From contig CM069160.1 in the NCBI GenBank assembly GCA_035221665.1, forward strand, positions 30,442,001 to 30,506,000: a DNA stretch of 64,000 nt. Direction: 5' to 3'. Positions within the stretch are counted from its first letter, which is position 1, and the number at the start of each line of letters is the position of its first letter. Below, in pieces: positions 1 through 64,000 of this stretch. This stretch comes from Okamejei kenojei. Taxonomy: Eukaryota. The translations under genes and the position numbers were made by a program. The notes under the pieces were generated by a model, which was not told the DNA's origin, did not search any database, and saw only the letters and a program-made list of their open reading frames with translations.

Positions 1-908
1 TGTGGATAATGAAGTAGATTCTCAAAGTCTACAGAGAGATTTGGGCCATTTGGAAAAGTGGGCTGAAAGATGGCAGATGGAGTTTAATGCTGATAAGTGT
101 GAAGTGCTACATCTTGGCAGGACAAATCAAAATAGGACGTACATGGTAAATGGTAGGGAATTGAGGAATGCTGTGGAACAGAGGGATCTAGGAATAACTG
201 TGCATAGTTCCCTGAAGGTGGAATCGCATGTAGATAGGGTGGTAAAGAAAGCCTTTGGTGTGCTGGCCTTTATAAATCAGAGCATTGAATATAGGAGTAG
301 GGAAGTAATGTTAAAATTGTACAAGGCATTGGTAAGACCAATTCTGGAGTATGGTGTACAATTTTGGTTGCCTAGTTATAGGAAGGATGTCAACAAAATA
401 GAGAGAGTACAGAGGAGATTTACTAGAATGTTGCCAGGGTTCCAGCAACTATGTTACAGAGAAAGGTTGAACAAGTTAGGTCTTTATTCTTTGGAGCGCA
501 GAAGGTTAAGGGGGGACTTGATTGAGGTCTTTAAAATGATGAAAGGGATAGACAGAGTTGACGTGGATAAGCTTTTCCCATTGAGGGTAGGGAAGATTCA
601 AACAAGAGGGCATGACATGAGAATTAAGGGACAGAAGTTTAGGGGTAACGTGAGGGGGAACTTCTTTACTCAGAGGGTGGTGGCTGTGTGGAATGAGCTT
701 CCAGCAGAGGTGGTGGAGGCAGGATCGATTTTAACATTTAAAAGTAAAGTGGATAGGTATATGGACGTGAAGGGAATGGAGGGGTATGGTCTGAGTGCAG
801 GTAGATGGGACTAGGGGAAAACAAATGGTCGGCACGGACTGGAAGGGCCGAGAGGGCCTGTCTCCGTGCTGTAATTGTTATATGGTTATATGGTTATATG
901 GTTATATG
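1..908 (+). mobile_element. CR1 LINE 3' portion (RT C-terminus) with (ATATGGTT)n tail
   Basis: ORF WQMEFNADKC..LVRPILEYGVQFW..FFTQRVV and an octamer-repeat 3' end. Confidence 0.95.
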
Positions 909-1206
909 ACAGGTTTGCACTTTGATATTTCTGTGCAAGCATTTGTTCAAAGGGTATAAGCTGCACCTCACAGTTAGAGGGGATGAATCTAATGACTCAT
1001 ATGCAAGTGTTGACATTATATCAATCAGGACCGAATGTGGTGCTCCATTTATGAACGAGCTGGCTTTTAAATGAAGCACAAGCTAAAATTCTCTCATCCA
1101 GACCTTTGGGACTCGACGAAAGAAATTGTTTCGTGAGCAGGAGAACTATATATTTTTTCAAATATAGACATTCTCCAGGTCATGTAAGGGAACTGGTCTT
1201 TGGAAC

Positions 1207-1508
1207 GGCACAGTGGCGCAGCTGGTAGAGCTGCTGCCTCACAACGCCAGAGACACGGGTTCGATACAGACGACGATGCTGTCTGTGTAGAGTTTGTACA
1301 TTCTCAGTGTGACCGCGTGGGTTTCCTCCGGGTGCTCCGGTTTCCTCCCACACTTCAAAGACGTACAGGTTTGTAGGTTAATTGGCTTCTGTAAATTACC
1401 CATTGTGTTTTGGATAGTGCCAGTGTATGGGGTGATCGGTGGTCTGGGGCAGACTCGGCGGGCCGAAGGAACTGTTGCCACGTATTTCCAAAGTCTAAAG
1501 TCTAAATA
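1207..1508 (+). mobile_element. tRNA-derived SINE (HE1-type). Many further copies, e.g. about 10238, 16975(-), 26243, 35225, 35880, 50580(-), 53380, 60380
   Basis: A/B-box head GGCACAGTGGCGCAG..GGGTTCGAT, conserved core, CR1-like 3' end and short repeat tail. Confidence 0.85.
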
Positions 1509-2009
1509 GTAGGTTGTTCTTTCTTTATATAACCGCAAGGAAAAGATGTTTAGCAGAATGCTGTCTGGATTAGAGGCTTTAAGCCAGGGGTCGGCAACCT
1601 ACGGCCCACGGGCCGGATCTGGCACGTGATCCGAAATCATCCGGCCCGCAGGCGTATTTTTTAAAATTCGTTTTCGCGACCTGGGAACTGCAGCCAGTCC
1701 CGGGGCAGGCGAGCCGACCTGGGCACTACAGCCAGTCCCGGGGCAGGTGAGCCGAGTTTAAGAGAGAGTGTGGATAGACTTGGATTGTTTTCTCTGGAAC
1801 GTCAGAGGTACAGATGATTCATGAGAGGAGTATATAAAATTATGAGAGGCATAGATATGGTAGACAGTCAGAACCTTTTTCCCAGGTTGGAAATCCAGAT
1901 TATCCACAACACTGTTCAGCTGGATGGTGATGGGGCAATGAGTTTTGCTCTGTTTTATTAATTGTTTTAAAGGTTTGTTATTTGTTAGTTGTTATTAACC
2001 CGTGTTTAA

Positions 2010-3296
2010 CATAGAAACATAGAAATTAGGGGCAGGAGCAGGCCATTCGGCCCTTCGAGCCTGCACCGCCATTCAATATGATCATGGCTGATCATCCAAC
2101 TCAGTATCCCGTACCTCCCTTCTCTTCATACCCCCTGATCCCTTCAGCCACAAGGGCCACATCCAACTCCCTCTTAAATATGGCTCAACTACCTTCTGTG
2201 GCAGAGAATTCCACAGATTCACCACTCTCTGTGTGAAAAACAATTTTCTCATCTCGGTCCTAAAAGACTTCTCCCTTATCCTTAAGCTGTGACCCCTTGT
2301 CCTGGACTTCCCCAATATCGGGAACAATCTTCCTGCACATAGCCTGTCCAACCCCTTAAGAATTTTGTAAGTCTCTATGAGATCACCCCTCAATCTTCTA
2401 AATTCCAGCGAGTACAAGCCGAGTCTATCCAGTCTTTCTTCATATGGAAGTCGTGCCATCCCAGGAATCAGTCTGGTGAACCTTCTCTGTACTCCCTCTA
2501 TGGCAAGAATGTCTTTCCTCAGATTAGGAGACCAAAACTGTACGCAATACTCCAGGTGTGGCCTCACCAAGACCCTGTACAACTGCAGTAGAACTGCAGT
2601 TTAACAGCCTTTCATGGGGGTCAAGGAAAGAGCGTTCCCGTCGCGGCCCTGTTTTCACCAATCTTTCCACCACCGCCCACAAGAAGCACAAGACAGACGC
2701 CATTGTGGTTTGCAGATGCCGAGAAGTGGGTTCAGCTCTGGCTGAACAACTTCTAATCTTGTGTGTGGACTCGATAAGAAGAAGAACAGCCTTTCATTAC
2801 AACTTCAGCACATTAATACAAAAGACAATAGGTGCAGGAGTAGGCCATTTGGCCCGCCAAGCCAGCACCGCCATTCAATGTGATCATGGCTGATCATCCC
2901 CAATTAGTACCCCGTTCCTGCCTTCTCCCCATATCCCCCGACTCCGCTATTTTTAAGAGCCCTATCTAGCTCTCTCTTGCAAGCATCCAGAGAACCTGCC
3001 TCCACTGCCCTCTGAGGCAGAGAATTCCACAGACTCACCACTCTCTGTGAGAAAAAGTGTTTCCTTGTCACCATTCTAAATGGCTTACTCCTTATTCTTA
3101 AACTGTGGCCCCTGGTTCTGGACTCCCCCAACATCGGGAACATGTTTCCTGCCTCTAGCGTGTCCAAGCTCTTAACAATCTTATATGTTTCAATGAGATC
3201 TCCTCTCATCCTTCCAAACTCCAGAGTGTACAAGCCCAGCTGCTCCATTCTCTCAGCATATGACAGTCCCGCCATCCCGGGAATTAACCTTGTAAG
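2010..3296 (-). mobile_element. Two CR1 3' fragments (about 2010-2590 and 2825-3296)
   Basis: Minus-strand ORFs with LVRPHLEYCVQFW and RTRGHSLRI..GYGEKAGTGY. Confidence 0.9.
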
Positions 3297-3374
3297 CCTA
3301 ATACCTCTTAATATGGCCAGCCACCTGGACCTGGTAGGTTTGCAATGTGGATAGTTACGAATTTATGCACTTAC

Positions 3375-3407
3375 CGTACTGTTGGACTGACTTGTCTTTT
3401 TCTAGTT
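3375..3407 (-). CDS. Gene 1 cytoplasmic micro-exon (ELEKDKSVQQY)
   Basis: 33 nt, ttttccAG acceptor and G|GTAAGT donor, phase 1-1. Resembles the short coiled-coil exons of butyrophilins. Confidence 0.7.
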
Positions 3408-3859
3408 CTGGAAAAGTCAACAATTTAATTCTAATTAGTATCAAAAACAGTAGCTGATGTAATCATATATATTTTCACTTGCTGGAATGAGTAGCGGTCC
3501 TGGCCTCCATTCCACCTCAGTGGAGACCTCTGCACTATCTTTCAGAGGTATCGACCAGAGAAGGGGCAGTGCTGGACCTCCTGTTAAGAAATGAGGTAGG
3601 TCAGGTGACGGAGGTATGCGTTGGTGAGCACTTCGGGACCAGTGATCACAATACCATTAGTTTCAATATAATTATGGAGAGAGTCAGAACTTAATCCAAC
3701 AATATTGTAGCTTGCAATGAATGCTTGATTATTCAGCAGCGGGGGCTAGAGAGTACCCCTGTGACTGTACACCTGGAAAATAGGTGTACACCTGGAAAAT
3801 AGAATGCTTGATTATTCAGAGGCAGGGGCTAGAGAGTACCCCTGTGAATGTACACCTGG

Positions 3860-6800
3860 AAAATAGGTACTCGGGTTTGAGTACGATTGGAGGGGACAGC
3901 CTACCTGGGGGCAGCAACAGCGGCCGGGTCTCCGGCACAGAGACCGGCCCTGATGCTCAGAAGGGTAGCAAAAAGAGGAGGGCAATTGTAATAGGGGACT
4001 CTATAGTTAGGGGGTCGGATGGGCGATTCTGTGGACGCAGTCGGGAGACCCTGATGGTAGTTTGCCTCCCTGGTGCCAGGGTCTCGCATGTGTCGGAACG
4101 TGTCCAAAGATTCTGAAAAGGGAGGGAGAGGAGCCTGATGTTGTGGTACACATAGGTACCAATGACATAGGCAGAAAAAGAGACGAGGTCCTGAAAGGAG
4201 AATTTAGGGAGTTGGGGGGGAAAGTTAAGGAGAAGGACCAAAAGAGTAACGATTTCAGGATTACTGCCTGTGCCGCGTGACAGTGAGAGTAGGAATGGAA
4301 TGAGGTGGAGGATAAATGCATGGCTGAGGGACTGGTGCAGTGGGCAGGGATTCAAGTTTCATAATCATTGGGACCTCTTTTGGGGAAGGCATGATCTGTA
4401 CAAAAAGGACGGGTTGAACTTGAACCCGAGGGGGACCAATATCCTGGCAGGGAGATTTGCAAAGGCTACTGGGCAGACTTTAAACAAGAAAGGCTGGGGG
4501 AAGGGACTCGGGTAGAGGGGGCTAGAGTACAGGGCGTGGGGCGAGAGGCAGAGAAGGGAAGCACCCGGACCCAAAATGTAGGCGAGAAAGAGGAAAAAGA
4601 TAATAGACAGAGAATAAGGGATGGTGGGTTTCTAAAATGTGTATATTTTAATGCTAAGTTCATTGTAAGAAAGGTGGATGAACTTAGAGCCTGGATTGAC
4701 ACATGGAAATATAATGTTGTGGCAATCAGTGAAACATGGTTGCAGGACGGCTGTGATTGGAAACTAAATATTCCAGGATTTTGTTGCTTCAGGTGTGATA
4801 GAATTGGAGGGACCAGAGGTGGAGGTGTTGCATTGCTTGTCAGAGAGGATATTACAGCAGTGCTTTGGCAGGATAGATTAGAGGGCTCGTCTAGGGAGGC
4901 TATTTGGGTGGAACTGAGAAGTGGGAACGGTGTAGCAACACTTTTAGGGGTGTATTATAGACCGTCAAATGGGGAGCGAGAATTGGAAGAGCAAATATGC
5001 AAGGAGATAGCAGATATTAGTAGTAAGCACAAGGTAGTGATTGTGGGAGATTTCAATTTTCCAAAAATAGACTGGGAAACACATTCTGTAAATGGGCTGG
5101 ATGGTTTGGAGTTTGTAAAATGTGTGCAGGATAGTTTTTTGCAGCAGTACATAGAGGTATCGACCAGAGAAGGGGCAGTGCTGGACCTCCTGTTAGGAAA
5201 TGAGGCAGGTCAGGTGACGGAGGTATGCGTTGGTGAGCACTTCGGGACCAGTGATCACAATACCATTAGTTTTAATATAATTATGGAGAGAGTCAGAACT
5301 GGACATAGGGTGGAGATTTTTGATTGGAGAAAGGCTAACTTTGAGGGAATGCGTAAGGATTTAAAAGGAGTGAATTGGGACACTTTGTTTCATGGGAAGG
5401 ATGTAGAAGAGAAATGGAGGACATTTAAAGGGGAAATTGTACGAGTACAGAATCTTTATGTCCCTGTTAGGTTGAAAGGAAATAGTGAAAATTGGAAAGA
5501 GCCATGGTTTTCAAGGGAATTCGGACACGTTTCGAAAAAAGAGAGGTATCTACAATAATTATAGGAGGCATGGAGTAAATGAGATGCTAGAGGAGTATAA
5601 AGAATGTAAAAAGAATCTTAAGAAAGAAATTAGGAAGGTTAAAAGAAGATATGAGGTTGCTTTGGCAAGAAAGGTGAAAGTAAATCCAAAGGGTTTCTAC
5701 AGCTATATTAATAGCAAAAGGATAATGAGGAATAAAATTGGACCATTAGAGAGCCAGAATGGACAGCTATCTGCAGAGCCAAAAGAGATGGGGGAGATAT
5801 TGAACAATTTATTTTCTTCGGTATTCACCAAGGAGAAGGATATTGAACTCTGTGAGGTATGGAAAAAAAAATAGAGTAGCTATGGAAACTATGAGATTCA
5901 AAGAGGAGGAAGTACTGACACTTTTGAAAAATATAAAAGTGGATAAGTCTCCAGGTCCTGACAGGATATTCCCTAGGACATTGAGGGAAGTTAGTGTAGA
6001 AATAGCAGGAGCTATGACAGAAATATTTCAAATGTCATTAGAAACGGGAATAGTGCCAGAGGATTGGCATACTGCGCATTGTTCCATTGTTTAAAAAGGG
6101 TTCAAAGAATAAACTTAGCAATTATAGACCTGTTAGTTTGACGTCAGTGGTGGGCAAATTAATGGAAAGGATACTTAGAGATAATATATATAAGCATCTG
6201 GATAAACAGGGTCTGATCAGGAACAGTCAACATGGATTTGTGCCTGGAAGGTCTTGTTTGACAAACCTTCTTGAATTTTTTGAAGAGGTTACTAGGGAAA
6301 TTGATGAGGGTAAAGCAGTGGATGTTGTCTATATGGATTTCAGTAAGACCTTTGACAAGGTTCCCCATGGAAGGTTGGTTAAGAAGGTTCAATCTTTCGG
6401 TGTTAATGGCAAAGTAGCAAGATGGATTCAACAGTGGCTGAATGGGAGATGTCAGATAGTGGATGGCTGTTTGTCAGGTTGGAAGCCGGTGACCAGTGGG
6501 GTGCCTCAGGGATCTGTGTTGGGTCCACTGTTGTTTGTCATGTACATCAATGATCTGGATGATGGGGTGGAAAATTGGATAAGTAAGTCTGCAGATGATA
6601 CTAAGATAGGTGGTGTTGTGGATAATGAAGTAGATTTTCAAAGACTAGAGAGATTTGGGCCATTTGGAAAAGTGGGCTGAAAGATGGCAGATGGAGTTTA
6701 ATGCTGATAAGTGTGAAGTGCTACATCTTGGCAGGACAAATCAAAATAGGACATACATAGTAAATGATAGGGAATTGAGGAATGCTGTGGAACAGAGAGA

Positions 6801-7505
6801 TCTAGGAATAACTGTGCATAGTTCACTGAAGGTGGAATCGCATGTAGATAGGGTGGTAAAGAAAGCCTTTGGTGTGCTGCCCTTTATAAATCAGAGCATT
6901 GAATATAGGAGTAGGGAAGTAATGTTAAAATTGTACAAGGCATTGGTAAGACAAATTCTGGAGTATGGTGTACAATTTTGGTCGCCTAATTATAGGAAGA
7001 ATGTCAACAAAATAGAGAGAGTACAGAGGAGATTTACTAGAATGTTGCCTGGGTTCCAGCAACTATGTTACAGAGAAAGGTTGAACAAGTTAGGTCTTTA
7101 TTCTTTGGAGCGCAGAAGGTTAAGGGGGGACTTGATTGAGGTCTTTAAAATGATGAAAGGGATAGACAGAGTTGACGTGGTTAAGCTTTTCCCATTGAGG
7201 GTAGGGAAGATTCAAACAAGAGGGCATGACATGAGAATTAAGGGACAGAAGTTTAGGGGTAACGTGAGGGGGAACTTCTTTACTCAGAGGGTGGTGGCTG
7301 TGTGGAATGTGCTTCCAGCAGAAGTGGTGGAGGCAGGATCGATTTTAACATTTAAAAGTAAAGTGGATAGGTATATGGACGGGAAGGGAATGGAGGGGTA
7401 TGGTCTGAGTGCAGGTAGATGGGACTAGGGGAAAACAAATGGTCGGCACGGACTGGAAGGGCCGAGAGGGCCTGTTTCTGTGCTGTAATTGTTATATGGT
7501 TATAT
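3860..7505 (+). mobile_element. Near full-length CR1 LINE: ORF1 esterase remnant plus ORF2 APE endonuclease-RT, frameshifted
   Basis: ORF1 has IVIGDSIVRG, VVVHIGTND and DGLxLN (SGNH-like). ORF2 has [36 protein letters not shown] and ADD. Confidence 0.95.
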
Positions 7506-7644
7506 TATATTTTTATACGCAATTTAGTTTGTATTTTAAATACCATCGCCCTCCACCAGTTTAGTCAAAGAACGAGAAAAATATACTCAATGTTAGGCAA
7601 CCTAGAACCAGAGGATACAAAAGTTTGTGTCTATCTTTAGTACA

Positions 7645-8135
7645 AAAACCAGCATCTGCAGTTCCTTGTTTCCAAGATAGACACAAAATGCTGGAGTAAC
7701 TCAGCGGGACAGGCAGCATCTCTGGGGAGAAGGAATGGGTGACGTTTCAGGTCGAGACCCTTCTTCAGACTGGTTAGGGGTAAGGGAAACGAGAGATATA
7801 GAGATACAGGTGATGTGGAGAGATAAAGAACAAAGAAATGAAAGATACGTAAAACAGTAACGATAATAAAAGATGTAAGAAAGAACTGCAGATGCGGTTT
7901 AAAATCGAAGGTAGACACAAAATGCTGAAGTAACTCTGTGGGTGAAGCAACAACTCTGGAGAGAAGGAATGGGTGATGTTTGGTGTCGAGACCCTTCTTC
8001 AGACTAAATTAAACTCTAAACTTGAATGCTTCAGTCTGAAGAAGGTTCTCGACCCTAAATGTCACCCATTCCTTCTCTCCAGAGATGCTGCCTGACCCGC
8101 TGAGTTTCTCCAGCATTTTGTGCCTACCTGCAATG
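7645..8135. mobile_element. Penelope-terminus-derived short repeats in inverted (fold-back) arrangement, with dozens of copies across the window
   Basis: GAACTGCAGATGCTGG..GAGTAACTCAGCGGG..GACGTTTCGGGTCGAGACCCTTCTTCAGAC. The same sequence terminates the GIY-YIG fragment at 11197-11300. Confidence 0.75.
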
Positions 8136-9048
8136 ATAAAAAATACAGGCCATTGTTAGCTGTTTGCAAGAGCGGAACTCGCTATCCAAACATGGAGGGG
8201 ACCGGGGGACAGGGACACACACCATTTTTTGGCGGCCGCGTGCGCATGCGCACGCGCACACTCATGCGGGAGGCTTCGGAGGCTCAATCCAGCGCTAAAT
8301 GCAGCTCAACTGTCTGTCTCGCCGGGTTAACTACAGCCCTGCCTGGACTGACAGGACACAGGCGCTGCTTCTCCGTGCTGGCCATATTTCCCGCAAGCCC
8401 AGGCAGGTTCACCAGACAGAGTTGAGCTGGGTTTAGCGCTGCTTCTCTGCGTTGGCTGTGGGCCTGGGGGTACAGCTCGCGTCTGACGCCCGACCTCTCT
8501 GGCTACCCATGGCTGGGTGGGGGGCACTCGAGTGGGGACGGGACAACGCTGGAGATGAGGCTGTGGATGAGGCGCAGGTCTGTGCCTCGTCTCCCTCCTC
8601 CCATCACCGCGCTCTATCCTCAGTCCCAACCCCCTCCCTACTCCTCCCTCCTCCAATCATCGCGCTGAATCATCATGTCCCGCCCCCCTTGCCTGCTGAC
8701 CGACGTCTCTCTCGTCCAATCGGCGCCCTCGATCGGCAGTCCCACCTCCACTGTCTCGCGGAAAGCGGAGATTTTAAAATCCTGATTACATAAATTTGGG
8801 GGGGGGGGGGGGATGTCCCCCACCTCTCAAAACATGGGGAGGATGTGTCCCCTCTGGCCCCCCTGGGTTTTCCGTCCCTGGCTGTTTCTAAGGTGAAAAC
8901 GAGAACTAGCGTTAATGGTTGACCGATGGTTGGCGTGGACGAAGTGGGCCGAAGGGCTACTTTCTACTCTGTACCTCTAAACTAAACTCAAAATGTGATT
9001 GCTATCGTTTCCGTTCATTCTTAGCGATGAAAGAGTAACATGAGTTTC

Positions 9049-9632
9049 TAAAATTGTACAAGGCATTGGTAAGACCAATTCTGGAGTATGGTGTACAATT
9101 TTGGTCGCCTAGTTATAGGAAGGATGTCAACAAAATAGAGAGAGTACAGAGGAGATTTACTAGAATGTTGCCAGGGTTCCAGCAACTATGTTACAGAGAA
9201 AGGTTGAACAAGTTAGGTCTTTATTCTTTGGAGCGCAGAAGGTTAAGGGGGGACTTGATTGAGGTCTTTAAAATGATGAAAGGGATAGACAGAGTTGACG
9301 TGGATACGTTTTTCCCATTGAGGGTAAGGAAGATTCAAACAAGAGGGCATGACATGAGAATTAAGGGACAGAAGTTTAGGGGTAACGTGAGGGGGAACTT
9401 CTTTACTCAGAGGGTGGTGGCTGTGTGGAATGAGCTTCCAGCAGAAGTGGTGGAGGCAGGATCGATTTTAACATTTAAGAGTAAAGTGGATAGGTATATG
9501 GACGTGAACGGAATGGAGGGGTATAGTCTGAGTGCAGGTAGATGGGACTAGGGGAAAACAAATGGTCGGCATGGACCGGAAGGGCCGAGAGGGCCTGTTT
9601 CCGTGCTGTAATTGTTATATGGTTATATGGTT
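9049..9632 (+). mobile_element. CR1 3' fragment, same subfamily as 1-908
   Basis: Near-identical translation and ATATGGTT tail. Confidence 0.93.
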
Positions 9633-9694
9633 TTCCATTTTATGTTGAAAGCTGACGGATAATTGCCCAGTGGCAGTGGTAGATTAGACGGTAC

Positions 9695-9814
9695 CTTTCA
9701 TGTGATTACGTCTTCTTACAGTCCAAAAAATAGCTAAACCAAGCGCGATCAACAGAAGACAAAGAGCCAGGCATAAGAACACCAGCCAGCCTGAAACAAC
9801 TGGGAAGAAGATAT
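9695..9814 (-). CDS. Gene 1 transmembrane exon (DIFFPVVSGWLVFLCLALCLLLIALGLAIFWTVRRRNHMK)
   Basis: 120 nt, ttgcAG acceptor and AAG|GTACCG donor, phase 1-1. A hydrophobic helix is followed by an RRR stop-transfer, and DxFFP is typical of butyrophilin TM exons. Confidence 0.9.
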
Positions 9815-11196
9815 CTGCAATAGAAATGTCAGTGATTAGACAATGTTGCGTGGAAAATATTCATGTTCATAAGTTCTAGGGGCAGAATTAGGCCATTCAG
9901 CCCCTCTGGTCTACTCCACCATTCAATCATGCCTGATCTATCGTTCCCTCTCAACCCCATTCTCCTGCCTTGTCCCCATAACACCCGTACTGCCAATACC
10001 CATCTTAAAAATATCAATAGACTTGGCCTCTACAGCCATCTGTGGCAATGAATTCCACAGATTCATCACCCTCTGACTGAAGAAATTGTTCCACACAAAT
10101 CAATCCTTTGCACATTTACTGAAAGAAAAACACGGTTAATATTCATAGGCGTAAAATGGTGGAGTAACTCAGCAGGTCAGGCAGCATCACTGGAGATAAG
10201 GAATAGGTGACATTTCAGATCAAGACCCTTCTTCTTGGTGCAGTGGTAGAGTTGCTACCTTACGGCACCAGAGACCTGGGTTCGATCCTGATTACGGGTG
10301 CTATCTGTATGGAGTTTGCATGTTCTCCCTGTGACCAGGTGGGTTTTCTCCGGATTCCTCCCACACTCAAAAGACGTTCAGGCACGTAGGTTAATTGGCT
10401 TCTGTAGATTGTGCCTGGTGTGTAGGATAGCGCTAGTGTACGGGGTGATTGCTGGTTGGTGTGGGCTCGGTAGCTCGAAGGGCCTGTCTCCGCGCTGTAT
10501 CCCTAAAACTCATCAGGCACAACCAAGATGGTTCGGCAGGTGGCCACTCTGAGATTTCAGGAAGGACATCCTTGCAATTGAGGGAGTGCAGCGTAGGTTC
10601 ACGAGATTAATCCCCGGGATGGCGGGACTGTCATATGAAGAAAGATTGGAAAGACTGGGCTTGTATTCACTGGAGTTTAGAAGAATGAGAGGGGATCTTA
10701 TGGAAACATATAAGATTATTATGGGTTATAAAAATTATAAAAGGACTGGACAAACTAGTTGCAGGAAAAGGGTTCCCAATGATGGGGGAGTCCAGAACCA
10801 GGGGCCACAGTCTAAGAATAAAGGGGAGGCCATTTAAAACTGAGATGAGAAAAAACGTTTTCACCCAGAGAGTTGTGAATTTGTGGAATTCCATGCCAAA
10901 GGCAGTGGAGGCCAATTCACTAGATTAATTTAAAAGAGAGTTAGACAGAGCTTTAGGGACTAGTGGAATCAAGGGATATGGGGAGAAGGCAGGCACTGGT
11001 TACTGATTGTGGATGATCAGCCATGACCACAATGAATGACGGAGCTGGCTGGAAGGGCCGAATGGCTTCCTCCTGCACCTATTGTCTATGTTTCTATTAC
11101 CTCGAGATGATATTATTTTATTATTCCTCTCATCTGACATGTGCCGGAATTTACATCGCAAGTCAACCTATTTTAACTGCAGTTGACAATATACAA

Positions 11197-11725
11197 GTAG
11201 AGATAAAATGCTGTAGAAACTCAGCGGGTGAGGCGGCATCTATGGAGAAAAGGAGTAGGTGACGTTTAGGGTCGAGACCCAACTTCAGACTGATGTGGGG
11301 GGGAGGGGGGAAAGAAAGGAAGAGGCGGAGACAGTAGTCTATGAGGGAGAGCTGGGAAGGGAAGGGGAAGGAGGGAGAAAGCAAGGACTACCTGAAATTA
11401 GAGAAGTCAATGTTCATACCACTGGGGTGTAAACTACCCAAGCGAAATATGAGGTACTGCTCCTCCAATTTGCGCTGGGCCTCACTCTGTCAATGGAGGA
11501 GGCCCAGGACAGAAAGATCAGATTGGGAATGGGAGGGGGAGTTGAAGTGCTGGGCCACCGGGTGATCAGGTTGGTCTGTACAGACCGAGCGGAGGTGTTG
11601 GGCGAAGCGATCGCCGAGCCTGCGCTTAGTCTCACCGATGTAGAGAAGGTGACACCTAGAGCAGTGGATGCAGTAGATGAGGTTGGAGGAGGTGCCGGTG
11701 AACCTCTGCCTCACCTGGAAAGATA
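11197..11725 (-). mobile_element. Penelope-like element 3' fragment (GIY-YIG endonuclease) with 14-bp flanking duplication
   Basis: IYCIHC..LLYIGETKRRLGDRFAQH..PVAQHF. TTGACAATATACAA occurs at 11183-11196 and 11726-11739. Confidence 0.88.
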
Positions 11726-11741
11726 TTGACAATATACAAAC

Positions 11742-12026
11742 CTGCGATCTCAATAATGGCTTCCTGTTCTTTCGCCAATACTCGATTCCATAAAATACAG
11801 CTGAACTTGTTTGTCGAACCTTGTGATACAGTTACTTTGCTCTGGGCATTAATAAGTTGTTTCGAATCCTGCTGATAATTTATATCAGATTTTAAAGTTA
11901 AATTCTCTTTCTCGCCACGAATCCATTGTATCGATGGTGCGGGATACCAGCCAGTAGACTCACAGACCAGCTGAATTCCACTTTTCTCATATCCTCTGAT
12001 GTAGATCCAGTGGTCATGACCCAAAC
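11742..12026 (-). CDS. Gene 1 IgC exon (GLGHDHWIYIRGYEKSGIQLVCESTGWYPAPSIQW..FSCILWN)
   Basis: 285 nt, phase 1-1. G-I-x-L-x-C-x-S-x-GWYP is a butyrophilin IgC motif. Confidence 0.93.
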
Positions 12027-12364
12027 CTATAAAGATTAACAAGGATCAAGTATACTTAGAATGTAGCAACAAGTTCATAAGTTCATAATTCATAGGAGCA
12101 GGTTTAGGATATTTGGCCCATCGAGTCAATAGACAATAGTTGCAGGAGTAGGCCATTCGGCCCTTCGAACCAGCACCGCCATTCACTGTGATCATGGCTG
12201 TTCATCCACAATCAGTACCCCGTTCCTGCCTTCTCCCCATATCCCATGACTTGGGAGATATGGGAGATCCCAATATATAGATAGGGGTCTTAAAGATAGC
12301 GGAGTCAGGGGATACGGGGAGAAGGCAGGAACGGGGTACTGCTTGTGGATGATCAGCCATGACC

Positions 12365-13480
12365 ACAGTGATCGCTGGAATTTAGAAGATTGAGGGGGGA
12401 TCTTATAGAGACTTACAAAATTCTTAAGGGGTTGGACAGGCTAGATGCAGGAAGATTGTTCCCGATGTTGGGGAACTCCAGAACAAGGGGTCACAGTTTA
12501 AGGATAAGGGGGAAGTCTTTTAGGGCAGAGATGAGAAAATAATTTTTCACACAGCGAGTGGTGAGTCTGTGGAATTCTCTGCCACAGAAGGTAGTTGAGG
12601 CCAGTTCATTGACTATATTTAAGAGGGAGTTAGATGTGGCCCTTGTGGCTAAGGGGATCAGGGGGGTATGGAGAGAAGGCAGGTACAGGATACTGAGTTG
12701 GATGATCAGCCATGATCATATTGAATGGCGGTGCAGGCTCGAATGGCCTACTCCTGCACCTATTTTCTATGATTCTATGAATGGTGGTGCTGGCTCGAAG
12801 TGTCGAATGGCCGACTCCTGCACCTATTGTCTAGTGATCCCGCCATCTTTAAAAGCTCTATCTAAATTTCTCTTGAAAGCATTCAGAGAATTGGCCCCCA
12901 ATGCTTCTGAGGCAGAGAATTCCACAGATTCACAATTCTCTGGGTGAAAAAGTTTTTCCTCATCACAGTCCTAAATGGCTTGCCTACCCCTTGTTCTGAA
13001 ACTGTGACCCCTGGTTCTGGACTCCCCCAACATCTAGCCCGTCCAATCCTTGAAGAACTGTATATGCTTCTATAAGATTCCCCCTCATCCTTCTAAATTC
13101 CAGTGAATACAAGCCCAGTCGACCTTTATTTCATCATATGTCAGTCCCGCCATTCCGGGAATTAACCAGGTGAACCTATTAATTCCTATACTCAACTCCC
13201 TCAATAGCAATAATGCCTTCCTCAAATTAGGAGACCTAATTTGCACACAATACTCCAGGTGCGGTCTCACTAGGGCCATGTACAACTGCAGAAGGACCTC
13301 TTTGCTCCTATACTCAACTCCTCTTGTTATGAAGACCAACATGCCATTCGGTTTCTTCACTGCCTACTGTACCTGCACGTCCAATCGTTTAAGACTGTTA
13401 TATGTTTCTATAAGATCCCCTCTCGTCCTTCTAAATTCCAGTGAATACAAGCCCAGTCAACCCATTCTTTCATGGAAGTC
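12365..13480. mobile_element. Cluster of CR1 3' fragments in both orientations
   Basis: CR1 RT C-terminal motifs on + (about 12375-12780) and - (about 12840-13480). Confidence 0.85.
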
Positions 13481-13904
13481 CTTTGAACTTTCTTTACTGA
13501 GACTTTATTGGACTTAATAATCTACTCTTTATCATTTTCTTTGCCCAGTGGACAGCTTGATTGTTTTCATGTAGTCTTTTACTTGCTTTATAGCATAAGT
13601 GCTTTTCACTGTACCTCAGCACATGTGACAATGATAAACTAATCTAGGTGACATTACGGGTCGGGACACATCTTCAGACTGAATGAATGAATGAATGGAT
13701 AAGTTTATTGGCCAACCATATTCACATACAAGGAATTTGCCTTGGTGCTCCGCCCAAAAGTGACAACATGACAAGACAGTGACAGTAAGGAATGACACAA
13801 AACATTAAGCATTAATAATAAAACATTATCGATTAAACATGTGAATTAAATAAAATATTAGAGCAAAAGGAGGCTACAGATTTTTGGTTATTGAGTAGAG
13901 ATAC

Positions 13905-14400
13905 TACTGTTTTTATGTCTGGCTGTGGCAGCTTTGACAGTCCGGAGTCGCCTTCCAGAGGGAAGTGATTCAAAGAGTTTGTGGCCAGGGTGAGAGGGGT
14001 CAGAGATGATCTTACCCGCTCGCTTCCTGGCCCTTGCAGTGTACAGTTCGTCAATGGAGGGAAGGCTGCAGCCAATAACCTTCTCAGCTGGTCGGACGAT
14101 TCGCTGCAGCCTCCGGATGTCGTGCTGGGTGGCTGAGCCAAACCAGACCATGATGGAGAAGTTGAGGACAGACTCTACGATGGCCGTGTAGAAGTGGACC
14201 ATCATTGCCTGTGGCAGATTGTGCTTCCTCAGCTGCCACAGGAAGTACATCCTCTGCGGTGCCTTTTTCACTGTGGAGTCGATGGTGTCCCTCCCGCGCC
14301 CGCCCCCCCCCCCCCCCCCCCCCCCCCCATTTAAGACCCTCGGAGATGATGGTTCCCAGGAACTTAAAAGACTCCACAGATGTGACTGTGATGTTGATGG
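13905..14400 (-). mobile_element. Rex1/Babar-type LINE 3' fragment
   Basis: ESFKFLGTII, KKAxQRMYFL.QLRK, FYTAIVESVL..VWFG, DPSHPGH.LF..LPSGRR. Confidence 0.82.
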
Positions 14401-15071
14401 TGTTTAAGAAGGAACTGCAGATGCTGGAAAATCGAAGGTAGAAAAAAAATGCTGGAGAAGCTCAGCAGGTGAGGCAGCATCTATGGAGCAAAGGAATAGG
14501 CGACATTTCAGGTCGAGATGCCTGAAGAAGGGACTCGACCCGAAACGTCACCTGTTCCTTCGCTCCGTTGATGCTGCCTCACCCGCTGAGTTTCTCCAGC
14601 AATTATGTCTGCCTAAGATTCCTTCGCTGACGCTTTTTAACGCCCAGTCCACCTTAGCCCTTGTGATCAGCCGGTTGGCAAACATTTCAACTCCCCTTCC
14701 CATTCCCGTACTGACCTTTCTGTCCCGGGTCTCCTCCACTGTCAGAGTGAGGCCACATGCAAATTGGAGGAACAATATCTCATATTTCGCTTGGGCACCT
14801 TACAACCCAGGTTGATTTTGAACATTGATTCTTCAAATTCAGGTAACCCTTGAATTCCCCCTCCCCCCCCCCCCCACTATTCCTTCGCTCCGTAGATGCT
14901 GCCTCACCCGTGGCGTTTCTCCAGCATTTTTCTCCACCACAGATATGAATGTGGTTTTATTGATGGTGAATGGGGTGAGGGAATGGGGGGGGGTTGCCCC
15001 AAAGTCTACTATCAATTCGTCAGACAATGACCAATGTAATATGTTTGTCTATTAATAACGTGTGCACTAAC

Positions 15072-15422
15072 CTCCAACTTTCAAGTCAATTGGAGTTTCT
15101 TCAAAGACAACCCCATTGTCAACTGAGCAAATATAGTTCCCCTCATCGGTAACTTTGATGTCCTTTATCCTGAGGGATGCGTTTCCTTCCACCATTTGGT
15201 CCTTGAACAGCTCGGTCCGTCCTCTGTAATCATCGTCTTGCGTATTGGTCACGTCCTTGCCGTTTCTGAACATGTGAACCGCAAAGTCGAGGTCTGACTT
15301 TAGCCACCGGACGGTCATCTTGTCAATCGGTTCCTTGGGCTCGAGGTGACATTCCAGTGTCACTGTTTCGCCCACGACTCCTACAACGGGCCGGTCTGGG
15401 CCAACGATTGTGAACTTGACTG
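15072..15422 (-). CDS. Gene 1 IgV exon (VKFTIVGPDRPVVGVVGETVTLEC..YRGRTELFKD..GNASLRI..DEGNYIC)
   Basis: Phase 1-1, with a tandem CAGCAG acceptor (start 15422 or 15419). Typical butyrophilin V-set motifs. Confidence 0.94.
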
Positions 15423-15469
15423 CTGCGCACGGTTTTAAAAAAAGCGAAATGTCAGGAAATGTTCACGTC

Positions 15470-15800
15470 ACAGGAGCAGAATTAGGCCATTCGGCCCATC
15501 GAGTCTACCCCGCCATACATCATAGACAATAGATGTAGAATTAGGCCATTCAGCCCATCGAGTCTACCCCACCATACATCATAGACAATAGATAATAGAT
15601 GTAGAATTAGGCCATTCAGCCCATCGAGTCTACCCTGCCATACATCATAGACAATAGATAATAGGTGCAGAATTAAGCCATTCGGCCCATCGAGTCTACC
15701 CCGCCATACATTATAGACAATAGATAATGGGTGCAGAATTAGGCCATTCAGCCCATCGGGTCTACCCCGCCATACATCAATAGACAATAGGTGCAGGAGT
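15470..15800. repeat. Minisatellite, about 5 copies of a 54-61 bp unit built from CR1 3'-tail sequence
   Basis: Repeated GAATTAGGCCATTC.GCCCATCGAGTCTACCCCGCCATACATCATAGACAATAG. Confidence 0.85.
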
Positions 15801-17354
15801 AGGCCATTCGGCCCTTCGAGCCAGCACCGCCATTCAATGTGATCATGGCTGATCATCCACAATCAGTACCCCGTTAGTGCCTTCTCCCCATATCCCCTGT
15901 CTTCAATAGCCCTATCTAGCTTTCTCTTGAAAGTATCCAGAAAACCGGCCTCCACCGCCCTCTGAGGCAGAGAATTCCACAGACTCACCACTCTCTGTGT
16001 GAAAAAGTGTTTCCTCGTCTTCGTTCTAAATGGCTTACCCCTTATTCTGAAACTGCGACCCGTGATTAAGGGTCTGGACACGCTAGAGTTAGGATACATA
16101 TTCCCAATGTTGAGGGAGTCCAGAACCAGGGGCCACAGTTTAAGGCTCCAATGGCCAAATGGCCTACTCCTACACCTATTGATTTCTGGGATGCCAGGAC
16201 TTTCAGGAAAGACTGGATAGACTCGGCTTGAATTTAGAAGACTGAGGGGGGATCTTATTGAAACGTACAAAATTCTTAAGGGGTTGGATAGGCGAGATGC
16301 AGGAAGAATGTTCCCGATGTTGGGGAGGTCCAGAACAAGGGGTCACAGTCTAAGGATAAGGGGGAATTCCTTTAGGACCTAGATGAGGAAAACATTTCTC
16401 ACACAGAGAGTGGTGAGTCTCTGGAATTCTCTGCCACAGAAGGTAGTTGAGGCCAATTCATTAGCTATATTTAAGAGGGAGTTAGATGTGGCCCTTGTGG
16501 CTAAAGGGATCAGGGGGTATGGAGAGAAGGCAGGTACAGGATACTGAGTTGGATGATCAGCCATGATCATATTTAATGGCGGTGCAGGCTCGAAGGGCCG
16601 AATCTCCTGCTCCTGCACCTAATTTCTATGTTTCTATATTTCTATTGTCTATTAACAACAAACAGAGACAGCAGCAGAAGCAGAAGCCCTAATGCAACCG
16701 CAGTCACCGCAGCTTGGTGCCAACCCAGAGCATGCACCCTTCTTAGGTCGGCTCCTACGGATGTCCAACCGGATGACATCACCCTGAAGAAGCAGAATGC
16801 AGAAGGCCTCACCACTTCTTCTGCCTCAAACGCAAGAAGAAGAACAGTTTCACACCCTCTGACTAATTAAATTCCCCTTCATCTCCTTTCTAAGTTTATG
16901 TTCGTTTTTAGTTGAGATATTCTGCAAGGAACTACGGTGAATAATTAAATAATTTTGACGCATTAGTTTAGTTCAGTTTAGTTTAGAGATACATCATGGA
17001 AACAGGCCCTATGCCCCAGCGAGTCTGCTCTGACCAGCGAATACCCCATACACTAGTTCTATGCTACACGGTGGGGACAATTTACAGAAGCCACTTAACC
17101 TACAAACCCGCGCGTCGCACGTCCTTGGAAAGTGGAAGGAAACCAGAGCACCCGGATGAAGACCCACGCAATTGCAGGGAGAATGTGCAAACTCCGTACA
17201 GACAGCAGCCATTTTGTTAAAGTATTGCTTGAAATCTGAGACCTGCTCAACTATTCAAATATTCCTTCAACACAACAGATTTCAGATTCTGAATCTTTGC
17301 TGAACCTGAAAAACTTGTTCAGATGTTGTTTTTCCCTGTACCGTTGCTAACGTA

Positions 17355-17682
17355 TGGCCTGTCCCACTGTACGAGTTAATTCAAGTGCTCTCCCGAGTTT
17401 CAAAAAAAAATCAAACTCGCGGTAAGCACGGAGAATGACCATAGCGGGTACGTCGGAGCTCGGGGACGTCTCTTTGCGGCTCGTAACGCTAACGGCAGGT
17501 ACTTGGGAAGATTCGCTAACGGCAGGTAAGCTCGGGAAGACTCGTGAAGATTTTTCTCGTGAAGAAAAATGTCCACGAGAGCCCCGAGTACTTACGAGCG
17601 GCCATTACCGTAAATTTCCGAGTTTGAATCAGGGCAAACTCGGGGAGAACTCTTGAATGAACTCGTACAGTGGGACAGGGCT
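17355..17682. mobile_element. MITE with long terminal inverted repeats, Harbinger-like (copies at about 24910-25228 and 61063-61391; relatives at about 22595-22763 and 23628-23868)
   Basis: CCTGTCCCACTGTACGAGTT..AACTCGTACAGTGGGACAGG, with TWA-like flanks. Confidence 0.75.
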
Positions 17683-17792
17683 TTTACATTCTAAGTGCTC
17701 TTCCGTTGATAGCTCACTGCTCAAGTATAAGTTCACATTCTCAAACATTATTTATTTATTAATTAAAAAATATAAATGCCAGTGTTGCTTAC

Positions 17793-17850
17793 CATTTGCT
17801 GGAAACAGAATTCCAGGAAGTAAAAGCAGAGGGAGATAATATTCTTTCAT
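17793..17850 (-). CDS. Butyrophilin-like gene 1, signal peptide exon (MKEYYLPLLLLPGILFPAN)
   Basis: 58 coding nt, phase-1 donor G|GTAAGC, and acceptor tacacAG 11 nt upstream of the ATG. Confidence 0.85.
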
Positions 17851-18014
17851 GTCTGTCAGACCTGTGTAGAATAGCCACGAACGAAACAAGGAAAAAAAAT
17901 ACATGGTTCTGAATATTTATCCCACGTCATAGCCCAGACCATCACGCAAACCAACCTCCCTCCCGTCGACTCCATCTGCACTTCACACTGCCTCAGCAAG
18001 GCACATCTGCCATA

Positions 18015-18690
18015 TTGCCAGATATGAGTTACTGTGTGGAGATATGGGGTAACTCTTACAAAACCAACCTACAGCCATTATGCACATTACAAAAAAGAGC
18101 CATAAGAATCATCAATAACGTTGGATATATGGACCATTCCAATTTATTATTGTTAAAGTCACATACCCTGAAGTTCACCGATATGGTTAAATTTAAGACT
18201 GCACAAATCATGTGCAAAGCAAGAAATCATTTACTTCCGGGAAATATACAAAAACTGTTTATGGAAAGACAGGGCAGGTATAATTTGAGAGGGGAACTTA
18301 ATTTTAAAAAACTCAATGTCAGAACAACTCTTAAAAGTATGTGCATAGCAATCTGTGGGGTGAATTTGTGGAATGGTCTGGAACAGGAGATAAAACTTAG
18401 CACAAACATAATTCAGTTAAAAAAGATGTGCAAAAACACTTTTTTAAAAGGATATTGGGATGAGGATACGTGATTGTAAGTGGCATATTTGTTATGCTGA
18501 TTGTATTGGGAAGGGTGATTATAGGGTGATGGGTATGACTAAGAGATACTGTATAGTACATGAGGGGTTTTTTTTCAATTTTTTTTCTATCTTTTTTTGA
18601 ATAATGGGTGGGAATTAATAAGCTTTGGCTTATTCCTGCTCCTTTTTGGACACATTCAATTCATTTATTTATAAATATTGTTTATGACAC
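18015..18690 (+). mobile_element. L2/Crack-type LINE 3' fragment inserted in a Rex-like fragment
   Basis: YCVEIWGN..LQKRAIRII..YNLRG..GVNLWN. Confidence 0.7.
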
Positions 18691-19576
18691 TTTAAAGAAA
18701 AGGCCAGCAGCATAATCAAGGACCAGTCTCACCCCCAGTCACTCCCTCTTCTCCCCTCTCCCATTAGGCAAGAAGCGTGAAGACGCACACCTCCAGTTTC
18801 AGGGACAGTTTCCTCCCAGCTGTTATCAGGCAACTGAACCATCCTCTCACCAACTAGAGAGCAGTCCCCAACACCCATCTACATCCCTGGAGAAACTCAG
18901 CGGGTGAGGCAGCATCTATGGAGCGAAGGAATAGGTGACGTTTCGGGGCTAGACTCTTCTTCAGATAAAGGTCACCTATTCCTTCCCTCCATACATGCTG
19001 CCTCACCTGCTGAGTTTCTCCAGCATTTTTTGACTAGCTTTGATTTTTTCAGCATCTGCAGTTCTTTCTTAAACATCTACATCCCTGAATCGTCACAGAA
19101 AGTAGCATTTCAGGTACGGCAGGCAGTGAAGAAAGCAAATGGCACGTTGGCCTTCATAACAAGAGGAGTTGAGAATAGGAGCAAAGAGGTCCTTCTGCAG
19201 GTGTACAGGGCCCTAGTGAGACCACACCTGGAGTATTGTGTGCAGTTTTGGTCTCCAAATTTGAGGAAGGACATTCTTGCTATTGAGGGAGTGCAGGGTA
19301 GGTTCAACAAGGTTAATTCCCGGGATGGCGGGTCTATCATTATGTTGAGAGAATGGAGTGGTGGGCTTGTATACTCTGGAGTTTAGAAGGATGAGAGGGA
19401 CTCTTATTGAAACATATAAGATTATTAAGGGATTGGACACACTAGGGGCAGGAAACATGCTCCCGATGTTGGGGGAGTCCAGAACCAGGGGCCACAGTTT
19501 AGGAACAAGGGGTAAGCCATTAAGAACGGAGATGAGGAAATACCTTTTCACGCAGAGAGTTGTGAGTCTGTGGAAT

Positions 19577-20543
19577 TACATCAATGATCTGGATGATGGG
19601 GTGGAAAATTGGATAAGTAAGTATGCAGATGATACTAAGATAGGTGGTGTTGTGGATAATGAAGTAGATTTTCAAAGTCGACAGAGAGATTTGGGCCATT
19701 TGGAAAAGTGGGGCTGAAAGATGGCAGATGGAGTTTAATGCTGTTAAGTGTGAAGTGTACATCTTGGCAGGACAAATCAAAATAGGACATACATGGTAAA
19801 TGGTAGGGAATTGAGGAATGCTGTGGAACAGAGGGATCTAGGAATAATTGTGCATAGTTCCCTGAAGGTGGAATCGCATGTAGATAGGGTGGTTAAAGAA
19901 AGCCTTTGGTGTGCTGGCCTTTATAAATCAGAGCATTGAATATAGGAGTAGGGAAGTAATGTGTTAAAATTGTACAAGGCATTGGTAAGACCAATTCTGG
20001 AGTATGGTGTACAATTTTGGTCGCCTAATTATAGGAAGGATGTCAACAAAATAGAGAGAGTACAGAGGAGATTTACTAGAATGTTGCCTGGGTTCCAGCA
20101 ACTATGTTACAGAGAAAGGTTGAACAAGTTAGGTCTTTATTCTTTGGAGCGCAGAAGGTTAAGTGGGGACTTGATTGAGGTCTTTAAAATGATGAAAGGG
20201 ATAGACAGAGTTGATGTGGATAAGCTTCTCCATTGAGGGTAGGGAAGATTCAAACAAGAGGGCATGACATGAGAATTAAGGGACAGAAGTTTAGGGGTAA
20301 CGTGAGGGGGAACTTCTTTACTCAGAGGGTGGTGGCTGTGTGGAATGAGCTTCCAGCAGAAGTGGTGGAGGCAGGATCGATTTTAACATTTAAAAGTAAA
20401 GTGGATAGGTATATGGATGTGAAGGGAATGGAGGGGTATGGTCTGAGTGCAGGTAGTGCATGGGACTAGGGGAAAACAAATGGTCGGCATGGACTGGAAG
20501 GGCCGAGAGGGCCTGTTTCTGTGCTGTAATTGTTATATGGTTA
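19577..20543 (+). mobile_element. CR1 3' fragment nested inside another CR1 (about 19090-20750)
   Basis: YADD RT motif. The host CR1 is interrupted at GGAATT and resumes at about 20548. Confidence 0.9.
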
Positions 20544-22354
20544 GTCGGAATTCTCTGCCTCACATGGCAGTGGAGGCCGGTCCTCTCTATGCTTTCAAGG
20601 GAGAGTTAGAAAGACCTCTTAAAAATAGCGGAGTCAGGGGATATGGGGAGAAGGCAGGAACGGGGTACTGATTGGGGATGATCAGCCATGATCACATTGA
20701 ATGGCGGTGCTGGCTTGAAGGGCTGAATGGCCTGCTCCTGCACCTATTGTCTATTGTCACCTATCCATGTTCAGAGATGCTGCCTGATCCGCTGAGATAC
20801 ACCAGCACTTTGTGTCCTTTTGTTTATTTAACCAGCATCTGCAGTTCCTTGTTTCTACAAGCAATGGGGGTAACTCAGCTGATCTGAAGAAGGGTCTTGA
20901 TCCGAAAACATCAACTGTCCATTCCCTCCACAGATGCTACCTGACCTATTTTATAGGTGTATAAAATCATGAGAGGAATTGATCGGGTAAATGCACAGAG
21001 TCTCTTGCCCAGGCTAGGTAAATCGAAGACCTGAGGACATAGGTTTAAGGTGAACATAGAAACATAGAAGGTAGACAAAAATGCTGGAGAAACTCAGCGG
21101 GTGAGGCAGCATCTATGGAGCGAAGGAAATAGGCAACGTTTTGGGTCGAGACCCTTCTTTCGACCAGAAACGTTGCCTATTTCCTTCGCTCCATAGATGC
21201 TGCCTCACCCGCTGATCATCCACAATCAGTAACCCGTGCCTGCCTTCTCCCCATATCCCTTGATTCCAATAGCCCCTGGAGCTATATCTAACTCCCTTTT
21301 AAATTCATCCAGTGAATCGGCCTCTACTGCCTACCGCGACAGAAAAGTTCCACAAATTCACAACTCTCTGGGAGAAAATGTTTTTTCGCATCTCAGTTTT
21401 AAATGGCCTCCCCTTTATTCTTAAGAAAGAACTGCAGATGCTGGAAAATCGAAGGTAGACATAAATGCTGGAGAAACTCAGCGGGTGAGGCAGCATCTAT
21501 GGAGAGGTGACATTTCGGGTCAGTCTGAAGAATGGCCTCGACCCGAAACGTCGCCTATTTCCTTCGCTCCATAGATGCTGCCTCACCCGCTGAGTTTCTC
21601 CAGCATTTTTGTCTACTTTCCTCTTTATTCTTAGTCTGTGGCCCCTAGTTCTGGACTCCCCCAACATTGGGAACGTTTTTCTTCCTGCATCTAGCGTGTC
21701 CAGTTGAAGGGGAAAGATTTAATAGGATTCTGAGGGGTAACTTTTCCACACAAAGGGTGGTGGGTGGGTGCATGGAACAAGCTGCCAGAGGAGGTAGTTG
21801 AGGCTGGGACTATTGCATCGTTTAAGAAACAGTTGGACAGGTACATGGATAGGGCAGGTTTGGAGGGACATGGGCCAAACCTGTCCAAGGCAGGTCACCA
21901 GGTGGGACTAGTGTAGCTGGGACAAGTTGGCCGGTGTGGGCAAGTTAGACCGAGGAGTCTGTTTCCACGCGGTGTCACTCTACGACCCTCCGAGTTGCCC
22001 TTCGGCACTTTTCCTGGTTACTAGCGCCTGCAGTTCCTAGTGCCGCTCCCAGGTCCACCACTGCTCCGCCCAGAATTTCAGAACATGCACCAGGAAGTTT
22101 TACCCCCTTATGTCAAATCGACGGCCTCGCAGCGAAAATCTGCTTGTCGGAGATTGGAAACGGGTGGGTGCCTGGGAATAAATAAAGAAATACGTCCCAC
22201 CACTTCTCCCGATCAGTCAGTCAGTCACCGACTGCCGCCTTAACTCCCTGAACCGCACCAACCCGGACTTCGGACCCGAACGGCGCCCCGGGGGTTTCCC
22301 TTTTAACGACTCTCGCTGGCAAACCGAGGAGCGCTTTCAGCCCCTGAAACTCAC

Positions 22355-22520
22355 CTCACTCCCCCGATCAATGCCCTGGCGCGGCCGCTAAACCCACCCC
22401 CCCCGGGCCCGAGACCCGGTTGACTCAGGGATCCCCCGCCCAAAAAAAAGCCGTTTCACCAAAAAGTTAAGTATAAATGGGTGGGACGGGCAAAGGGAAA
22501 CTAATCATGGGATTGGCAAG
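22355..22520 (-). promoter_or_regulatory. Putative non-coding first exon/promoter of gene 1 in a CpG-rich island (about 22030-22500)
   Basis: Consensus donor AG|GTGAGT at 22355/22354, ISRE-like CAAAGGGAAACT (22491-22502) and ATTGG (22512). The signal-peptide exon has an acceptor that needs an upstream exon. Confidence 0.45.
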
Positions 22521-22997
22521 CAATGATCATATGATCTTTGTCGGCAAGAGAACAGGGCTATTAGATTGCAACGGTCAGCACCAAGTGCTTGAATGGGCCT
22601 GTCCCACTTAGGCGACTGCCAGGGACTAATTTTAATGGAATTCACCCACAACCTACGACAGCAGAAATTGTCGCCACTGTCGCCGAGAAATTTTCAACAT
22701 GTTGAAAACTTTGTGGCAGGCGCCTGTTGACACAAAAAAAATCGCCTAAGTGGGACAGGCCCATAACTCAGTGGGTCAGGCAGCATCTCTGGAGACAAGG
22801 GATGGGTGAGGTTTCGGGTCGGGATACTTCTCCAGACGGGTCCCAAGTTAACGCGAAAGGTGAGTCCGAAGAAGGGTCCCGACCCGAAATGTCGCCCACC
22901 CATCCCTTTTTTCCAGAGATGCTGCCTGGCCCGCGCAGTCACTCCAGAGCTTTGTGTCTGACTTTAGTACAAAAAACAGCACCTGCAGTTCCTTGCT

Positions 22998-23350
22998 TCA
23001 GTGTGTCATGGAGGGGGTGAGCTGTATTATCTAAGATGCTCCGCAGTTTGAGGAGCATCCTCCCCTCCGAGACCACCTCCCGTGAATCCAACTCCGCCCC
23101 CAGGACGGAGCCGGCCTTACTGATGAGCTTGTTAATCCTGTTGGCATCTGCGGCGTTTGCCCTGCTGCCCCAGCACACACGACAGAGAAGAGTGGCCACC
23201 ACTGAATGGTAGAGTGTCTGCAGCATCTTACTGCAGACGTTGAAGGAGCAGAGCCTCCTGAGGAAGTATAGATGGCTCTGTCCCTTCTCGTACAGGGCCT
23301 CACCATTCTTGGACCAGTCCAGTTTACTATCCAGGTACACTCCAAGGTAC
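22998..23350 (-). mobile_element. Rex1/Babar-type LINE fragment
   Basis: YLDSKLDWSKN..KGQSxLYFLRRL.SFNVC..ILDNTAHPLH. Confidence 0.8.
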
Positions 23351-24388
23351 TTGGACTCAATAGATAATAGGTGCAGAGGAGTAGGCCATTCGGCCCTTCA
23401 AGCCAGCACCGCCATTCAATGTGATCAAGGCCGACATCCACAATCAGTACCCCGTTCCTGCCTTCTCCCCATATCCCTTGACTCCGCTATATTCAAGAGC
23501 CCTATCTAGCTCTCTCTTGAAAGTTTCCAGAGAACCGGCGTCCATTGCCCTCTGAGGCAGAGAACTCCACAGAGTCACAACTCTCTGTTTGAAAATGCGG
23601 TTCCTCATCTCCGTTCTAAATGGCATAAGGGCCTGTCCCGCGTGATGATTTTTTCGGCGACTGCCGACATCATTAACTGACGTTCACCGAAAAATAAGCG
23701 GCGTGACGCGGCGATGATGTGGCGTGATGGCGTTTTGACGCGCGGTGTTTTTTCAAGTGTAGCAACATTTTTTTTGTCGCCCGCTGGATTTTGAAATGTT
23801 CAAATCTTTTGGAGACCCTGATATGACGCCGGCTATCGCCAAAAAAAATCGGCAAGTGGAACAGACCCTTTACCTCTTCATCTTAAACTGTGGCCCCTAG
23901 TTCTGAACTCCCCGAACATTGGGAAACATGTTACCTGCTCTAGCGTGTCCAAACACTTAATAATCTTATACGTTTCAATGATATGATCAAATCTCAGCTG
24001 TAAGCTCAGATACTGAATTCTATCAAAATTATATTGACAAATTATACTGCAAATGGCAGTTGCTGCCTCACAGAACCAGAGACCCGGGTTCACTCCTGAC
24101 CTCAGGTGCTGCCTGTGTGTGTGTGGAGTTTGCACATTCTCCCTGAGAATGTGGAAGTTCATCATTATTTAAAAATACAAAATGGAGTCCGCTGAAATGA
24201 TGACAAGTTTTAACCTTCCTCTATCGAATTGCTAAGCTAGCAAAACAAGTGCTAACCCTTGCCTCCAGTACTTAACAAGGACAGCAGACTGGCGATGTTC
24301 CTCTTTCTAATAACATAAGCGAGATAACACGCATAAGTTTCTCTAATGTCTCCTTTGTAACAGAAACATAGGAGAAAATTCAGACTGA

Positions 24389-24435
24389 CTAGATTACGAT
24401 GTACGTCATTCGGAGAAAAAACCAAAATGCTTGTT
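24389..24435 (-). CDS. Candidate terminal exon of gene 2 (EQAFWFFLRMTYIVI*)
   Basis: Good acceptor (ttacatttctgcAG) in unique sequence. Read in phase 1 it gives a short hydrophobic tail and stop. There is no homology support. Confidence 0.3.
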
Positions 24436-25862
24436 CTGCAGAAATGTAACCTTCTCATATATCCATATATGAATAACCCTTCCTCTATCAGAATAACCTG
24501 TCACTCTTCTGTCAATCTTGCGATGCTGTCCATCTTAAGGATCTGTCCATCTTAAGAAGCAAGAGGCTGAACTAACCTTATAGATAACGTATTGCTGAAT
24601 CGTCAAATATTGGGATATATATCTACATGTAGTGAAATCATTGTCTGTGTGTGTGGGGGATTTCCCTATAGTCTGTTATTAGCGTAGTGTAAAGGGATTT
24701 GTACTACACCCGCCTGGCAGGTTAAAGATTACTGCTAATTACTGATTTTATTTGCCTGTCCTTTTAAGCATATTTTGGGCCACGACAAGACCACATGGGG
24801 TTTCTCAGGATGCTCCGGTTTCCTCTCACACATCCCAAAGACGTGCAGGTTTTGTACGTTGACTGGTCCTCTGTAAATTGCCCCTGGCGTGTAGGTGGAG
24901 GATGAGTAATGGCCCTGTCCCACGATGCGAGTTCATTCAAGAGCTCTCCCGAGTTAAAAAAAAAAAATCAAACTCCTGCTAGCATGGAGAATGAACGTAG
25001 CGGGTACTTCGGAGCTCGGGGACGTCTCTCAGCGCTAATGGCAGGTACTCGGGAAGGCTCGCTAACGGCGGGTAGGCTCGGGAAGACTCGTGAAGATTTT
25101 TCGACATGTTGAAAATGTCCACGAGAATCCCGAGTACCGACGAGCGGCCATTACCGTATATCTCCGAGTTCGAATCAGGGCAAACTCGGGAGAACTCTTC
25201 GAATGAACTCGTACAGTGGGACAGGGCTTCAAGTGTGATAACAGAATTAGTGTGAATGGGTTGCTGATGGTTTGGCATGGATTCAGTGGGCCGATGGGCC
25301 TGTTTCCATGCTGTGCCTCCAAATTACTTCAAAATATTCTGTATGTCAAAGACGCAAAAAAGAATGCAGATCAAAAAATATTCAGGATACCAAGCGGTAG
25401 AGTTGCTGCCTTACACGAATGCAGCGCCGGAGGCCCGGGTTCCATCCCAACTCTCGGTGAGAATAGACAATAGACAATTTTCTGATGCTGTCTGTACGGA
25501 GTTTGCACGTTCTCACCGCGACCTGCGTGGGTTTTCTCCGAGATCTTTGGTTTCCTCCCACACTCTAAAGAGGTACAGGTTTGTAGGTTAATTGGCTTGG
25601 TAATCAGTAAATGCCCATTAATCTCCTATGTGGGACCTTATCAAAGGCTTTCTCAAAGTCCAGGTACACTGGCTCTCCACTTGTCTGTTTTCCTAGTTAC
25701 ATCCTCAAAAAATTCCAGAAGATAAGTCAAGCATGAATTTCCCTACGTAAATCGAAGCTGACTCGGGCCGACACTGTTACTGCTATCCAGTTATACTCGG
25801 GAGGCAGTTGCTCTGTTGCTGCGACTCTGTGTCAACCGAAGGTGGAAAGATCTCTGACCTAC

Positions 25863-26147
25863 CTGATATCTGAAGGTGAGCCTTTCGTGTTTGCCTCAGT
25901 AAGTGACTTTGCATGAAACAGGAATACCTGTTCACGGCATCGCCCCTGACAAAGAGGTAGCTGTGGACAGTGATCAGCCCGCTGGAGTCCTCGGTGAACC
26001 AAGTGTCAGACCGCGCAGTCACATCCCGTCTACTCCCATCCAGCCACCATAACTCCGGCTCGGGAAACCACCCATCGGACGTGCACACAACAACCACTCC
26101 TTGCTCGGTGCGTTCTTCCAAGCGGATCAAGGGCTGGAGTCCAAAAC
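25863..26147 (-). CDS. Gene 2 IgC domain exon, copy B
   Basis: 285 nt, phase 1-1, open. VVVVCTSDGWFPEPELWW..NRYSCFMQ is a butyrophilin-type IgC. Confidence 0.92.
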
Positions 26148-26717
26148 CTACTCAGAGTCACAGGGAGATGAGGTTCAGAGACACGTAGAGACATGGATTC
26201 ATCGGGTCATAGAGGCAGAGAAACAGAGACAGAGGCAGGGCGACCACGGTGGCGCAGTGGTAGAGTTGCTGCCTTACAGCGAATGCAATGGCGGAGACCC
26301 GGGTTCGATCCTGACTATGGGTGCTGTCTGTATGGAGTTTGTACGTACTCCCCATGACTAGCGTGGGTTTTCTCTGAGATCTTCCATTTCCTCCCACACT
26401 CCAAAGAGGTTAGGTGGCTTGGTAAATGTTAAAAAAATGTCCCTAGTGGGTGTAGGATGGAGTTAGTGTGCTGGGATCGCTGGTCGGCATGGACCCGGTG
26501 GGCCGAAGGGCCTGTTTCCGCGCTGTGTCTCTAAAACTAAACTAAAGACTGAGGCAGAGAGACAAAAAGACACAAAGATACCGACACAGAAACACAGCAA
26601 CAGAGACACAAAATCTCCTGAGGATTAACAAATTCATAATTTATAGGAGCAGAATTAAGCACGTTTATGAGAATGATCTCCGGAATGATTGGGTTAACAT
26701 ACAATGAGCGTTTGATG

Positions 26718-27281
26718 TAGGGTTGACAACTTTCTCACTCCCAAATAAGGGACAAAAGGTCAAAATACGGGACAAATTCCTGACGGCAATTCGTTGACCG
26801 ACTCGGCCATGGCTGAGTGAATGATGAGTTGGCCCTGTGCTGGACTGCAGGGGAGGTTTGGACTGATGGGGTAGGCGGGGGGGGGGGAGAAAGGAAAAAG
26901 GAGGAGGAGGAGCCCGAGGGCTGAGGGAGAGGTTTGGAAGTGCACAAGACAGCAAGGATCAACAGAATTGAGAGAATTCAATGTTCTCTCCAAGAGGATG
27001 CAGACTCCCCAAGCGGAATATGAGGTGCTGTTCCTCCAATTTGCGGTGCTGCTCACTCTGGCCGTGGAGGAGGCCCAGGACAGAGAGGTCGGATGCTGAA
27101 TGGGAGGGGGAGTTGAAGTGCTGAGCCACCGGGAGGTCGGATTGGTTATTGCAGACCGAGCGGAGGTGTTCGGCGAAACGATAGCAGTCACGTACAGGAC
27201 AAGGGCGGTCCCGTACGGGACAAACCAATTTAGCCCAATATATGGGATGTCCCGACTAAACCGGGACAGTTGGCGACCCTA
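26718..27281. mobile_element. Non-autonomous hAT (Blackjack-like) element containing a Penelope fragment; relatives at about 33160-33596 and 55805-57510
   Basis: Termini TAGGGTTGACAAC and GTTGGCGACCCTA, subterminal GGGAC repeats and an internal GIY-YIG piece. Confidence 0.65.
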
Positions 27282-27317
27282 TGGGGCCCAAAAAGGTTTT
27301 CCACAGGTGGGACTTAC

Positions 27318-27659
27318 TTTCAACATCCAGATACAGTGCCATCTGCAGGTGGGAGGTTTTGGTCCTGGTGGAGCAGGTGTAGATGCCAATGTCTGAGAAT
27401 TTAATCCACTTCAGTTTAAGTGAGGCATTTCCGCGGTGAAACTCTTCCTGAAAGAGTTCTGTCCTCCCTCGATAAGCCTCGTCCTGCGCGTCCAGTCGAT
27501 CCTGCCCGCCGGTGTATAAATGTACCAGCGACCCTGATGTAAACCATCTCACCTCCAATTCCTTCAGGGCTGTAACTGGCCTCAACCTGCACTCCAGGAG
27601 GATATCACCACCCACTACGCTGGTGACAAAACTTCTTGACGAAATAACATCGGGATTCT
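27318..27659 (-). CDS. Gene 2 IgV domain exon, copy B
   Basis: 342 nt, phase 1-1, open. VVGGDILLEC..EVRWF..YRGRTELF..GNASLKL..DIGIYTC, a close paralog of copy A. Confidence 0.92.
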
Positions 27660-29069
27660 CTGGAGAAAGGCAACATATTAAACAAAGAGTGAAGGAAAGA
27701 TCTGGCTTACACCGAAGATAGACACAAAACACTGTAGTGACCAAACGGGTCTGGGGGAAAAGGAGCCTGAAGAAGGCTCTCGACCCGAAACGTCAATCAT
27801 TCCTATCCTCCAGAGATGCTGCCTGTCCTGCTGAGTTACTCCACCATTTGTGCCTATCCTCCGTATTAAGCGGAGGACTCAGCAGCGGGCACGGTGGCCA
27901 GCCTTAGAGTTTCTGACTCACAGCACCAGAGACCCGGGTTCGATCCTGACTATGGGTGCTGCCTATAGGGGCCTAGCCCTTGATTCCTCAAAGAATCCTT
28001 GATTCATCAAGGAATCTCCTAAGGTTCCCTTAAGGAATCAAGGGATATGGGGGGAAAAGCAGGAAGGGGGTATTGATTTTAGATGATCAGCCATGATCAT
28101 ATTACTCCTGCACCTATTATCTATGCTTCTGTGCACAACTCCTCCCCCTTCTGTCGTGGGGTAGACTGAGACTGACTCCTCTCTCCCCCCCCTCCCCCCC
28201 CTCCCCCCCTCTCCTCCCCCTCTCCCCCCCACACCTCACCAATCTTTGCACATCCCCAATCCTTTCCACTCGTCACTTTATTTCCCGATGTTGGGGGAGT
28301 CCAGAACCAGGGGCCAGTTTCAGAATAAGGGGTAAGCCATTTAGAACGGAGACGAGGAAACATTTTTTCACACAGAGAGTTTGTGAGTCTGTGGAATTCT
28401 CTGCCTCAGAGGTGGTGGAGGCCGGTTCTCTGGATACTTTCAAGAGAGAGCTAGATAGGGCTCTTAGAGATAGCAGAGTCAGGGGATATGGGGAGAAGGC
28501 AGGTACGGGGTACTGATTGGGGATGATCAGCCATGATCACATTGAATGGCGGTGTTTGCTCGAAGGGCCGAATGGCCACTCCTGCACCTATTGTCTATTT
28601 TCATGTTTAATATATTTTGTGCTTATAGAACTGTTGACAGATCAATTCCCCTCCTGAGGTAAATAAAGTTCTATCGTATCGTATCTGAGATTAGGATTTA
28701 AATTAAGGTAATTATACTCGAGAGGCAGTTTTACTGAGTTATACTGAGGAGCAGCACCTCATATTTCACTTGAGCAGTTTGCACCCCAGCAGTATGAACA
28801 TTGATTTCTCCAATTTCATGTAGTCCCTGCTTTCTCCTCCCCTTCCCAGCTCTCAGTCAGCCCACTGTCTCCGCCTTTTCCTTTCTTCTTCCCGCCCCCC
28901 ACCCTCACATCAGTCTGAAGAAGGGTCTTGACCCGAAACGCCGCCTATTTCCTTTCCCTCCATAGATGCTGCCTCACCCGCTGAGTTTCTCCAGCATTTT
29001 TGTCTACCCTCGAGAGGCAGTTGCTCTGTGTTGCGATTCTGTGTCAACCGAAGGTGGAATGATTTCCAG

Positions 29070-30607
29070 CAGGCACGTGCCGTCAGGGTAGGCAAGGTAG
29101 ACACTGCCTACCCTGATTAAGATTATGAAATGGCAATTATTAAATATAAATAGTAAAGGCATGGGAGAATTATGCCTATCTAAGAGATGGATCTCTTAGG
29201 TAGGTATAATTTTCCGTGCCTTTTGTCCGCAGCGCTTGTAACACGGGAAGGACTGTGCAGCCCACGGGCCGTCAGCGCTGCCTGAGACGTCAGTTTCAAG
29301 GGGAGCTGAAGGCAGCAGAAATTCTGCCTTTGCAGCACTGCGCATGCCCAGCGCGAGTTTCTTGGCGGGATTTTCGAATATGGATTGCCATTATTTTAAT
29401 AGTTTCTCAGGAAACAAAAAGTGAAGAATGGACTTAATGTACCAATAACGTGGTAAGTGCATTTCTTGATGCTTAATTTTTATAAATGCTGTATTTCCCG
29501 GGGTGGGGGGGGGGGGGGGGGGGGAGAGCTCCGTTCACAGTGTTTGGGGAGTCTGGCGTTGTGAAGGAGAGGTTCGGGGTCAGTAACCTTGCCACGCTCC
29601 GGTCTGAATGCAGGTAGATGGGACTAGGTGAGAGTAAGTGTGTGACATGGAGTAAAAGGACGGAGATGGCCTGTTTCCGTGCTGTAATTGCTATATGGTT
29701 TTATTGTGGCCGGGGAGTGAATTAGCTTGGGTGGCTGCCGCAGCGCTCCGGGCACGGACAGCACAACTGGCCGCCACTTCTGAGGAAGGAAGCAGCTCGG
29801 GTGACTGACTTTGAGCGGCCGCCGGGACCCTGCCATTTCAGCCACTTCAGCCCCGTCTGCTAGTCCCCGTCTCCTCTGGCTGTGCTTTCCGTCTGAACAT
29901 CTCTCACCTGCCGCTCGCCGGCCGGCATCCCGCAAATCTTTAAATTCCGATAGCGGGTTCACGGGACCAGTTGAGGTTACTCAGCTGTGGGAATTTAAGG
30001 ATTTGCGGGATGTGGTTGACATGAGCGAAGCCGGCGAGCGGCAGGTGAGAGATGTTCAGACGAAGAGCACTGCCAGAGGTGAGCCGGCTGGCAGAAGGCG
30101 CTGAAGTGGCAGCCGGTTCTGTTGTCGGGTCCCGGCGGCCGCTCGCACCCGAGCTGCTTCTATCCCCGGAAGTGGCGGGCAGTTCTGCTGTCCGTGCCCG
30201 GAGCGCTGCGGCAGCGGTGAGTGAGTCTGACATGATCTCTGACCCCCTCCTTTTCAACACTCCTGCCCTCCCCGCATCTTTAACCCCTGGCACAGACTCT
30301 CCACGCGCTGTGAAGAACTCTCCCTCCAAATGGACCCTTGAATTAGTATTGTCATTCAATAAGATGACAACTGATTCAACGTCCCGGTGTGCTCCCGTTT
30401 TTCCCACCATCTCTCCACCTGCCTTCATCCTCCGTCCCCCACCCATTCAGTGATTAGAAAATGAAGGAGATTGAGAAGCCTTGGTAAAATTGAATTGTTA
30501 CTTATTTTTTATTTTTTACGAAGAGAACAATCTGCGCATGCGCGGTTTAAGATTTTTAAAAAGCCGACTGACTGCCTACCCGAGTAATTACTCACGGCAC
30601 GTGCCTG
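29070..30607. mobile_element. Non-autonomous hAT transposon, 1538 bp, 14-bp TIR, 8-bp TSD
   Basis: TIR CAGGCACGTGCCGT / ACGGCACGTGCCTG. TSD ATTTCCAG at 29062-29069 and 30608-30615. The paralogous intron at about 25850 shows the empty site. Confidence 0.92.
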
Positions 30608-30627
30608 ATTTCCAGTCACTGACGTAC

Positions 30628-30909
30628 CTGATATCTGAAGATGGGCCTCTTTTGTCCACCATGAGCGACTTCCCACGAAACAGGAATACCTGTTCACGGA
30701 ATCGCTCCTGACATCGATGTGGACTGTGGACAGTGATCAGCCCGCTGAAGTCCTCGATGAACCGAGTTTCAGACCGCACGATCACATCCTGTCCACTCCA
30801 TCCTGCCACCATATCCCCGTCTGGGGAAACCATCCATCGGACGTGCACACCTTGTGCAATTCTTGCTCGGTGCTTTTTTCCAGGCGGATCCGGGGCTGGA
30901 GTTCAAAAC
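30628..30909 (-). pseudogene. Gene 2 IgC exon, copy A, disrupted by -1/+1 frameshifts with an intervening stop
   Basis: Paralogous to 25863-26147 (GFELQPRIRLE..VCTSDGWFP..VNRYSCF..AHLQIS) with intact splice sites. There is a -1 near 30798, a TGA at 30784-30782 and a +1 near 30721. Confidence 0.75.
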
Positions 30910-30929
30910 CTACTCAGAGTGACAGGGAC

Positions 30930-31508
30930 ATCACACGCTGCCATACTGGTGAGTAAGGCAAGGCAGCGCCTTTACCACCTCAGGCAGCTGAGGAAATTCA
31001 GAGTCTCTCTTAGGATCCTTCAGTCCTTCTACTCTGGGGCTGTAGAAAGCATCTTGTCCGGCAACATCACAATCTGGTTTGGGAACTGCTCTGCCCAGGA
31101 CAGGAAGGCTCTGCAGAGAGTAGTGCGTTCGGCCGAACACACTATGGGAACTACACTCACACCCCTGCAGGACCTATACACCAGGAGGTGCAGATCCACA
31201 GCCAGCAACATTATGGGGGACCCCTACCCCCCCCAGCAACGGACTGTTCCAGCTGCTACGGTCAGGCAAACACCTCCGCTGTCACGCTGTGAAAACAGAG
31301 AGGATGAGACGGAGTTTCTTCCCACAGGCCATTAGGACTGTAAACTCTGATCTCACCAAGGAGTAAATACTATTGCGTCTTATTTTTTTAATGTCAATAC
31401 TCATTCTGTTCTGTTCTGTAGTTTTTACACAATCCCGCAGGCATTGCCACTTTCCCTGTACATCTTGTATGTGAATGTGACAAATAAAGTGGACTTGGCT
31501 TGACTTGA
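30930..31508 (+). mobile_element. Rex1/Babar-type LINE 3' fragment with (GACTT)n tail
   Basis: KARQRLYHLRQLRKF..FYSGAVESILS..WFGN, followed by AATAAA and a short repeat tail. Confidence 0.85.
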
Positions 31509-31769
31509 GGATTAATAAATTCATAACTTATAGGAGCAGAATTAAGCCACCTGGCCCATCAAGTCTACTCCGCCATTCAATCACGGCTGATCTATCGCTC
31601 CCTCTCAACTCCATTCTCCTGCCTTCTCCGCATAACGCCTGGCACTCTTACTAATCAAGAATCTGGCAATCTCTGCCTTATAAATATCCAATGACTTGAC
31701 CTTCGACTATTATTGTTATTATTGCTCTATTGTATTTTATTTGCGTGTACATATGTGTGCGTGAGTGTG

Positions 31770-31781
31770 TCCATATATATA

Positions 31782-31813
<32 letters not shown>

Positions 31814-31922
31814 GATCTATATATATGTGTATTTGTGAGTATGTGTATATATACACACACTGAACTGTCATATTGTTATTTGTATTCTATTGTTCACAGT
31901 GGACATTGTTCACATACTCTGT

Positions 31923-31972
<50 letters not shown>

Positions 31973-32082
31973 CTATATATATGTGTATTTGTGAGTATGT
32001 GTATATATACACACACTGAACTGTCATATTGTTATTTGTATTCTATTGTTCACAGTGGACATTGTTCACATACTCTGTTGTG
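31770..32082. repeat. (TA)n microsatellites within a ~157-bp tandem duplication
   Basis: Two copies of TATATA..TGATCTATA..CATACTCTGTTG. Confidence 0.85.
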
Positions 32083-32147
32083 CTGCAGCAAGTGAGAATT
32101 TAATTGTTCTGTGAAATATGACAAAAAAACACTCTTGACTCTTGAAA

Positions 32148-32872
32148 CTTGGGAAAAGGGGAAATACAATAGGATCTGGGGGTCCTTGTTCACCAGTAAG
32201 CATTCAGGTACAGCAGGCAGTGAAGAAAACGAATGGCATGTTGGCCTTCTTAACAATAGGAGTTGAGTAGCAGAGCAAAGAGGTCCTTCTGCCGTTGTAC
32301 TGGGCCCTAATGAGACCACACCTGAAGTATTGTGTGCAGTTTTGGTCCCCTAATTTGAGGTAGGACAGTATTGCTATTGATGGAGTGCAGCGTAGGTTTA
32401 CATGGTTAATTCCTGGGATGGCCGGGCTGTCATGTGCTGAGAGAATGTGCTGGGCTTGTATACTCTGGCGTTTAGAAGGATGAGAGGGGATCTTATTGAA
32501 ACATATAAGATTATTCAGGGTTTGGACATACTAGAGGTAGGAGACATGTTTCCGATGTTGGGGGAGTCCAGAACCAGGGGCCACACAGTTTAAGAAGGAC
32601 TAAGCCATTTAGAATAAAGATGAGGAAACACTTTTTCACACAAAGAGTTTTGAGTCTGTGGAATTCTCTACCTCAGAGGGGGGTGGAGGCTGGTTCTCTG
32701 GATGCTTTCAAGAGAGAGCTAGATAGATTTTTATAGATAGCAGAGTTAAGGGATATGGGAAGAAGGCAAGAACGGGGTACTGATTGTGGATGATCAGCTA
32801 TGATCACAATGGTGGTGCTGGCTCAAAGGGCCGAATGGCCTACTCAGTGCATCTATTGTCTATTGTCTATTG
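32148..32872 (+). mobile_element. Degenerate CR1 3' fragment
   Basis: Diverged CR1 RT C-terminus with a (CTATTGT)n tail. Confidence 0.85.
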
Positions 32873-33630
32873 ACTCTCTCTTGACCTCCACAGCCATCTG
32901 TAGCAATCAATTCCACAGATTCACCACCCTCTGACAAAATAAATTCCTCCTCTTCTACTTTCTGAAGGTACGTCCTTTCATTCTCACGCTGTGCATCTGG
33001 CTCTAGACTCGCCCGCTAGCGTAAGTTCGGCAAGTTTCAATGAGGTACCCCCTCATCCTTCTGAAACTCCAGCAAGTGGAAGCCCAGTGCCATCAAACGC
33101 TCATCGTACGTTAACACAATTATTCCGGGGATCATTCTCGTAAATCCCCCCTGGACTCCCGTAAGGGACTGCCCTTGTCCCGTATTTGACTGCTACTACT
33201 CGGGTCGAAGGGACTGTCGGGTTGGAGCGCCGCATCCGGTCCCGCCTCACCTCTCACGACGTAGTGCAGCCCATGGAGTGCAGCAGCAGCAGCAGCAGCG
33301 CCTCGCCCGTGGCGGTCCGGCACGGCCAACTGTCCGACCTTCGCTTATAGCCGACATCCCCACCGCCCCTCCTTCTCATCAGTTCATGAGTTGGATGGGG
33401 TACCGGACTTTGCTTGCGGCCTGGGCCAAAACCTATCAGCTGGCCCGCCGGCTGGGCTTTGTGTGCAGTCCAACACCCGGGCCAACTCATCATTCACCCA
33501 GCCACGGCCGAGTCGGTCAACAAATTGCTGTCGGGAATTTGTCCCGTATTTTGAACTTTCGTCCCTTATTTGGGAGTGAGAAAGTTGGCAACCCTACGTC
33601 AAACGCTCATCGTACATTAACCCAATCATT

Positions 33631-34150
33631 GAAACATAGAAACATAGAAAATAGGTGCAGGAGGAGACCATTCGGCCCTTCGAGCCAGCACCGCCATTCA
33701 TTGTGATCATGGCTGATCGTCCCCTACCAATAACCCGTGCCTGCCTTCTCCCCATATCCCTTGATTCCACTAGCCCCTAGAGTTCTATCTAACTCTCTCT
33801 TAAATCCATCCAGTGATTTGGCCTCCGCTGCCCTCTGTGGCAGGGAATTCCATAAATTCACAACTCTCTGGGTGAAAAAGTTTTTTCTCACCTCAGTCTT
33901 AAATGACCTCCCCTTTATTCTCAGACTGTGGCCCCTGGTTCTGGACTCGCTCAACATTGGGAAATTTTTTCCCGCACCTAGTTTGTCCAGTCCTTTTATA
34001 TTTTTTTCAGTTTCCATAAGATCCCCCCTCACCCTTCTAAACTCCAGTGAATGCAAGCCTGGTCTTTTCAATCTGTCCTCATATGACAGTCCCGCCATCC
34101 CAGGGATCAATCTCGTGAACCTACGCTGCACTGTCCTTCCTCAAATTAGG
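33631..34150 (-). mobile_element. CR1 3' fragment
   Basis: ORF QRRFTRLIPG..GYGEKAGTGY and an (ATAGAAAC)n tail. Confidence 0.9.
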
Positions 34151-34247
34151 AGATCATTCTCGTTAACCCCCCCCGGACCCTGTTCAACACCAGCACACCT
34201 TTCCTCAGGTATGAGGCCCAAAATAGTTTCCCACAGGTGGGACTCAC

Positions 34248-34589
34248 CTTCAACGGCCAGATACAGCCCCATCTGCAGATAGGTGGTGTTGGTCCTGGTG
34301 GAACAGGTGTACATGCCATTGTCTGAGGCTTTAATCCACTTCAGTTTAAGTGAGGCATTTCCGAGGTGAAACTCTTTGGGAAAGAGTTCCGTCCTCCCTC
34401 GATAAGCCTTGTTCTGCACATCCAGTCGATCCTGACCGCCAGAGTACAAATGTACCAGCTTTGTTGACTTAAACCATCGCACCTCCAATTCCTTCAGGGC
34501 TGTAACTGGTCTCAACCAGCACCCCAAGATGACATCGCCACCCACTACGCCGTAGAAGGGACTTTCAGGCGAAATATAATGGGCTTCCC
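34248..34589 (-). CDS. Gene 2 IgV domain exon, copy A
   Basis: 342 nt, phase 1-1. VVGGDVILGC..EVRWFK..VHLY..YRGRTELF..GNASLKL..DNGMYTC is a butyrophilin/B7 V-set pattern. Confidence 0.92.
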
Positions 34590-36141
34590 CTGGTGAAAGG
34601 CAACATATTAAACAAAGTGTGTAGGAAGGAACTGGCTTACACCGAAGATAGACACAAAACACAGTATTAACAGGCAGCGTCTCAGGAGAACAAGGAGTCA
34701 GAAGAAACATTATCTTATTGAAACATATAAGATTATTACTTGGACACAGGTTTGGACACGTTAGAGGCAGGAAACACGTTCCCGATGTTGAGGGAGTCCG
34801 GACCCAAGGGCCACACAGTTTGAGAATAAGGGGTAAGCCATTTAGAACGGAGATGAGGAACCACTTTTTCACACAGAGAGTTGTGAGTCTGTGGAATTCT
34901 CTGCCTCAGAGGGCGGTGGAGGCCGGTGGAGGCCGGTGGAGGCCGGTTCTCTGGATACTTTCAAAAGAGAGCTAGATAGGGCTCTTAAAGATAGTGGAGT
35001 TAAGAGATATGGAGAGAAGGCAGGAACAGGTACTGATTGGGGATGATCAGCCATGATCACATTATGGCGGTGCTGGCTCGAAGGGCCGAATGGTCTACTC
35101 ATGCACATACAGTCTATTGACCTGAAATGTCACACATTCCTTCTCTCCAGAGATGCTGCCTGTCCCGCTGAGTTACTCCAGCATTTTGTGTCTATCTTCC
35201 GTATTAACCAGAGTACTTAGGTGCAGGCACAATGGCGCAGCGGTAGATTTGTTGCCGCACAGTGCCAAAAACCCAGAGTTCGATCCTGACTACGGGTGCT
35301 GCCTGTACGGAGTTTGTAACTCCTCCTCGCAACCGTGTTGTTTTTCTCCGGGAGCTCCGGATTCCTCCCACACGGCAAAGATGTACAGGTTTGTAGGTCA
35401 GCTGGCTTGGTGACATTGTAAATTGTCCCTGGTGTGTATAGGATAGTGTGAGAGTGTGGGCCAAAGGGCAATTTTGAATTCCGTTCAAAATTAAACCAAA
35501 CTAATTCAATTTTTAGAGTTCTCTAGAGATGCTGCCTGACATGTTAAGTTACCCCAGCACTCAGTGTCCTTTTTTATATTAACCAGCATCTGCAGTTCCT
35601 CTTTTCTGCATTTTGGGCGGCATGGTGGCACAGTGGGGCTGTTGTTGCCTTGGAGCGCCAGAGATCTGGGTTCGATCCTAACTGCGGGTGGTGTCGATAC
35701 CGAGTTTGCGCCTGCACCTCTTTAGAATGTGTCAGGAAACCTGGAGCACCTGCAGAAAACCCACACAGTATTGGGGAGAACGTACAAACTCCGCCTCCGT
35801 GGTCAGGATCGAACCCAGGTCTCTGGCGCTGTGAGGCGGCAAACACTACTACGCGACTGCACTAACTCCGTGCTGCTGGGGTGGCCACGTTGGCGTAGCG
35901 GTACAGTTGCTGCTTTGCAGCGCCGGAGACCCGGGTTCGATCCCGACTATGGGCGCTGTCTGTACCGAGTTCTCCGTGCAAACTGCATGGGTTTTCTCCG
36001 AGATCTTCGGCTTGTGCAGGTTTGTAGATTACTGTCTCTAGTGGGTGTAGGATAGTGTTAATGTGCGGGGATTTGTGCGGACTCAGCGCACAGTTTCTCC
36101 AAACTAAACTAAACAGAACTATTAACAATTTATTTGCTTAC

Positions 36142-36202
36142 CCATCATAACTGCTTGAACAAGTACAAACACAAGACAACAACAGCAGCATCTTCCCTTC
36201 AT
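36142..36202 (-). CDS. Butyrophilin/B7-like gene 2, signal peptide exon (MKGRCCCCCLVFVLVQAVMM-G)
   Basis: ATG, basic N-region and hydrophobic core, with a phase-1 donor G|GTAAGC. The upstream acceptor ctctttgcAG at 36233 gives a short 5' UTR portion. Confidence 0.8.
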
Positions 36203-36634
36203 CACTGGAATGAAATAATTGAACTGTTTCACCTGCAAAGAGAATATATATTTATATTTTAGAGCATCTTTTAACGACAGCACAATCGAGCAGCTGGTAA
36301 ATCCACTACCTCACATCACCAGGGACAAGCTTTGATCCTGATGTCAGGTGCTGTCTGTGTGTGTAGAGTTTCTCCCTGGGACCACGTGGATTTCCACCAG
36401 GTGCTCCGGTTTCCTCCCACATCCCCAAAACATACGGATTTGTCGGTTAAGTGGCCCTCGGTAAATTGTCCCTAGTGATTTAGTTCTCAGGGCTAAAGGA
36501 ATCAAGGGATATAGACAATAGTCAATAGGTGCAGGAGGAGGCCACTCGGTCCATTGAGCCGGCACCGTCATTCAATGTGATCATGGCTGATCATCCCTGT
36601 TCCTGCCTTCGACCCATAATCCCCGACTCCGCTG

Positions 36635-38826
36635 GAAAGTAACTTTGAAGGTATGAGACGTGAATTGGCCAAGATAGACTGGCAATTGATTCTTACAGGG
36701 TTGACAGTGGATGTGCAATGGAAGGCATGGATGAACTACAACAATTGTTCATCCCAGTTTGGCAAAAGAACAAATCAGGGAAGGTAGTGCATTCTGGATA
36801 ACAAGGGAAATGAGGGATAGTATCAAAACAAAAGACGAAGCATACAAATTAGCCAGAAAAAGCAACCTACCAGAGGACTGGGAGACATTCAGAGTCCAGC
36901 AGAGGAGGACAATGGGCTTAATTAGGAAAGGGAAAATAGATTATGAAAGAAAACTGGCAGGGAACATAAAAACTGACTGCAAAAGTTTTTATAGATATGT
37001 GAAGAGAAAAAGATTAGTTGAAACAAATGTAGGTCCCTTGCAGTCAGAAACAGGTGAGTTGATCATGGGAAACAAGGACATTGCAGACCAATTGAATAAC
37101 TACTTTGGTTCTGTCTTCACTAAGGAAGACATAAATAATCTGCCGGAAATAGCAGGGGACCGGGGGTCAAATGAGATGGAGGAACTGAGTGAAATCCAGG
37201 TTAGCCGGGAAGTGGTGTTGGGTAAATTGAATGGATTAAAGGCCGATAAATCCCCAGGGCCAGATAGTCTGCATCCCAGAGTACTCAAGGAAGTAGCCAC
37301 AGATATAGTGGATGCATCAGTGATCATTTTTCAAAACTCTTTAGATTCTGGAGTAGTTGCTGAGGATTGGAGGGTAGCTAATGTAACCCCACTTTTAAAA
37401 AAAGGAGGGAGAGAGAAAATGGGGAATTACAGACAAGTTAGTCTAACATCGGTAGTGGGGGAAATGCTAGAGTCAGTTATTAACGATGAAATAGCAGCAC
37501 ATTTGGAAAGTGGTGAAATAATTGGACAAAGTCAGCATGGATTTACGAAAGGTAAATCATGTCTGACGAATCTTATAGAATTTTTCGAGGATGTAACTAG
37601 TAGAGTGGATAAGGGAGAACCAGTGGATGTGTTATATCTATTTCAGAAGGCTTTTGACAAGGTCCCACATAAGAGATTAGTATGCAAACTTAAAGCACAT
37701 GGTATTGGGGGTTCAGTATTGATGTGGATAGAGAACTGGCTGGCAGACAGGAAGCAAAGTGTAGGAGTGAACGGGTCCTTTTCAGAATGGCAGGCAGTGA
37801 CTAATGGGGTACCGCAAGGCTCAGTGCTGGTACCCCAGCTATTTACAATATATATTAATGATTTGGACGAGGGAATTGAATGCAACATCTCCAGGTTTGC
37901 AGGTGACATGATGCTGGGGGGCAGTGTTAGGTGTGAGGAGGATGCTAGGAGGCTGCAAGGTGACTTGGATAGGCTGGGCGAGTGGGCAAATGCATGGCAG
38001 ATGCAGTATAATGTGGATAAATATGAGGTTATCCACTTCGGTGGCAAAACCAGGAAGGTAGACTGTTATCTGAATGGTGGCCAATTAGGAAAAGGGGAGA
38101 TGTAACGAGACCTGGGTGTTATGGTACACCAGTCATTGAAAGTAGGCATGCAGGTGCAGCAGGCCGTGAAGAAAGCGAATGGTATGTTGGCATTCATAGC
38201 AAAAGGTTTTAAGTACAGGAGCAGGGAGGTTCTACTGCAGTTGTACAGGGTTTTGGTGAGACCACACGTGGAGTATTGCGTACAGTTTTGGTCTCCAAAT
38301 CTGAGGAAATACATTCTTGCCATTGAGGGGGTACAGAGAAGGTTCACCAGACTGATTCCTGGGATGTCAGGACTTTCATATGAGGAAAGACTGGATAGAC
38401 TCGGCTTGTAGCCACTAGACTTTAGAAGATTGAGGGGGGATCTTATAGAAACTTACAAAATTCTTAAGGAGTTGGACAGGCTAGATGCAGGAAGATTGTT
38501 CCCGATGTTGGGGAACTCCAGAACAAGGGCTCACAGTTTAAGGATAAGGGGGAAGTCTTTTAGGACCGAGATGAGAAAAACATTTTTCACACAGAGAGTG
38601 GTGAGTCTCTGGAATTCTCTGACAGAGAAGGTAGTTGAGGCCAGTTCATTGGCTATATTGAAGAGGGAGTTAGATGTGGCCCTTGTGGCTAAAGGGATCA
38701 GGGGGTATGGAGCAAAGACAGGTACAGGATACGGAGTTGAATGATCAGCCATGATCATATTGAATGGCGGTGCAGTCTCGAAGGGCCGAATGGCCTACTC
38801 CTGCACGTATTTTCTATGTTTCTATT
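36635..38826 (+). mobile_element. CR1 LINE ORF2 (RT) 2.2-kb fragment
   Basis: KSPGPD.LHPRVLKE, NYRx[26 protein letters not shown]. Confidence 0.95.
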
Positions 38827-40772
38827 CTTCTATCTTTAAGAGCCCGATCTAGCTCTCTCTTGAAAGTATCCAGAGAACCTGCCTCCACCGCCCTCTGAGG
38901 CAAAGAATTCCACTGACTCACAACTCTCTGTGCGAAAAAGTGTTTCCTCATCTCCGTTCTAAATGTCTTACCCCTTATTCTTAAACTGTGGCCCCTGGTT
39001 CGGGACTCCCCCAACAATCGGGAACATGTGTCCTGCCTCTAGCGTGTCCAAACCCTTAAAGTTTAAGAGCTGCAGATGCTGGAAAAATTGAAAGAAGACA
39101 AAAATGCTGGAGAAACTCAGCGGGTGAGGCAGCATCTATGGAGCGAAGGAACAGGTGACGTTTCGGGTCGAGACCCTTCTTCAGACCCTTAACAATCTTA
39201 TATGTTTCAATAAGATCCCCTCCCAACCTTCTAAATATGGGGAAAAAGCAGCCATGCAGCCAGCAGCCAAAATCATATTGAACGGCAGTGCTGGCCCCAG
39301 GGGCTGAATGGCCTACTCCTATTTTCTAAGTTTCTATTTTACTCCAGCACTCTGTTTTTTTTTGTGTGTTAAACAGCATCTGCAGTTCCTTGTTTTGACA
39401 AAACAATATTCGTAGAGATACGCCTCAGGCTCCAACCACACAGACAGTGTGTCTGCTACAAGTCTCTGCTCGCCTGATTTAATTCATCCCACCCCAGTCA
39501 AAACCTTCCTCCTGCTCTCTCGCCCTTGGGCTTTTTCTAGATTTCTCTTAAATGCACGGAGATTGTCCAGCACATCCAAGTCCTGTTCTCCTGCCAGCCT
39601 CTGGATAAAGTCATTGGATCGATCAGTGAATCTGGCCAGTGGAGTCCAATTCACTGGATGTTTTTTAGAGAAAATTAGATTTAGCTCTCAGCGCCTAAAA
39701 GAATCAAGGGATATGGGGAGAAGGCAGGAATGGGCTACCGATTTTGGATGATCAGCCATGATCATATTGAATGGCGGTGCTGGCTCGAAGGGCCGAATGG
39801 CCTACTCCTATTTTCTATGTTTCTATGTATAGGTGGAGGATAAATAAGTGGGATACCATAATACTGGTGTGAATGGGTGATCAGTGGTCAGCGTGGACTC
39901 GATGGGCCGAAGGGCCTGTTTCCACACTGTATCTCTCAACTCTCTCCAAACACTGAGTTAATTGTAGGAAGGAACTGCAGATGCTGGTTTACACCGAAGA
40001 TAGACACAAAATGCTGGAGTAACACAGCGGGACAGGCAGCGTCCCTGGAGAGAAGGAATGGGTGAGATTTCAGGTCGAGGCATTTCTTCAGACTGATGGA
40101 TCTTGAAAATGCAGAGTCTGAAGAAGTGTCTCGACTAGAAACGACCCCCACTCTTTCTCTCCAAAGATGCTGCCTGCCTGTCCCGCCGAGAGTTACTCCA
40201 GCAGTTTGTGCCGGTCTGTGGGAATGAGAAGGGAATTTAATATTTTCTTTGCATGGTCGGACTCGCAGCTACATTCCCGGCCGAGAGCGCTGTGAACGAA
40301 CATGTCTTTTCCACACAGATGGTGTTGGGTGTGTGGAACAAGCTGCCGGAGGAGGTAGTTGAGGCTGGGACTATCCCAACGTTGAAATACAGGTAGATGG
40401 ATAGGACATGTTTGGAGGGATGTGGACCAAGCGCAGGCAGGTGGGACTAGTGTAGATGGGGCACGTTGGGCCGAAGGGCCTGTTTACACGCTGTATGACG
40501 ATCCCAGTGAACGGACCAACTCTCCCGGCCGCCGCCTAGACCTTCCCTGACCCGCACCGGCCCCCACGCTCTCCCGAGCGGGCAAACTGGCCACTCCGGC
40601 CCCGGGAAACCAACCCTGGTCTCGGTCCCAGCCTCATCCCGGGGGGGGGGGGGGGGGGGGGGGACAGCGGGGTGTCCCCTTCCACCTTCTAGCGAAGTCT
40701 CCGCTAAGTTGCAAAGAAGGTGGAGCGATCGCTTTGTCCCAGCGGCTGAGAGATGTCCAGGGTCTCACTCAC

Positions 40773-40910
40773 CTCTTGAGTCGTCCCCACCTCCCGGGCC
40801 CGCTCCTCCGTGCCCGAGTTAAAAAATCGGAACAGCAGCCACTCACTCCTGCAAAGACAAGCCCTTTTCCAAATTGGACGAGGAATTGGACGATTTTAGT
40901 TTCGCTTATT
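40773..40910 (-). promoter_or_regulatory. Putative non-coding first exon/promoter of gene 2 (proximal copy)
   Basis: GC/CpG-rich unique tract with a consensus donor AG|GTGAGT at 40773/40772, two ATTGG motifs (40873, 40885) and an IRF-like AGTTTCGCTT (40898-40907). Confidence 0.45.
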
Positions 40911-43635
40911 GTTCGTTGAGTCATGGAGTGATAACTGTGTGGCAACAGGCCCTTCGTCCCAACTTGCCCACACCAGCCAACAATGTTCCAGCAACATTAG
41001 TCCCACATGCCTGCGCTTGGTCCATATCCTCCAAATGTCCTGTTAAACTGTTTCTTAAACGATTGGATAGTCCCAGCCTCAACTACCTCCTCCGGCAACT
41101 TGTTCCATACACCCACCACCCTCTGTGTGAAAAAGTTACCCCTCGGATTCCTATTCTATCGTTTCCCCTTCACCTTGAACCTATGCCCTCTGGTCCTCGA
41201 TTCCCCTACTCTGGGTAAGAGACTCGAAGGAAAACACACTTAGTTCAGTCTGAAGAAGGGTCTCGACACGAAACGTCACCTATTCCTTCGCTCCATAGAT
41301 GCTGCCTCACCTGCTGAGTTTCTCCAGCATTTTTGTCTACCTTCGATTTTTCCAGCATCGGCAGTTCTTTCTTAAAGATTGGGTAAAAGACTATGCATCT
41401 AGCAGATCTATTCCTCTCATGATTTTGTACACCTCTGTGAGATCTCCCCTCATACTCCTACGCTCCATGGAATAGAGACCCAGCCTACTCAACCTCACCC
41501 TATAGCTGGCACCCTAGAGTCCAAACAAGTCTTATTGTTATGAATACCAAGCTGCAATGAAAAGCTAAATAGTTTGTGTGCTGTCCATTCAAAGGAAAGA
41601 GTAGGAAGGAACTACAGATGCTGGTTTAATTGGGAACATATTTCCTGCATCTAGCTTGTCCAGTCCTTTTATAATTGCATATGTTTCTATAAGATCACCC
41701 CTCATCCTTCTAAACTCTACTGCATACAAGCCTTGTCTTTTCAATCTTTCCTCGTAGAACAGTCCCGCCATCCCAGGGATCAATCTCGTGATCCTACGTT
41801 GCACTGCCTCAATTTGATGTGGATAGAGAACTGGCTGGCAGACAGGAAGCAAAGTGTAGGAGTAAACGGGTCCTTTTCAGAATGGCAGGCAGTGACTAAT
41901 GGGGTACCGCAAGGCTCAGTGCTGGGACCCCAGCTATTTACAATATATATTAATGATTTGGACGAGGGAATTGAATGCAACATCTCCAGGTTTGCAGGTG
42001 ACATGATGCTGGGGGGCAGTGTTAGGTGTGAGGAGGATGCTAGGAGGCTGCAAGGTGACTTGGATAGGCTGGGCGAGTGGGCAAATGCATGGCAGGTGCA
42101 GTATAATGTGGATAAATGTGAGGTTATCCACTTTGGTGGCAAAAACAGGAAAGTAGACTGTTATCTGAATGGTGGCCAATTAGGAAAAGGGGAGATGTAA
42201 CGAGACCTGGGTGTTATGGTACACCAGTCATTGAAAGTAGGCATGCAGGTGCAGCAGTCCGTGAAGAAAGCAAATGGTATGTTGGCATTCATAGCAAAAG
42301 GTTTTAAGTATAGGAGCAGGGAGGTTCTACTGCAGTTGTACAGGGTTTTGGTGAGACCACACCCGGAGTATTGCGTACAGTTTTGGTCTCCTAATCTGAG
42401 GAAAGACATTCTTGCCATTGAGGGGGTACAGAGAAGGTTCACCAGACTGATTCCTGGGATGTCAGGACTTTCATATGAGGAAAGACTGGATAGACTCGGC
42501 TTGTAGCCACTAGACTTTAGAAGATTGAGGGGGGATCTTATAGAAACTTACAAAGTTCTTAAGGGGTTGGACAGGCTAGATGCAGGAAGATTGTTCCCGA
42601 TGTTGGGGAACTCCAGAACAAGGGGTCACAGTTTAAGGATAAGGGGGAAGTCTTTTAGGACCGAGATGAGAAAAACCTTTTTCACACAGAGAGTGGTGAG
42701 TCTCTGGAATTCTCTGACATAGAAGGTAGTTGAGGCCAGTTCATTGGCTATTTTTAAGAGGGAGTTAGATGTGGCCCTTGTGGCTAAAGGGATCAGGGGG
42801 TATGGAGCAAAGACAGGTACAGGATACGGAGTTGAACGATCAGCCATGATCATATTGAATGGCGGTGCAGGCTCGAAGGGCCGAATGGCTTACGCCTGCA
42901 CGTATTTTCTATGTTTCTATTCTTCTATCTTTAAGAGCCCGATCTAGCTCTCTCTTGAAAGTATCCAGAGAACCTGCCTCCACCGCCCTCTGAGGCAAAG
43001 AATTCCATTGACTCACAACTCTCTGTGCGAAAAAGTGTTTCCTCATCTCCGTTCTAAATGTCTTACCCCTTATTCTTAAACTGTGGCCCCTGGTTAGGGA
43101 CTCCCCCAACAATCAGGAACATGTTTCCTGCCTCTAGCGAGTCCAAACCCTTAAAGTTTAAGAGCTGCAGATGCTGGAAAAATTGAAAGAAGACAAAAAT
43201 GCTGGAGAAACTCAGCGGGTGAGGCAGCATCTATTGAGCGAAGGAACAGGTGACGTTTCGGGTCGAGACCCTTCTTCAGACCCTTAACAATCTTATATGT
43301 TTCAATAAGATCCCCTCCCAACCTTCTAAATATGGGGAAAAACAGCCATGCAGCCAGCAGCCAAAATCATATTGAATGGCGGTGCTGGCCCCAGGGGCTG
43401 AATGGCCTACTCCTATTTTCTATGTTTCTATTTTACTCCAGCAATCTGTGTTTTTTTTGTGTGTTAAACAGCATCTGCAGTTCCTTGTTTTGACAAAACA
43501 ATATTCGTAGAGATACGCCTCAGACTCCTACGGGGTGTCCCCTTCCACCTTCCAGCGAGTCTCCGCTAAGTTGCAAAGAAGGTGGAGCGATCGCTTTGTC
43601 CCAGCGGCTGAGAGATGTCCAGGGGTCTCACTCAC

Positions 43636-43772
43636 CTGTTGAGTCGTCCCCACCTCCCCGGGCCCGCTCCTCCGTGCCCGAGTTAAAAATCGGAACAGCA
43701 GCCACTCACTCCTGCAAAGACAAACCCTTTTCCAAATTGGACGAGGAATTGGACGATTTTAGTTTCGCTTAT
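43636..43772 (-). promoter_or_regulatory. Duplicated copy of the putative first exon/promoter of gene 2
   Basis: Near-identical to 40773-40910, with the same donor at 43636/43635. Confidence 0.4.
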
Positions 43773-44552
43773 TGTTCGTTGAGTCATGGAGTGATAACTG
43801 TGTGGCAACAGGCCCTTCGTCCCAACTTGCCCACACCAGCCAACAATGTCCCAGCAACATTAGTCCCACCTGCCTGCGCTTGGTCCATATCCCTCCAAAC
43901 CTGTCCCATCCATGCACCGGTCCAACTGTTTCTTAAACGATTGGATAGTCCCAGCCTCAACTAACTCCTCCGGCAACTTGTTCCATACACCCTCTGTGTG
44001 AAAAAGTTACCCCTCGGATTCCTATTCTATCGTTTCCCCTTCACCTTGAACCTATGTCCTCTGGTCCTCGATTCCCCTACTCTGGGTAAGAGACTCGAAG
44101 GAAGACACACTTAGTTCAGTCTGAAGAAGGGTCTCGACCCGAAACGTCACCTATTCCTTCGCTCCATAGGTGCTGCCTCACCCGCTGAGTTTCTCCAGCA
44201 TTTTTGTCTACCTTCGATTTTTCCGGCATCGGCAGTTTCTTTCTTAAAGATTGGGTAAAAGGACTGTGCATCTAGCAGATCTATTCCTCTCATGATTTTG
44301 TACACCTCTGTGAGATCTCCCCTCATCCTCTACGCTCCATGGAATAGAGACCCAGCCGACTCAACCTCACCCTATAGGCTGGCACCCTAGAGTCCTAAAC
44401 AAGTCTTATTGTTATTGAATACCAAGCTGCAATGAAAAGCTAAATAGTTTGTGTGCTGTCCATTCAAAGGAAATAGTAGGAAGGAACTACAGATGCTGGT
44501 TTAGACCGAAGATAGACACAATAGGCTGGAGTAACTCAGCCGGAGTTACATT

Positions 44553-45097
44553 ACATTTTGGTCTCCTAATTTGAGGAAGGACATGCTTGTGATTGAGGCA
44601 GTGCAACGTAGGATCACGAGATTAATCCCTGGGATGGCGGGACTGTTCAACGAGGAAAGATTGAAAAGACAAGGCTTGTATGCACTAGAGTTTAGAAGGA
44701 TGAAGGGTGATCTTATAGAAACATATGCAATTATAAAAGGACTGGACAAGCTAGATGCAGGAAATATGTTACCAATGTTGGGCGAGTCCAAAGCTAGGGG
44801 CCACAGTCTTAGAATAAAGGGGAGGTCATTTAAGACTGAGGTGAGAAAATACATTTTCAGCCAAAGAGTTGTGAATTTATGGAATTCCCTGCCACAGAGG
44901 GCAGTGGAGGCCAAGTCAATGGATGGATTTAAGAGAGCGTTAGATAGAGCTCTAGGGGTTAGTGGAATCAAGGGGTATGGGGAGAAGGCAGGCACGGGTT
45001 ATTGATAGGGGAAGATCAACCATGATCACAATGAATGGTGGTTCTAGCTCGAAGGGCGAAATGGCCTCCTCCTGCACCTATTTTCTATGTTTCTATG
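44553..45097 (+). mobile_element. CR1 3' fragment
   Basis: ORF 44571-45005 motifs and tail. Confidence 0.9.
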
Positions 45098-45424
45098 GGA
45101 CAGCAGCATTTCTGGAGAGAAGGAATGTGTGATGTTTCGGGTCGAGACACTTCTTCAGACTGATTTGGGACAAAGGAAACGAGAGGTGTAGACGATGATG
45201 TGAAGAGATGAAGAACAATAAATATGGTTGCAATCCAGCCGTCCACAGCAGTGTTTCGCAACCGGGGTTCCCCGGAACGCGAGGGTTCCACGAGAGGTCA
45301 TGAGAGAAATAGTGATCAATAGGCTAATCATATGTAAATGCATTTGTGTTCAATTTAATCTTCGTAATTCTATTACACACTATTTAGTGGTCAGTGTACG
45401 TGACGGATTCATGTTGGAGTAGAA

Positions 45425-46842
45425 TCATAGAAACAGAAACATAGACAATAGGTGCAGGAGTAGGCCATTCGGCCCTTCGAGCCTGCACCGCCATTCAATA
45501 TGATTATGGCTGATCATACAACTCAGTATCCTGTACCTGCCTTCTCTCCATACCCCCTGATCCCTTTAGCCACAAGGGCCACATCTAACTCCCTCTTAAA
45601 TATAGCCAATGAACTGGCCTCAACTACCTTCTGTGGCAGAGAATTCCACAGACTCACCACTCTCTGTGTGAAAAAAGATCTTCTCATCTCGGTCCTAAAA
45701 GACTTCCCCCTTATCCTTAAACTGTGACCCCTTGTTCTAGAGTTCCCCAACATCGGGGACAATCTTCCTGCATCTAGCCTGTCCAACCCCTTAAGAATTT
45801 TGTAAGTCTCTATAAGATCCCCCCTCAATCTCCTAAATTCCAGCGAGTACAAGCCGAGTCTATCCAGTCTCTCTTCGTATGGAAGTCCTGCCATCCCAGG
45901 AATCAGTCTGGTGAACCTTCTCTGTACTCCCTCTATGGCAAGAATGTCGTTTCTCAGATTAGGAGACCAAAACTGTATGCAATACTCCAGGTGTGGCATC
46001 ACCAAGACCCTGTACAACTGCAGTAGAACCTCCCTGTTCTTGTACTCAAATCCTTTTGCTATGAATGCCAACATACCATTCGCTTTCTTCACAGCCTGCT
46101 GCACCTGCATGCCTACTTTCAATGACTGGTGTACCATGACACCCAGGTCTCGTTGCATCTCCCCTTTTCCTAATCAGCCACCATTCAGAAAATAGTCTAC
46201 CCTCCTGTTTTTGCCGCCAAAGTGGATAACCTCACATTTATCCACATTATACTGCATCTGCCATGCATTTGCCCACACATCCAACCTATCCAAGTCACCT
46301 TGCAGCCCCCTAACAGCTAACACTGCTCCCCAGCTTCGTGTCATCCGTAAACTTGGAGATGTTGCATTCAATTCCCTCATCCAGATCATTAATATATATT
46401 GTAAATAGCTGGGGTTCCAGCACTGAGCCTTGCGGTACCCCACTAGTCACTGCCTGTCATTCTGAAAATGACCCGTTTACTCCTACTCTTTGCTTCCTGT
46501 CTGCCAGCCAGTTCTCTACCCACATCAATACTGAACCCCCAATACCGTGTGCTTTAAGTTTGTATGCTAATCTCTTATCGCCTTCTGAAAGTTCAGATAT
46601 AACACATCTACAGGTTCTCCCTTATACACTCTACTAGTTACATCCTCGAAAAATTCTATAAGATTTGTCAGACATGATTTACCTTTCGTAAATCCATGCT
46701 GACTTTGTCCAATGATTTCACCACTTTCCAAATGTGCTGCTATCCCATCTTTAATAACTGACTTTAGCATTTTCCCCACTACCGATGTTAGACTAACTGG
46801 TCTGTAATTCCCTGTTTTCTCTCTCCCTCCCTTTTTAAAAAG
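45425..46842 (-). mobile_element. CR1 RT fragment, inverted relative to 36635-38826
   Basis: NYRPVSLTS, SQHGF and QQAVKKANGMLAFI motifs on the minus strand. Confidence 0.93.
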
Positions 46843-46996
46843 ATACACAAGAAACCAAGGAGTCGGAGTCCGAGTCGGGTGTTTTGGGAAACGACTCCAC
46901 AGAAACGAGCATTTATCTTCAGTGGCCGCAGCTGAAAGACCAAGCTCGTTAAGTAAGATTCACAGGCACCAGACTTGCTCTTGTCCTTTAAAATAA

Positions 46997-47002
46997 CTTT
47001 AT
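46997..47002 (-). promoter_or_regulatory. Candidate polyadenylation signal of PPT2 (AATAAA on minus strand)
   Basis: TTTATT on the + strand at the end of a unique AT-rich tract downstream of the PPT2 stop. Further copies lie near 47428 and 47480. Confidence 0.35.
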
Positions 47003-50000
47003 TGGACAATAACAGCATGATGCAACGTTGAAATAATGTACAAAACATTCCTCGAAAAAGTCAAAACAAACGATAACTCGTGACGCAGAAGCTGACTTGT
47101 TTGGCAATTGTCACATGTGGTTGTATTATTATTTTTTTAATACCTGTCTGCCCAGACTCAATATCTCACCGCACATTATCCTTTCTGCTGGAGATAATGG
47201 TGACCCCACTCCATACATTCTTCCACCTGGTCACAGTTGGTCTTGTGCAAGCAACAGGCACAACCCATCACCAATAGAGTCAAACTAATCCCGTCTGGGG
47301 AAGTCATGAAGTCATCGTCGATAGATAGATGTCACAGCTATACCAAACCTCTCATTACATTTGGAGGTCATCTTGCTTTGATACTGATTTAGGTCATACT
47401 CAAAATCAATAAATTAAATACACAAGATTTTATTTTCTATCCCTTATTTGTACACGCCAGTTTCATTATCCAAAAATATTTTATTAAGTTCTGAGTGCAG
47501 GCATTCCCTCTGTTAATATTAGTTTAGAGATACAGCGTGGAAACAGGCACTTTGGCCCACTGAGTCCACGCTGACCAATAACCACCCGTATACTAGGTCT
47601 ATCCTACACACCAGGGACAATTTAGAGGAAGCCAGTTAATCTACAAGCTCGCACGTCTTCAGAATGCAATGTTCCCGATGTTGGGCGAGTCCAGAACCAG
47701 GGGCCACAGATTAAGAATAAGGGGTAAGCTATTTAGAACGGAGACAAGGAAACACTTTTTCTCACAGAGAGTTCAGAGTCTGTGGAATTCTCTGTCTCAG
47801 GGCGGTGGAGGCCGGTTCTCTGGATACTTTCAAGAGCGAGCTAGATAGCGGAGTCAGGGGATATGGGGAGAAGGCAGGAACGGGATACTGATTGGGAATG
47901 ATCAGCCATGATCACATTAAAGGCCATTTGGCTCGAAGGGCTGAATGGCCTACTCCTGCTCCGATTGACTATTGAGTGTGGGAGGAAACCGGAGGACCCA
48001 GGGGAAACCCACGCAGGTCGCAGGGTGAAGGTGCAAGCTCCGTACAGACAGCACCCCTGGTCAGGATCGAACCCGGGTCCCTGGAGCTGTGAGGCAGCAA
48101 CTCTGCCGCTGCACCACCGTGAGCTTGGGTAAGAACATGCCCAGGGTTGCTGGGCAAGAGGTAGGCAGTGTGATTTGGACAGGTTGGGCGAGTGGGCAGA
48201 TGTAGTATAATAATGTAGATAAATGTGAAGTTATCCACTTTGGCAGCAAGAACAAGGACGCAGATTATTATCTCAATGTTGTCAGATGAGGAGAAAGGAA
48301 AGTTGAATGAGACCTGGGTGTCCTTGTACACCAGTCACTGAAAGTAAACGTGCAGGTACAGCAGGCAGTGAAAAAAGCTAATGGCATGTTGGCCTTCATA
48401 ACGAGAAGGTTTGAGTAGAGGAGTAAAGAGGTCCTTTATGTAGTTGTACAGGGCCCTGGTGAGACCACATCTGGCGTATTGTGTGCAGTTTTATTCTCCT
48501 AATTTGAGGAAGAACATCCTTGCTATTGAGGCAGTGCAGTGTAGGTTCTATTGTCTATTGACACAAAGTGCTAGAGTTACGCAGCATCTCTGGAGAACAT
48601 GGATTGGTGATGTTTTGAGAGCAAAACAAGCTATCTACACGAATCGTCACCCATCCATGTTCCCCAGAGATGCTGCCTGTCCCGCTGAGTTACTCCGGCA
48701 CTGGGTGTCTTTTTTGGAACTGCAGATGCTGGTTTACCAAACAAGAAAAAGACAAAATGCTGAAGTACATCAGCGGGTCAGGCAGCATACCTGGAGAAGT
48801 GACTTTTCAGGTCAAAAGCAGCTATCTCGACCCAAAGTGACGGCCATGCATGTTCTCCAGAGATGCTGCCTGGCCCTTTGTGTTACTCCAGCACTGAGTA
48901 TTTTTTTTATTTTCGTTATAAACCAGCATCTGCAGTTCCTTGTAGTCGAGGTGAAGATACGTCCTGGCATACAAATATACGCCCGACGAGGGATTAACGG
49001 AGCAAATTCCCAGTATTATTCAAGGGGGAAAACCAAAAGAGTGACAGAATCCCACCCGGTACAATTCCGAGAGATTGGAGAGAAACCAGAAGGAAACACT
49101 GCAAAAGAAAAAAAAATCCCATTATCCGTGAGAATTTCACTCCTTGCTAACGATACAAAGCAGAGGGGAAACTTTCTTAACTGATTCGCACCTTATTTTT
49201 TTTCTCTTCCAAAAAATAGACCTGGATATTTTCTTCTGGAATTTCCAGTAACAGCTGGGGTCGGCAATGGAACCTCTGGTCCATCATCCTCACCCTGCCA
49301 ATGCCGTGGGTTTGCCTGGGAGAAATGAACTCCTGTTCAATTCCCACTGCCTCCCTTCCGAACGGAGACAATTCCACAATTCCCTCCCCCCCCCCCCCAT
49401 CTCCAAAACCCACTGCCTCTCATTCCTGAGGTATATATCATGACGTTTACTGCCTAAAATTGTCCCATCTTGAATAGTATTATTATTATTTCTCCATATA
49501 AAAGGCAACAGTCACAAATATTTCATCCTTAAAAACTCACTCATTCCTCCAAAATTATTACTTTGAATATGATTTTAAAAGCTTTGATATAGAAAACATC
49601 TTTTCTTCCCTTCAAAAGTTCCCTTGGAAATTATTAAACACTGTGTTAGAAAAAGAGGGGGGTTCAAGTCAGAGCAGAACCGAACCAAACTCGTTCAACC
49701 ATGGGCGGAAATCGCTTTTAAAACGAGGGGGTGGGGGGACAGACAAAGCCAGGGGTCGGCAACCTATGGCCCACAGGCCAGATCCGGCCCATAACCCGAA
49801 ATCGTCCGGCCTGCAGGAGTATTGTTTTTTCAATTAGCTTTTGCGACCTGGGAACTGCAGCTAGTCCCGGGGCAGGCGAGCTGACCTGGAACTGGCTGTA
49901 GCTCCCAGATCACAAAACATGGGCGGGAGGGGATGGGGGATTGTCCCCCCCACTCTCAAAACTTTGGGGGGATTACAGGTCCCCCCCTGAATCCCCGCCA

Positions 50001-51094
50001 GGATTTCCGCCCAGGCGTTCAACGGGGAAGAAGGAAAATCTGAAGGTTTGCATTCACGGTGCAGGTCTCAGAGATGGGTCGGGGAGGGATAGGACCAGTC
50101 TTGGAGTAATGGACAGGAGGTGTCAGGGGAGTATTTACTAGACGCCGCCAATCGGATGACTAGTCCACGGGAGTCTGGCTTGGATGGAGCTTGGAGAAGT
50201 ACCTGCGAGTGATTAATTATCAACACAAGTCACAGATAGAGACTGAAAGCTGGAGTAACTCAGCAGGGACAGGTAGCATCTCTGGGGAGAAGGGACGGGT
50301 GACGTTTCGGGTCGAGACAACTTCTTCAGACCTTCGTCCCCCATTCGAGGTCGAAGAAGTAGTCTCGATCCGAAAAGTCACCCATCCCTTCTCTCCAGAG
50401 GTGCTGCCTGTCTGAGTTACTCCAGCTTTTTGTGTCTATCTTCACCTTGAAACCAGCATCTGCAGTTCCTTCTTGCAGTTCTTCAACACAAGTCAGTCCC
50501 GAAACGTCACCTGTCCATGTTCTCCTGACCCGCTGAGTTATGCCAGCACTTTGTGCCTTTTTTCCCCAGCACAAGTCAGTTTTAGCTTCCAGTTAGTTTC
50601 GTTTAGCGATTCAGCATGGAAACAGGTCCTACCGCCTACCGAGTCCGTGCAGACCCCGTGCACACGTTCTAACTAACACCGTGGGGACAATTCACAGAAG
50701 CCAATTAACCCACAAATTTGTACGTCTTTGGAATGTGGGAGGAAACCAGAGCACCTGGATGAAACCCACGCGGTCACGGGGAGAATGTGCAAACTCCACA
50801 TGCAGACAGCACCCGAGGTCAGGATCGAACCCGGGTCTCTGGTGCTACAAGGAAGCAGCCCTATCGCTTCACTGCCCATTGTGTCTCTCGAGAACGTGGA
50901 CAGGTGACGTTTCGGGTCGGGGCCCTGTCTTCAGGGAAGGTCTCCTGCTTTGCAGTTCTCTCTTCCCACCTGCAGAGGGCAGTGCATTGGGGGGGTTGGG
51001 TTGGGTGGGGTGGGGTTGGGTAGGGTTGAGTTTGGTTTGGGAGTTGCTCTGGAGCCTTGGACCTCCCTCCATCCCTCTCTCCCGCCCGTGGTAT

Positions 51095-51238
51095 CTACGT
51101 GAGCCACTGGACGATGCACTTCTCAAACACGGTCTTGTTGCAGTGCCATTCTGTGTGATGTACGTTGGTCACCGTGAAGGTGGTGATCGCCTTGCGGGCA
51201 TCCATCGTCTTCAGGCCAAACGTGTCCTTGCGGTAAAT
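51095..51238 (-). CDS. PPT2: PPT2 last coding exon (IYRKDTFGLKTMDARKAITTFTVTNVHHTEWHCNKTVFEKCIVQWLT*)
   Basis: Phase-0 acceptor, 144 nt to TAG. Matches the human C-terminus VYLRDSFGLKTL..SHTAWHSN..CIEPWLS, including the catalytic His region. Confidence 0.96.
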   Translation of the reverse strand: MYRKDTFGLKTMDARKAITTFTVTNVHHTEWHCNKTVFEKCIVQWLT

Positions 51239-53910
51239 CTTGGTGGGAAGAAGGGAACAATCATAATCATAATCATACTTTATTCACCAAGTATGTTTTG
51301 CAACACACGAGGATGTTACATAGAAACATAGAAAATTCGGCCCTTCGAGCCAGCACCGCCATTCATTGCGATCACCCCCAATCAATAACCCGTGCCTGCC
51401 TTCTCCCCATATCTCTTGATTCCACTAGTCCCTAGAGCTCTAACTCTCTCTTAAATCCATCCAGTGACTTGGCCTCCACTGCCCTCCATGGCAGGGAATT
51501 CCACAAATTCACAACTCTCTGGGTGAAAAGGTTTTTACTCACTTGAGTCTTAAATGGCCTCCCATTTATTCTAAGATTTTGATTTGCTATACAGTCATAC
51601 CATTAAAAGGCAACCGAACACACAAAATACATTTTAACATAAACATCCACCACAGTGACTCCTCCACATTCCTCACTGTGATGGAAAGCAAAAAAAAGTT
51701 CAATTTCTTCCCTTCTTTGTCCTCCAGCCATTGGTGGCCTTGAAACTTCCGTTGACGGGACTATCTCACTCCTGTAACTGGAGGCGGGCCAACTCGTCAG
51801 GGTGATCAAGCTCCTGCATCCGGGGGGGGGGGGGGAAATCTCAGCTCCCCCGTGCCAGGGATTTACCCTGGGTCGGGGCTAATCGAACGCTGTACGGCTT
51901 TTGGGGCTCCCGACATCGGTCTCTACCCCAGACTGCGAGCTCCTCGATGGTGAAATCCATAGGCAGGGGATCGGCTCCAATGGTAAGTCCACGTCCCTAT
52001 GGTGGGGCTCAAAATCAGTCAATAGACAATAGGTGCAGGAGTTGGCCAGAACTAGGGGCCACAGTTTAAGAATAAGGGGTAAGCCATTTAGAACGCAGAG
52101 GAAACTCTTTTTCTCAGAGAGAGTGGCGAGTCTGTGGAATTCTCTGCCTTAGAAGGCGGTGGAGGCCGGTTCTCTGGATGCTTTCAAGAGAGAGCTAGAT
52201 AGGGCTCTTAAAGATAGCGGAGTCAGGGGATGTGGGGAGAAGGCAGGAACGGGGTACCGATTGGGGATGATCAGCCATGATCACATTGAATGGCGGAGCA
52301 GGCTCGAAGGGCCGAATGGCCTATTCCTGCACCTATTGTCTATGAAGTCTGTTTCTAGATAATTTAACAGTTTTTTTTCCCGCTATTGTTAGGTATTTCA
52401 TGAACGAAAGTCACCCATTTGCCTGGAAAGTTTAACTGAAATTCCCAGTGAGGAAAATTAAATGAGCTTCACGACCCGCAAGCAGGGGGTGGAATAGCGC
52501 CTCGAATCTCACGGTGAACACAATGGGGAAACAGAGAACTGCAGGTGTTGGTTTATACCAAAGATAGACACAAAGTGCTGGAGTAACTCAGCGGGTCAGG
52601 CAGCATCTGTGGAGAACATGGATAGGTGACGTTTTGGGTCGGGGCCCTGCTTCAGGCAGATCAGTCTGGAGAAGGGTCTCGACCTGAAACATCACCCATT
52701 CCTTCTCTCCAGAGATGCTGGGATTAGGAACAGGAATATTGCATTGTCACATGAAAGACTAGACACATTCAGTTCGAGACCGGCCATTATTGATGGCTGA
52801 TCATCAACTCAGTATCCCTAATCCCCTTTAACAACATCCACAAATATAGCAATGCCCTCAACTACCTGCAGGTTCCAGAGACTGTAAGAAAGAAAAAAGG
52901 ATTTCCCCCTTATCCTTAAGCTGACACTTCTCCTCGCATCTATGTTCCTCTTAATCTCCTAAATCCAGAGAGTATAAACCGAGTTCTGTCACAGTGGAAT
53001 CCGCACGTGAGATTATTTGCTTGGCCCCAAACAATGCAGCATTTTTGTACGTCCCAAAATCCTGGGGCGGTGCGCGGCACCGCGCGTCACTGCCTACCTC
53101 ACCACGCACCGTGTGTGCATCACGCGCGAGTTGCGACGCGTAAATGATGTTGCGAAAATTACGCATAAATGGCGCCCAAGTGGGGCAAGCCCTTCACAAA
53201 ACACGCTGGCTCCGCCTTTTGTCCCCCCTCCCTCATCCCCCCCACCCCCCATCACAGCGGTTCCCCCACGCCGACTCCTCCATCGTTCCCCCCACCCCCC
53301 CCCCACCGTGCTTCTCCACGTTCTCATCGACCACCGCCGTCTAGATGGTGTCAAGTTGGGGAAAGGGGAAGTCTTTGAGTTGCTGCCTTACAGCTAATGC
53401 AGCGCCACAGACCCGGGTTCGATCCCGACTGCGGGCGCTGTCTGTACGGAGTTTGCACGTTGTCCCCGTGACCTGCGTGGGCTTTCTGCAAAATCTTTGG
53501 CTTCCTCCCACACTCCAAAGATGCGCAGGTTTGTAGGTTAATTAGCTTGGTAAATGTAAAAATTGAACCCTAGTGGGTGTGGGATAGTGTTAGTGTGCGG
53601 GGATCGCTGGTGGGCGCGGACCTCATGTCTTCGGAGTGTGGGAGGAAACTGAAGATCTTGCAGAAAACCCACGCAGGTTACGGGGCAAGCGTACAGACAG
53701 CACCCGCAGTCGAGATCGAACCCGGGTCTCCCGCGCTGCATTCGCTGTAAGGCAGCAACTCTACCGCTCCGTCACCGTGACTGAGCTGGCTGGTCCCAGG
53801 GAAAGAGGAAAATTCCCCAATTTCTGTTATCAGGCAACTGAACCGTCGGGGATTTCACTTTCACCAGCTAGCCCCCCCCCCCCCCCCCACCACTGAGGAC
53901 AAGAACTCAC

Positions 53911-53965
53911 CAGTTGCTTCCTCATCTCCAACACCGTCTCATTCTCGTTATAAAACCCAAAGTGG
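53911..53965 (-). CDS. PPT2: PPT2 coding exon (SHFGFYNENETVLEMRKQL)
   Basis: 55 nt, ttttccAG acceptor and CTG|GTGAGT donor, phase 2-0. Matches human SFFGFYDANETVLEMEEQL. Confidence 0.95.
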
Positions 53966-54039
53966 CTGGAAAAGGGGAGAGAGAGTGAGATAGAGTCAGG
54001 GAGAGGGTGAGACAGAGACGGACAGCGGGGAGGGAGAGA

Positions 54040-55362
54040 CGGGGGTGGGGGGGAGGGAGAGAGGGGGTGGGGGGAGAGGCGGGGTGGGGGGAGAGGCGGG
54101 GTGGGGGGAGGCGGGGGGGGGAGGTGGGGGGGGGGGAGGGCGGGGTGGGGGGAGAGGCGGGGTGGGGGGAGAGGGGGTGGCGGGGTGGGGGGAGAGGCGG
54201 GGTGAGGCGGGGTGGGGGAGGGCGGGGTGGGGGGAGAGGCGGGGTGGGGGGAGGCGGGGTGGGGGGAGGCGGGGGTGGGGGGAGAGGCGGGGTGGGGGGA
54301 GAGGCGGGGTGGGGGAGAGGCGGGGTGGGGGGAGGCGGGGTGGGGGGAGGCGGGGTGGGGGGGGAGAGGCGGGGTGGGGGGAGAGGCGGGGTGGGGGGAG
54401 AGGCGGGGTGGGGGGAGGAGGCGGGGTGGGGGGAGAGGCGGGGTGGGGAGAGGCGGGGAGGTGGGGGGAGGCGGGGTGGGGGAGGCGGGGTGGGGGGAGG
54501 CGGGGGTGGGGAGGGCGGGTGTGGGGGGGCTGGTGGGGGGAGGCGGGGGGGGGAGGCGGGAGGCGGGGTGGGGGGAGAGGCGGGGTGGGGGGAGAGGCGG
54601 GGTGGGGGGAGAGGCGGGGTGGGGGGAGAGGCGGGGTGGGGGGAGAGGCGGGGTGGGGGGAGAGGCGGGGTGGGGGGAGAGAAGGCGGGGTGGGGGGGAG
54701 AGGCGGGGTGGGGGGAGGGGGGGGTGGGGGGAGAGGCGGGGTGGGGGGAGAGAGGCGGGGTGGGGGGAGAGGCGGGGTGGGGGGAGAGAGCGGGGTGGGG
54801 GGAGAGGCGGGGTGGGGGGAGAGGCGGGGTGGGGGGAGAGGCGGGGTGGGGGGAGCGGGGTGGGGGGAGAGGCGGGGGGGGGGAGCGGGGTGGGGGGAGA
54901 GAGGCGGGGTGGGGGGAGAGGCGGGGTGGGGGGAGAGGCGGGGTGGGGGGAGAGGGGTGGGGGGAGAGGCGGGGTGGGGGGAGAGGCGGGGTGGGGGGAG
55001 AGGCGGGGTGGGGGGAGAGGCGGGGTGGGGGGAGAGGCGGGGTGGGGAGAGAGAGGCGGGGTGGGGGGAGAGGCGGGGTGGGGGGAGAGGCGGGGTGGGG
55101 GGGGAGAGGCGGGGTGGGGGGAGAGGCGGGGTGGGGGGAGAGGCGGGGTGGGGTGGGGGGAGAGGCGGGGTGGGGGGAGAGGCGGGGTGGGGGGAGAGGC
55201 CGGGTGGGGGGAGGCGGGGTGGGGGGAGAGGCGGGTGGGGGGAGGCGGGGTGGGGGAGAGGAGGCGGGGTGGGGGGAGAGCGGGGGGGGAGAGGCGGGGT
55301 GGGGAGAGGCGGGGTGGGGAGAGGCGGGGTCGGGGTGGGGAGAGGCGGGGTTGGGAGAGGCG
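54040..55362 (+). repeat. G-rich minisatellite (GGCGGGGTGGGGGGAGA)n, ~17-bp unit, ~1.3 kb
   Basis: Directly visible. It generates the spurious Gly/Pro-rich ORFs. Confidence 0.97.
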
Positions 55363-55375
55363 GTGTAATTCCTAC

Positions 55376-55460
55376 CTTGACTGCCAGGGGGTGATCACAC
55401 CATCGTCGGGCCCACCGATGAGAACCAGTTGACGGAGCCTGAGGAAATTGTTCTTCCAGT
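55376..55460 (-). CDS. PPT2: PPT2 coding exon ([28 protein letters not shown])
   Basis: 85 nt with canonical splice sites. Contains the [17 protein letters not shown] catalytic-Asp region. Confidence 0.96.
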
Positions 55461-56849
55461 CTGGCGAAGAGTAGAACAATAGATGTCACGAGGGGGGTGG
55501 GCGGGTATTGGTCGGAGATTCTACACGCACTCTGGGACAATTTACAATTCTTATCCGAAGCCAATCAGCCGACAAACCCAGCATGTCTTTGGAATGCAAG
55601 GGGAAACCAGGGAACCTGGAGAAAACCCACAGGGCGGAGAGCACGTGCAAACTCCGCGCCAACAAGCACTCCGGCACTGTGAGGCAGCAACTCTAGCGCT
55701 GCGCCACTTAGCTGGGTGTTGGGCCACAGTCCTCGACCTCGCCTATGCAGAGAGTCAGCCACAGTTACCCTCCCCCCCTCTTATTTCCGAAACAGTGAGA
55801 TGCTACTAGGGACATCCCGTATTTTGGGCTAAATTGGTTTGTCCCGCACGGGACTGCCCTTGTCCCGTATTTGACTGCTACTACGCGGGTCGAGGGGACT
55901 GTCGGGTCGGAGCGCCACGTCCTGCCCCGCCTCACCGGTCCCGACGTAGTGCAGCCCATGGAGTGCAGCAGCAGCGCCTTGCCCGTGGCCCCGTCGGTCG
56001 GTCGGCAGCCCGGCCAGCTGTCCGAACTTTGGACCTTTGCCTACCGATGGAGTGCAGCAGCTGTGGCTCGCCTGCAGTCCGTTTGTCTTTTCTTTTTTTG
56101 TTTTCTTTTGTTCCGTTGTTTCAGTTTATTTCGGTTTATTTTAGTTGTGCATGTGTGTGTGGGGGGTGTTGGTGAAATATGTTTTTTGACTCTTTCTTCG
56201 GGGGGATGCGACCTTTCTTGCCGTATCCCCCATCTCCATCTCCGCTGAGGCCTATCGCGGAGCTGGCGGCCTCCAACTGGGACCGTCCTCGAGCCAGGAC
56301 TTACCAACGCGGGGCTGGCCGACTTCGGGGCTGCGGCTTCGGAGCCTCGGAGGCTTGGCCTCGGGCCCAGTGGATGACATCAACGTCGGGAGCTCGCGGG
56401 TCACGGGTTGGTGACCTGTTTTTCCGGAGCTCGCGCAACAACAGCTGCATCCGCTGGACTGGAGGGCGGCAGCTTCGACCGCCCCGGGCCGCGGAGTTTG
56501 AACCGGCCCGTTCGCGGAGCTCGGATTCAGCCGCGGGACTTACTTGCCATCACCCGGCGGGGTCACAACATCGGAGGCCTGGATCGCCTCAGTGCAGAGG
56601 GAGAACAAGGAGGGAAGAGACAAAGACTTAAGACTTTTGCCTTCCAGCACAGTGAGGAGGTGCCTGGTGGACTCACCGTGGTGGATGTAAAAACTGTGTT
56701 GAGTGTGTGTTTTGTTATTTATTCTATGTTATGACTGCAGACTAAACCATTTTGTTGTACTGAAAAGTGCAATGACAATAAATTGAATCAAATCAAACCA
56801 CTGACACCAGCACCACCCATCCTCATGGACGATCATCGGTTCATGAGTT

Positions 56850-57315
56850 ATAACCATATAACCATATAACAATTACATCACGGAAACAGGCCATCGCGGC
56901 CCTTTTAGTCCGTGCCACACTTTTTCTCCCCTAGTCCCATCTCCCTGCACTCAGACCATAACCCTCCATTCCTTTCCCGTCCATATACCTATCCAATTTA
57001 GTTTTAAATGATAAAATTGAACCTGCCTCCACCACTTCCACAGGAAGCTCATTCCACACAGCTACCACTCTCTGAGTAAAGAAGTTCCCCCTCACGTTAC
57101 CCCTAAACTTCTGTCCCTTAATTCTCAAATCATGCCCTCTTGTTTGAATCTTCCCTACTCTCAATGGAAAAAGCTTATCCACGTCAACTCTGTCTATCCC
57201 TCTCATCATTTTAAAGACCTCTATCAAGTCCCCCCTTAGCGTTCTGCGCTCCAAAGAATAAAGACCTGTCTTGTTCAAGCTTTCTCTGTAACTTAGGTGC
57301 TGAAACCCAGGCAAC
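56850..57315 (-). mobile_element. CR1 3' fragment with (AACCATAT)n tail
   Basis: MLPGFQHLSYRE..GYGLSAGRWD. Confidence 0.9.
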
Positions 57316-57726
57316 ATTGGAGTTGGATGGGGTGCCAGGCGAAAACTCCTCAGCTGATCCACCGGTTGGGCTTTGTGTGCAGTCCAGCACCCGGGCCAAC
57401 TCATCATTCACCCAGCCACGGCCGAGTCGGTCAACGAATTGCCTTCGGGAATTTGTCCCATATTTTGACCCTTTGTCCCTTATTTGGGAGTGGGAGAGTT
57501 GGCAAGCCTAGTGCCGCTCATCCTCATTCTCGCCGGGCAGTGACAGCTACATGGATAGGACAGGTTTGGAGAGATATGGACCAAGTGCAGGCAGGCGTGA
57601 CTAGTGCAGCTGGGACATGTTGGGCAGGTTGGGCCGAAGGGCCTGTTTACCCGCTGTACCACACTGCGACTGTGTCTATGCGGTGTACGGTGTATGGGGT
57701 AGTGAGGAGTCCTTTCTCTGCGTTAC

Positions 57727-57810
57727 CTGTGGCGTTGGGATTGTCCCTCTCGTTGTTGAGGAAGGCCAGGTAGTTATTGGAGCTGAGGTACAGGTCGTGA
57801 TGGTGCGGGT
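57727..57810 (-). CDS. PPT2: PPT2 coding exon (DPHHHDLYLSSNNYLAFLNNERDNPNAT)
   Basis: 84 nt, ttacAG acceptor and AG|GTAACG donor. Matches human DPHHDDLYLNASSFLALINGERDHPNAT. Confidence 0.95.
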
Positions 57811-57859
57811 CTGTAACAGGCGGAGAGCGAGGTCAAGGCAGGTACAGTAATAGAACACA

Positions 57860-57996
57860 NNNNNNNNNNNNNNNNNNNNNNNNNNNNNNNNNNNNNNNNN
57901 NNNNNNNNNNNNNNNNNNNNNNNNNNNNNNNNNNNNNNNNNNNNNNNNNNNNNNNNNNNNNNNNNNNNNNNNNNNNNNNNNNNNNNNNNNNNNNNN
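57860..57996. other. Assembly gap (137 N)
   Basis: Run of N. Confidence 1.
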
Positions 57997-58520
57997 ACAC
58001 ACACACCTGAAACACAGACACACACTCACACCTGAAACACAGACACACACACACACACACCTGAAACACAGACACACACCTGAAACACAGACACACACAC
58101 ACACACCTGAAACACAGACACACACTCACACACCTGAAACACAGACACACACCTGAAACACAGACACACACACACACACCCCTGAAACACAGGCACACAC
58201 ATACACCTGAAACATCACACACACACACACACCTGAAACACAGATGCCCACACAGACACATACACACACCTGAAACACAGTTGCCCACACAGACACACAC
58301 ACGAAACACAGATGCCCACACACATACACGCACCTGAAACAGACGCACACTGACAGGGAGAGACACACATGCACACACAGACTCTCACACATACAGGTTA
58401 CAGACACACGCACATACACACACACCTGAAACACAGATGCACACCGACACAGACACCGACACACACACACACACACACACGCACGCACACCTGAAACACA
58501 GATGTACACACACACACAGA
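57997..58520. repeat. Compound (CA)n / CCTGAAACACAG minisatellite; a second CA-rich tract lies at about 59090-59630
   Basis: Directly visible. Confidence 0.95.
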
Positions 58521-58925
58521 AACAATAGGTGCAGGAGTAGGCCATTCGGCCCTTCTAGCCAGCACCGCCATTCAATATGATCATGGCTGATCATCCCGAA
58601 TCAGTACCCCGTTCTTGCCATCTCTCCATACCCCCTGATCCCTTTAGCCACAAGGGCCACATCTAACTTCCTTTTAAATATCGCCAATGAACTGGCCTCA
58701 ACTACCTTCTGTCGCAGAGAATTCCAGAGACTCACCACTCTCTGTGTGAAAAATGTTTTCCTAATCTCGGTCCTAATGGAATTCCGTCTTATCCTTAGAC
58801 TGTGACCTCTTGTTCTGGATCTCCCCAACATCGGGAACAATCTTCCTGCATCTAGCCTGTCCAACCCCTTAAGAATTTTGTAAGTTTCCATAAGATTCCC
58901 CCCTCAATCTGCTAAAATTCTAGCG
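58520..58925 (-). mobile_element. CR1 3' fragment
   Basis: ETYKILKGLDRLDAGR..GIRGYGE. Confidence 0.88.
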
Positions 58926-59713
58926 AGACTTTAAGAAACAGTTAGACAGGTAAATGGATAGGCCAGGTTTGGAGGGATAGGGTCTAAATGCAGGCAAGTG
59001 AGACTAGGGCAGCTGGGACATGTTGGCCGGCTGTGGGCGAGTTGGGCTGAAGGGCCTGTTTCTACACTGTATCAATCTGTGACATTCACAGCAACAGACA
59101 CGCTGATACACACTGGCACACACACGCACGTACACACACGCATGTACACGCACATACACAGTATCGTGCGCATACTCAGACACGCATATAGACAGACAAA
59201 GACACGTACCCGCACACAAACAGACACAGGCATGCACACAGACACACTAACACACACACTGATAAACACAGTGACACACACTGACACATAGTGACGCACA
59301 CACAGATACCCCCTCACACACACACAGAGATGCATACACACACAGATACATACTGACACATGCAGAGATACACACACACACAGATACACACACTGACACG
59401 CATACTGACACACGCACACACAGAGATGCATACACACAGATTCATACTGACACACGCAGAGATACACACAGTGACACACGCTGACACGCATACTGACACA
59501 CACACACACACAGATGCACACACACACACAGATGCACACTCACACACACACAGAGATACACGCTGACACACACTGACACACACACACTTGCGCACAGACC
59601 CAGGCACACACTGACACACACTGACAGTGTGAATCTCAAGCTGTCCGTGACGTGTCACACACACCGAGCCTCACGCCGCCCGCGGTGGTGAAACGGACGC
59701 TGGCGCCTCTCAC

Positions 59714-59821
59714 CGTTCCAGTAGTTACAGATTGAGACGTGCTGTCCGATCTGCGTGTAGCAGAAGTGATAGAGATTGGTCTTCACGTACTTTGGGAAAA
59801 GCCACTTCAGGTAATCCGTGT
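59714..59821 (-). CDS. PPT2: PPT2 coding exon ([36 protein letters not shown])
   Basis: 108 nt, AG/GTGAG boundaries, phase 1-1. [10 protein letters not shown] and SICNYW are PPT2 signature strings. Confidence 0.95.
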
Positions 59822-59909
59822 CTGTCGGGAGAGAAGGATACTTGGTCACCGGATGGAGCATCCCCCACAGACCCCACCGACCAGAGACCCCCCCGACCCC
59901 CAGTGTACT

Positions 59910-60363
59910 TGGCGGGACTGACGTACGCTGAGAGAATGGAGCGGCAGGGCTTGTATACACTGGAGTTTAGATGGATGAGAGGGGATCTTATTGAAACATA
60001 TAAGATTATTAAGGGTTTGGACACGCAAGAGGCAGGAAACATGTTCCCGATGTTGGGGGAGTCCAGAACCAGGGGCCACAGCTTAAGAATCAGGGGTAAG
60101 CCATTTAGAACAGAAATGAGGAAAAACATTTTCACCCGGAGAATTGTGAATCTGTGGAATTCTCTGCCTCAGAGGGCGGTGGAAGCTGGTTCTCTGAATG
60201 CTTTCAAGAGATCTAGATAGGGCTCTTAAAGATAGTGGAGTCAGGGGATATGGGGAGAAGGCAGGAGCGGGGTACTGATTGGGGATGATCAGCCACGATC
60301 ACATCGAATGGCGGTGCTGGCTCGAAGGGCCGAATGGCCTACTCCTGCACCTATGGTCTATTG
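59910..60363 (+). mobile_element. CR1 3' fragment (others at about 61400-61945 +, 62140-62405 +, 62700-63170 -, 63250-63800 -)
   Basis: [33 protein letters not shown]. Confidence 0.88.
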
Positions 60364-60781
60364 TGAACCCAACACATAGGGCGGCACAGTGGTAGAGTTG
60401 CTGCCTCACAGCGCCAGAGACCCGGGTTCGATCCTGACCTACGGGTGCTGTCTGTGTGGAGTTTGCACGTTCTCCCCGTGACCGCGAGGGTTTTCCCCCC
60501 GGTCTGTACGTCTGCGGCGTATGGGACGAAACCGGGGCAAAAGCCACGCAGGTCACGGGGAGTACGTACAAACTCCACACAGACCGCACCCCTAGTCAGG
60601 ATCGAACCCGGGTTTGTGGGTCAGCAACTCTACCGCAGGGCCTACGTGACGCCTCTCCATGCCCGTCATATGACACAGAGAGCCTCCTCCCCCGGTGTAA
60701 ATGGCTCCACGGATGGGGAAGGGTCTGCTTCCTCCGCTCCCCTCCACCCCCACCTCCAACCCTGCGGGGTCCGGAACTCAC

Positions 60782-60878
60782 CTCCGTACTGGCCCAGCAG
60801 AGGGGCGGACAGAGATATCCAGGGTATCCACGTTGTGGTTGGGCATGGTGGAGATGATTCCCCGGCAGATCAGGCCAC
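60782..60878 (-). CDS. PPT2: PPT2 coding exon ([32 protein letters not shown]) with one extra base
   Basis: ccgcAG acceptor and GAG|GTGAGT donor. The translation matches the segment just after the PPT2 nucleophile motif (human GGLVCRALLS..HNVDSFISLSSPQMGQYG). The exon is 97 nt, and frame is restored by removing one C in the run at 60822-60824. Confidence 0.9.
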
Positions 60879-63800
60879 CTGCGGAATCATAGAGTCACGG
60901 GGTAATACAGCGCGTAAAACAGGCCCTTCGGCCCAACTCCCCCAAACCGGCCAACAATGTCACAGCTACACTTGTCCCACCTGCCCGCGCTTGCTCCATA
61001 TCCCTCCAAACCCGGTACAGTGAAAAGATTTTGTCGCGTTCTATCCGTGCACCTGTACTTAAAGCCCTGTCCCACGGTACGGGTTCATTCCAAGAGCGCT
61101 CCCGTGTTTGCCCTGATTCGAACTCGGAGATTTACGGTAAAGGCCACTCGTCCGTACTCAGGGCTGTCGTGAACATTTTTCAACATGTTGAAAAATCTTC
61201 ACGAGTCCTCCCGTGCTTGCCTGCCATTAGCGAGTCTTCCCGAGTACCTGCCGTTAGCGTTACGAGCCGCTAAGAGACGTCCCAGAGCTCCGACGTACCC
61301 GCTACGATCATTCTACATGCTTACCACGAGTTTGATTTTTTTTTAAACTTGCGAGAGCACTTGGAATCAACTCGTATCATGGGACAAGGCTATAAGTATT
61401 GTGTATTGTGTGCAGTTTTGGTCCCCTAATTTGAGGAAGGACATTCTTGCTATTGAGGTAGTGCAGCGTAGGTTTACCAGGTTAATTCCCGGGATGGCGG
61501 GACTGTCATATGCTGAGAGAATGGAGCGGCTGGGCTTGTACACTCTGGAGTTTAGAAGGATGAGAGGGGATCTTATTGAAACATATAAGGTTATTAAGGG
61601 CTTGGACACGCTAGAGGCAGGAAAAATGTTCCCGATGTTGGGGGAGTCCAGAACCAGGGGGCCACAGTTTATAATAAGGGGTAAGCCATTTAGAACGGAG
61701 ATGAGGAAACATTTTTTTCTCACAGAGAGTTGCGAGTCTGTGGAATTCTCTGCCTCTGAGGGCGGTGGAGGCCGGTTCTCTGGATACTTTCAAGAGAGAG
61801 CTAGATAGGGCTCTTAAAAAGAGCGGAGTCGGGGGATATGGGGAGAAGGCAGGAACGGGGTACTGATTGGGGATGATCAGCCATGATCACATTGAATGGC
61901 GGTGCTGGTTCGAAGGGCCGAATGGCCTCCTGCATCTATTGTCTGTTGTCATTCCCACTCACACTGCTCCAGAGTGAATATCTGGCACAGCCTTTCACTG
62001 GTCACGTGGTTCCATAGTTCCTTAATTATCCCGTGTAGCAATGTACAGTGGGATTCTATTCTTTACATACAGATCAGTGACATTATTACCATATTTAATA
62101 ATTTGATAATGGGTATTTAATAATATTTCATAATTTAATAAGGGGTAAGCCATTTCGGACTGAGCTGAGGAAACACTTCTTCACTCCGAGAGTTGTGAGT
62201 CTGTGGATTTCCCTGCCTCAGAGGGCGGTCGAGGCCAGTTTTCTGGATACTTTCAAGAGAGAGCTAGATAGGGCTCTTAAAGATAGCTGAGTCAGGGCAT
62301 ACGGGGAGAAGGCAGGAACGGGGTACTGATTGGGGATCAGCCATGATCACATTGAATGGTGGTGCTGGCTCGAAGGGACAAATGGCCTACTCCTGCACCT
62401 ATTGTCTTCATTGTACAGTCCCCAGTAGCACGTAACAGAAAGAAACAGCCCACTGAGTGCACATCAGTTTCAGTTGCTTAGAATATTCCCACGTGTACTG
62501 AGGTACAGTGAAAAGATTTTGTTGCGTGCTATCCAGTCAGCGGAAAGATAATGCGTGATTACAATCGAGCCATTTAGTGTGTGGATACATGATAATGGAG
62601 TAAGGTTGAGTGCAAGGTAAACCAGCAAATTCCGATCAAGGACAGTCCGAGGGTGACCAATGAGGGAGAAGTTCCGCACTGCCCTCTGGTTGTGGTAGGA
62701 TAGTTCAGCCATCGAGTCACGGAGTGATACAGTGTGGAAAACAGGCTCTTCAGCCCAACCCACCCAACAATGTCCCAGCTACACTAGTCCCACCTGCCTG
62801 CGTTTGGTCCATAACTCTCCAAACCTGTCCCATCCATGTACCTGTCCAACTGTTTCTTAAACGTTGGGATAGTCCCGGCCTCAACTACCTCCTGCAGCAG
62901 CTTGTTCCATACACCCACCACCCACTGTGTGAAAAAGTTACCCCTTGAATTACTATTAAATCTTTTCCCCTTCACCTTGAACGCATGTCCTCTGGTCCTC
63001 GATTCCCCAACTCTGGGTAAATGACTTTACCCAATCTATTCCTCTCATGATTTTGTATACCTCTGTGAGATCTCCCCTCATCCTCTTACGCTCCATGGAA
63101 TAGAGACCCAGCCTACTCAACCACTCCCTCTAGTCCTGGCAACATCCTCGTAAATCTTTTCTGAACCCTTTAGAGACAGAGCAGCGGCGCGTAGACAGGG
63201 AACAGCGGGACTTCCGCAGGGAAACATGCAGGTTAGAAAATAGATAATAGGCAATAGACAATAGGTGCAGGAGTAGGCCATTCGGCCCTTCGAGCCAGCA
63301 CCGCCATTCAATGTGATCATGGCTGATCATCCCCAATCAGTACCCCGTTCCTGCTTTGTCCCCATATCCCCTGACTCCGCTATCTTTAAGAGTTCTAACT
63401 AGCTCTCTTGAATGTATCCAGAGAACCGCCCTCAGAGGCAGAGAATTCCACAGACTCACAGCTCTCTGTGAGAAAAAGTGTTTCCTCATCCCCGTTCTAA
63501 ATGGCTTACCCCTTATTCTTAATCTGTGGCCCCTGGTTCTGGACTCCCCCAACATCGGGAACATGTTGCCGATTTGCCTCTAGCGTGTCCAAATCCTTAA
63601 TAATCTCATATGTTTCAATAAGATCCCCTCTCATCCATCTAAACACCAGCCACTCCATTCTCTCAGCATATGACAGTCCCGCCATCCTGGGAATTAACCT
63701 GGTGAACCTACGCTGCACTCCCTCAATAGCAAGAATGTCCTTCCTCAAATTAGGGGACCAAAACTGCACACAATACTCCAGGTGTGGTCTCACTGGGGTC

Positions 63801-64000
63801 CTATATGCCTATAGGTCAAACTAGCATAGGGGTCAGCATTGACACCGTGGGCCAAATGGCCCGTTCCTGCCTGGTTCTGTATTCTGCCCTGATCTTCGAG
63901 GCTGCGCGGCAGGCAATTAAACCGTCACCTAACTAGACATTGGGTCCTGACCTCCCATCTATCTCATTGGAGATCCTCGGATTATCATCAATCAAACATT

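What the first reader, a model, noticed from the sequence alone, without database searches (positions are those of the whole stretch)
3375..60878. Butyrophilin/B7-like gene cluster directly abutting PPT2: probable MHC segment in a cartilaginous fish
Seen: two IgV-IgC immune-receptor genes and PPT2 run head-to-tail on the minus strand with no intervening gene. Established: human PPT2 is an MHC class III gene a few genes from BTNL2, and butyrophilins regulate gamma-delta T cells. Inference: the window is part of a chondrichthyan MHC and shows an ancient PPT2-butyrophilin linkage, without the AGPAT1/RNF5/PBX2/NOTCH4 block between them. These are candidate gamma-delta TCR regulators in the oldest lineage with Ig/TCR/MHC immunity.
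Basis: partly seen in the sequence, partly recalled or inferred. Interest (0 to 1): 0.8.

Follow-up and report, generated by a model that had tools for sequence, protein, structure and literature searches.

The report
Skate butyrophilin with spliced-on extra domains
On a skate's MHC chromosome an intact butyrophilin immune-receptor gene lies next to PPT2, and just upstream sit extra antibody-like exons from another butyrophilin lineage that likely splice onto it to make a longer hybrid receptor; the neighbourhood with PPT2 is shared with rays and sharks but is not shown to be the human one.

Summary
The window is a class III-type segment of a skate's MHC chromosome (class I, PBX, TNF, PRRT1-like and TNXB-like hits on the same scaffold). 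It holds three IgV-IgC units, not two plain genes. Gene A is an intact 479-aa butyrophilin whose B30.2 exon lies 6.4 kb outside the window. Upstream is a leader-V1-C1-V2-C2 cassette with no membrane exon. Joined to gene A without C1, the cassette gives an open 803-aa frame, 683 of 803 identical to a little-skate RefSeq isoform of the same gene: likely one locus with two leaders. Trees place both parts in separate elasmobranch butyrophilin lineages and reject grouping with B7 members or a BTNL2 domain. The butyrophilin-PPT2-CRAT order is already tabulated for sawfish, and butyrophilin-MHC linkage in cartilaginous fish is published. Reedfish shows no named butyrophilin beside PPT2, so an ancient PPT2-BTNL2 link is unsupported. 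No RNA evidence for the long form was obtained here; a gamma-delta role is untested.

The parts
3375..3407 (-). Gene A first juxtamembrane exon (33 nt). Two further 27-nt exons and the B30.2 exon lie left of the window (C30:30,440,633-607; 30,439,288-262; 30,435,604-066)
   Evidence: tblastn of skate homologues; exon boundaries and open spliced frame; SPRY/PRY hit
9695..9814 (-). Gene A transmembrane exon, the only one found for the locus
11742..12026 (-). Gene A IgC exon (CA)
   Evidence: PF22705 E=7e-20
15072..15422 (-). Gene A IgV exon (VA); its acceptor is in phase with both the gene A leader and C2
   Evidence: PF07686 E=1e-15
17793..17850 (-). Leader A (signal peptide of the 479-aa short isoform)
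21900..22500 (.). Locally unique CpG-rich stretch with kB-like motifs inside the C2-to-VA interval; candidate promoter of the short isoform (inferred)
   Evidence: GC 54-58%, CpG o/e 0.73-1.04; motif label recalled
25863..26147 (-). Cassette IgC exon C2, open, with canonical donor
   Evidence: PF22705 E=3e-18
27318..27659 (-). Cassette IgV exon V2, open, no leader exon of its own
   Evidence: PF07686
30628..30909 (-). Cassette IgC exon C1: two single-base homopolymer indels and a stop in this copy; open in the duplicate contig; absent from the little-skate long model
34248..34589 (-). Cassette IgV exon V1, open
   Evidence: PF07686
36142..36202 (-). Leader B (signal peptide of the predicted long isoform)
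37719..46842 (.). Repeat-rich spacer with tandem and inverted LINE-derived duplications; copy number differs in the duplicate contig
8426..46634 (.). Stretch repeated inverted at C30:30,569,069-30,620,263 as a contig bounded by gaps on both sides; probably a misplaced second haplotype
51095..51238 (-). PPT2 exon 8 (with stop)
53911..53965 (-). PPT2 exon 7
55376..55460 (-). PPT2 exon 6
57727..57810 (-). PPT2 exon 5
59714..59821 (-). PPT2 exon 4
60782..60878 (-). PPT2 exon 3, with one extra base in a homopolymer that shifts the frame; exons 1-2 lie right of the window

Best explanation
This is an intact butyrophilin gene on the skate MHC chromosome next to PPT2, preceded by a membrane-less Ig cassette from a second butyrophilin lineage that likely splices onto it, so that one locus would make a short V-C receptor and a long hybrid V-V-C-V-C receptor sharing one membrane anchor and one B30.2 domain. 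Shown: the exons, their phase-1 splice sites, both open frames (479 and 803 aa), the separate ancestry of the two parts and the gene order. Inferred: leader A is driven from an internal CpG-rich promoter; transcripts from leader B skip leader A and join C2 to VA; the cassette is what remains of a neighbouring paralog that lost its own membrane and B30.2 exons and duplicated its V-C unit. Inferred from the family: the protein is a type I surface ligand whose IgV domains engage lymphocyte receptors (in mammals gamma-delta TCRs or inhibitory receptors) while B30.2 signals or senses inside the cell; the long form would hold fast-changing IgV domains further from the membrane.
For: Short frame 479 aa, one stop; 96% V identity to thorny skate, with V, C and SPRY domains; five full-length 479-aa Logan proteins in the same cluster. 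Little-skate RefSeq proteins XP_055521749 (801 aa, isoform X1) and XP_055521750 (479 aa, isoform X2) share the gene A part; X1 maps to leader B, V1, V2, C2, then VA onward. The same join in this window is open for 803 aa, 683 of 803 identical. No membrane exon after C2: scan maximum 1.91 in a LINE against 2.51 for the true one; no DNA match to the paralogs' membrane exon although V and C exons match at 71-83%. V+C tree: cassette sister to B30.2-bearing paralogs at 34.58/34.70 Mb (100/99), gene A with a sawfish protein (100/100); one clade of A and cassette rejected, p=0.0045. V1, V2 and C2 stay open at 75-79% identity between skates, which neutral drift gives in 1-3% of simulations counting stops only.
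Against: The long form rests on one annotation model whose read support I could not see. The thorny-skate annotation keeps the cassette as a separate 358-aa membrane-less model. None of the 7 Logan members of the cluster is long, and the V1 search returned no Logan protein among 21 hits. dN/dS between the two cassette units is 0.9 (0.59-1.4), which relaxed constraint would also give. C1 is broken in this copy and missing from the little-skate model; C2 is missing from the thorny-skate model. On V domains alone, grouping the cassette with B7 members was not rejected (p=0.067).
Confidence: 0.6

Rival explanations
1. Two separate genes: an ordinary butyrophilin, and a decaying truncated paralog whose occasional read-through into the neighbour is transcriptional noise captured by an annotation pipeline.
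For: No membrane or B30.2 exon; dN/dS near 1 between its units; each skate model lacks a different C exon; no long Logan protein; birth-and-death turnover is typical of this family (chicken BG paper, passages).
Against: V1, V2 and C2 are open in this window and in little skate despite 21-25% amino-acid divergence (1-3% under a neutral model); leader and splice sites are intact; dN/dS against the 34.58-Mb paralog is 0.5 (0.34-0.77).
Confidence: 0.25
2. The cassette is an independent gene for a secreted two- to four-Ig butyrophilin that acts as a soluble ligand or decoy.
For: Own leader; the frame past the C2 donor stops at 25,783; a locally unique AATAAA lies at 24,752; the thorny-skate model is membrane-less.
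Against: The C2 donor is canonical and in phase with VA; the terminal exon of the thorny-skate model has no AG acceptor in this window.
Confidence: 0.1
3. One reading: two receptor genes that preserve an ancestral PPT2-butyrophilin link of all jawed vertebrates, the forerunner of human PPT2...BTNL2.
For: The same order in sawfish and a MOG-labelled gene two places from ppt2b in white shark date the adjacency to the shark-ray ancestor; butyrophilins are MHC-linked in most jawed vertebrates; lungfish neighbours are unnamed LOCs and cannot be excluded.
Against: AU tests reject sister grouping with a BTNL2 IgV domain; amniote butyrophilins form their own clade (100/99); reedfish PPT2 has no named butyrophilin nearby; 28 of 43 V-exon matches lie on this scaffold, spread over 16-35 Mb, so some class III gene is bound to have a butyrophilin neighbour; V-C-V-C forms arose separately in turtle, crane, cavefish and mammals.
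Confidence: 0.05

Closest known systems
Elasmobranch MHC-linked butyrophilins (sawfish chr34 BTN1A1-like genes beside ppt2b; PMC10751288 supplement; PMC12841164)
   Same: Order butyrophilin(-), PPT2(-), CRAT-like(+), butyrophilin/TRIM(+), PRRT1-like x2(+); gene A groups with a sawfish protein at 100/100.
   Different: Here a TNF gene, not TNXB, lies on the far side; the TNXB-like gene and most butyrophilins sit 3.4-4.4 Mb away. Sawfish lists no butyrophilin at the cassette's place.
Little-skate RefSeq models XP_055521749 / XP_055521750
   Same: Same two isoforms; 683 of 803 residues identical to the long join.
   Different: The model has no C1; this genome has a C1 exon, broken in one copy and open in the other. 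It is an automatic model; no paper on it turned up.
Mammalian BTN1A1/BTN2A/BTN3A (leader-IgV-IgC-TM-short exons-B30.2)
   Same: Domain order and phase-1 exon layout of gene A; best single-domain PDB matches MOG 88, BTN3A1 87 bits.
   Different: No one-to-one orthology; amniote proteins form their own clade. Phosphoantigen sensing was not tested.
BTNL2 (IgV-IgC-IgV-IgC, no B30.2; architecture and position recalled)
   Same: A V-C-V-C array without its own B30.2, near class III genes.
   Different: Cassette units are recent duplicates of each other (82% DNA identity); rejected as sister to a BTNL2 domain; BTNL2 scores 46.8 bits against V1, below BTN2A1 at 62.7; no membrane exon of its own.
Human BTNL8*3 fusion (PMC3729544, abstract) and chicken BG hybrid genes (PMC4046983, passages)
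   Same: Parts of two butyrophilin-family paralogs combined in one chain.
   Different: BTNL8*3 arises by a 56-kb deletion; here both Ig sets stay in the DNA and would be stacked by splicing, with the short form kept.
CD276/B7-H3 and other non-MHC B7 members
   Same: V-C units; four-Ig CD276 tops whole-chain PDB scores because it has two V domains.
   Different: The genome's own CD276 is on C39 (119.8 bits per domain, against 41-58 for the window V exons); grouping rejected on V+C.

Membership tests
Butyrophilin (gene A) | Leader, IgV and butyrophilin-type IgC ectodomain | tested here: met
   PF07686 and PF22705 over cut-off; exons joined in frame
Butyrophilin (gene A) | Single transmembrane helix followed by short juxtamembrane exons | tested here: met
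   120-nt TM exon and 33/27/27-nt exons
Butyrophilin (gene A) | Cytoplasmic B30.2 (PRY-SPRY) domain | tested here: met
   SPRY E=1.5e-17, PRY E=0.003 below cut-off; in frame to the stop
Butyrophilin (gene A and cassette) | Ig domains group with butyrophilins, not with non-MHC B7 members | tested here: met
   V+C tree 99/97 split from four skate B7 genes; AU p=0.003 and 0.013; V-only test for the cassette not significant, p=0.067
Butyrophilin (cassette as a gene of its own) | Own transmembrane and B30.2 exons | tested here: not met
Butyrophilin | Engages gamma-delta TCR or regulates T cells | not testable with these tools
   No binding or cell data; family analogy only
BTNL2 orthologue | IgV domains form a clade with mammalian BTNL2 | tested here: not met
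   AU p=1e-4 (cassette) and 2e-4 (gene A) against the second IgV of P0232, labelled BTNL2 by its source and judged genuine from recall; human and mouse BTNL2 were not in the tree
BTNL2 orthologue | Position between NOTCH4 and class II genes (recalled) | tested here: inconclusive
   PBX is 5 Mb away, but NOTCH4 and class II were not located in this genome
MHC chromosome, class III-type segment | Linked to MHC class I genes | tested here: met
   15 of 15 MHC_I matches on C30 at 1.55-8.47 Mb, about 22 Mb away
MHC chromosome, class III-type segment | Neighbouring class III framework genes | tested here: met
   TNF-family exon 23 kb left and CRAT-like exon 32 kb right; CD225 genes at 30.81-30.84 Mb (3 of 26 matches); fibrinogen-C gene at 33.87 Mb (4 of 73); PBX at 25.5 Mb (2 of 12). 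PRRT1 and TNXB names are inferred from family and synteny
MHC chromosome, class III-type segment | Linked class II genes | tested here: inconclusive
   PF00969 and PF00993 gave no match anywhere in the genome
PPT2 | Palmitoyl-protein thioesterase family, distinct from the second family locus | tested here: met
   PF02089 hits C30 here and C27; neighbour order equals ppt2b in sawfish and reedfish
PPT2 | Intact reading frame | tested here: inconclusive
   Eight exons total 859 nt with one extra base in exon 3; probably a consensus error, not checked with reads
Read-through / two-leader locus | C2-to-VA junction seen in RNA | tested here: inconclusive
   Present in a little-skate RefSeq model; no run on record as RNA could be laid here

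The most novel reading that the evidence does not exclude
Skates have fixed a butyrophilin heteromer in one chain: fast-changing IgV domains of one lineage are stacked by splicing on a conserved butyrophilin of another, switchable by promoter choice, and this long form selects or tunes gamma-delta T cells (or baits pathogens) in skate epithelia, doing in cis what BTN2A1-BTN3A1 or BTNL3-BTNL8 pairs do as two chains.
Probability: 0.15. Interest if true: 0.75.

Novelty: new variant of a known kind. Interest (0 to 1): 0.42.

Why it matters
The synteny itself adds one more skate to a known picture, and corrects its reading: what is conserved into bony fish is PPT2-CRAT-like-PRRT1, while the butyrophilin neighbour is traced only within sharks and rays. 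The cassette matters more. If the long isoform is real, it shows a butyrophilin gaining new outer IgV domains from a paralog without losing its short form. It also offers a conserved gene with shark and ray relatives (gene A) and a fast-changing extension as concrete candidates for asking whether butyrophilin control of gamma-delta T cells goes back to cartilaginous fish.

Tried and rejected
Sequencing runs: no RNA holder listed. Laying four runs on 15.9 kb was swamped by repeats and gave no usable joint. Laying four runs on the C1 exon gave only short high-depth pieces; none covered the first indel, and the four contigs lacking the extra base at 30,721 are 90-95% alike and may be paralogs, so the frameshifts were not settled by reads. 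Single-sequence AlphaFold model of the little-skate long isoform: mean pLDDT 34, not used, no fold search run. Class II Pfam searches: blank genome-wide. NOTCH4: 0 of 3 NOD matches on C30, and no EGF or ankyrin motif in 170 kb above PBX; not located. DNA search of the 46.8-50.2 kb spacer showed only repeats among the 40 of 28,648 candidates scored. A weak ANP match at 46.8 kb (E=0.044, below cut-off) was treated as chance. The first AU test with both P0232 domains (p=8e-7) was set aside because those two domains are not sisters in the free tree; it was repeated with the second domain alone. C1 dN/dS rows were out of frame and were redone. Flank annotation is partial: 150 of 564 candidate ORFs were scanned. 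A mis-join at 44.5-47 kb was rejected: no gap, a second copy collinear to 46,634, same order in sawfish. A true tandem duplication of the whole cluster was judged unlikely but not excluded. No complex prediction was sent. Earlier findings of the scan: none returned.


Full report
Setting. The window is G000:C30:30,442,001-30,506,000 on a 37-Mb scaffold of a 2.76-Gb genome. The IgV exon at 15 kb is 96% identical to a thorny-skate protein, 77% to another skate, 70% to sawfish and 61-63% to sharks, so the animal is a skate. Most long ORFs in the window are LINE fragments.

What the sequence holds. On the minus strand, right to left: PPT2 exons 3-8 (60,878-51,095; exons 1-2 outside), a 14.9-kb repeat-rich spacer, leader B, V1, C1, V2, C2, leader A, VA, CA, a membrane exon and a 33-nt exon ending at 3,375. 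Outside the window follow two 27-nt exons and a B30.2 exon. All Ig exons have AG/GT ends and lengths divisible by three. Leader A joined to VA and the rest gives 479 aa with one terminal stop: an intact canonical butyrophilin, gene A. Five full-length 479-aa Logan proteins from contigs of 1.9-2.0 kb in the same cluster suggest it is expressed in skates.

The upstream cassette. It has one leader for two V-C units that are 82% identical at DNA level. No membrane exon follows C2. The hydrophobicity scan found nothing above 1.91, in a LINE, against 2.51 for the true exon. The closest paralog at 34.58 Mb has its membrane exon about 0.8 kb after C, yet only its V and C exons match the cassette region (71-83%). 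C1 carries two single-base homopolymer indels and a stop in this copy, but is open in a second copy.

The likely join. The cluster of gene A's homologue holds two little-skate RefSeq isoforms, X2 of 479 aa and X1 of 801 aa. X1 maps to leader B, V1, V2, C2 and then VA to B30.2, skipping C1 and leader A. The same join in this window is open for 803 aa and identical at 683 of 803 positions; with C1 included it stops at residue 176. Identity by domain is V1 85/114, V2 90/114, C2 73/95, against VA 112/117, CA 86/95, B30.2 162/179, so the added domains change faster. A locally unique CpG-rich stretch at 21.9-22.5 kb fits an internal promoter for the short form (inferred). Against this: the thorny-skate annotation has the cassette as a separate membrane-less 358-aa model; none of 7 Logan members is long; I could not see the RNA support of the model, and my own read tests were uninformative. 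dN/dS is 0.9 (0.59-1.4) between the units and 0.5 (0.34-0.77) against the paralog; neutral simulation keeps V1, V2 and C2 free of stops in 0.9-3.2% of 1000 runs at matching divergence.

Family placement. A 63-row V tree and a 44-row V+C tree agree. Gene A groups with skate and sawfish orthologues (100/100) and shark proteins. The cassette is sister to B30.2-bearing skate genes at 34.58 and 34.70 Mb (100/99), inside a shark-ray clade (100/98). Amniote butyrophilins form their own clade (100/99), and four skate B7 genes on other scaffolds split off at 99/97; one is CD276. AU tests reject cassette plus B7 (p=0.013) and gene A plus B7 (p=0.003) on V+C; on V alone the first was not rejected (p=0.067). 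They reject either lineage with a BTNL2-labelled IgV (p=1e-4, 2e-4) and A with the cassette (p=0.0045). Deep branches are unresolved, human and mouse BTNL2 were not available, and rows were chosen by hand from 143 in a first FastTree run. V-C-V-C forms appear separately in turtle, crane, cavefish and mammals.

MHC context. All 15 MHC_I matches lie on C30 at 1.55-8.47 Mb. PBX is at 25.5 Mb (2 of 12 matches). A TNF exon lies 23 kb left on the same contig and a CRAT-like exon 32 kb right; a plus-strand butyrophilin and a TRIM follow at 30.65-30.67 Mb. Two CD225 genes lie at 30.81-30.84 Mb and a fibrinogen-C gene at 33.87 Mb. None of 9 acyltransferase or 3 NOD matches is on C30. Class II was not located. 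28 of 43 V-exon matches are on C30, and most of the 150 scored PRY matches are too.

Assembly. No gap lies in the window's contig between 30,332,326 and 30,568,552 apart from the 137-N stretch. Window 8,426-46,634 recurs inverted as a 51-kb contig bounded by 500-N gaps. Its core differs by 0-6 substitutions per 2 kb, while indels rise to 119 per 2 kb at its end and many are single-base homopolymer changes. This reads as a misplaced second haplotype in an indel-prone assembly, which also best explains the C1 indels and the extra base in PPT2 exon 3 (inference; reads did not settle it).

What is in print. PMC12841164 (parts 1-2 of 4 read) reports butyrophilins on the class I chromosome in three elasmobranchs, class-specific expansions, and survival in squamates lacking gamma-delta T cells. 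PMC10751288 (passages) describes the elasmobranch MHC; its main text has no occurrence of butyrophilin, BTNL or PPT2. Its supplement (term searches and parts 6, 7, 16, 24, 47 of 98) lists for sawfish BTN1A1-like(-), an uncharacterised gene(+), ppt2b(-), CRAT-like(+), LOC127585805(+), later PRRT1-like, with RNF5 1.3 Mb and PBX2/NOTCH4 6.7 Mb away. LOC127585805 is the orthologue of the plus-strand butyrophilin here. White shark has a MOG-labelled gene two places from ppt2b. Reedfish has ppt2, CRAT-like and prrt1 with no named butyrophilin in that part; lungfish and catshark neighbours are mostly unnamed. PMC4046983 (passages) and PMC3729544 (abstract) give birth-and-death turnover and the BTNL8*3 fusion as precedents. 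Searches (listings only) showed no paper on a PPT2-butyrophilin adjacency or on this long isoform; subscription journals are mostly not covered. The human gene order and the BTNL2 architecture are recalled.

Verdict. The locus is real, MHC-linked and butyrophilin. The adjacency to PPT2 is an elasmobranch feature already visible in public tables and is not evidence of a forerunner of BTNL2. The part worth following is the cassette, which likely turns two apparent genes into one two-leader locus with a hybrid long receptor. Interest 0.42.

Noticed in passing
G000:C30:30,569,069-30,620,263 (L007-L012): Gap-bounded 51-kb inverted copy of window 8,426-46,634 with error-rich ends; probably a haplotig that inflates the butyrophilin count.
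   Followed up: partly
window 60782-60878: One extra base in a homopolymer of PPT2 exon 3 shifts the frame of the only PPT2 copy found; likely a consensus error.
   Followed up: partly
L038:7026-7442 (C30:30,419,026): TNF-family exon on the same contig 16 kb beyond the B30.2 exon, where sawfish and white shark have TNXB and more butyrophilins; the TNXB-like gene is at 33.87 Mb, suggesting a rearrangement in this lineage.
   Followed up: partly
L082-L085 (C30:34,571,000-34,601,000): Paralog with an extra V exon and a C fragment ahead of V-C-TM-B30.2; a catshark model is V-V-C-TM-B30.2, so stacked V domains recur in elasmobranch butyrophilins.
   Followed up: partly
C30, 2.7-34.9 Mb: Very large B30.2 (PRY) expansion: 516 candidates genome-wide, most of the 150 scored on this scaffold.
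   Followed up: no
window 49180-49440: Locally unique stretch with an 80-aa minus-strand ORF and a 63-aa plus-strand ORF, no Pfam match; could belong to the small uncharacterised gene that sawfish and sharks have beside PPT2.
   Followed up: partly
window 54027-55363: 1.3-kb G-rich 17-bp tandem array (79 copies) filling PPT2 intron 6.
   Followed up: no
window 17851-17870: Two in-frame AG acceptors just before leader A; a C2 splice onto either would place the hydrophobic leader inside the long chain.
   Followed up: no
L022:3887-4402 (C30:30,255,887): FAM110_N match about 190 kb left of the window, among TRIM fragments.
   Followed up: no
L041-L055: Non-MHC B7-type V exons of this genome: CD276 on C39, four VTCN1-like copies on C12, others on C27, C21, C3, C8 and C32 not firmly named.
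   Followed up: partly

Follow-up and report, generated by a model that had tools for sequence, protein, structure and literature searches.

A duplicated IgV-IgC module at a skate butyrophilin locus and its possible splicing into the downstream gene

Does a row of immunoglobulin exons in the skate Okamejei kenojei encode a four-domain protein (IgV-IgC-IgV-IgC) of recent and independent origin, as an earlier note on this DNA had proposed, or does it belong to a larger gene? Among living groups with gamma-delta T cells, cartilaginous fish branched off first; in mammals these cells are selected by the butyrophilin pairs BTN2A1/BTN3A1 and BTNL3/BTNL8. The butyrophilins of cartilaginous fish are barely studied; their presence and linkage to the MHC have been reported (PMC12841164). 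We analyzed a window of 64,000 nucleotides (GenBank assembly GCA_035221665.1, contig CM069160.1, positions 30,442,001 to 30,506,000), to which all coordinates below refer. Judging from the sequence, it is probable, by a little over an even chance, that the five exons make up the 5′ module of a compound butyrophilin locus that has two signal exons and would give rise to a long spliced hybrid and a short form.

The five-exon module and its tandem duplication

The five exons that had been proposed, a signal exon followed by two IgV-IgC pairs, are real. All lie on the minus strand, with AG/GT borders and phase 1-1.

36142..36232, minus strand: signal-peptide exon SP1 (acceptor 36232, ATG 36202, phase-1 donor); the N-termini of the Amblyraja radiata model P0002 and the Leucoraja erinacea model P0277 match
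34248..34589, minus strand: IgV1 exon (V1), open, 342 nt; Pfam V-set, E 5e-11
30628..30909, minus strand: IgC1 exon (C1), 282 nt, broken as assembled, splice sites intact
27318..27659, minus strand: IgV2 exon (V2), open, 342 nt; Pfam V-set, E 3e-10
25863..26147, minus strand: IgC2 exon (C2), open, 285 nt, final exon of the duplicated module; Pfam C2-set_3 (BTN3A2-like IgC), E 1.5e-18

The coding part of SP1 is 36202-36142, and an untranslated exon must sit upstream of it. V1 and V2 are equal in length, as the earlier note had stated, and share all three of the peptides it quoted, including AYRGRTELF and GNASLKLKWIK. Its statement that no second signal exon separates the pairs also holds: a scan for the pattern ATG-hydrophobic-phase-1 donor recovered both control signal exons and gave zero candidates between C1 and V2, where SP1 scored no higher than its own shuffles, ruling out such an exon.

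The module belongs to the butyrophilins. Pfam V-set was detected in V1, V2 and the downstream V3, as in B7-type IgVs, and the BTN-type IgC family PF22705 scored above the cut-off in C2 and in the downstream C3. PDB matches included MOG, BTNL3, BTN2A1, BTN1A1 and B7-H3/H4, and the structure model of V1 (pLDDT 89.9) has the B7/BTN IgV fold (TM score 0.85). B7-H3 identity was rejected, the top PDB sequence score being a sum over the two IgVs of B7-H3. The module is nested in the batoid BTN1A1-like clade, and its closest relatives carry BTN-type transmembrane (TM) and B30.2 regions. The module itself lacks these regions; the downstream gene has them, as does the joined L. erinacea model. In a profile-free library search, none of the best 150 entries (of 3523) was a closer relative than P0002.

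V1 and V2 are 83% identical in DNA and identical at 81/113 residues, with intron flanks that are 80-90% alike. The paralogous flanks reported previously were confirmed (25796-25854 versus 29009-29066, 90%), as was the N-terminal clustering of the differences: the first 42 nt hold 17/58 nucleotide differences (p 0.005 by permutation), and residues 1-13 hold 10/32 residue differences. The longest run of identity spans 34 nt, which for copies 83% identical does not clearly exceed chance expectation (p 0.065). The member of this pair at 29009-29066 stands 1.5 kb from C1 because an inverted-repeat element was inserted, beginning 20 nt behind the C1 donor; we take this element to be hAT-like.

29070..30607, no strand assigned: non-coding DNA-transposon-like insertion (17-nt TIR, 8-nt TSD)
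29009..29066, minus strand: displaced continuation of the C1 downstream intron, 53/59 identical to 25796-25854

In the IgV tree, the V1 and V2 copies of skates group together (100/99) as the sister of the skate BTN1A1-like genes, far from the BTNL2 V1 and V2 clades, so BTNL2 orthology does not apply. This supports a tandem duplication of the V-C pair within the gene, in the skate lineage and independent of BTNL2. That much of the claimed independent duplication stands; its "recent" date does not, nor does the four-Ig architecture discussed below. V1 and V2 are common to L. erinacea, A. radiata and one further organism, and orthologous copies are closer (74-91% identical) than paralogues within a species (72-74%). 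For the window's own copies, paralogues are 72% and orthologues 74-83% identical: V1 is 74% identical to V1 of both L. erinacea and A. radiata, V2 is 79% and 83% identical to their respective V2, and C2 is 78% identical to L. erinacea C2. Run X6, from another organism, contains separate V1-like (27 differences/497) and V2-like (33/465) contigs. The three-species tree joins V1 with V1 (93/91); placement of the window's V2 is weak, AU tests are compatible with a grouping of V1 and V2 from the window (p 0.19 and 0.11), and the IgC tree has no resolved branching. Copy-diagnostic columns number 17/113, versus 5 species-specific shared columns. The latter, one of them at a column where A. radiata V2 is missing, do no more than hint that patchy gene conversion adds to the likeness of V1 and V2. 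The dN/dS between copies, a check set beforehand, was 0.74 for V and 1.57 for C, high values compatible with either relaxed or positive selection. A BTN1A1-like skate paralogue upstream of a BTN3-like gene may be envisaged as having duplicated its own V-C pair in tandem, presumably before the lineage split from Leucoraja and Amblyraja.

Contigs from 4 of the 24 listed runs were compared with the window, and repeat matches dominated. The concern that the copies might be a false haplotypic duplication was not borne out: they differ by 17%, both occur in other skates, and run X1 contigs at V1, C1, C2 and SP1 had a depth of 10-11, versus 13 in two unique flanks, with no sign of half depth. Four X1 contigs over V1, C2 and SP1 had zero gaps in about 1200 nt, and one spans position 30853 within C1. 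The run search gave no RNA run among the listed holders. Run X15 is probably DNA; run X16, only guessed to be RNA, has one contig inside V1 (34299-34523, 5 differences, depth 3.8), which gives no evidence of expression.

The downstream butyrophilin and a candidate joined path

A second butyrophilin begins 8 kb downstream of the module, outside the part of the DNA that the earlier note had considered.

17793..17850, minus strand: second signal-peptide exon SP2, candidate start of the short isoform; 17/19 residues match P0279
15072..15422, minus strand: IgV3 exon (V3) of the downstream BTN3-like gene; Pfam V-set; 96% to L. erinacea and A. radiata
11742..12026, minus strand: IgC3 exon (C3); Pfam C2-set_3, E 4.5e-20; 90% to L. 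erinacea
9695..9814, minus strand: transmembrane exon, from exon scans
3375..3407, minus strand: first short cytoplasmic exon, from its match to the L. erinacea model

Further exons and B30.2 are predicted beyond the window's left end from P0277 and P0278, both of which contain a SPRY domain. The scans that detected the downstream TM exon revealed no TM or B30.2 exon in the 8 kb between C2 and SP2. A hydrophobic stretch near 16.7 kb was dropped as a TM exon since it lies downstream of SP2.

The L. erinacea protein XP_055521749.1 (P0277), "butyrophilin-like protein 2 isoform X1", is a RefSeq computed model of 801 aa that maps to SP1, V1, V2, C2, V3, C3, TM and the first cytoplasmic exon. It resembles the window in exon set, order and identity (74-96% by domain), although it comes from another species and its model and name are automatic; a literature search found no paper on it. 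C1 is absent, the domain order is signal-V-V-C-V-C-TM-B30.2, and the last 460 residues are common to isoform X2, XP_055521750.1. The equivalent C1-skipping path through the window is open for 606 codons, and the V3 acceptor is in phase with both SP2 and C2. The predicted structure of P0277 contains five beta-sandwich segments, a TM helix and B30.2; its V1, V2 and C2 parts, where the alignment is shallow, have low confidence (blocks about 25-78), and we do not count the structure as evidence.

With junctions borrowed from the L. erinacea model, the long transcript would join SP1-V1-V2-C2, over SP2, into V3-C3-TM-B30.2, and the short transcript would begin at SP2. The BTN1A1-like paralogue, lacking TM or B30.2 exons of its own, would thereby contribute to a five-Ig (V-V-C-V-C) membrane butyrophilin. 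Its anchor and B30.2 would come from the conserved gene, and the distal V-V-C head, which changes fast, would stem from another butyrophilin lineage. All seven Logan-derived gene-2 cluster members are short-form or partial and none is long; such contigs break at branch points of this kind.

The A. radiata protein XP_032903361.1 (P0002), "butyrophilin-like protein 10", shares the signal-V1-C1-V2 order and a one-codon shortening of C1, and its contig is equal in length to the one bearing the orthologue of the downstream gene, but it is annotated as a gene separate from the downstream one, with C1 open, V2 minus 14 N-terminal residues and no C2. This annotation speaks against the joined reading; C1 skipping and the C2-V3 join may therefore not be general.

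The module might instead be a separate anchorless gene for a secreted V-V-C (or V-C) decoy, with the downstream join as minor read-through. Its own signal exon, the lack of a TM exon, the 26 residues and stop that follow read-through past the C2 donor, and the separate A. radiata annotation would all suit a decoy, as would purifying selection on V1, V2 and C2. We nevertheless consider it unlikely: just one poly(A) hexamer, about 1.1 kb off, occurs within 1.36 kb behind C2, and the C2 donor, which is in phase with the V3 acceptor, is joined to it in the L. erinacea model.

The defect in C1 as assembled

Compared with C2, the assembled C1 lacks 1 nt at ~30799 and has 1 nt extra at ~30723, with two TGA stops between these points (30784 and 30739). 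The SP1-V1-C1-V2-C2 path terminates, as assembled, at codon 177, and the reading frame is preserved if C1 is skipped. Because the stop then falls 154 nt upstream of the next junction, transcripts containing C1 should be degraded. PF22705 matches C1 in only a fragment, with a score below the cut-off. The indels compensate each other and lie in short homopolymers, as sequencing errors do.

These data do not uphold the proposed four-Ig architecture. The assembled C1 is broken and is left out of the L. erinacea model, and the module lacks an anchor of its own, so that neither the open V-C-V-C frame of BTNL2 and 4Ig B7-H3 nor their TM exon directly after the second IgC was found. The suggested convergence with those proteins is retained as to a separate origin from BTNL2, and qualified in that V-C-V-C is not rare, occurring in 10/130 proteins examined (4 of them BTNL2 models); it is seen in BTNL2, B7-H3 and teleost models.

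It is also conceivable, though we think quite improbable, that C1 is intact in the animal, the indels being assembly errors or confined to one allele, and is used in a V-C-V-C protein or, joined downstream, a six-Ig V-C-V-C-V-C protein. The nature of the indels, the intact splice sites, the absence of stops when C1 is read in the frame homologous to C2, the retention of 19/23 core IgC residues and the open C1 of the A. radiata model favor this possibility. Against it, the remaining nine exons (1877 nt) are free of frameshifts, giving a probability of about 0.02 that two random errors both fall in C1, and the X1 contigs over V1, C2 and SP1 are likewise gap-free. Moreover, C1 is exactly the exon skipped by the L. 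erinacea model, and it is the most diverged domain between species (59/90). Under the compound-locus reading, C1, whose break is seen as assembled, would be a dead and skipped exon.

Constraint on the module and its meaning

Between the window and L. erinacea, 74/320 residues of V1+V2+C2 differ, with all three exons open in both species, compared with 14/210 residues of V3+C3 (p 3e-7); module divergence is about four times that of the proximal V-C. In simulations of neutral drift, no more than 1.3% of runs at divergence 0.10 kept V1, V2 and C2 all open, and 11% did so at divergence 0.05 without indels. The differences avoid family-conserved columns, both in V1 (2/33 core vs 27/80 other, p 0.002) and in V2 (3/33 vs 21/80, p 0.046). 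Least likely among the alternatives is that the module is a decaying duplicate in which different exons fail in each skate and spliced read-through is noise, a reading that would accommodate the broken C1, the shortened V2 and missing C2 of the A. radiata model, the long stem branch, the high dN/dS, the loss of A-strand consensus residues in V1 and V2, and exon differences from organism B (5-7%) about equal to those of nearby non-coding DNA (5-6%), but which conflicts with the open frames of three exons in two species that differ at 23% of residues, and with substitutions that avoid core columns.

Several known systems offer comparison with the compound locus. Mammalian BTNL2 likewise has tandem repeats of B7/butyrophilin IgV and IgC; it is described as lacking B30.2 (PMC8313535), which is expected in the skate long form, and the skate order would be V-V-C-V-C. 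In 4Ig B7-H3 (CD276), V-C exons with conserved introns are reported as duplicated in tandem, the copies being 96% alike though the duplication is placed early in mammals, and in rodents C1-V2 is described as left behind in an intron (PMC3172298). This protein may serve as an earlier example of copies that are very alike without being young, and of exons lost afterwards, although it represents another branch of the family and involves no splicing into a neighboring gene. The human BTNL8*3 fusion (PMC3729544) and chicken BG hybrids (PMC4046983) also combine tandem neighboring paralogues in one product, and are attributed in those reports to deletion or unequal crossing-over with the domain count kept. 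At the skate locus both starts remain in the DNA, and a join by splicing would add three domains.

BTN2A1 and BTNL3 are reported to bind the gamma-delta TCR via the CFG face (PMC7083227). Given that the long isoform exists, it is about evenly balanced whether the added IgVs offer a second surface for binding receptors at a greater distance from the membrane, with gamma-delta T-cell receptors as the probable partners. A fuller proposal, which we put forward as rather unlikely, is a single chain that fuses two ancient butyrophilin lineages by regulated splicing, as a counterpart of the BTN2A1/BTN3A1 and BTNL3/BTNL8 pairs; promoter choice would switch between the conserved two-Ig form and the five-Ig form, the V-V-C head would be under diversifying selection, and skates would differ in which exons of the V-C-V-C cassette they use.

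Intron likeness does not date duplications of this kind. The locus would illustrate a route to multi-Ig butyrophilins through tandem V-C copying, exon loss and splicing into a neighbor. If the long form is only read-through, the locus would be an ordinary birth-and-death product in an immune gene cluster. If the compound-locus reading is right, a conserved short form and a fast-changing long hybrid form at one locus would make it possible to test directly on which IgV face receptors or pathogens exert pressure.

Exons and paralogy of the duplicated module

The earlier note's reading of one signal exon ahead of two IgV-IgC pairs was confirmed at the exon level. The exons of this module, those of the downstream BTN3-like butyrophilin gene and an intronic insertion lie as follows.

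36202 (ATG), minus strand: SP1, signal exon; AG/GT borders, phase 1
34589-34248, minus strand: V1, IgV exon, 342 nt; AG/GT borders, phase 1
30909-30628, minus strand: C1, IgC exon; AG/GT borders, phase 1
29070-30607: insertion in the C1 downstream intron, 1.5 kb, ending in terminal inverted repeats of 17 nt and flanked by an 8-nt target duplication
27659-27318, minus strand: V2, IgV exon, 342 nt; AG/GT borders, phase 1
26147-25863, minus strand: C2, IgC exon; AG/GT borders, phase 1
17850-17793, minus strand: SP2, signal exon of the downstream gene, followed by V3, C3 and TM
3407-3375, minus strand: first cytoplasmic exon of the downstream gene

V1 and V2 have the equal length claimed for them, and are 83% identical in DNA and at 81 of 113 residues in protein. 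Their near flanks are 80-90% alike, which upholds the paralogy of the introns; the flank pair cited earlier is the C1 downstream intron, shifted by the 1.5-kb insertion, which we take to be hAT-like. This insertion holds a large palindrome (29734-30215; several arm pairs of 29-70 nt, ~90% complementary), and the same intron carries a second insertion at 28721-29023, bounded by a 14-nt direct repeat. In agreement with the earlier note, a scan that recovered both known signal exons as controls found no second signal exon between C1 and V2. The N-terminal clustering of IgV differences also held (17/58 within the first 42 nt, p 0.005). The longest identical run is 34 nt (p 0.065), and some of the shared peptides quoted previously fall on family-conserved columns. 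In residues 1-13 of V1 and V2, the lowest-confidence region of the V1 structure model, family A-strand consensus residues are replaced in all three skates. The SP1 signal peptide (36202-36170) has a five-cysteine run, compared to two in Amblyraja radiata and one in Leucoraja erinacea, a small triplet expansion. A false duplication was ruled out by the 17% divergence, even contig depth and occurrence in other skates.

Reading frame of C1 and a probable long isoform

The four-Ig protein itself could not be read from the assembly, in which the V-C-V-C path ends at codon 177 in C1. Compared with C2, C1 lacks 1 nt near 30799 and carries 1 extra nt near 30723, and the shifted frame between these two indels contains TGA at 30784 and 30739. 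The stop lies 154 nt ahead of the exon end, and a stop placed so far before an exon end is the usual setting for nonsense-mediated decay. C1 is thus broken as assembled; the indels may be real or errors, with evidence on both sides. For real indels, the other nine exons (1877 nt) have none, the chance of both falling in C1 being ~0.02; four contigs of sequencing run X1 covering V1, C2 and SP1 show 0 gaps; and the L. erinacea model skips exactly C1. For errors, the indels cancel each other and both sit in homopolymers of low length, and the A. radiata model has an open C1. Reads were compared in 4 of the 24 listed runs, where repeats obscured low-depth indel rows.

The L. erinacea model XP_055521749.1 (P0277, 801 aa, 'isoform X1') sits in the protein cluster of the downstream gene; its C-terminal 460 residues recur in isoform X2, which is 479 residues long. 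It maps onto SP1, V1, V2, C2, V3, C3, TM and the cytoplasmic exon, with C1 absent and SPRY at its end. Because the same path without C1 is open over 606 codons in the window, the module exons are most likely, judging from sequence and a computed model, the 5' part of a long V-V-C-V-C-TM-B30.2 isoform. A short path that starts at SP2 is open in the window as well. P0277 is alone in the V-V-C-V-C layout among the 286 proteins compared, and 7/7 Logan-derived members of the cluster are short or partial. The best V1 match, A. radiata XP_032903361.1 (P0002, 75%), reads signal-V-C-V, with C open, the second V shortened and no C2. Its odd C-terminal tail matches a single-copy non-coding stretch at 21918-22621 (one contig each in runs X1 and X6), which supports synteny of P0002 with this locus.

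Neither tblastn searches using 130 relatives nor a scan for hydrophobic stretches found a TM or B30.2 exon after C2 within the 8 kb up to SP2; both methods do recover the downstream gene's TM exon. Such a module could be a separate gene making a secreted product, a reading that we consider unlikely given the path of P0277. An intact C1, resting on the arguments for errors, is slightly less probable again.

Upstream of SP1 there is a tandem duplication (37719-39433 and 41814-43528, 97.8%; 40668-41628 and 43531-44503, 94.9%), which is young, unless the assembly is at fault here. On the minus strand, a unit of 76 nt that resembles an exon and has AG/GT borders occurs twice (43711-43636 and 40848-40773); the two units are candidate untranslated first exons of the long isoform. 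The window further contains a G-rich tandem array (54014-55366) and a 137-base assembly gap (57860-57996).

Family identity, origin and age

By domain score, all three IgV exons (V1, V2, V3) are V-set, and the IgC exons C2 and C3 are of the BTN3A2-like type. The V1 structure model is a B7/butyrophilin IgV (pLDDT 89.9; TM ~0.85 to B7-H4, MOG, BTN2A1 and BTN3). A tree built from 54 IgV domains unites the skate copies of V1 and V2 in a single clade (100/99), whose sister group is the BTN1A1-like genes of skates, which usually have the layout signal-V-C-TM-B30.2; V3 falls in another lineage. Since BTNL2 V1 and V2 are placed elsewhere, the proposed origin independent of BTNL2 stands. The window branches outside A. 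radiata and L. erinacea, which one paper assigns to a single tribe (PMC8303890); together with the 96% identity of V3 to their proteins, this marks the DNA as that of a skate. V-C-V-C recurs in 10/130 proteins, namely four mammalian BTNL2 and six teleost models (unverified gene models); in the four teleost models included in the tree, both IgVs pair within species.

The duplication is not young, contrary to the earlier suggestion: orthologous domains of three skates are 74-91% identical and within-species paralogues 72-74%. Copy-diagnostic columns number 17/113 in these skates, V1 groups with V1 in the three-skate tree (93/91), and run X6, from another organism, has distinct V1-like and V2-like contigs. 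On the other side, that tree leaves the window's V2 unplaced, the IgC tree is likewise poorly resolved, and AU tests do not reject a clade of the window's V1 and V2 (p 0.19 and 0.11). Five columns common to V1 and V2 in one species only (three in the window, two in L. erinacea) hint at gene conversion. In B7-H3, V-C pairs are 96% alike though the event is dated early, a likeness without youth, and rodents retain C1-V2 remains within an intron (PMC3172298).

Among relatives' models, P0016 (Hemiscyllium ocellatum) joins a BTN1A1-like-lineage V-C-TM to a C domain 54% like C3; with Pristis P0015 and P0273, which lie on a contig of equal length, it suggests that the two lineages may have long stood side by side in elasmobranchs. 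In P0001, P0014 and P0038 (A. radiata, Scyliorhinus, Heterodontus), IgV domains are repeated in tandem almost unchanged (V-V-V-C or V-V-C), which reflects additional duplications or else gene models that were fused. P0005 (Heterodontus francisci) fuses NACHT with a B7-type IgV and TM.

Selection and the predicted product

V1, V2 and C2 are open both in the window and in L. erinacea; between the two, V1+V2+C2 differ at 74/320 residues and V3+C3 at 14/210 (p 3e-7). V3 shares 96% identity with proteins of A. radiata and L. erinacea. Under simulated neutral drift at divergence 0.10, <=1.3% of runs leave all three exons open, and 11% do so at 0.05 without indels. Differences spare conserved columns in V1 (2/33 vs 27/80 other, p 0.002) and V2 (3/33 vs 21/80, p 0.046), which shows selection on the core of both IgVs, and the conserved residues lost are mostly in the A strand. 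These comparisons point to a translated, fast-changing head; a decaying module, which the broken C1 would fit, is the least probable alternative. Between copies, dS is 0.24 (V) and 0.14 (C), and dN/dS of 0.74 (V) and 1.57 (C) fits positive and relaxed selection alike.

Hybrid butyrophilin-family genes have been described (BTNL8*3, PMC3729544; chicken BG, PMC4046983), and four-Ig forms are known; B30.2 is missing from Btnl2 (PMC8313535). The architecture is not wholly new, because automatic annotation already contains V-V-C-V-C (P0277). A search of mainly open-access literature found no paper on skate butyrophilins or this form; the word butyrophilin is absent from the main text of the little skate genome paper (PMC10115646), and a jawed-vertebrate survey, in its accessible text, covers four cartilaginous fish and no skate (PMC12841164).

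We lean, by a little over even chances, towards the long hybrid isoform. In this species C1 would be skipped and C2 spliced to V3 across a 10.4-kb intron spanning SP2, giving a surface five-Ig butyrophilin with the anchor and B30.2 of the downstream gene. A further step, that two butyrophilin lineages would here be joined into one chain in a regulated way, is doubtful and speculative. The added IgVs would probably provide a second binding face, farther out, because, by analogy, the IgVs of BTN2A1 and BTNL3 bind V-gamma via their CFG face (PMC7083227).
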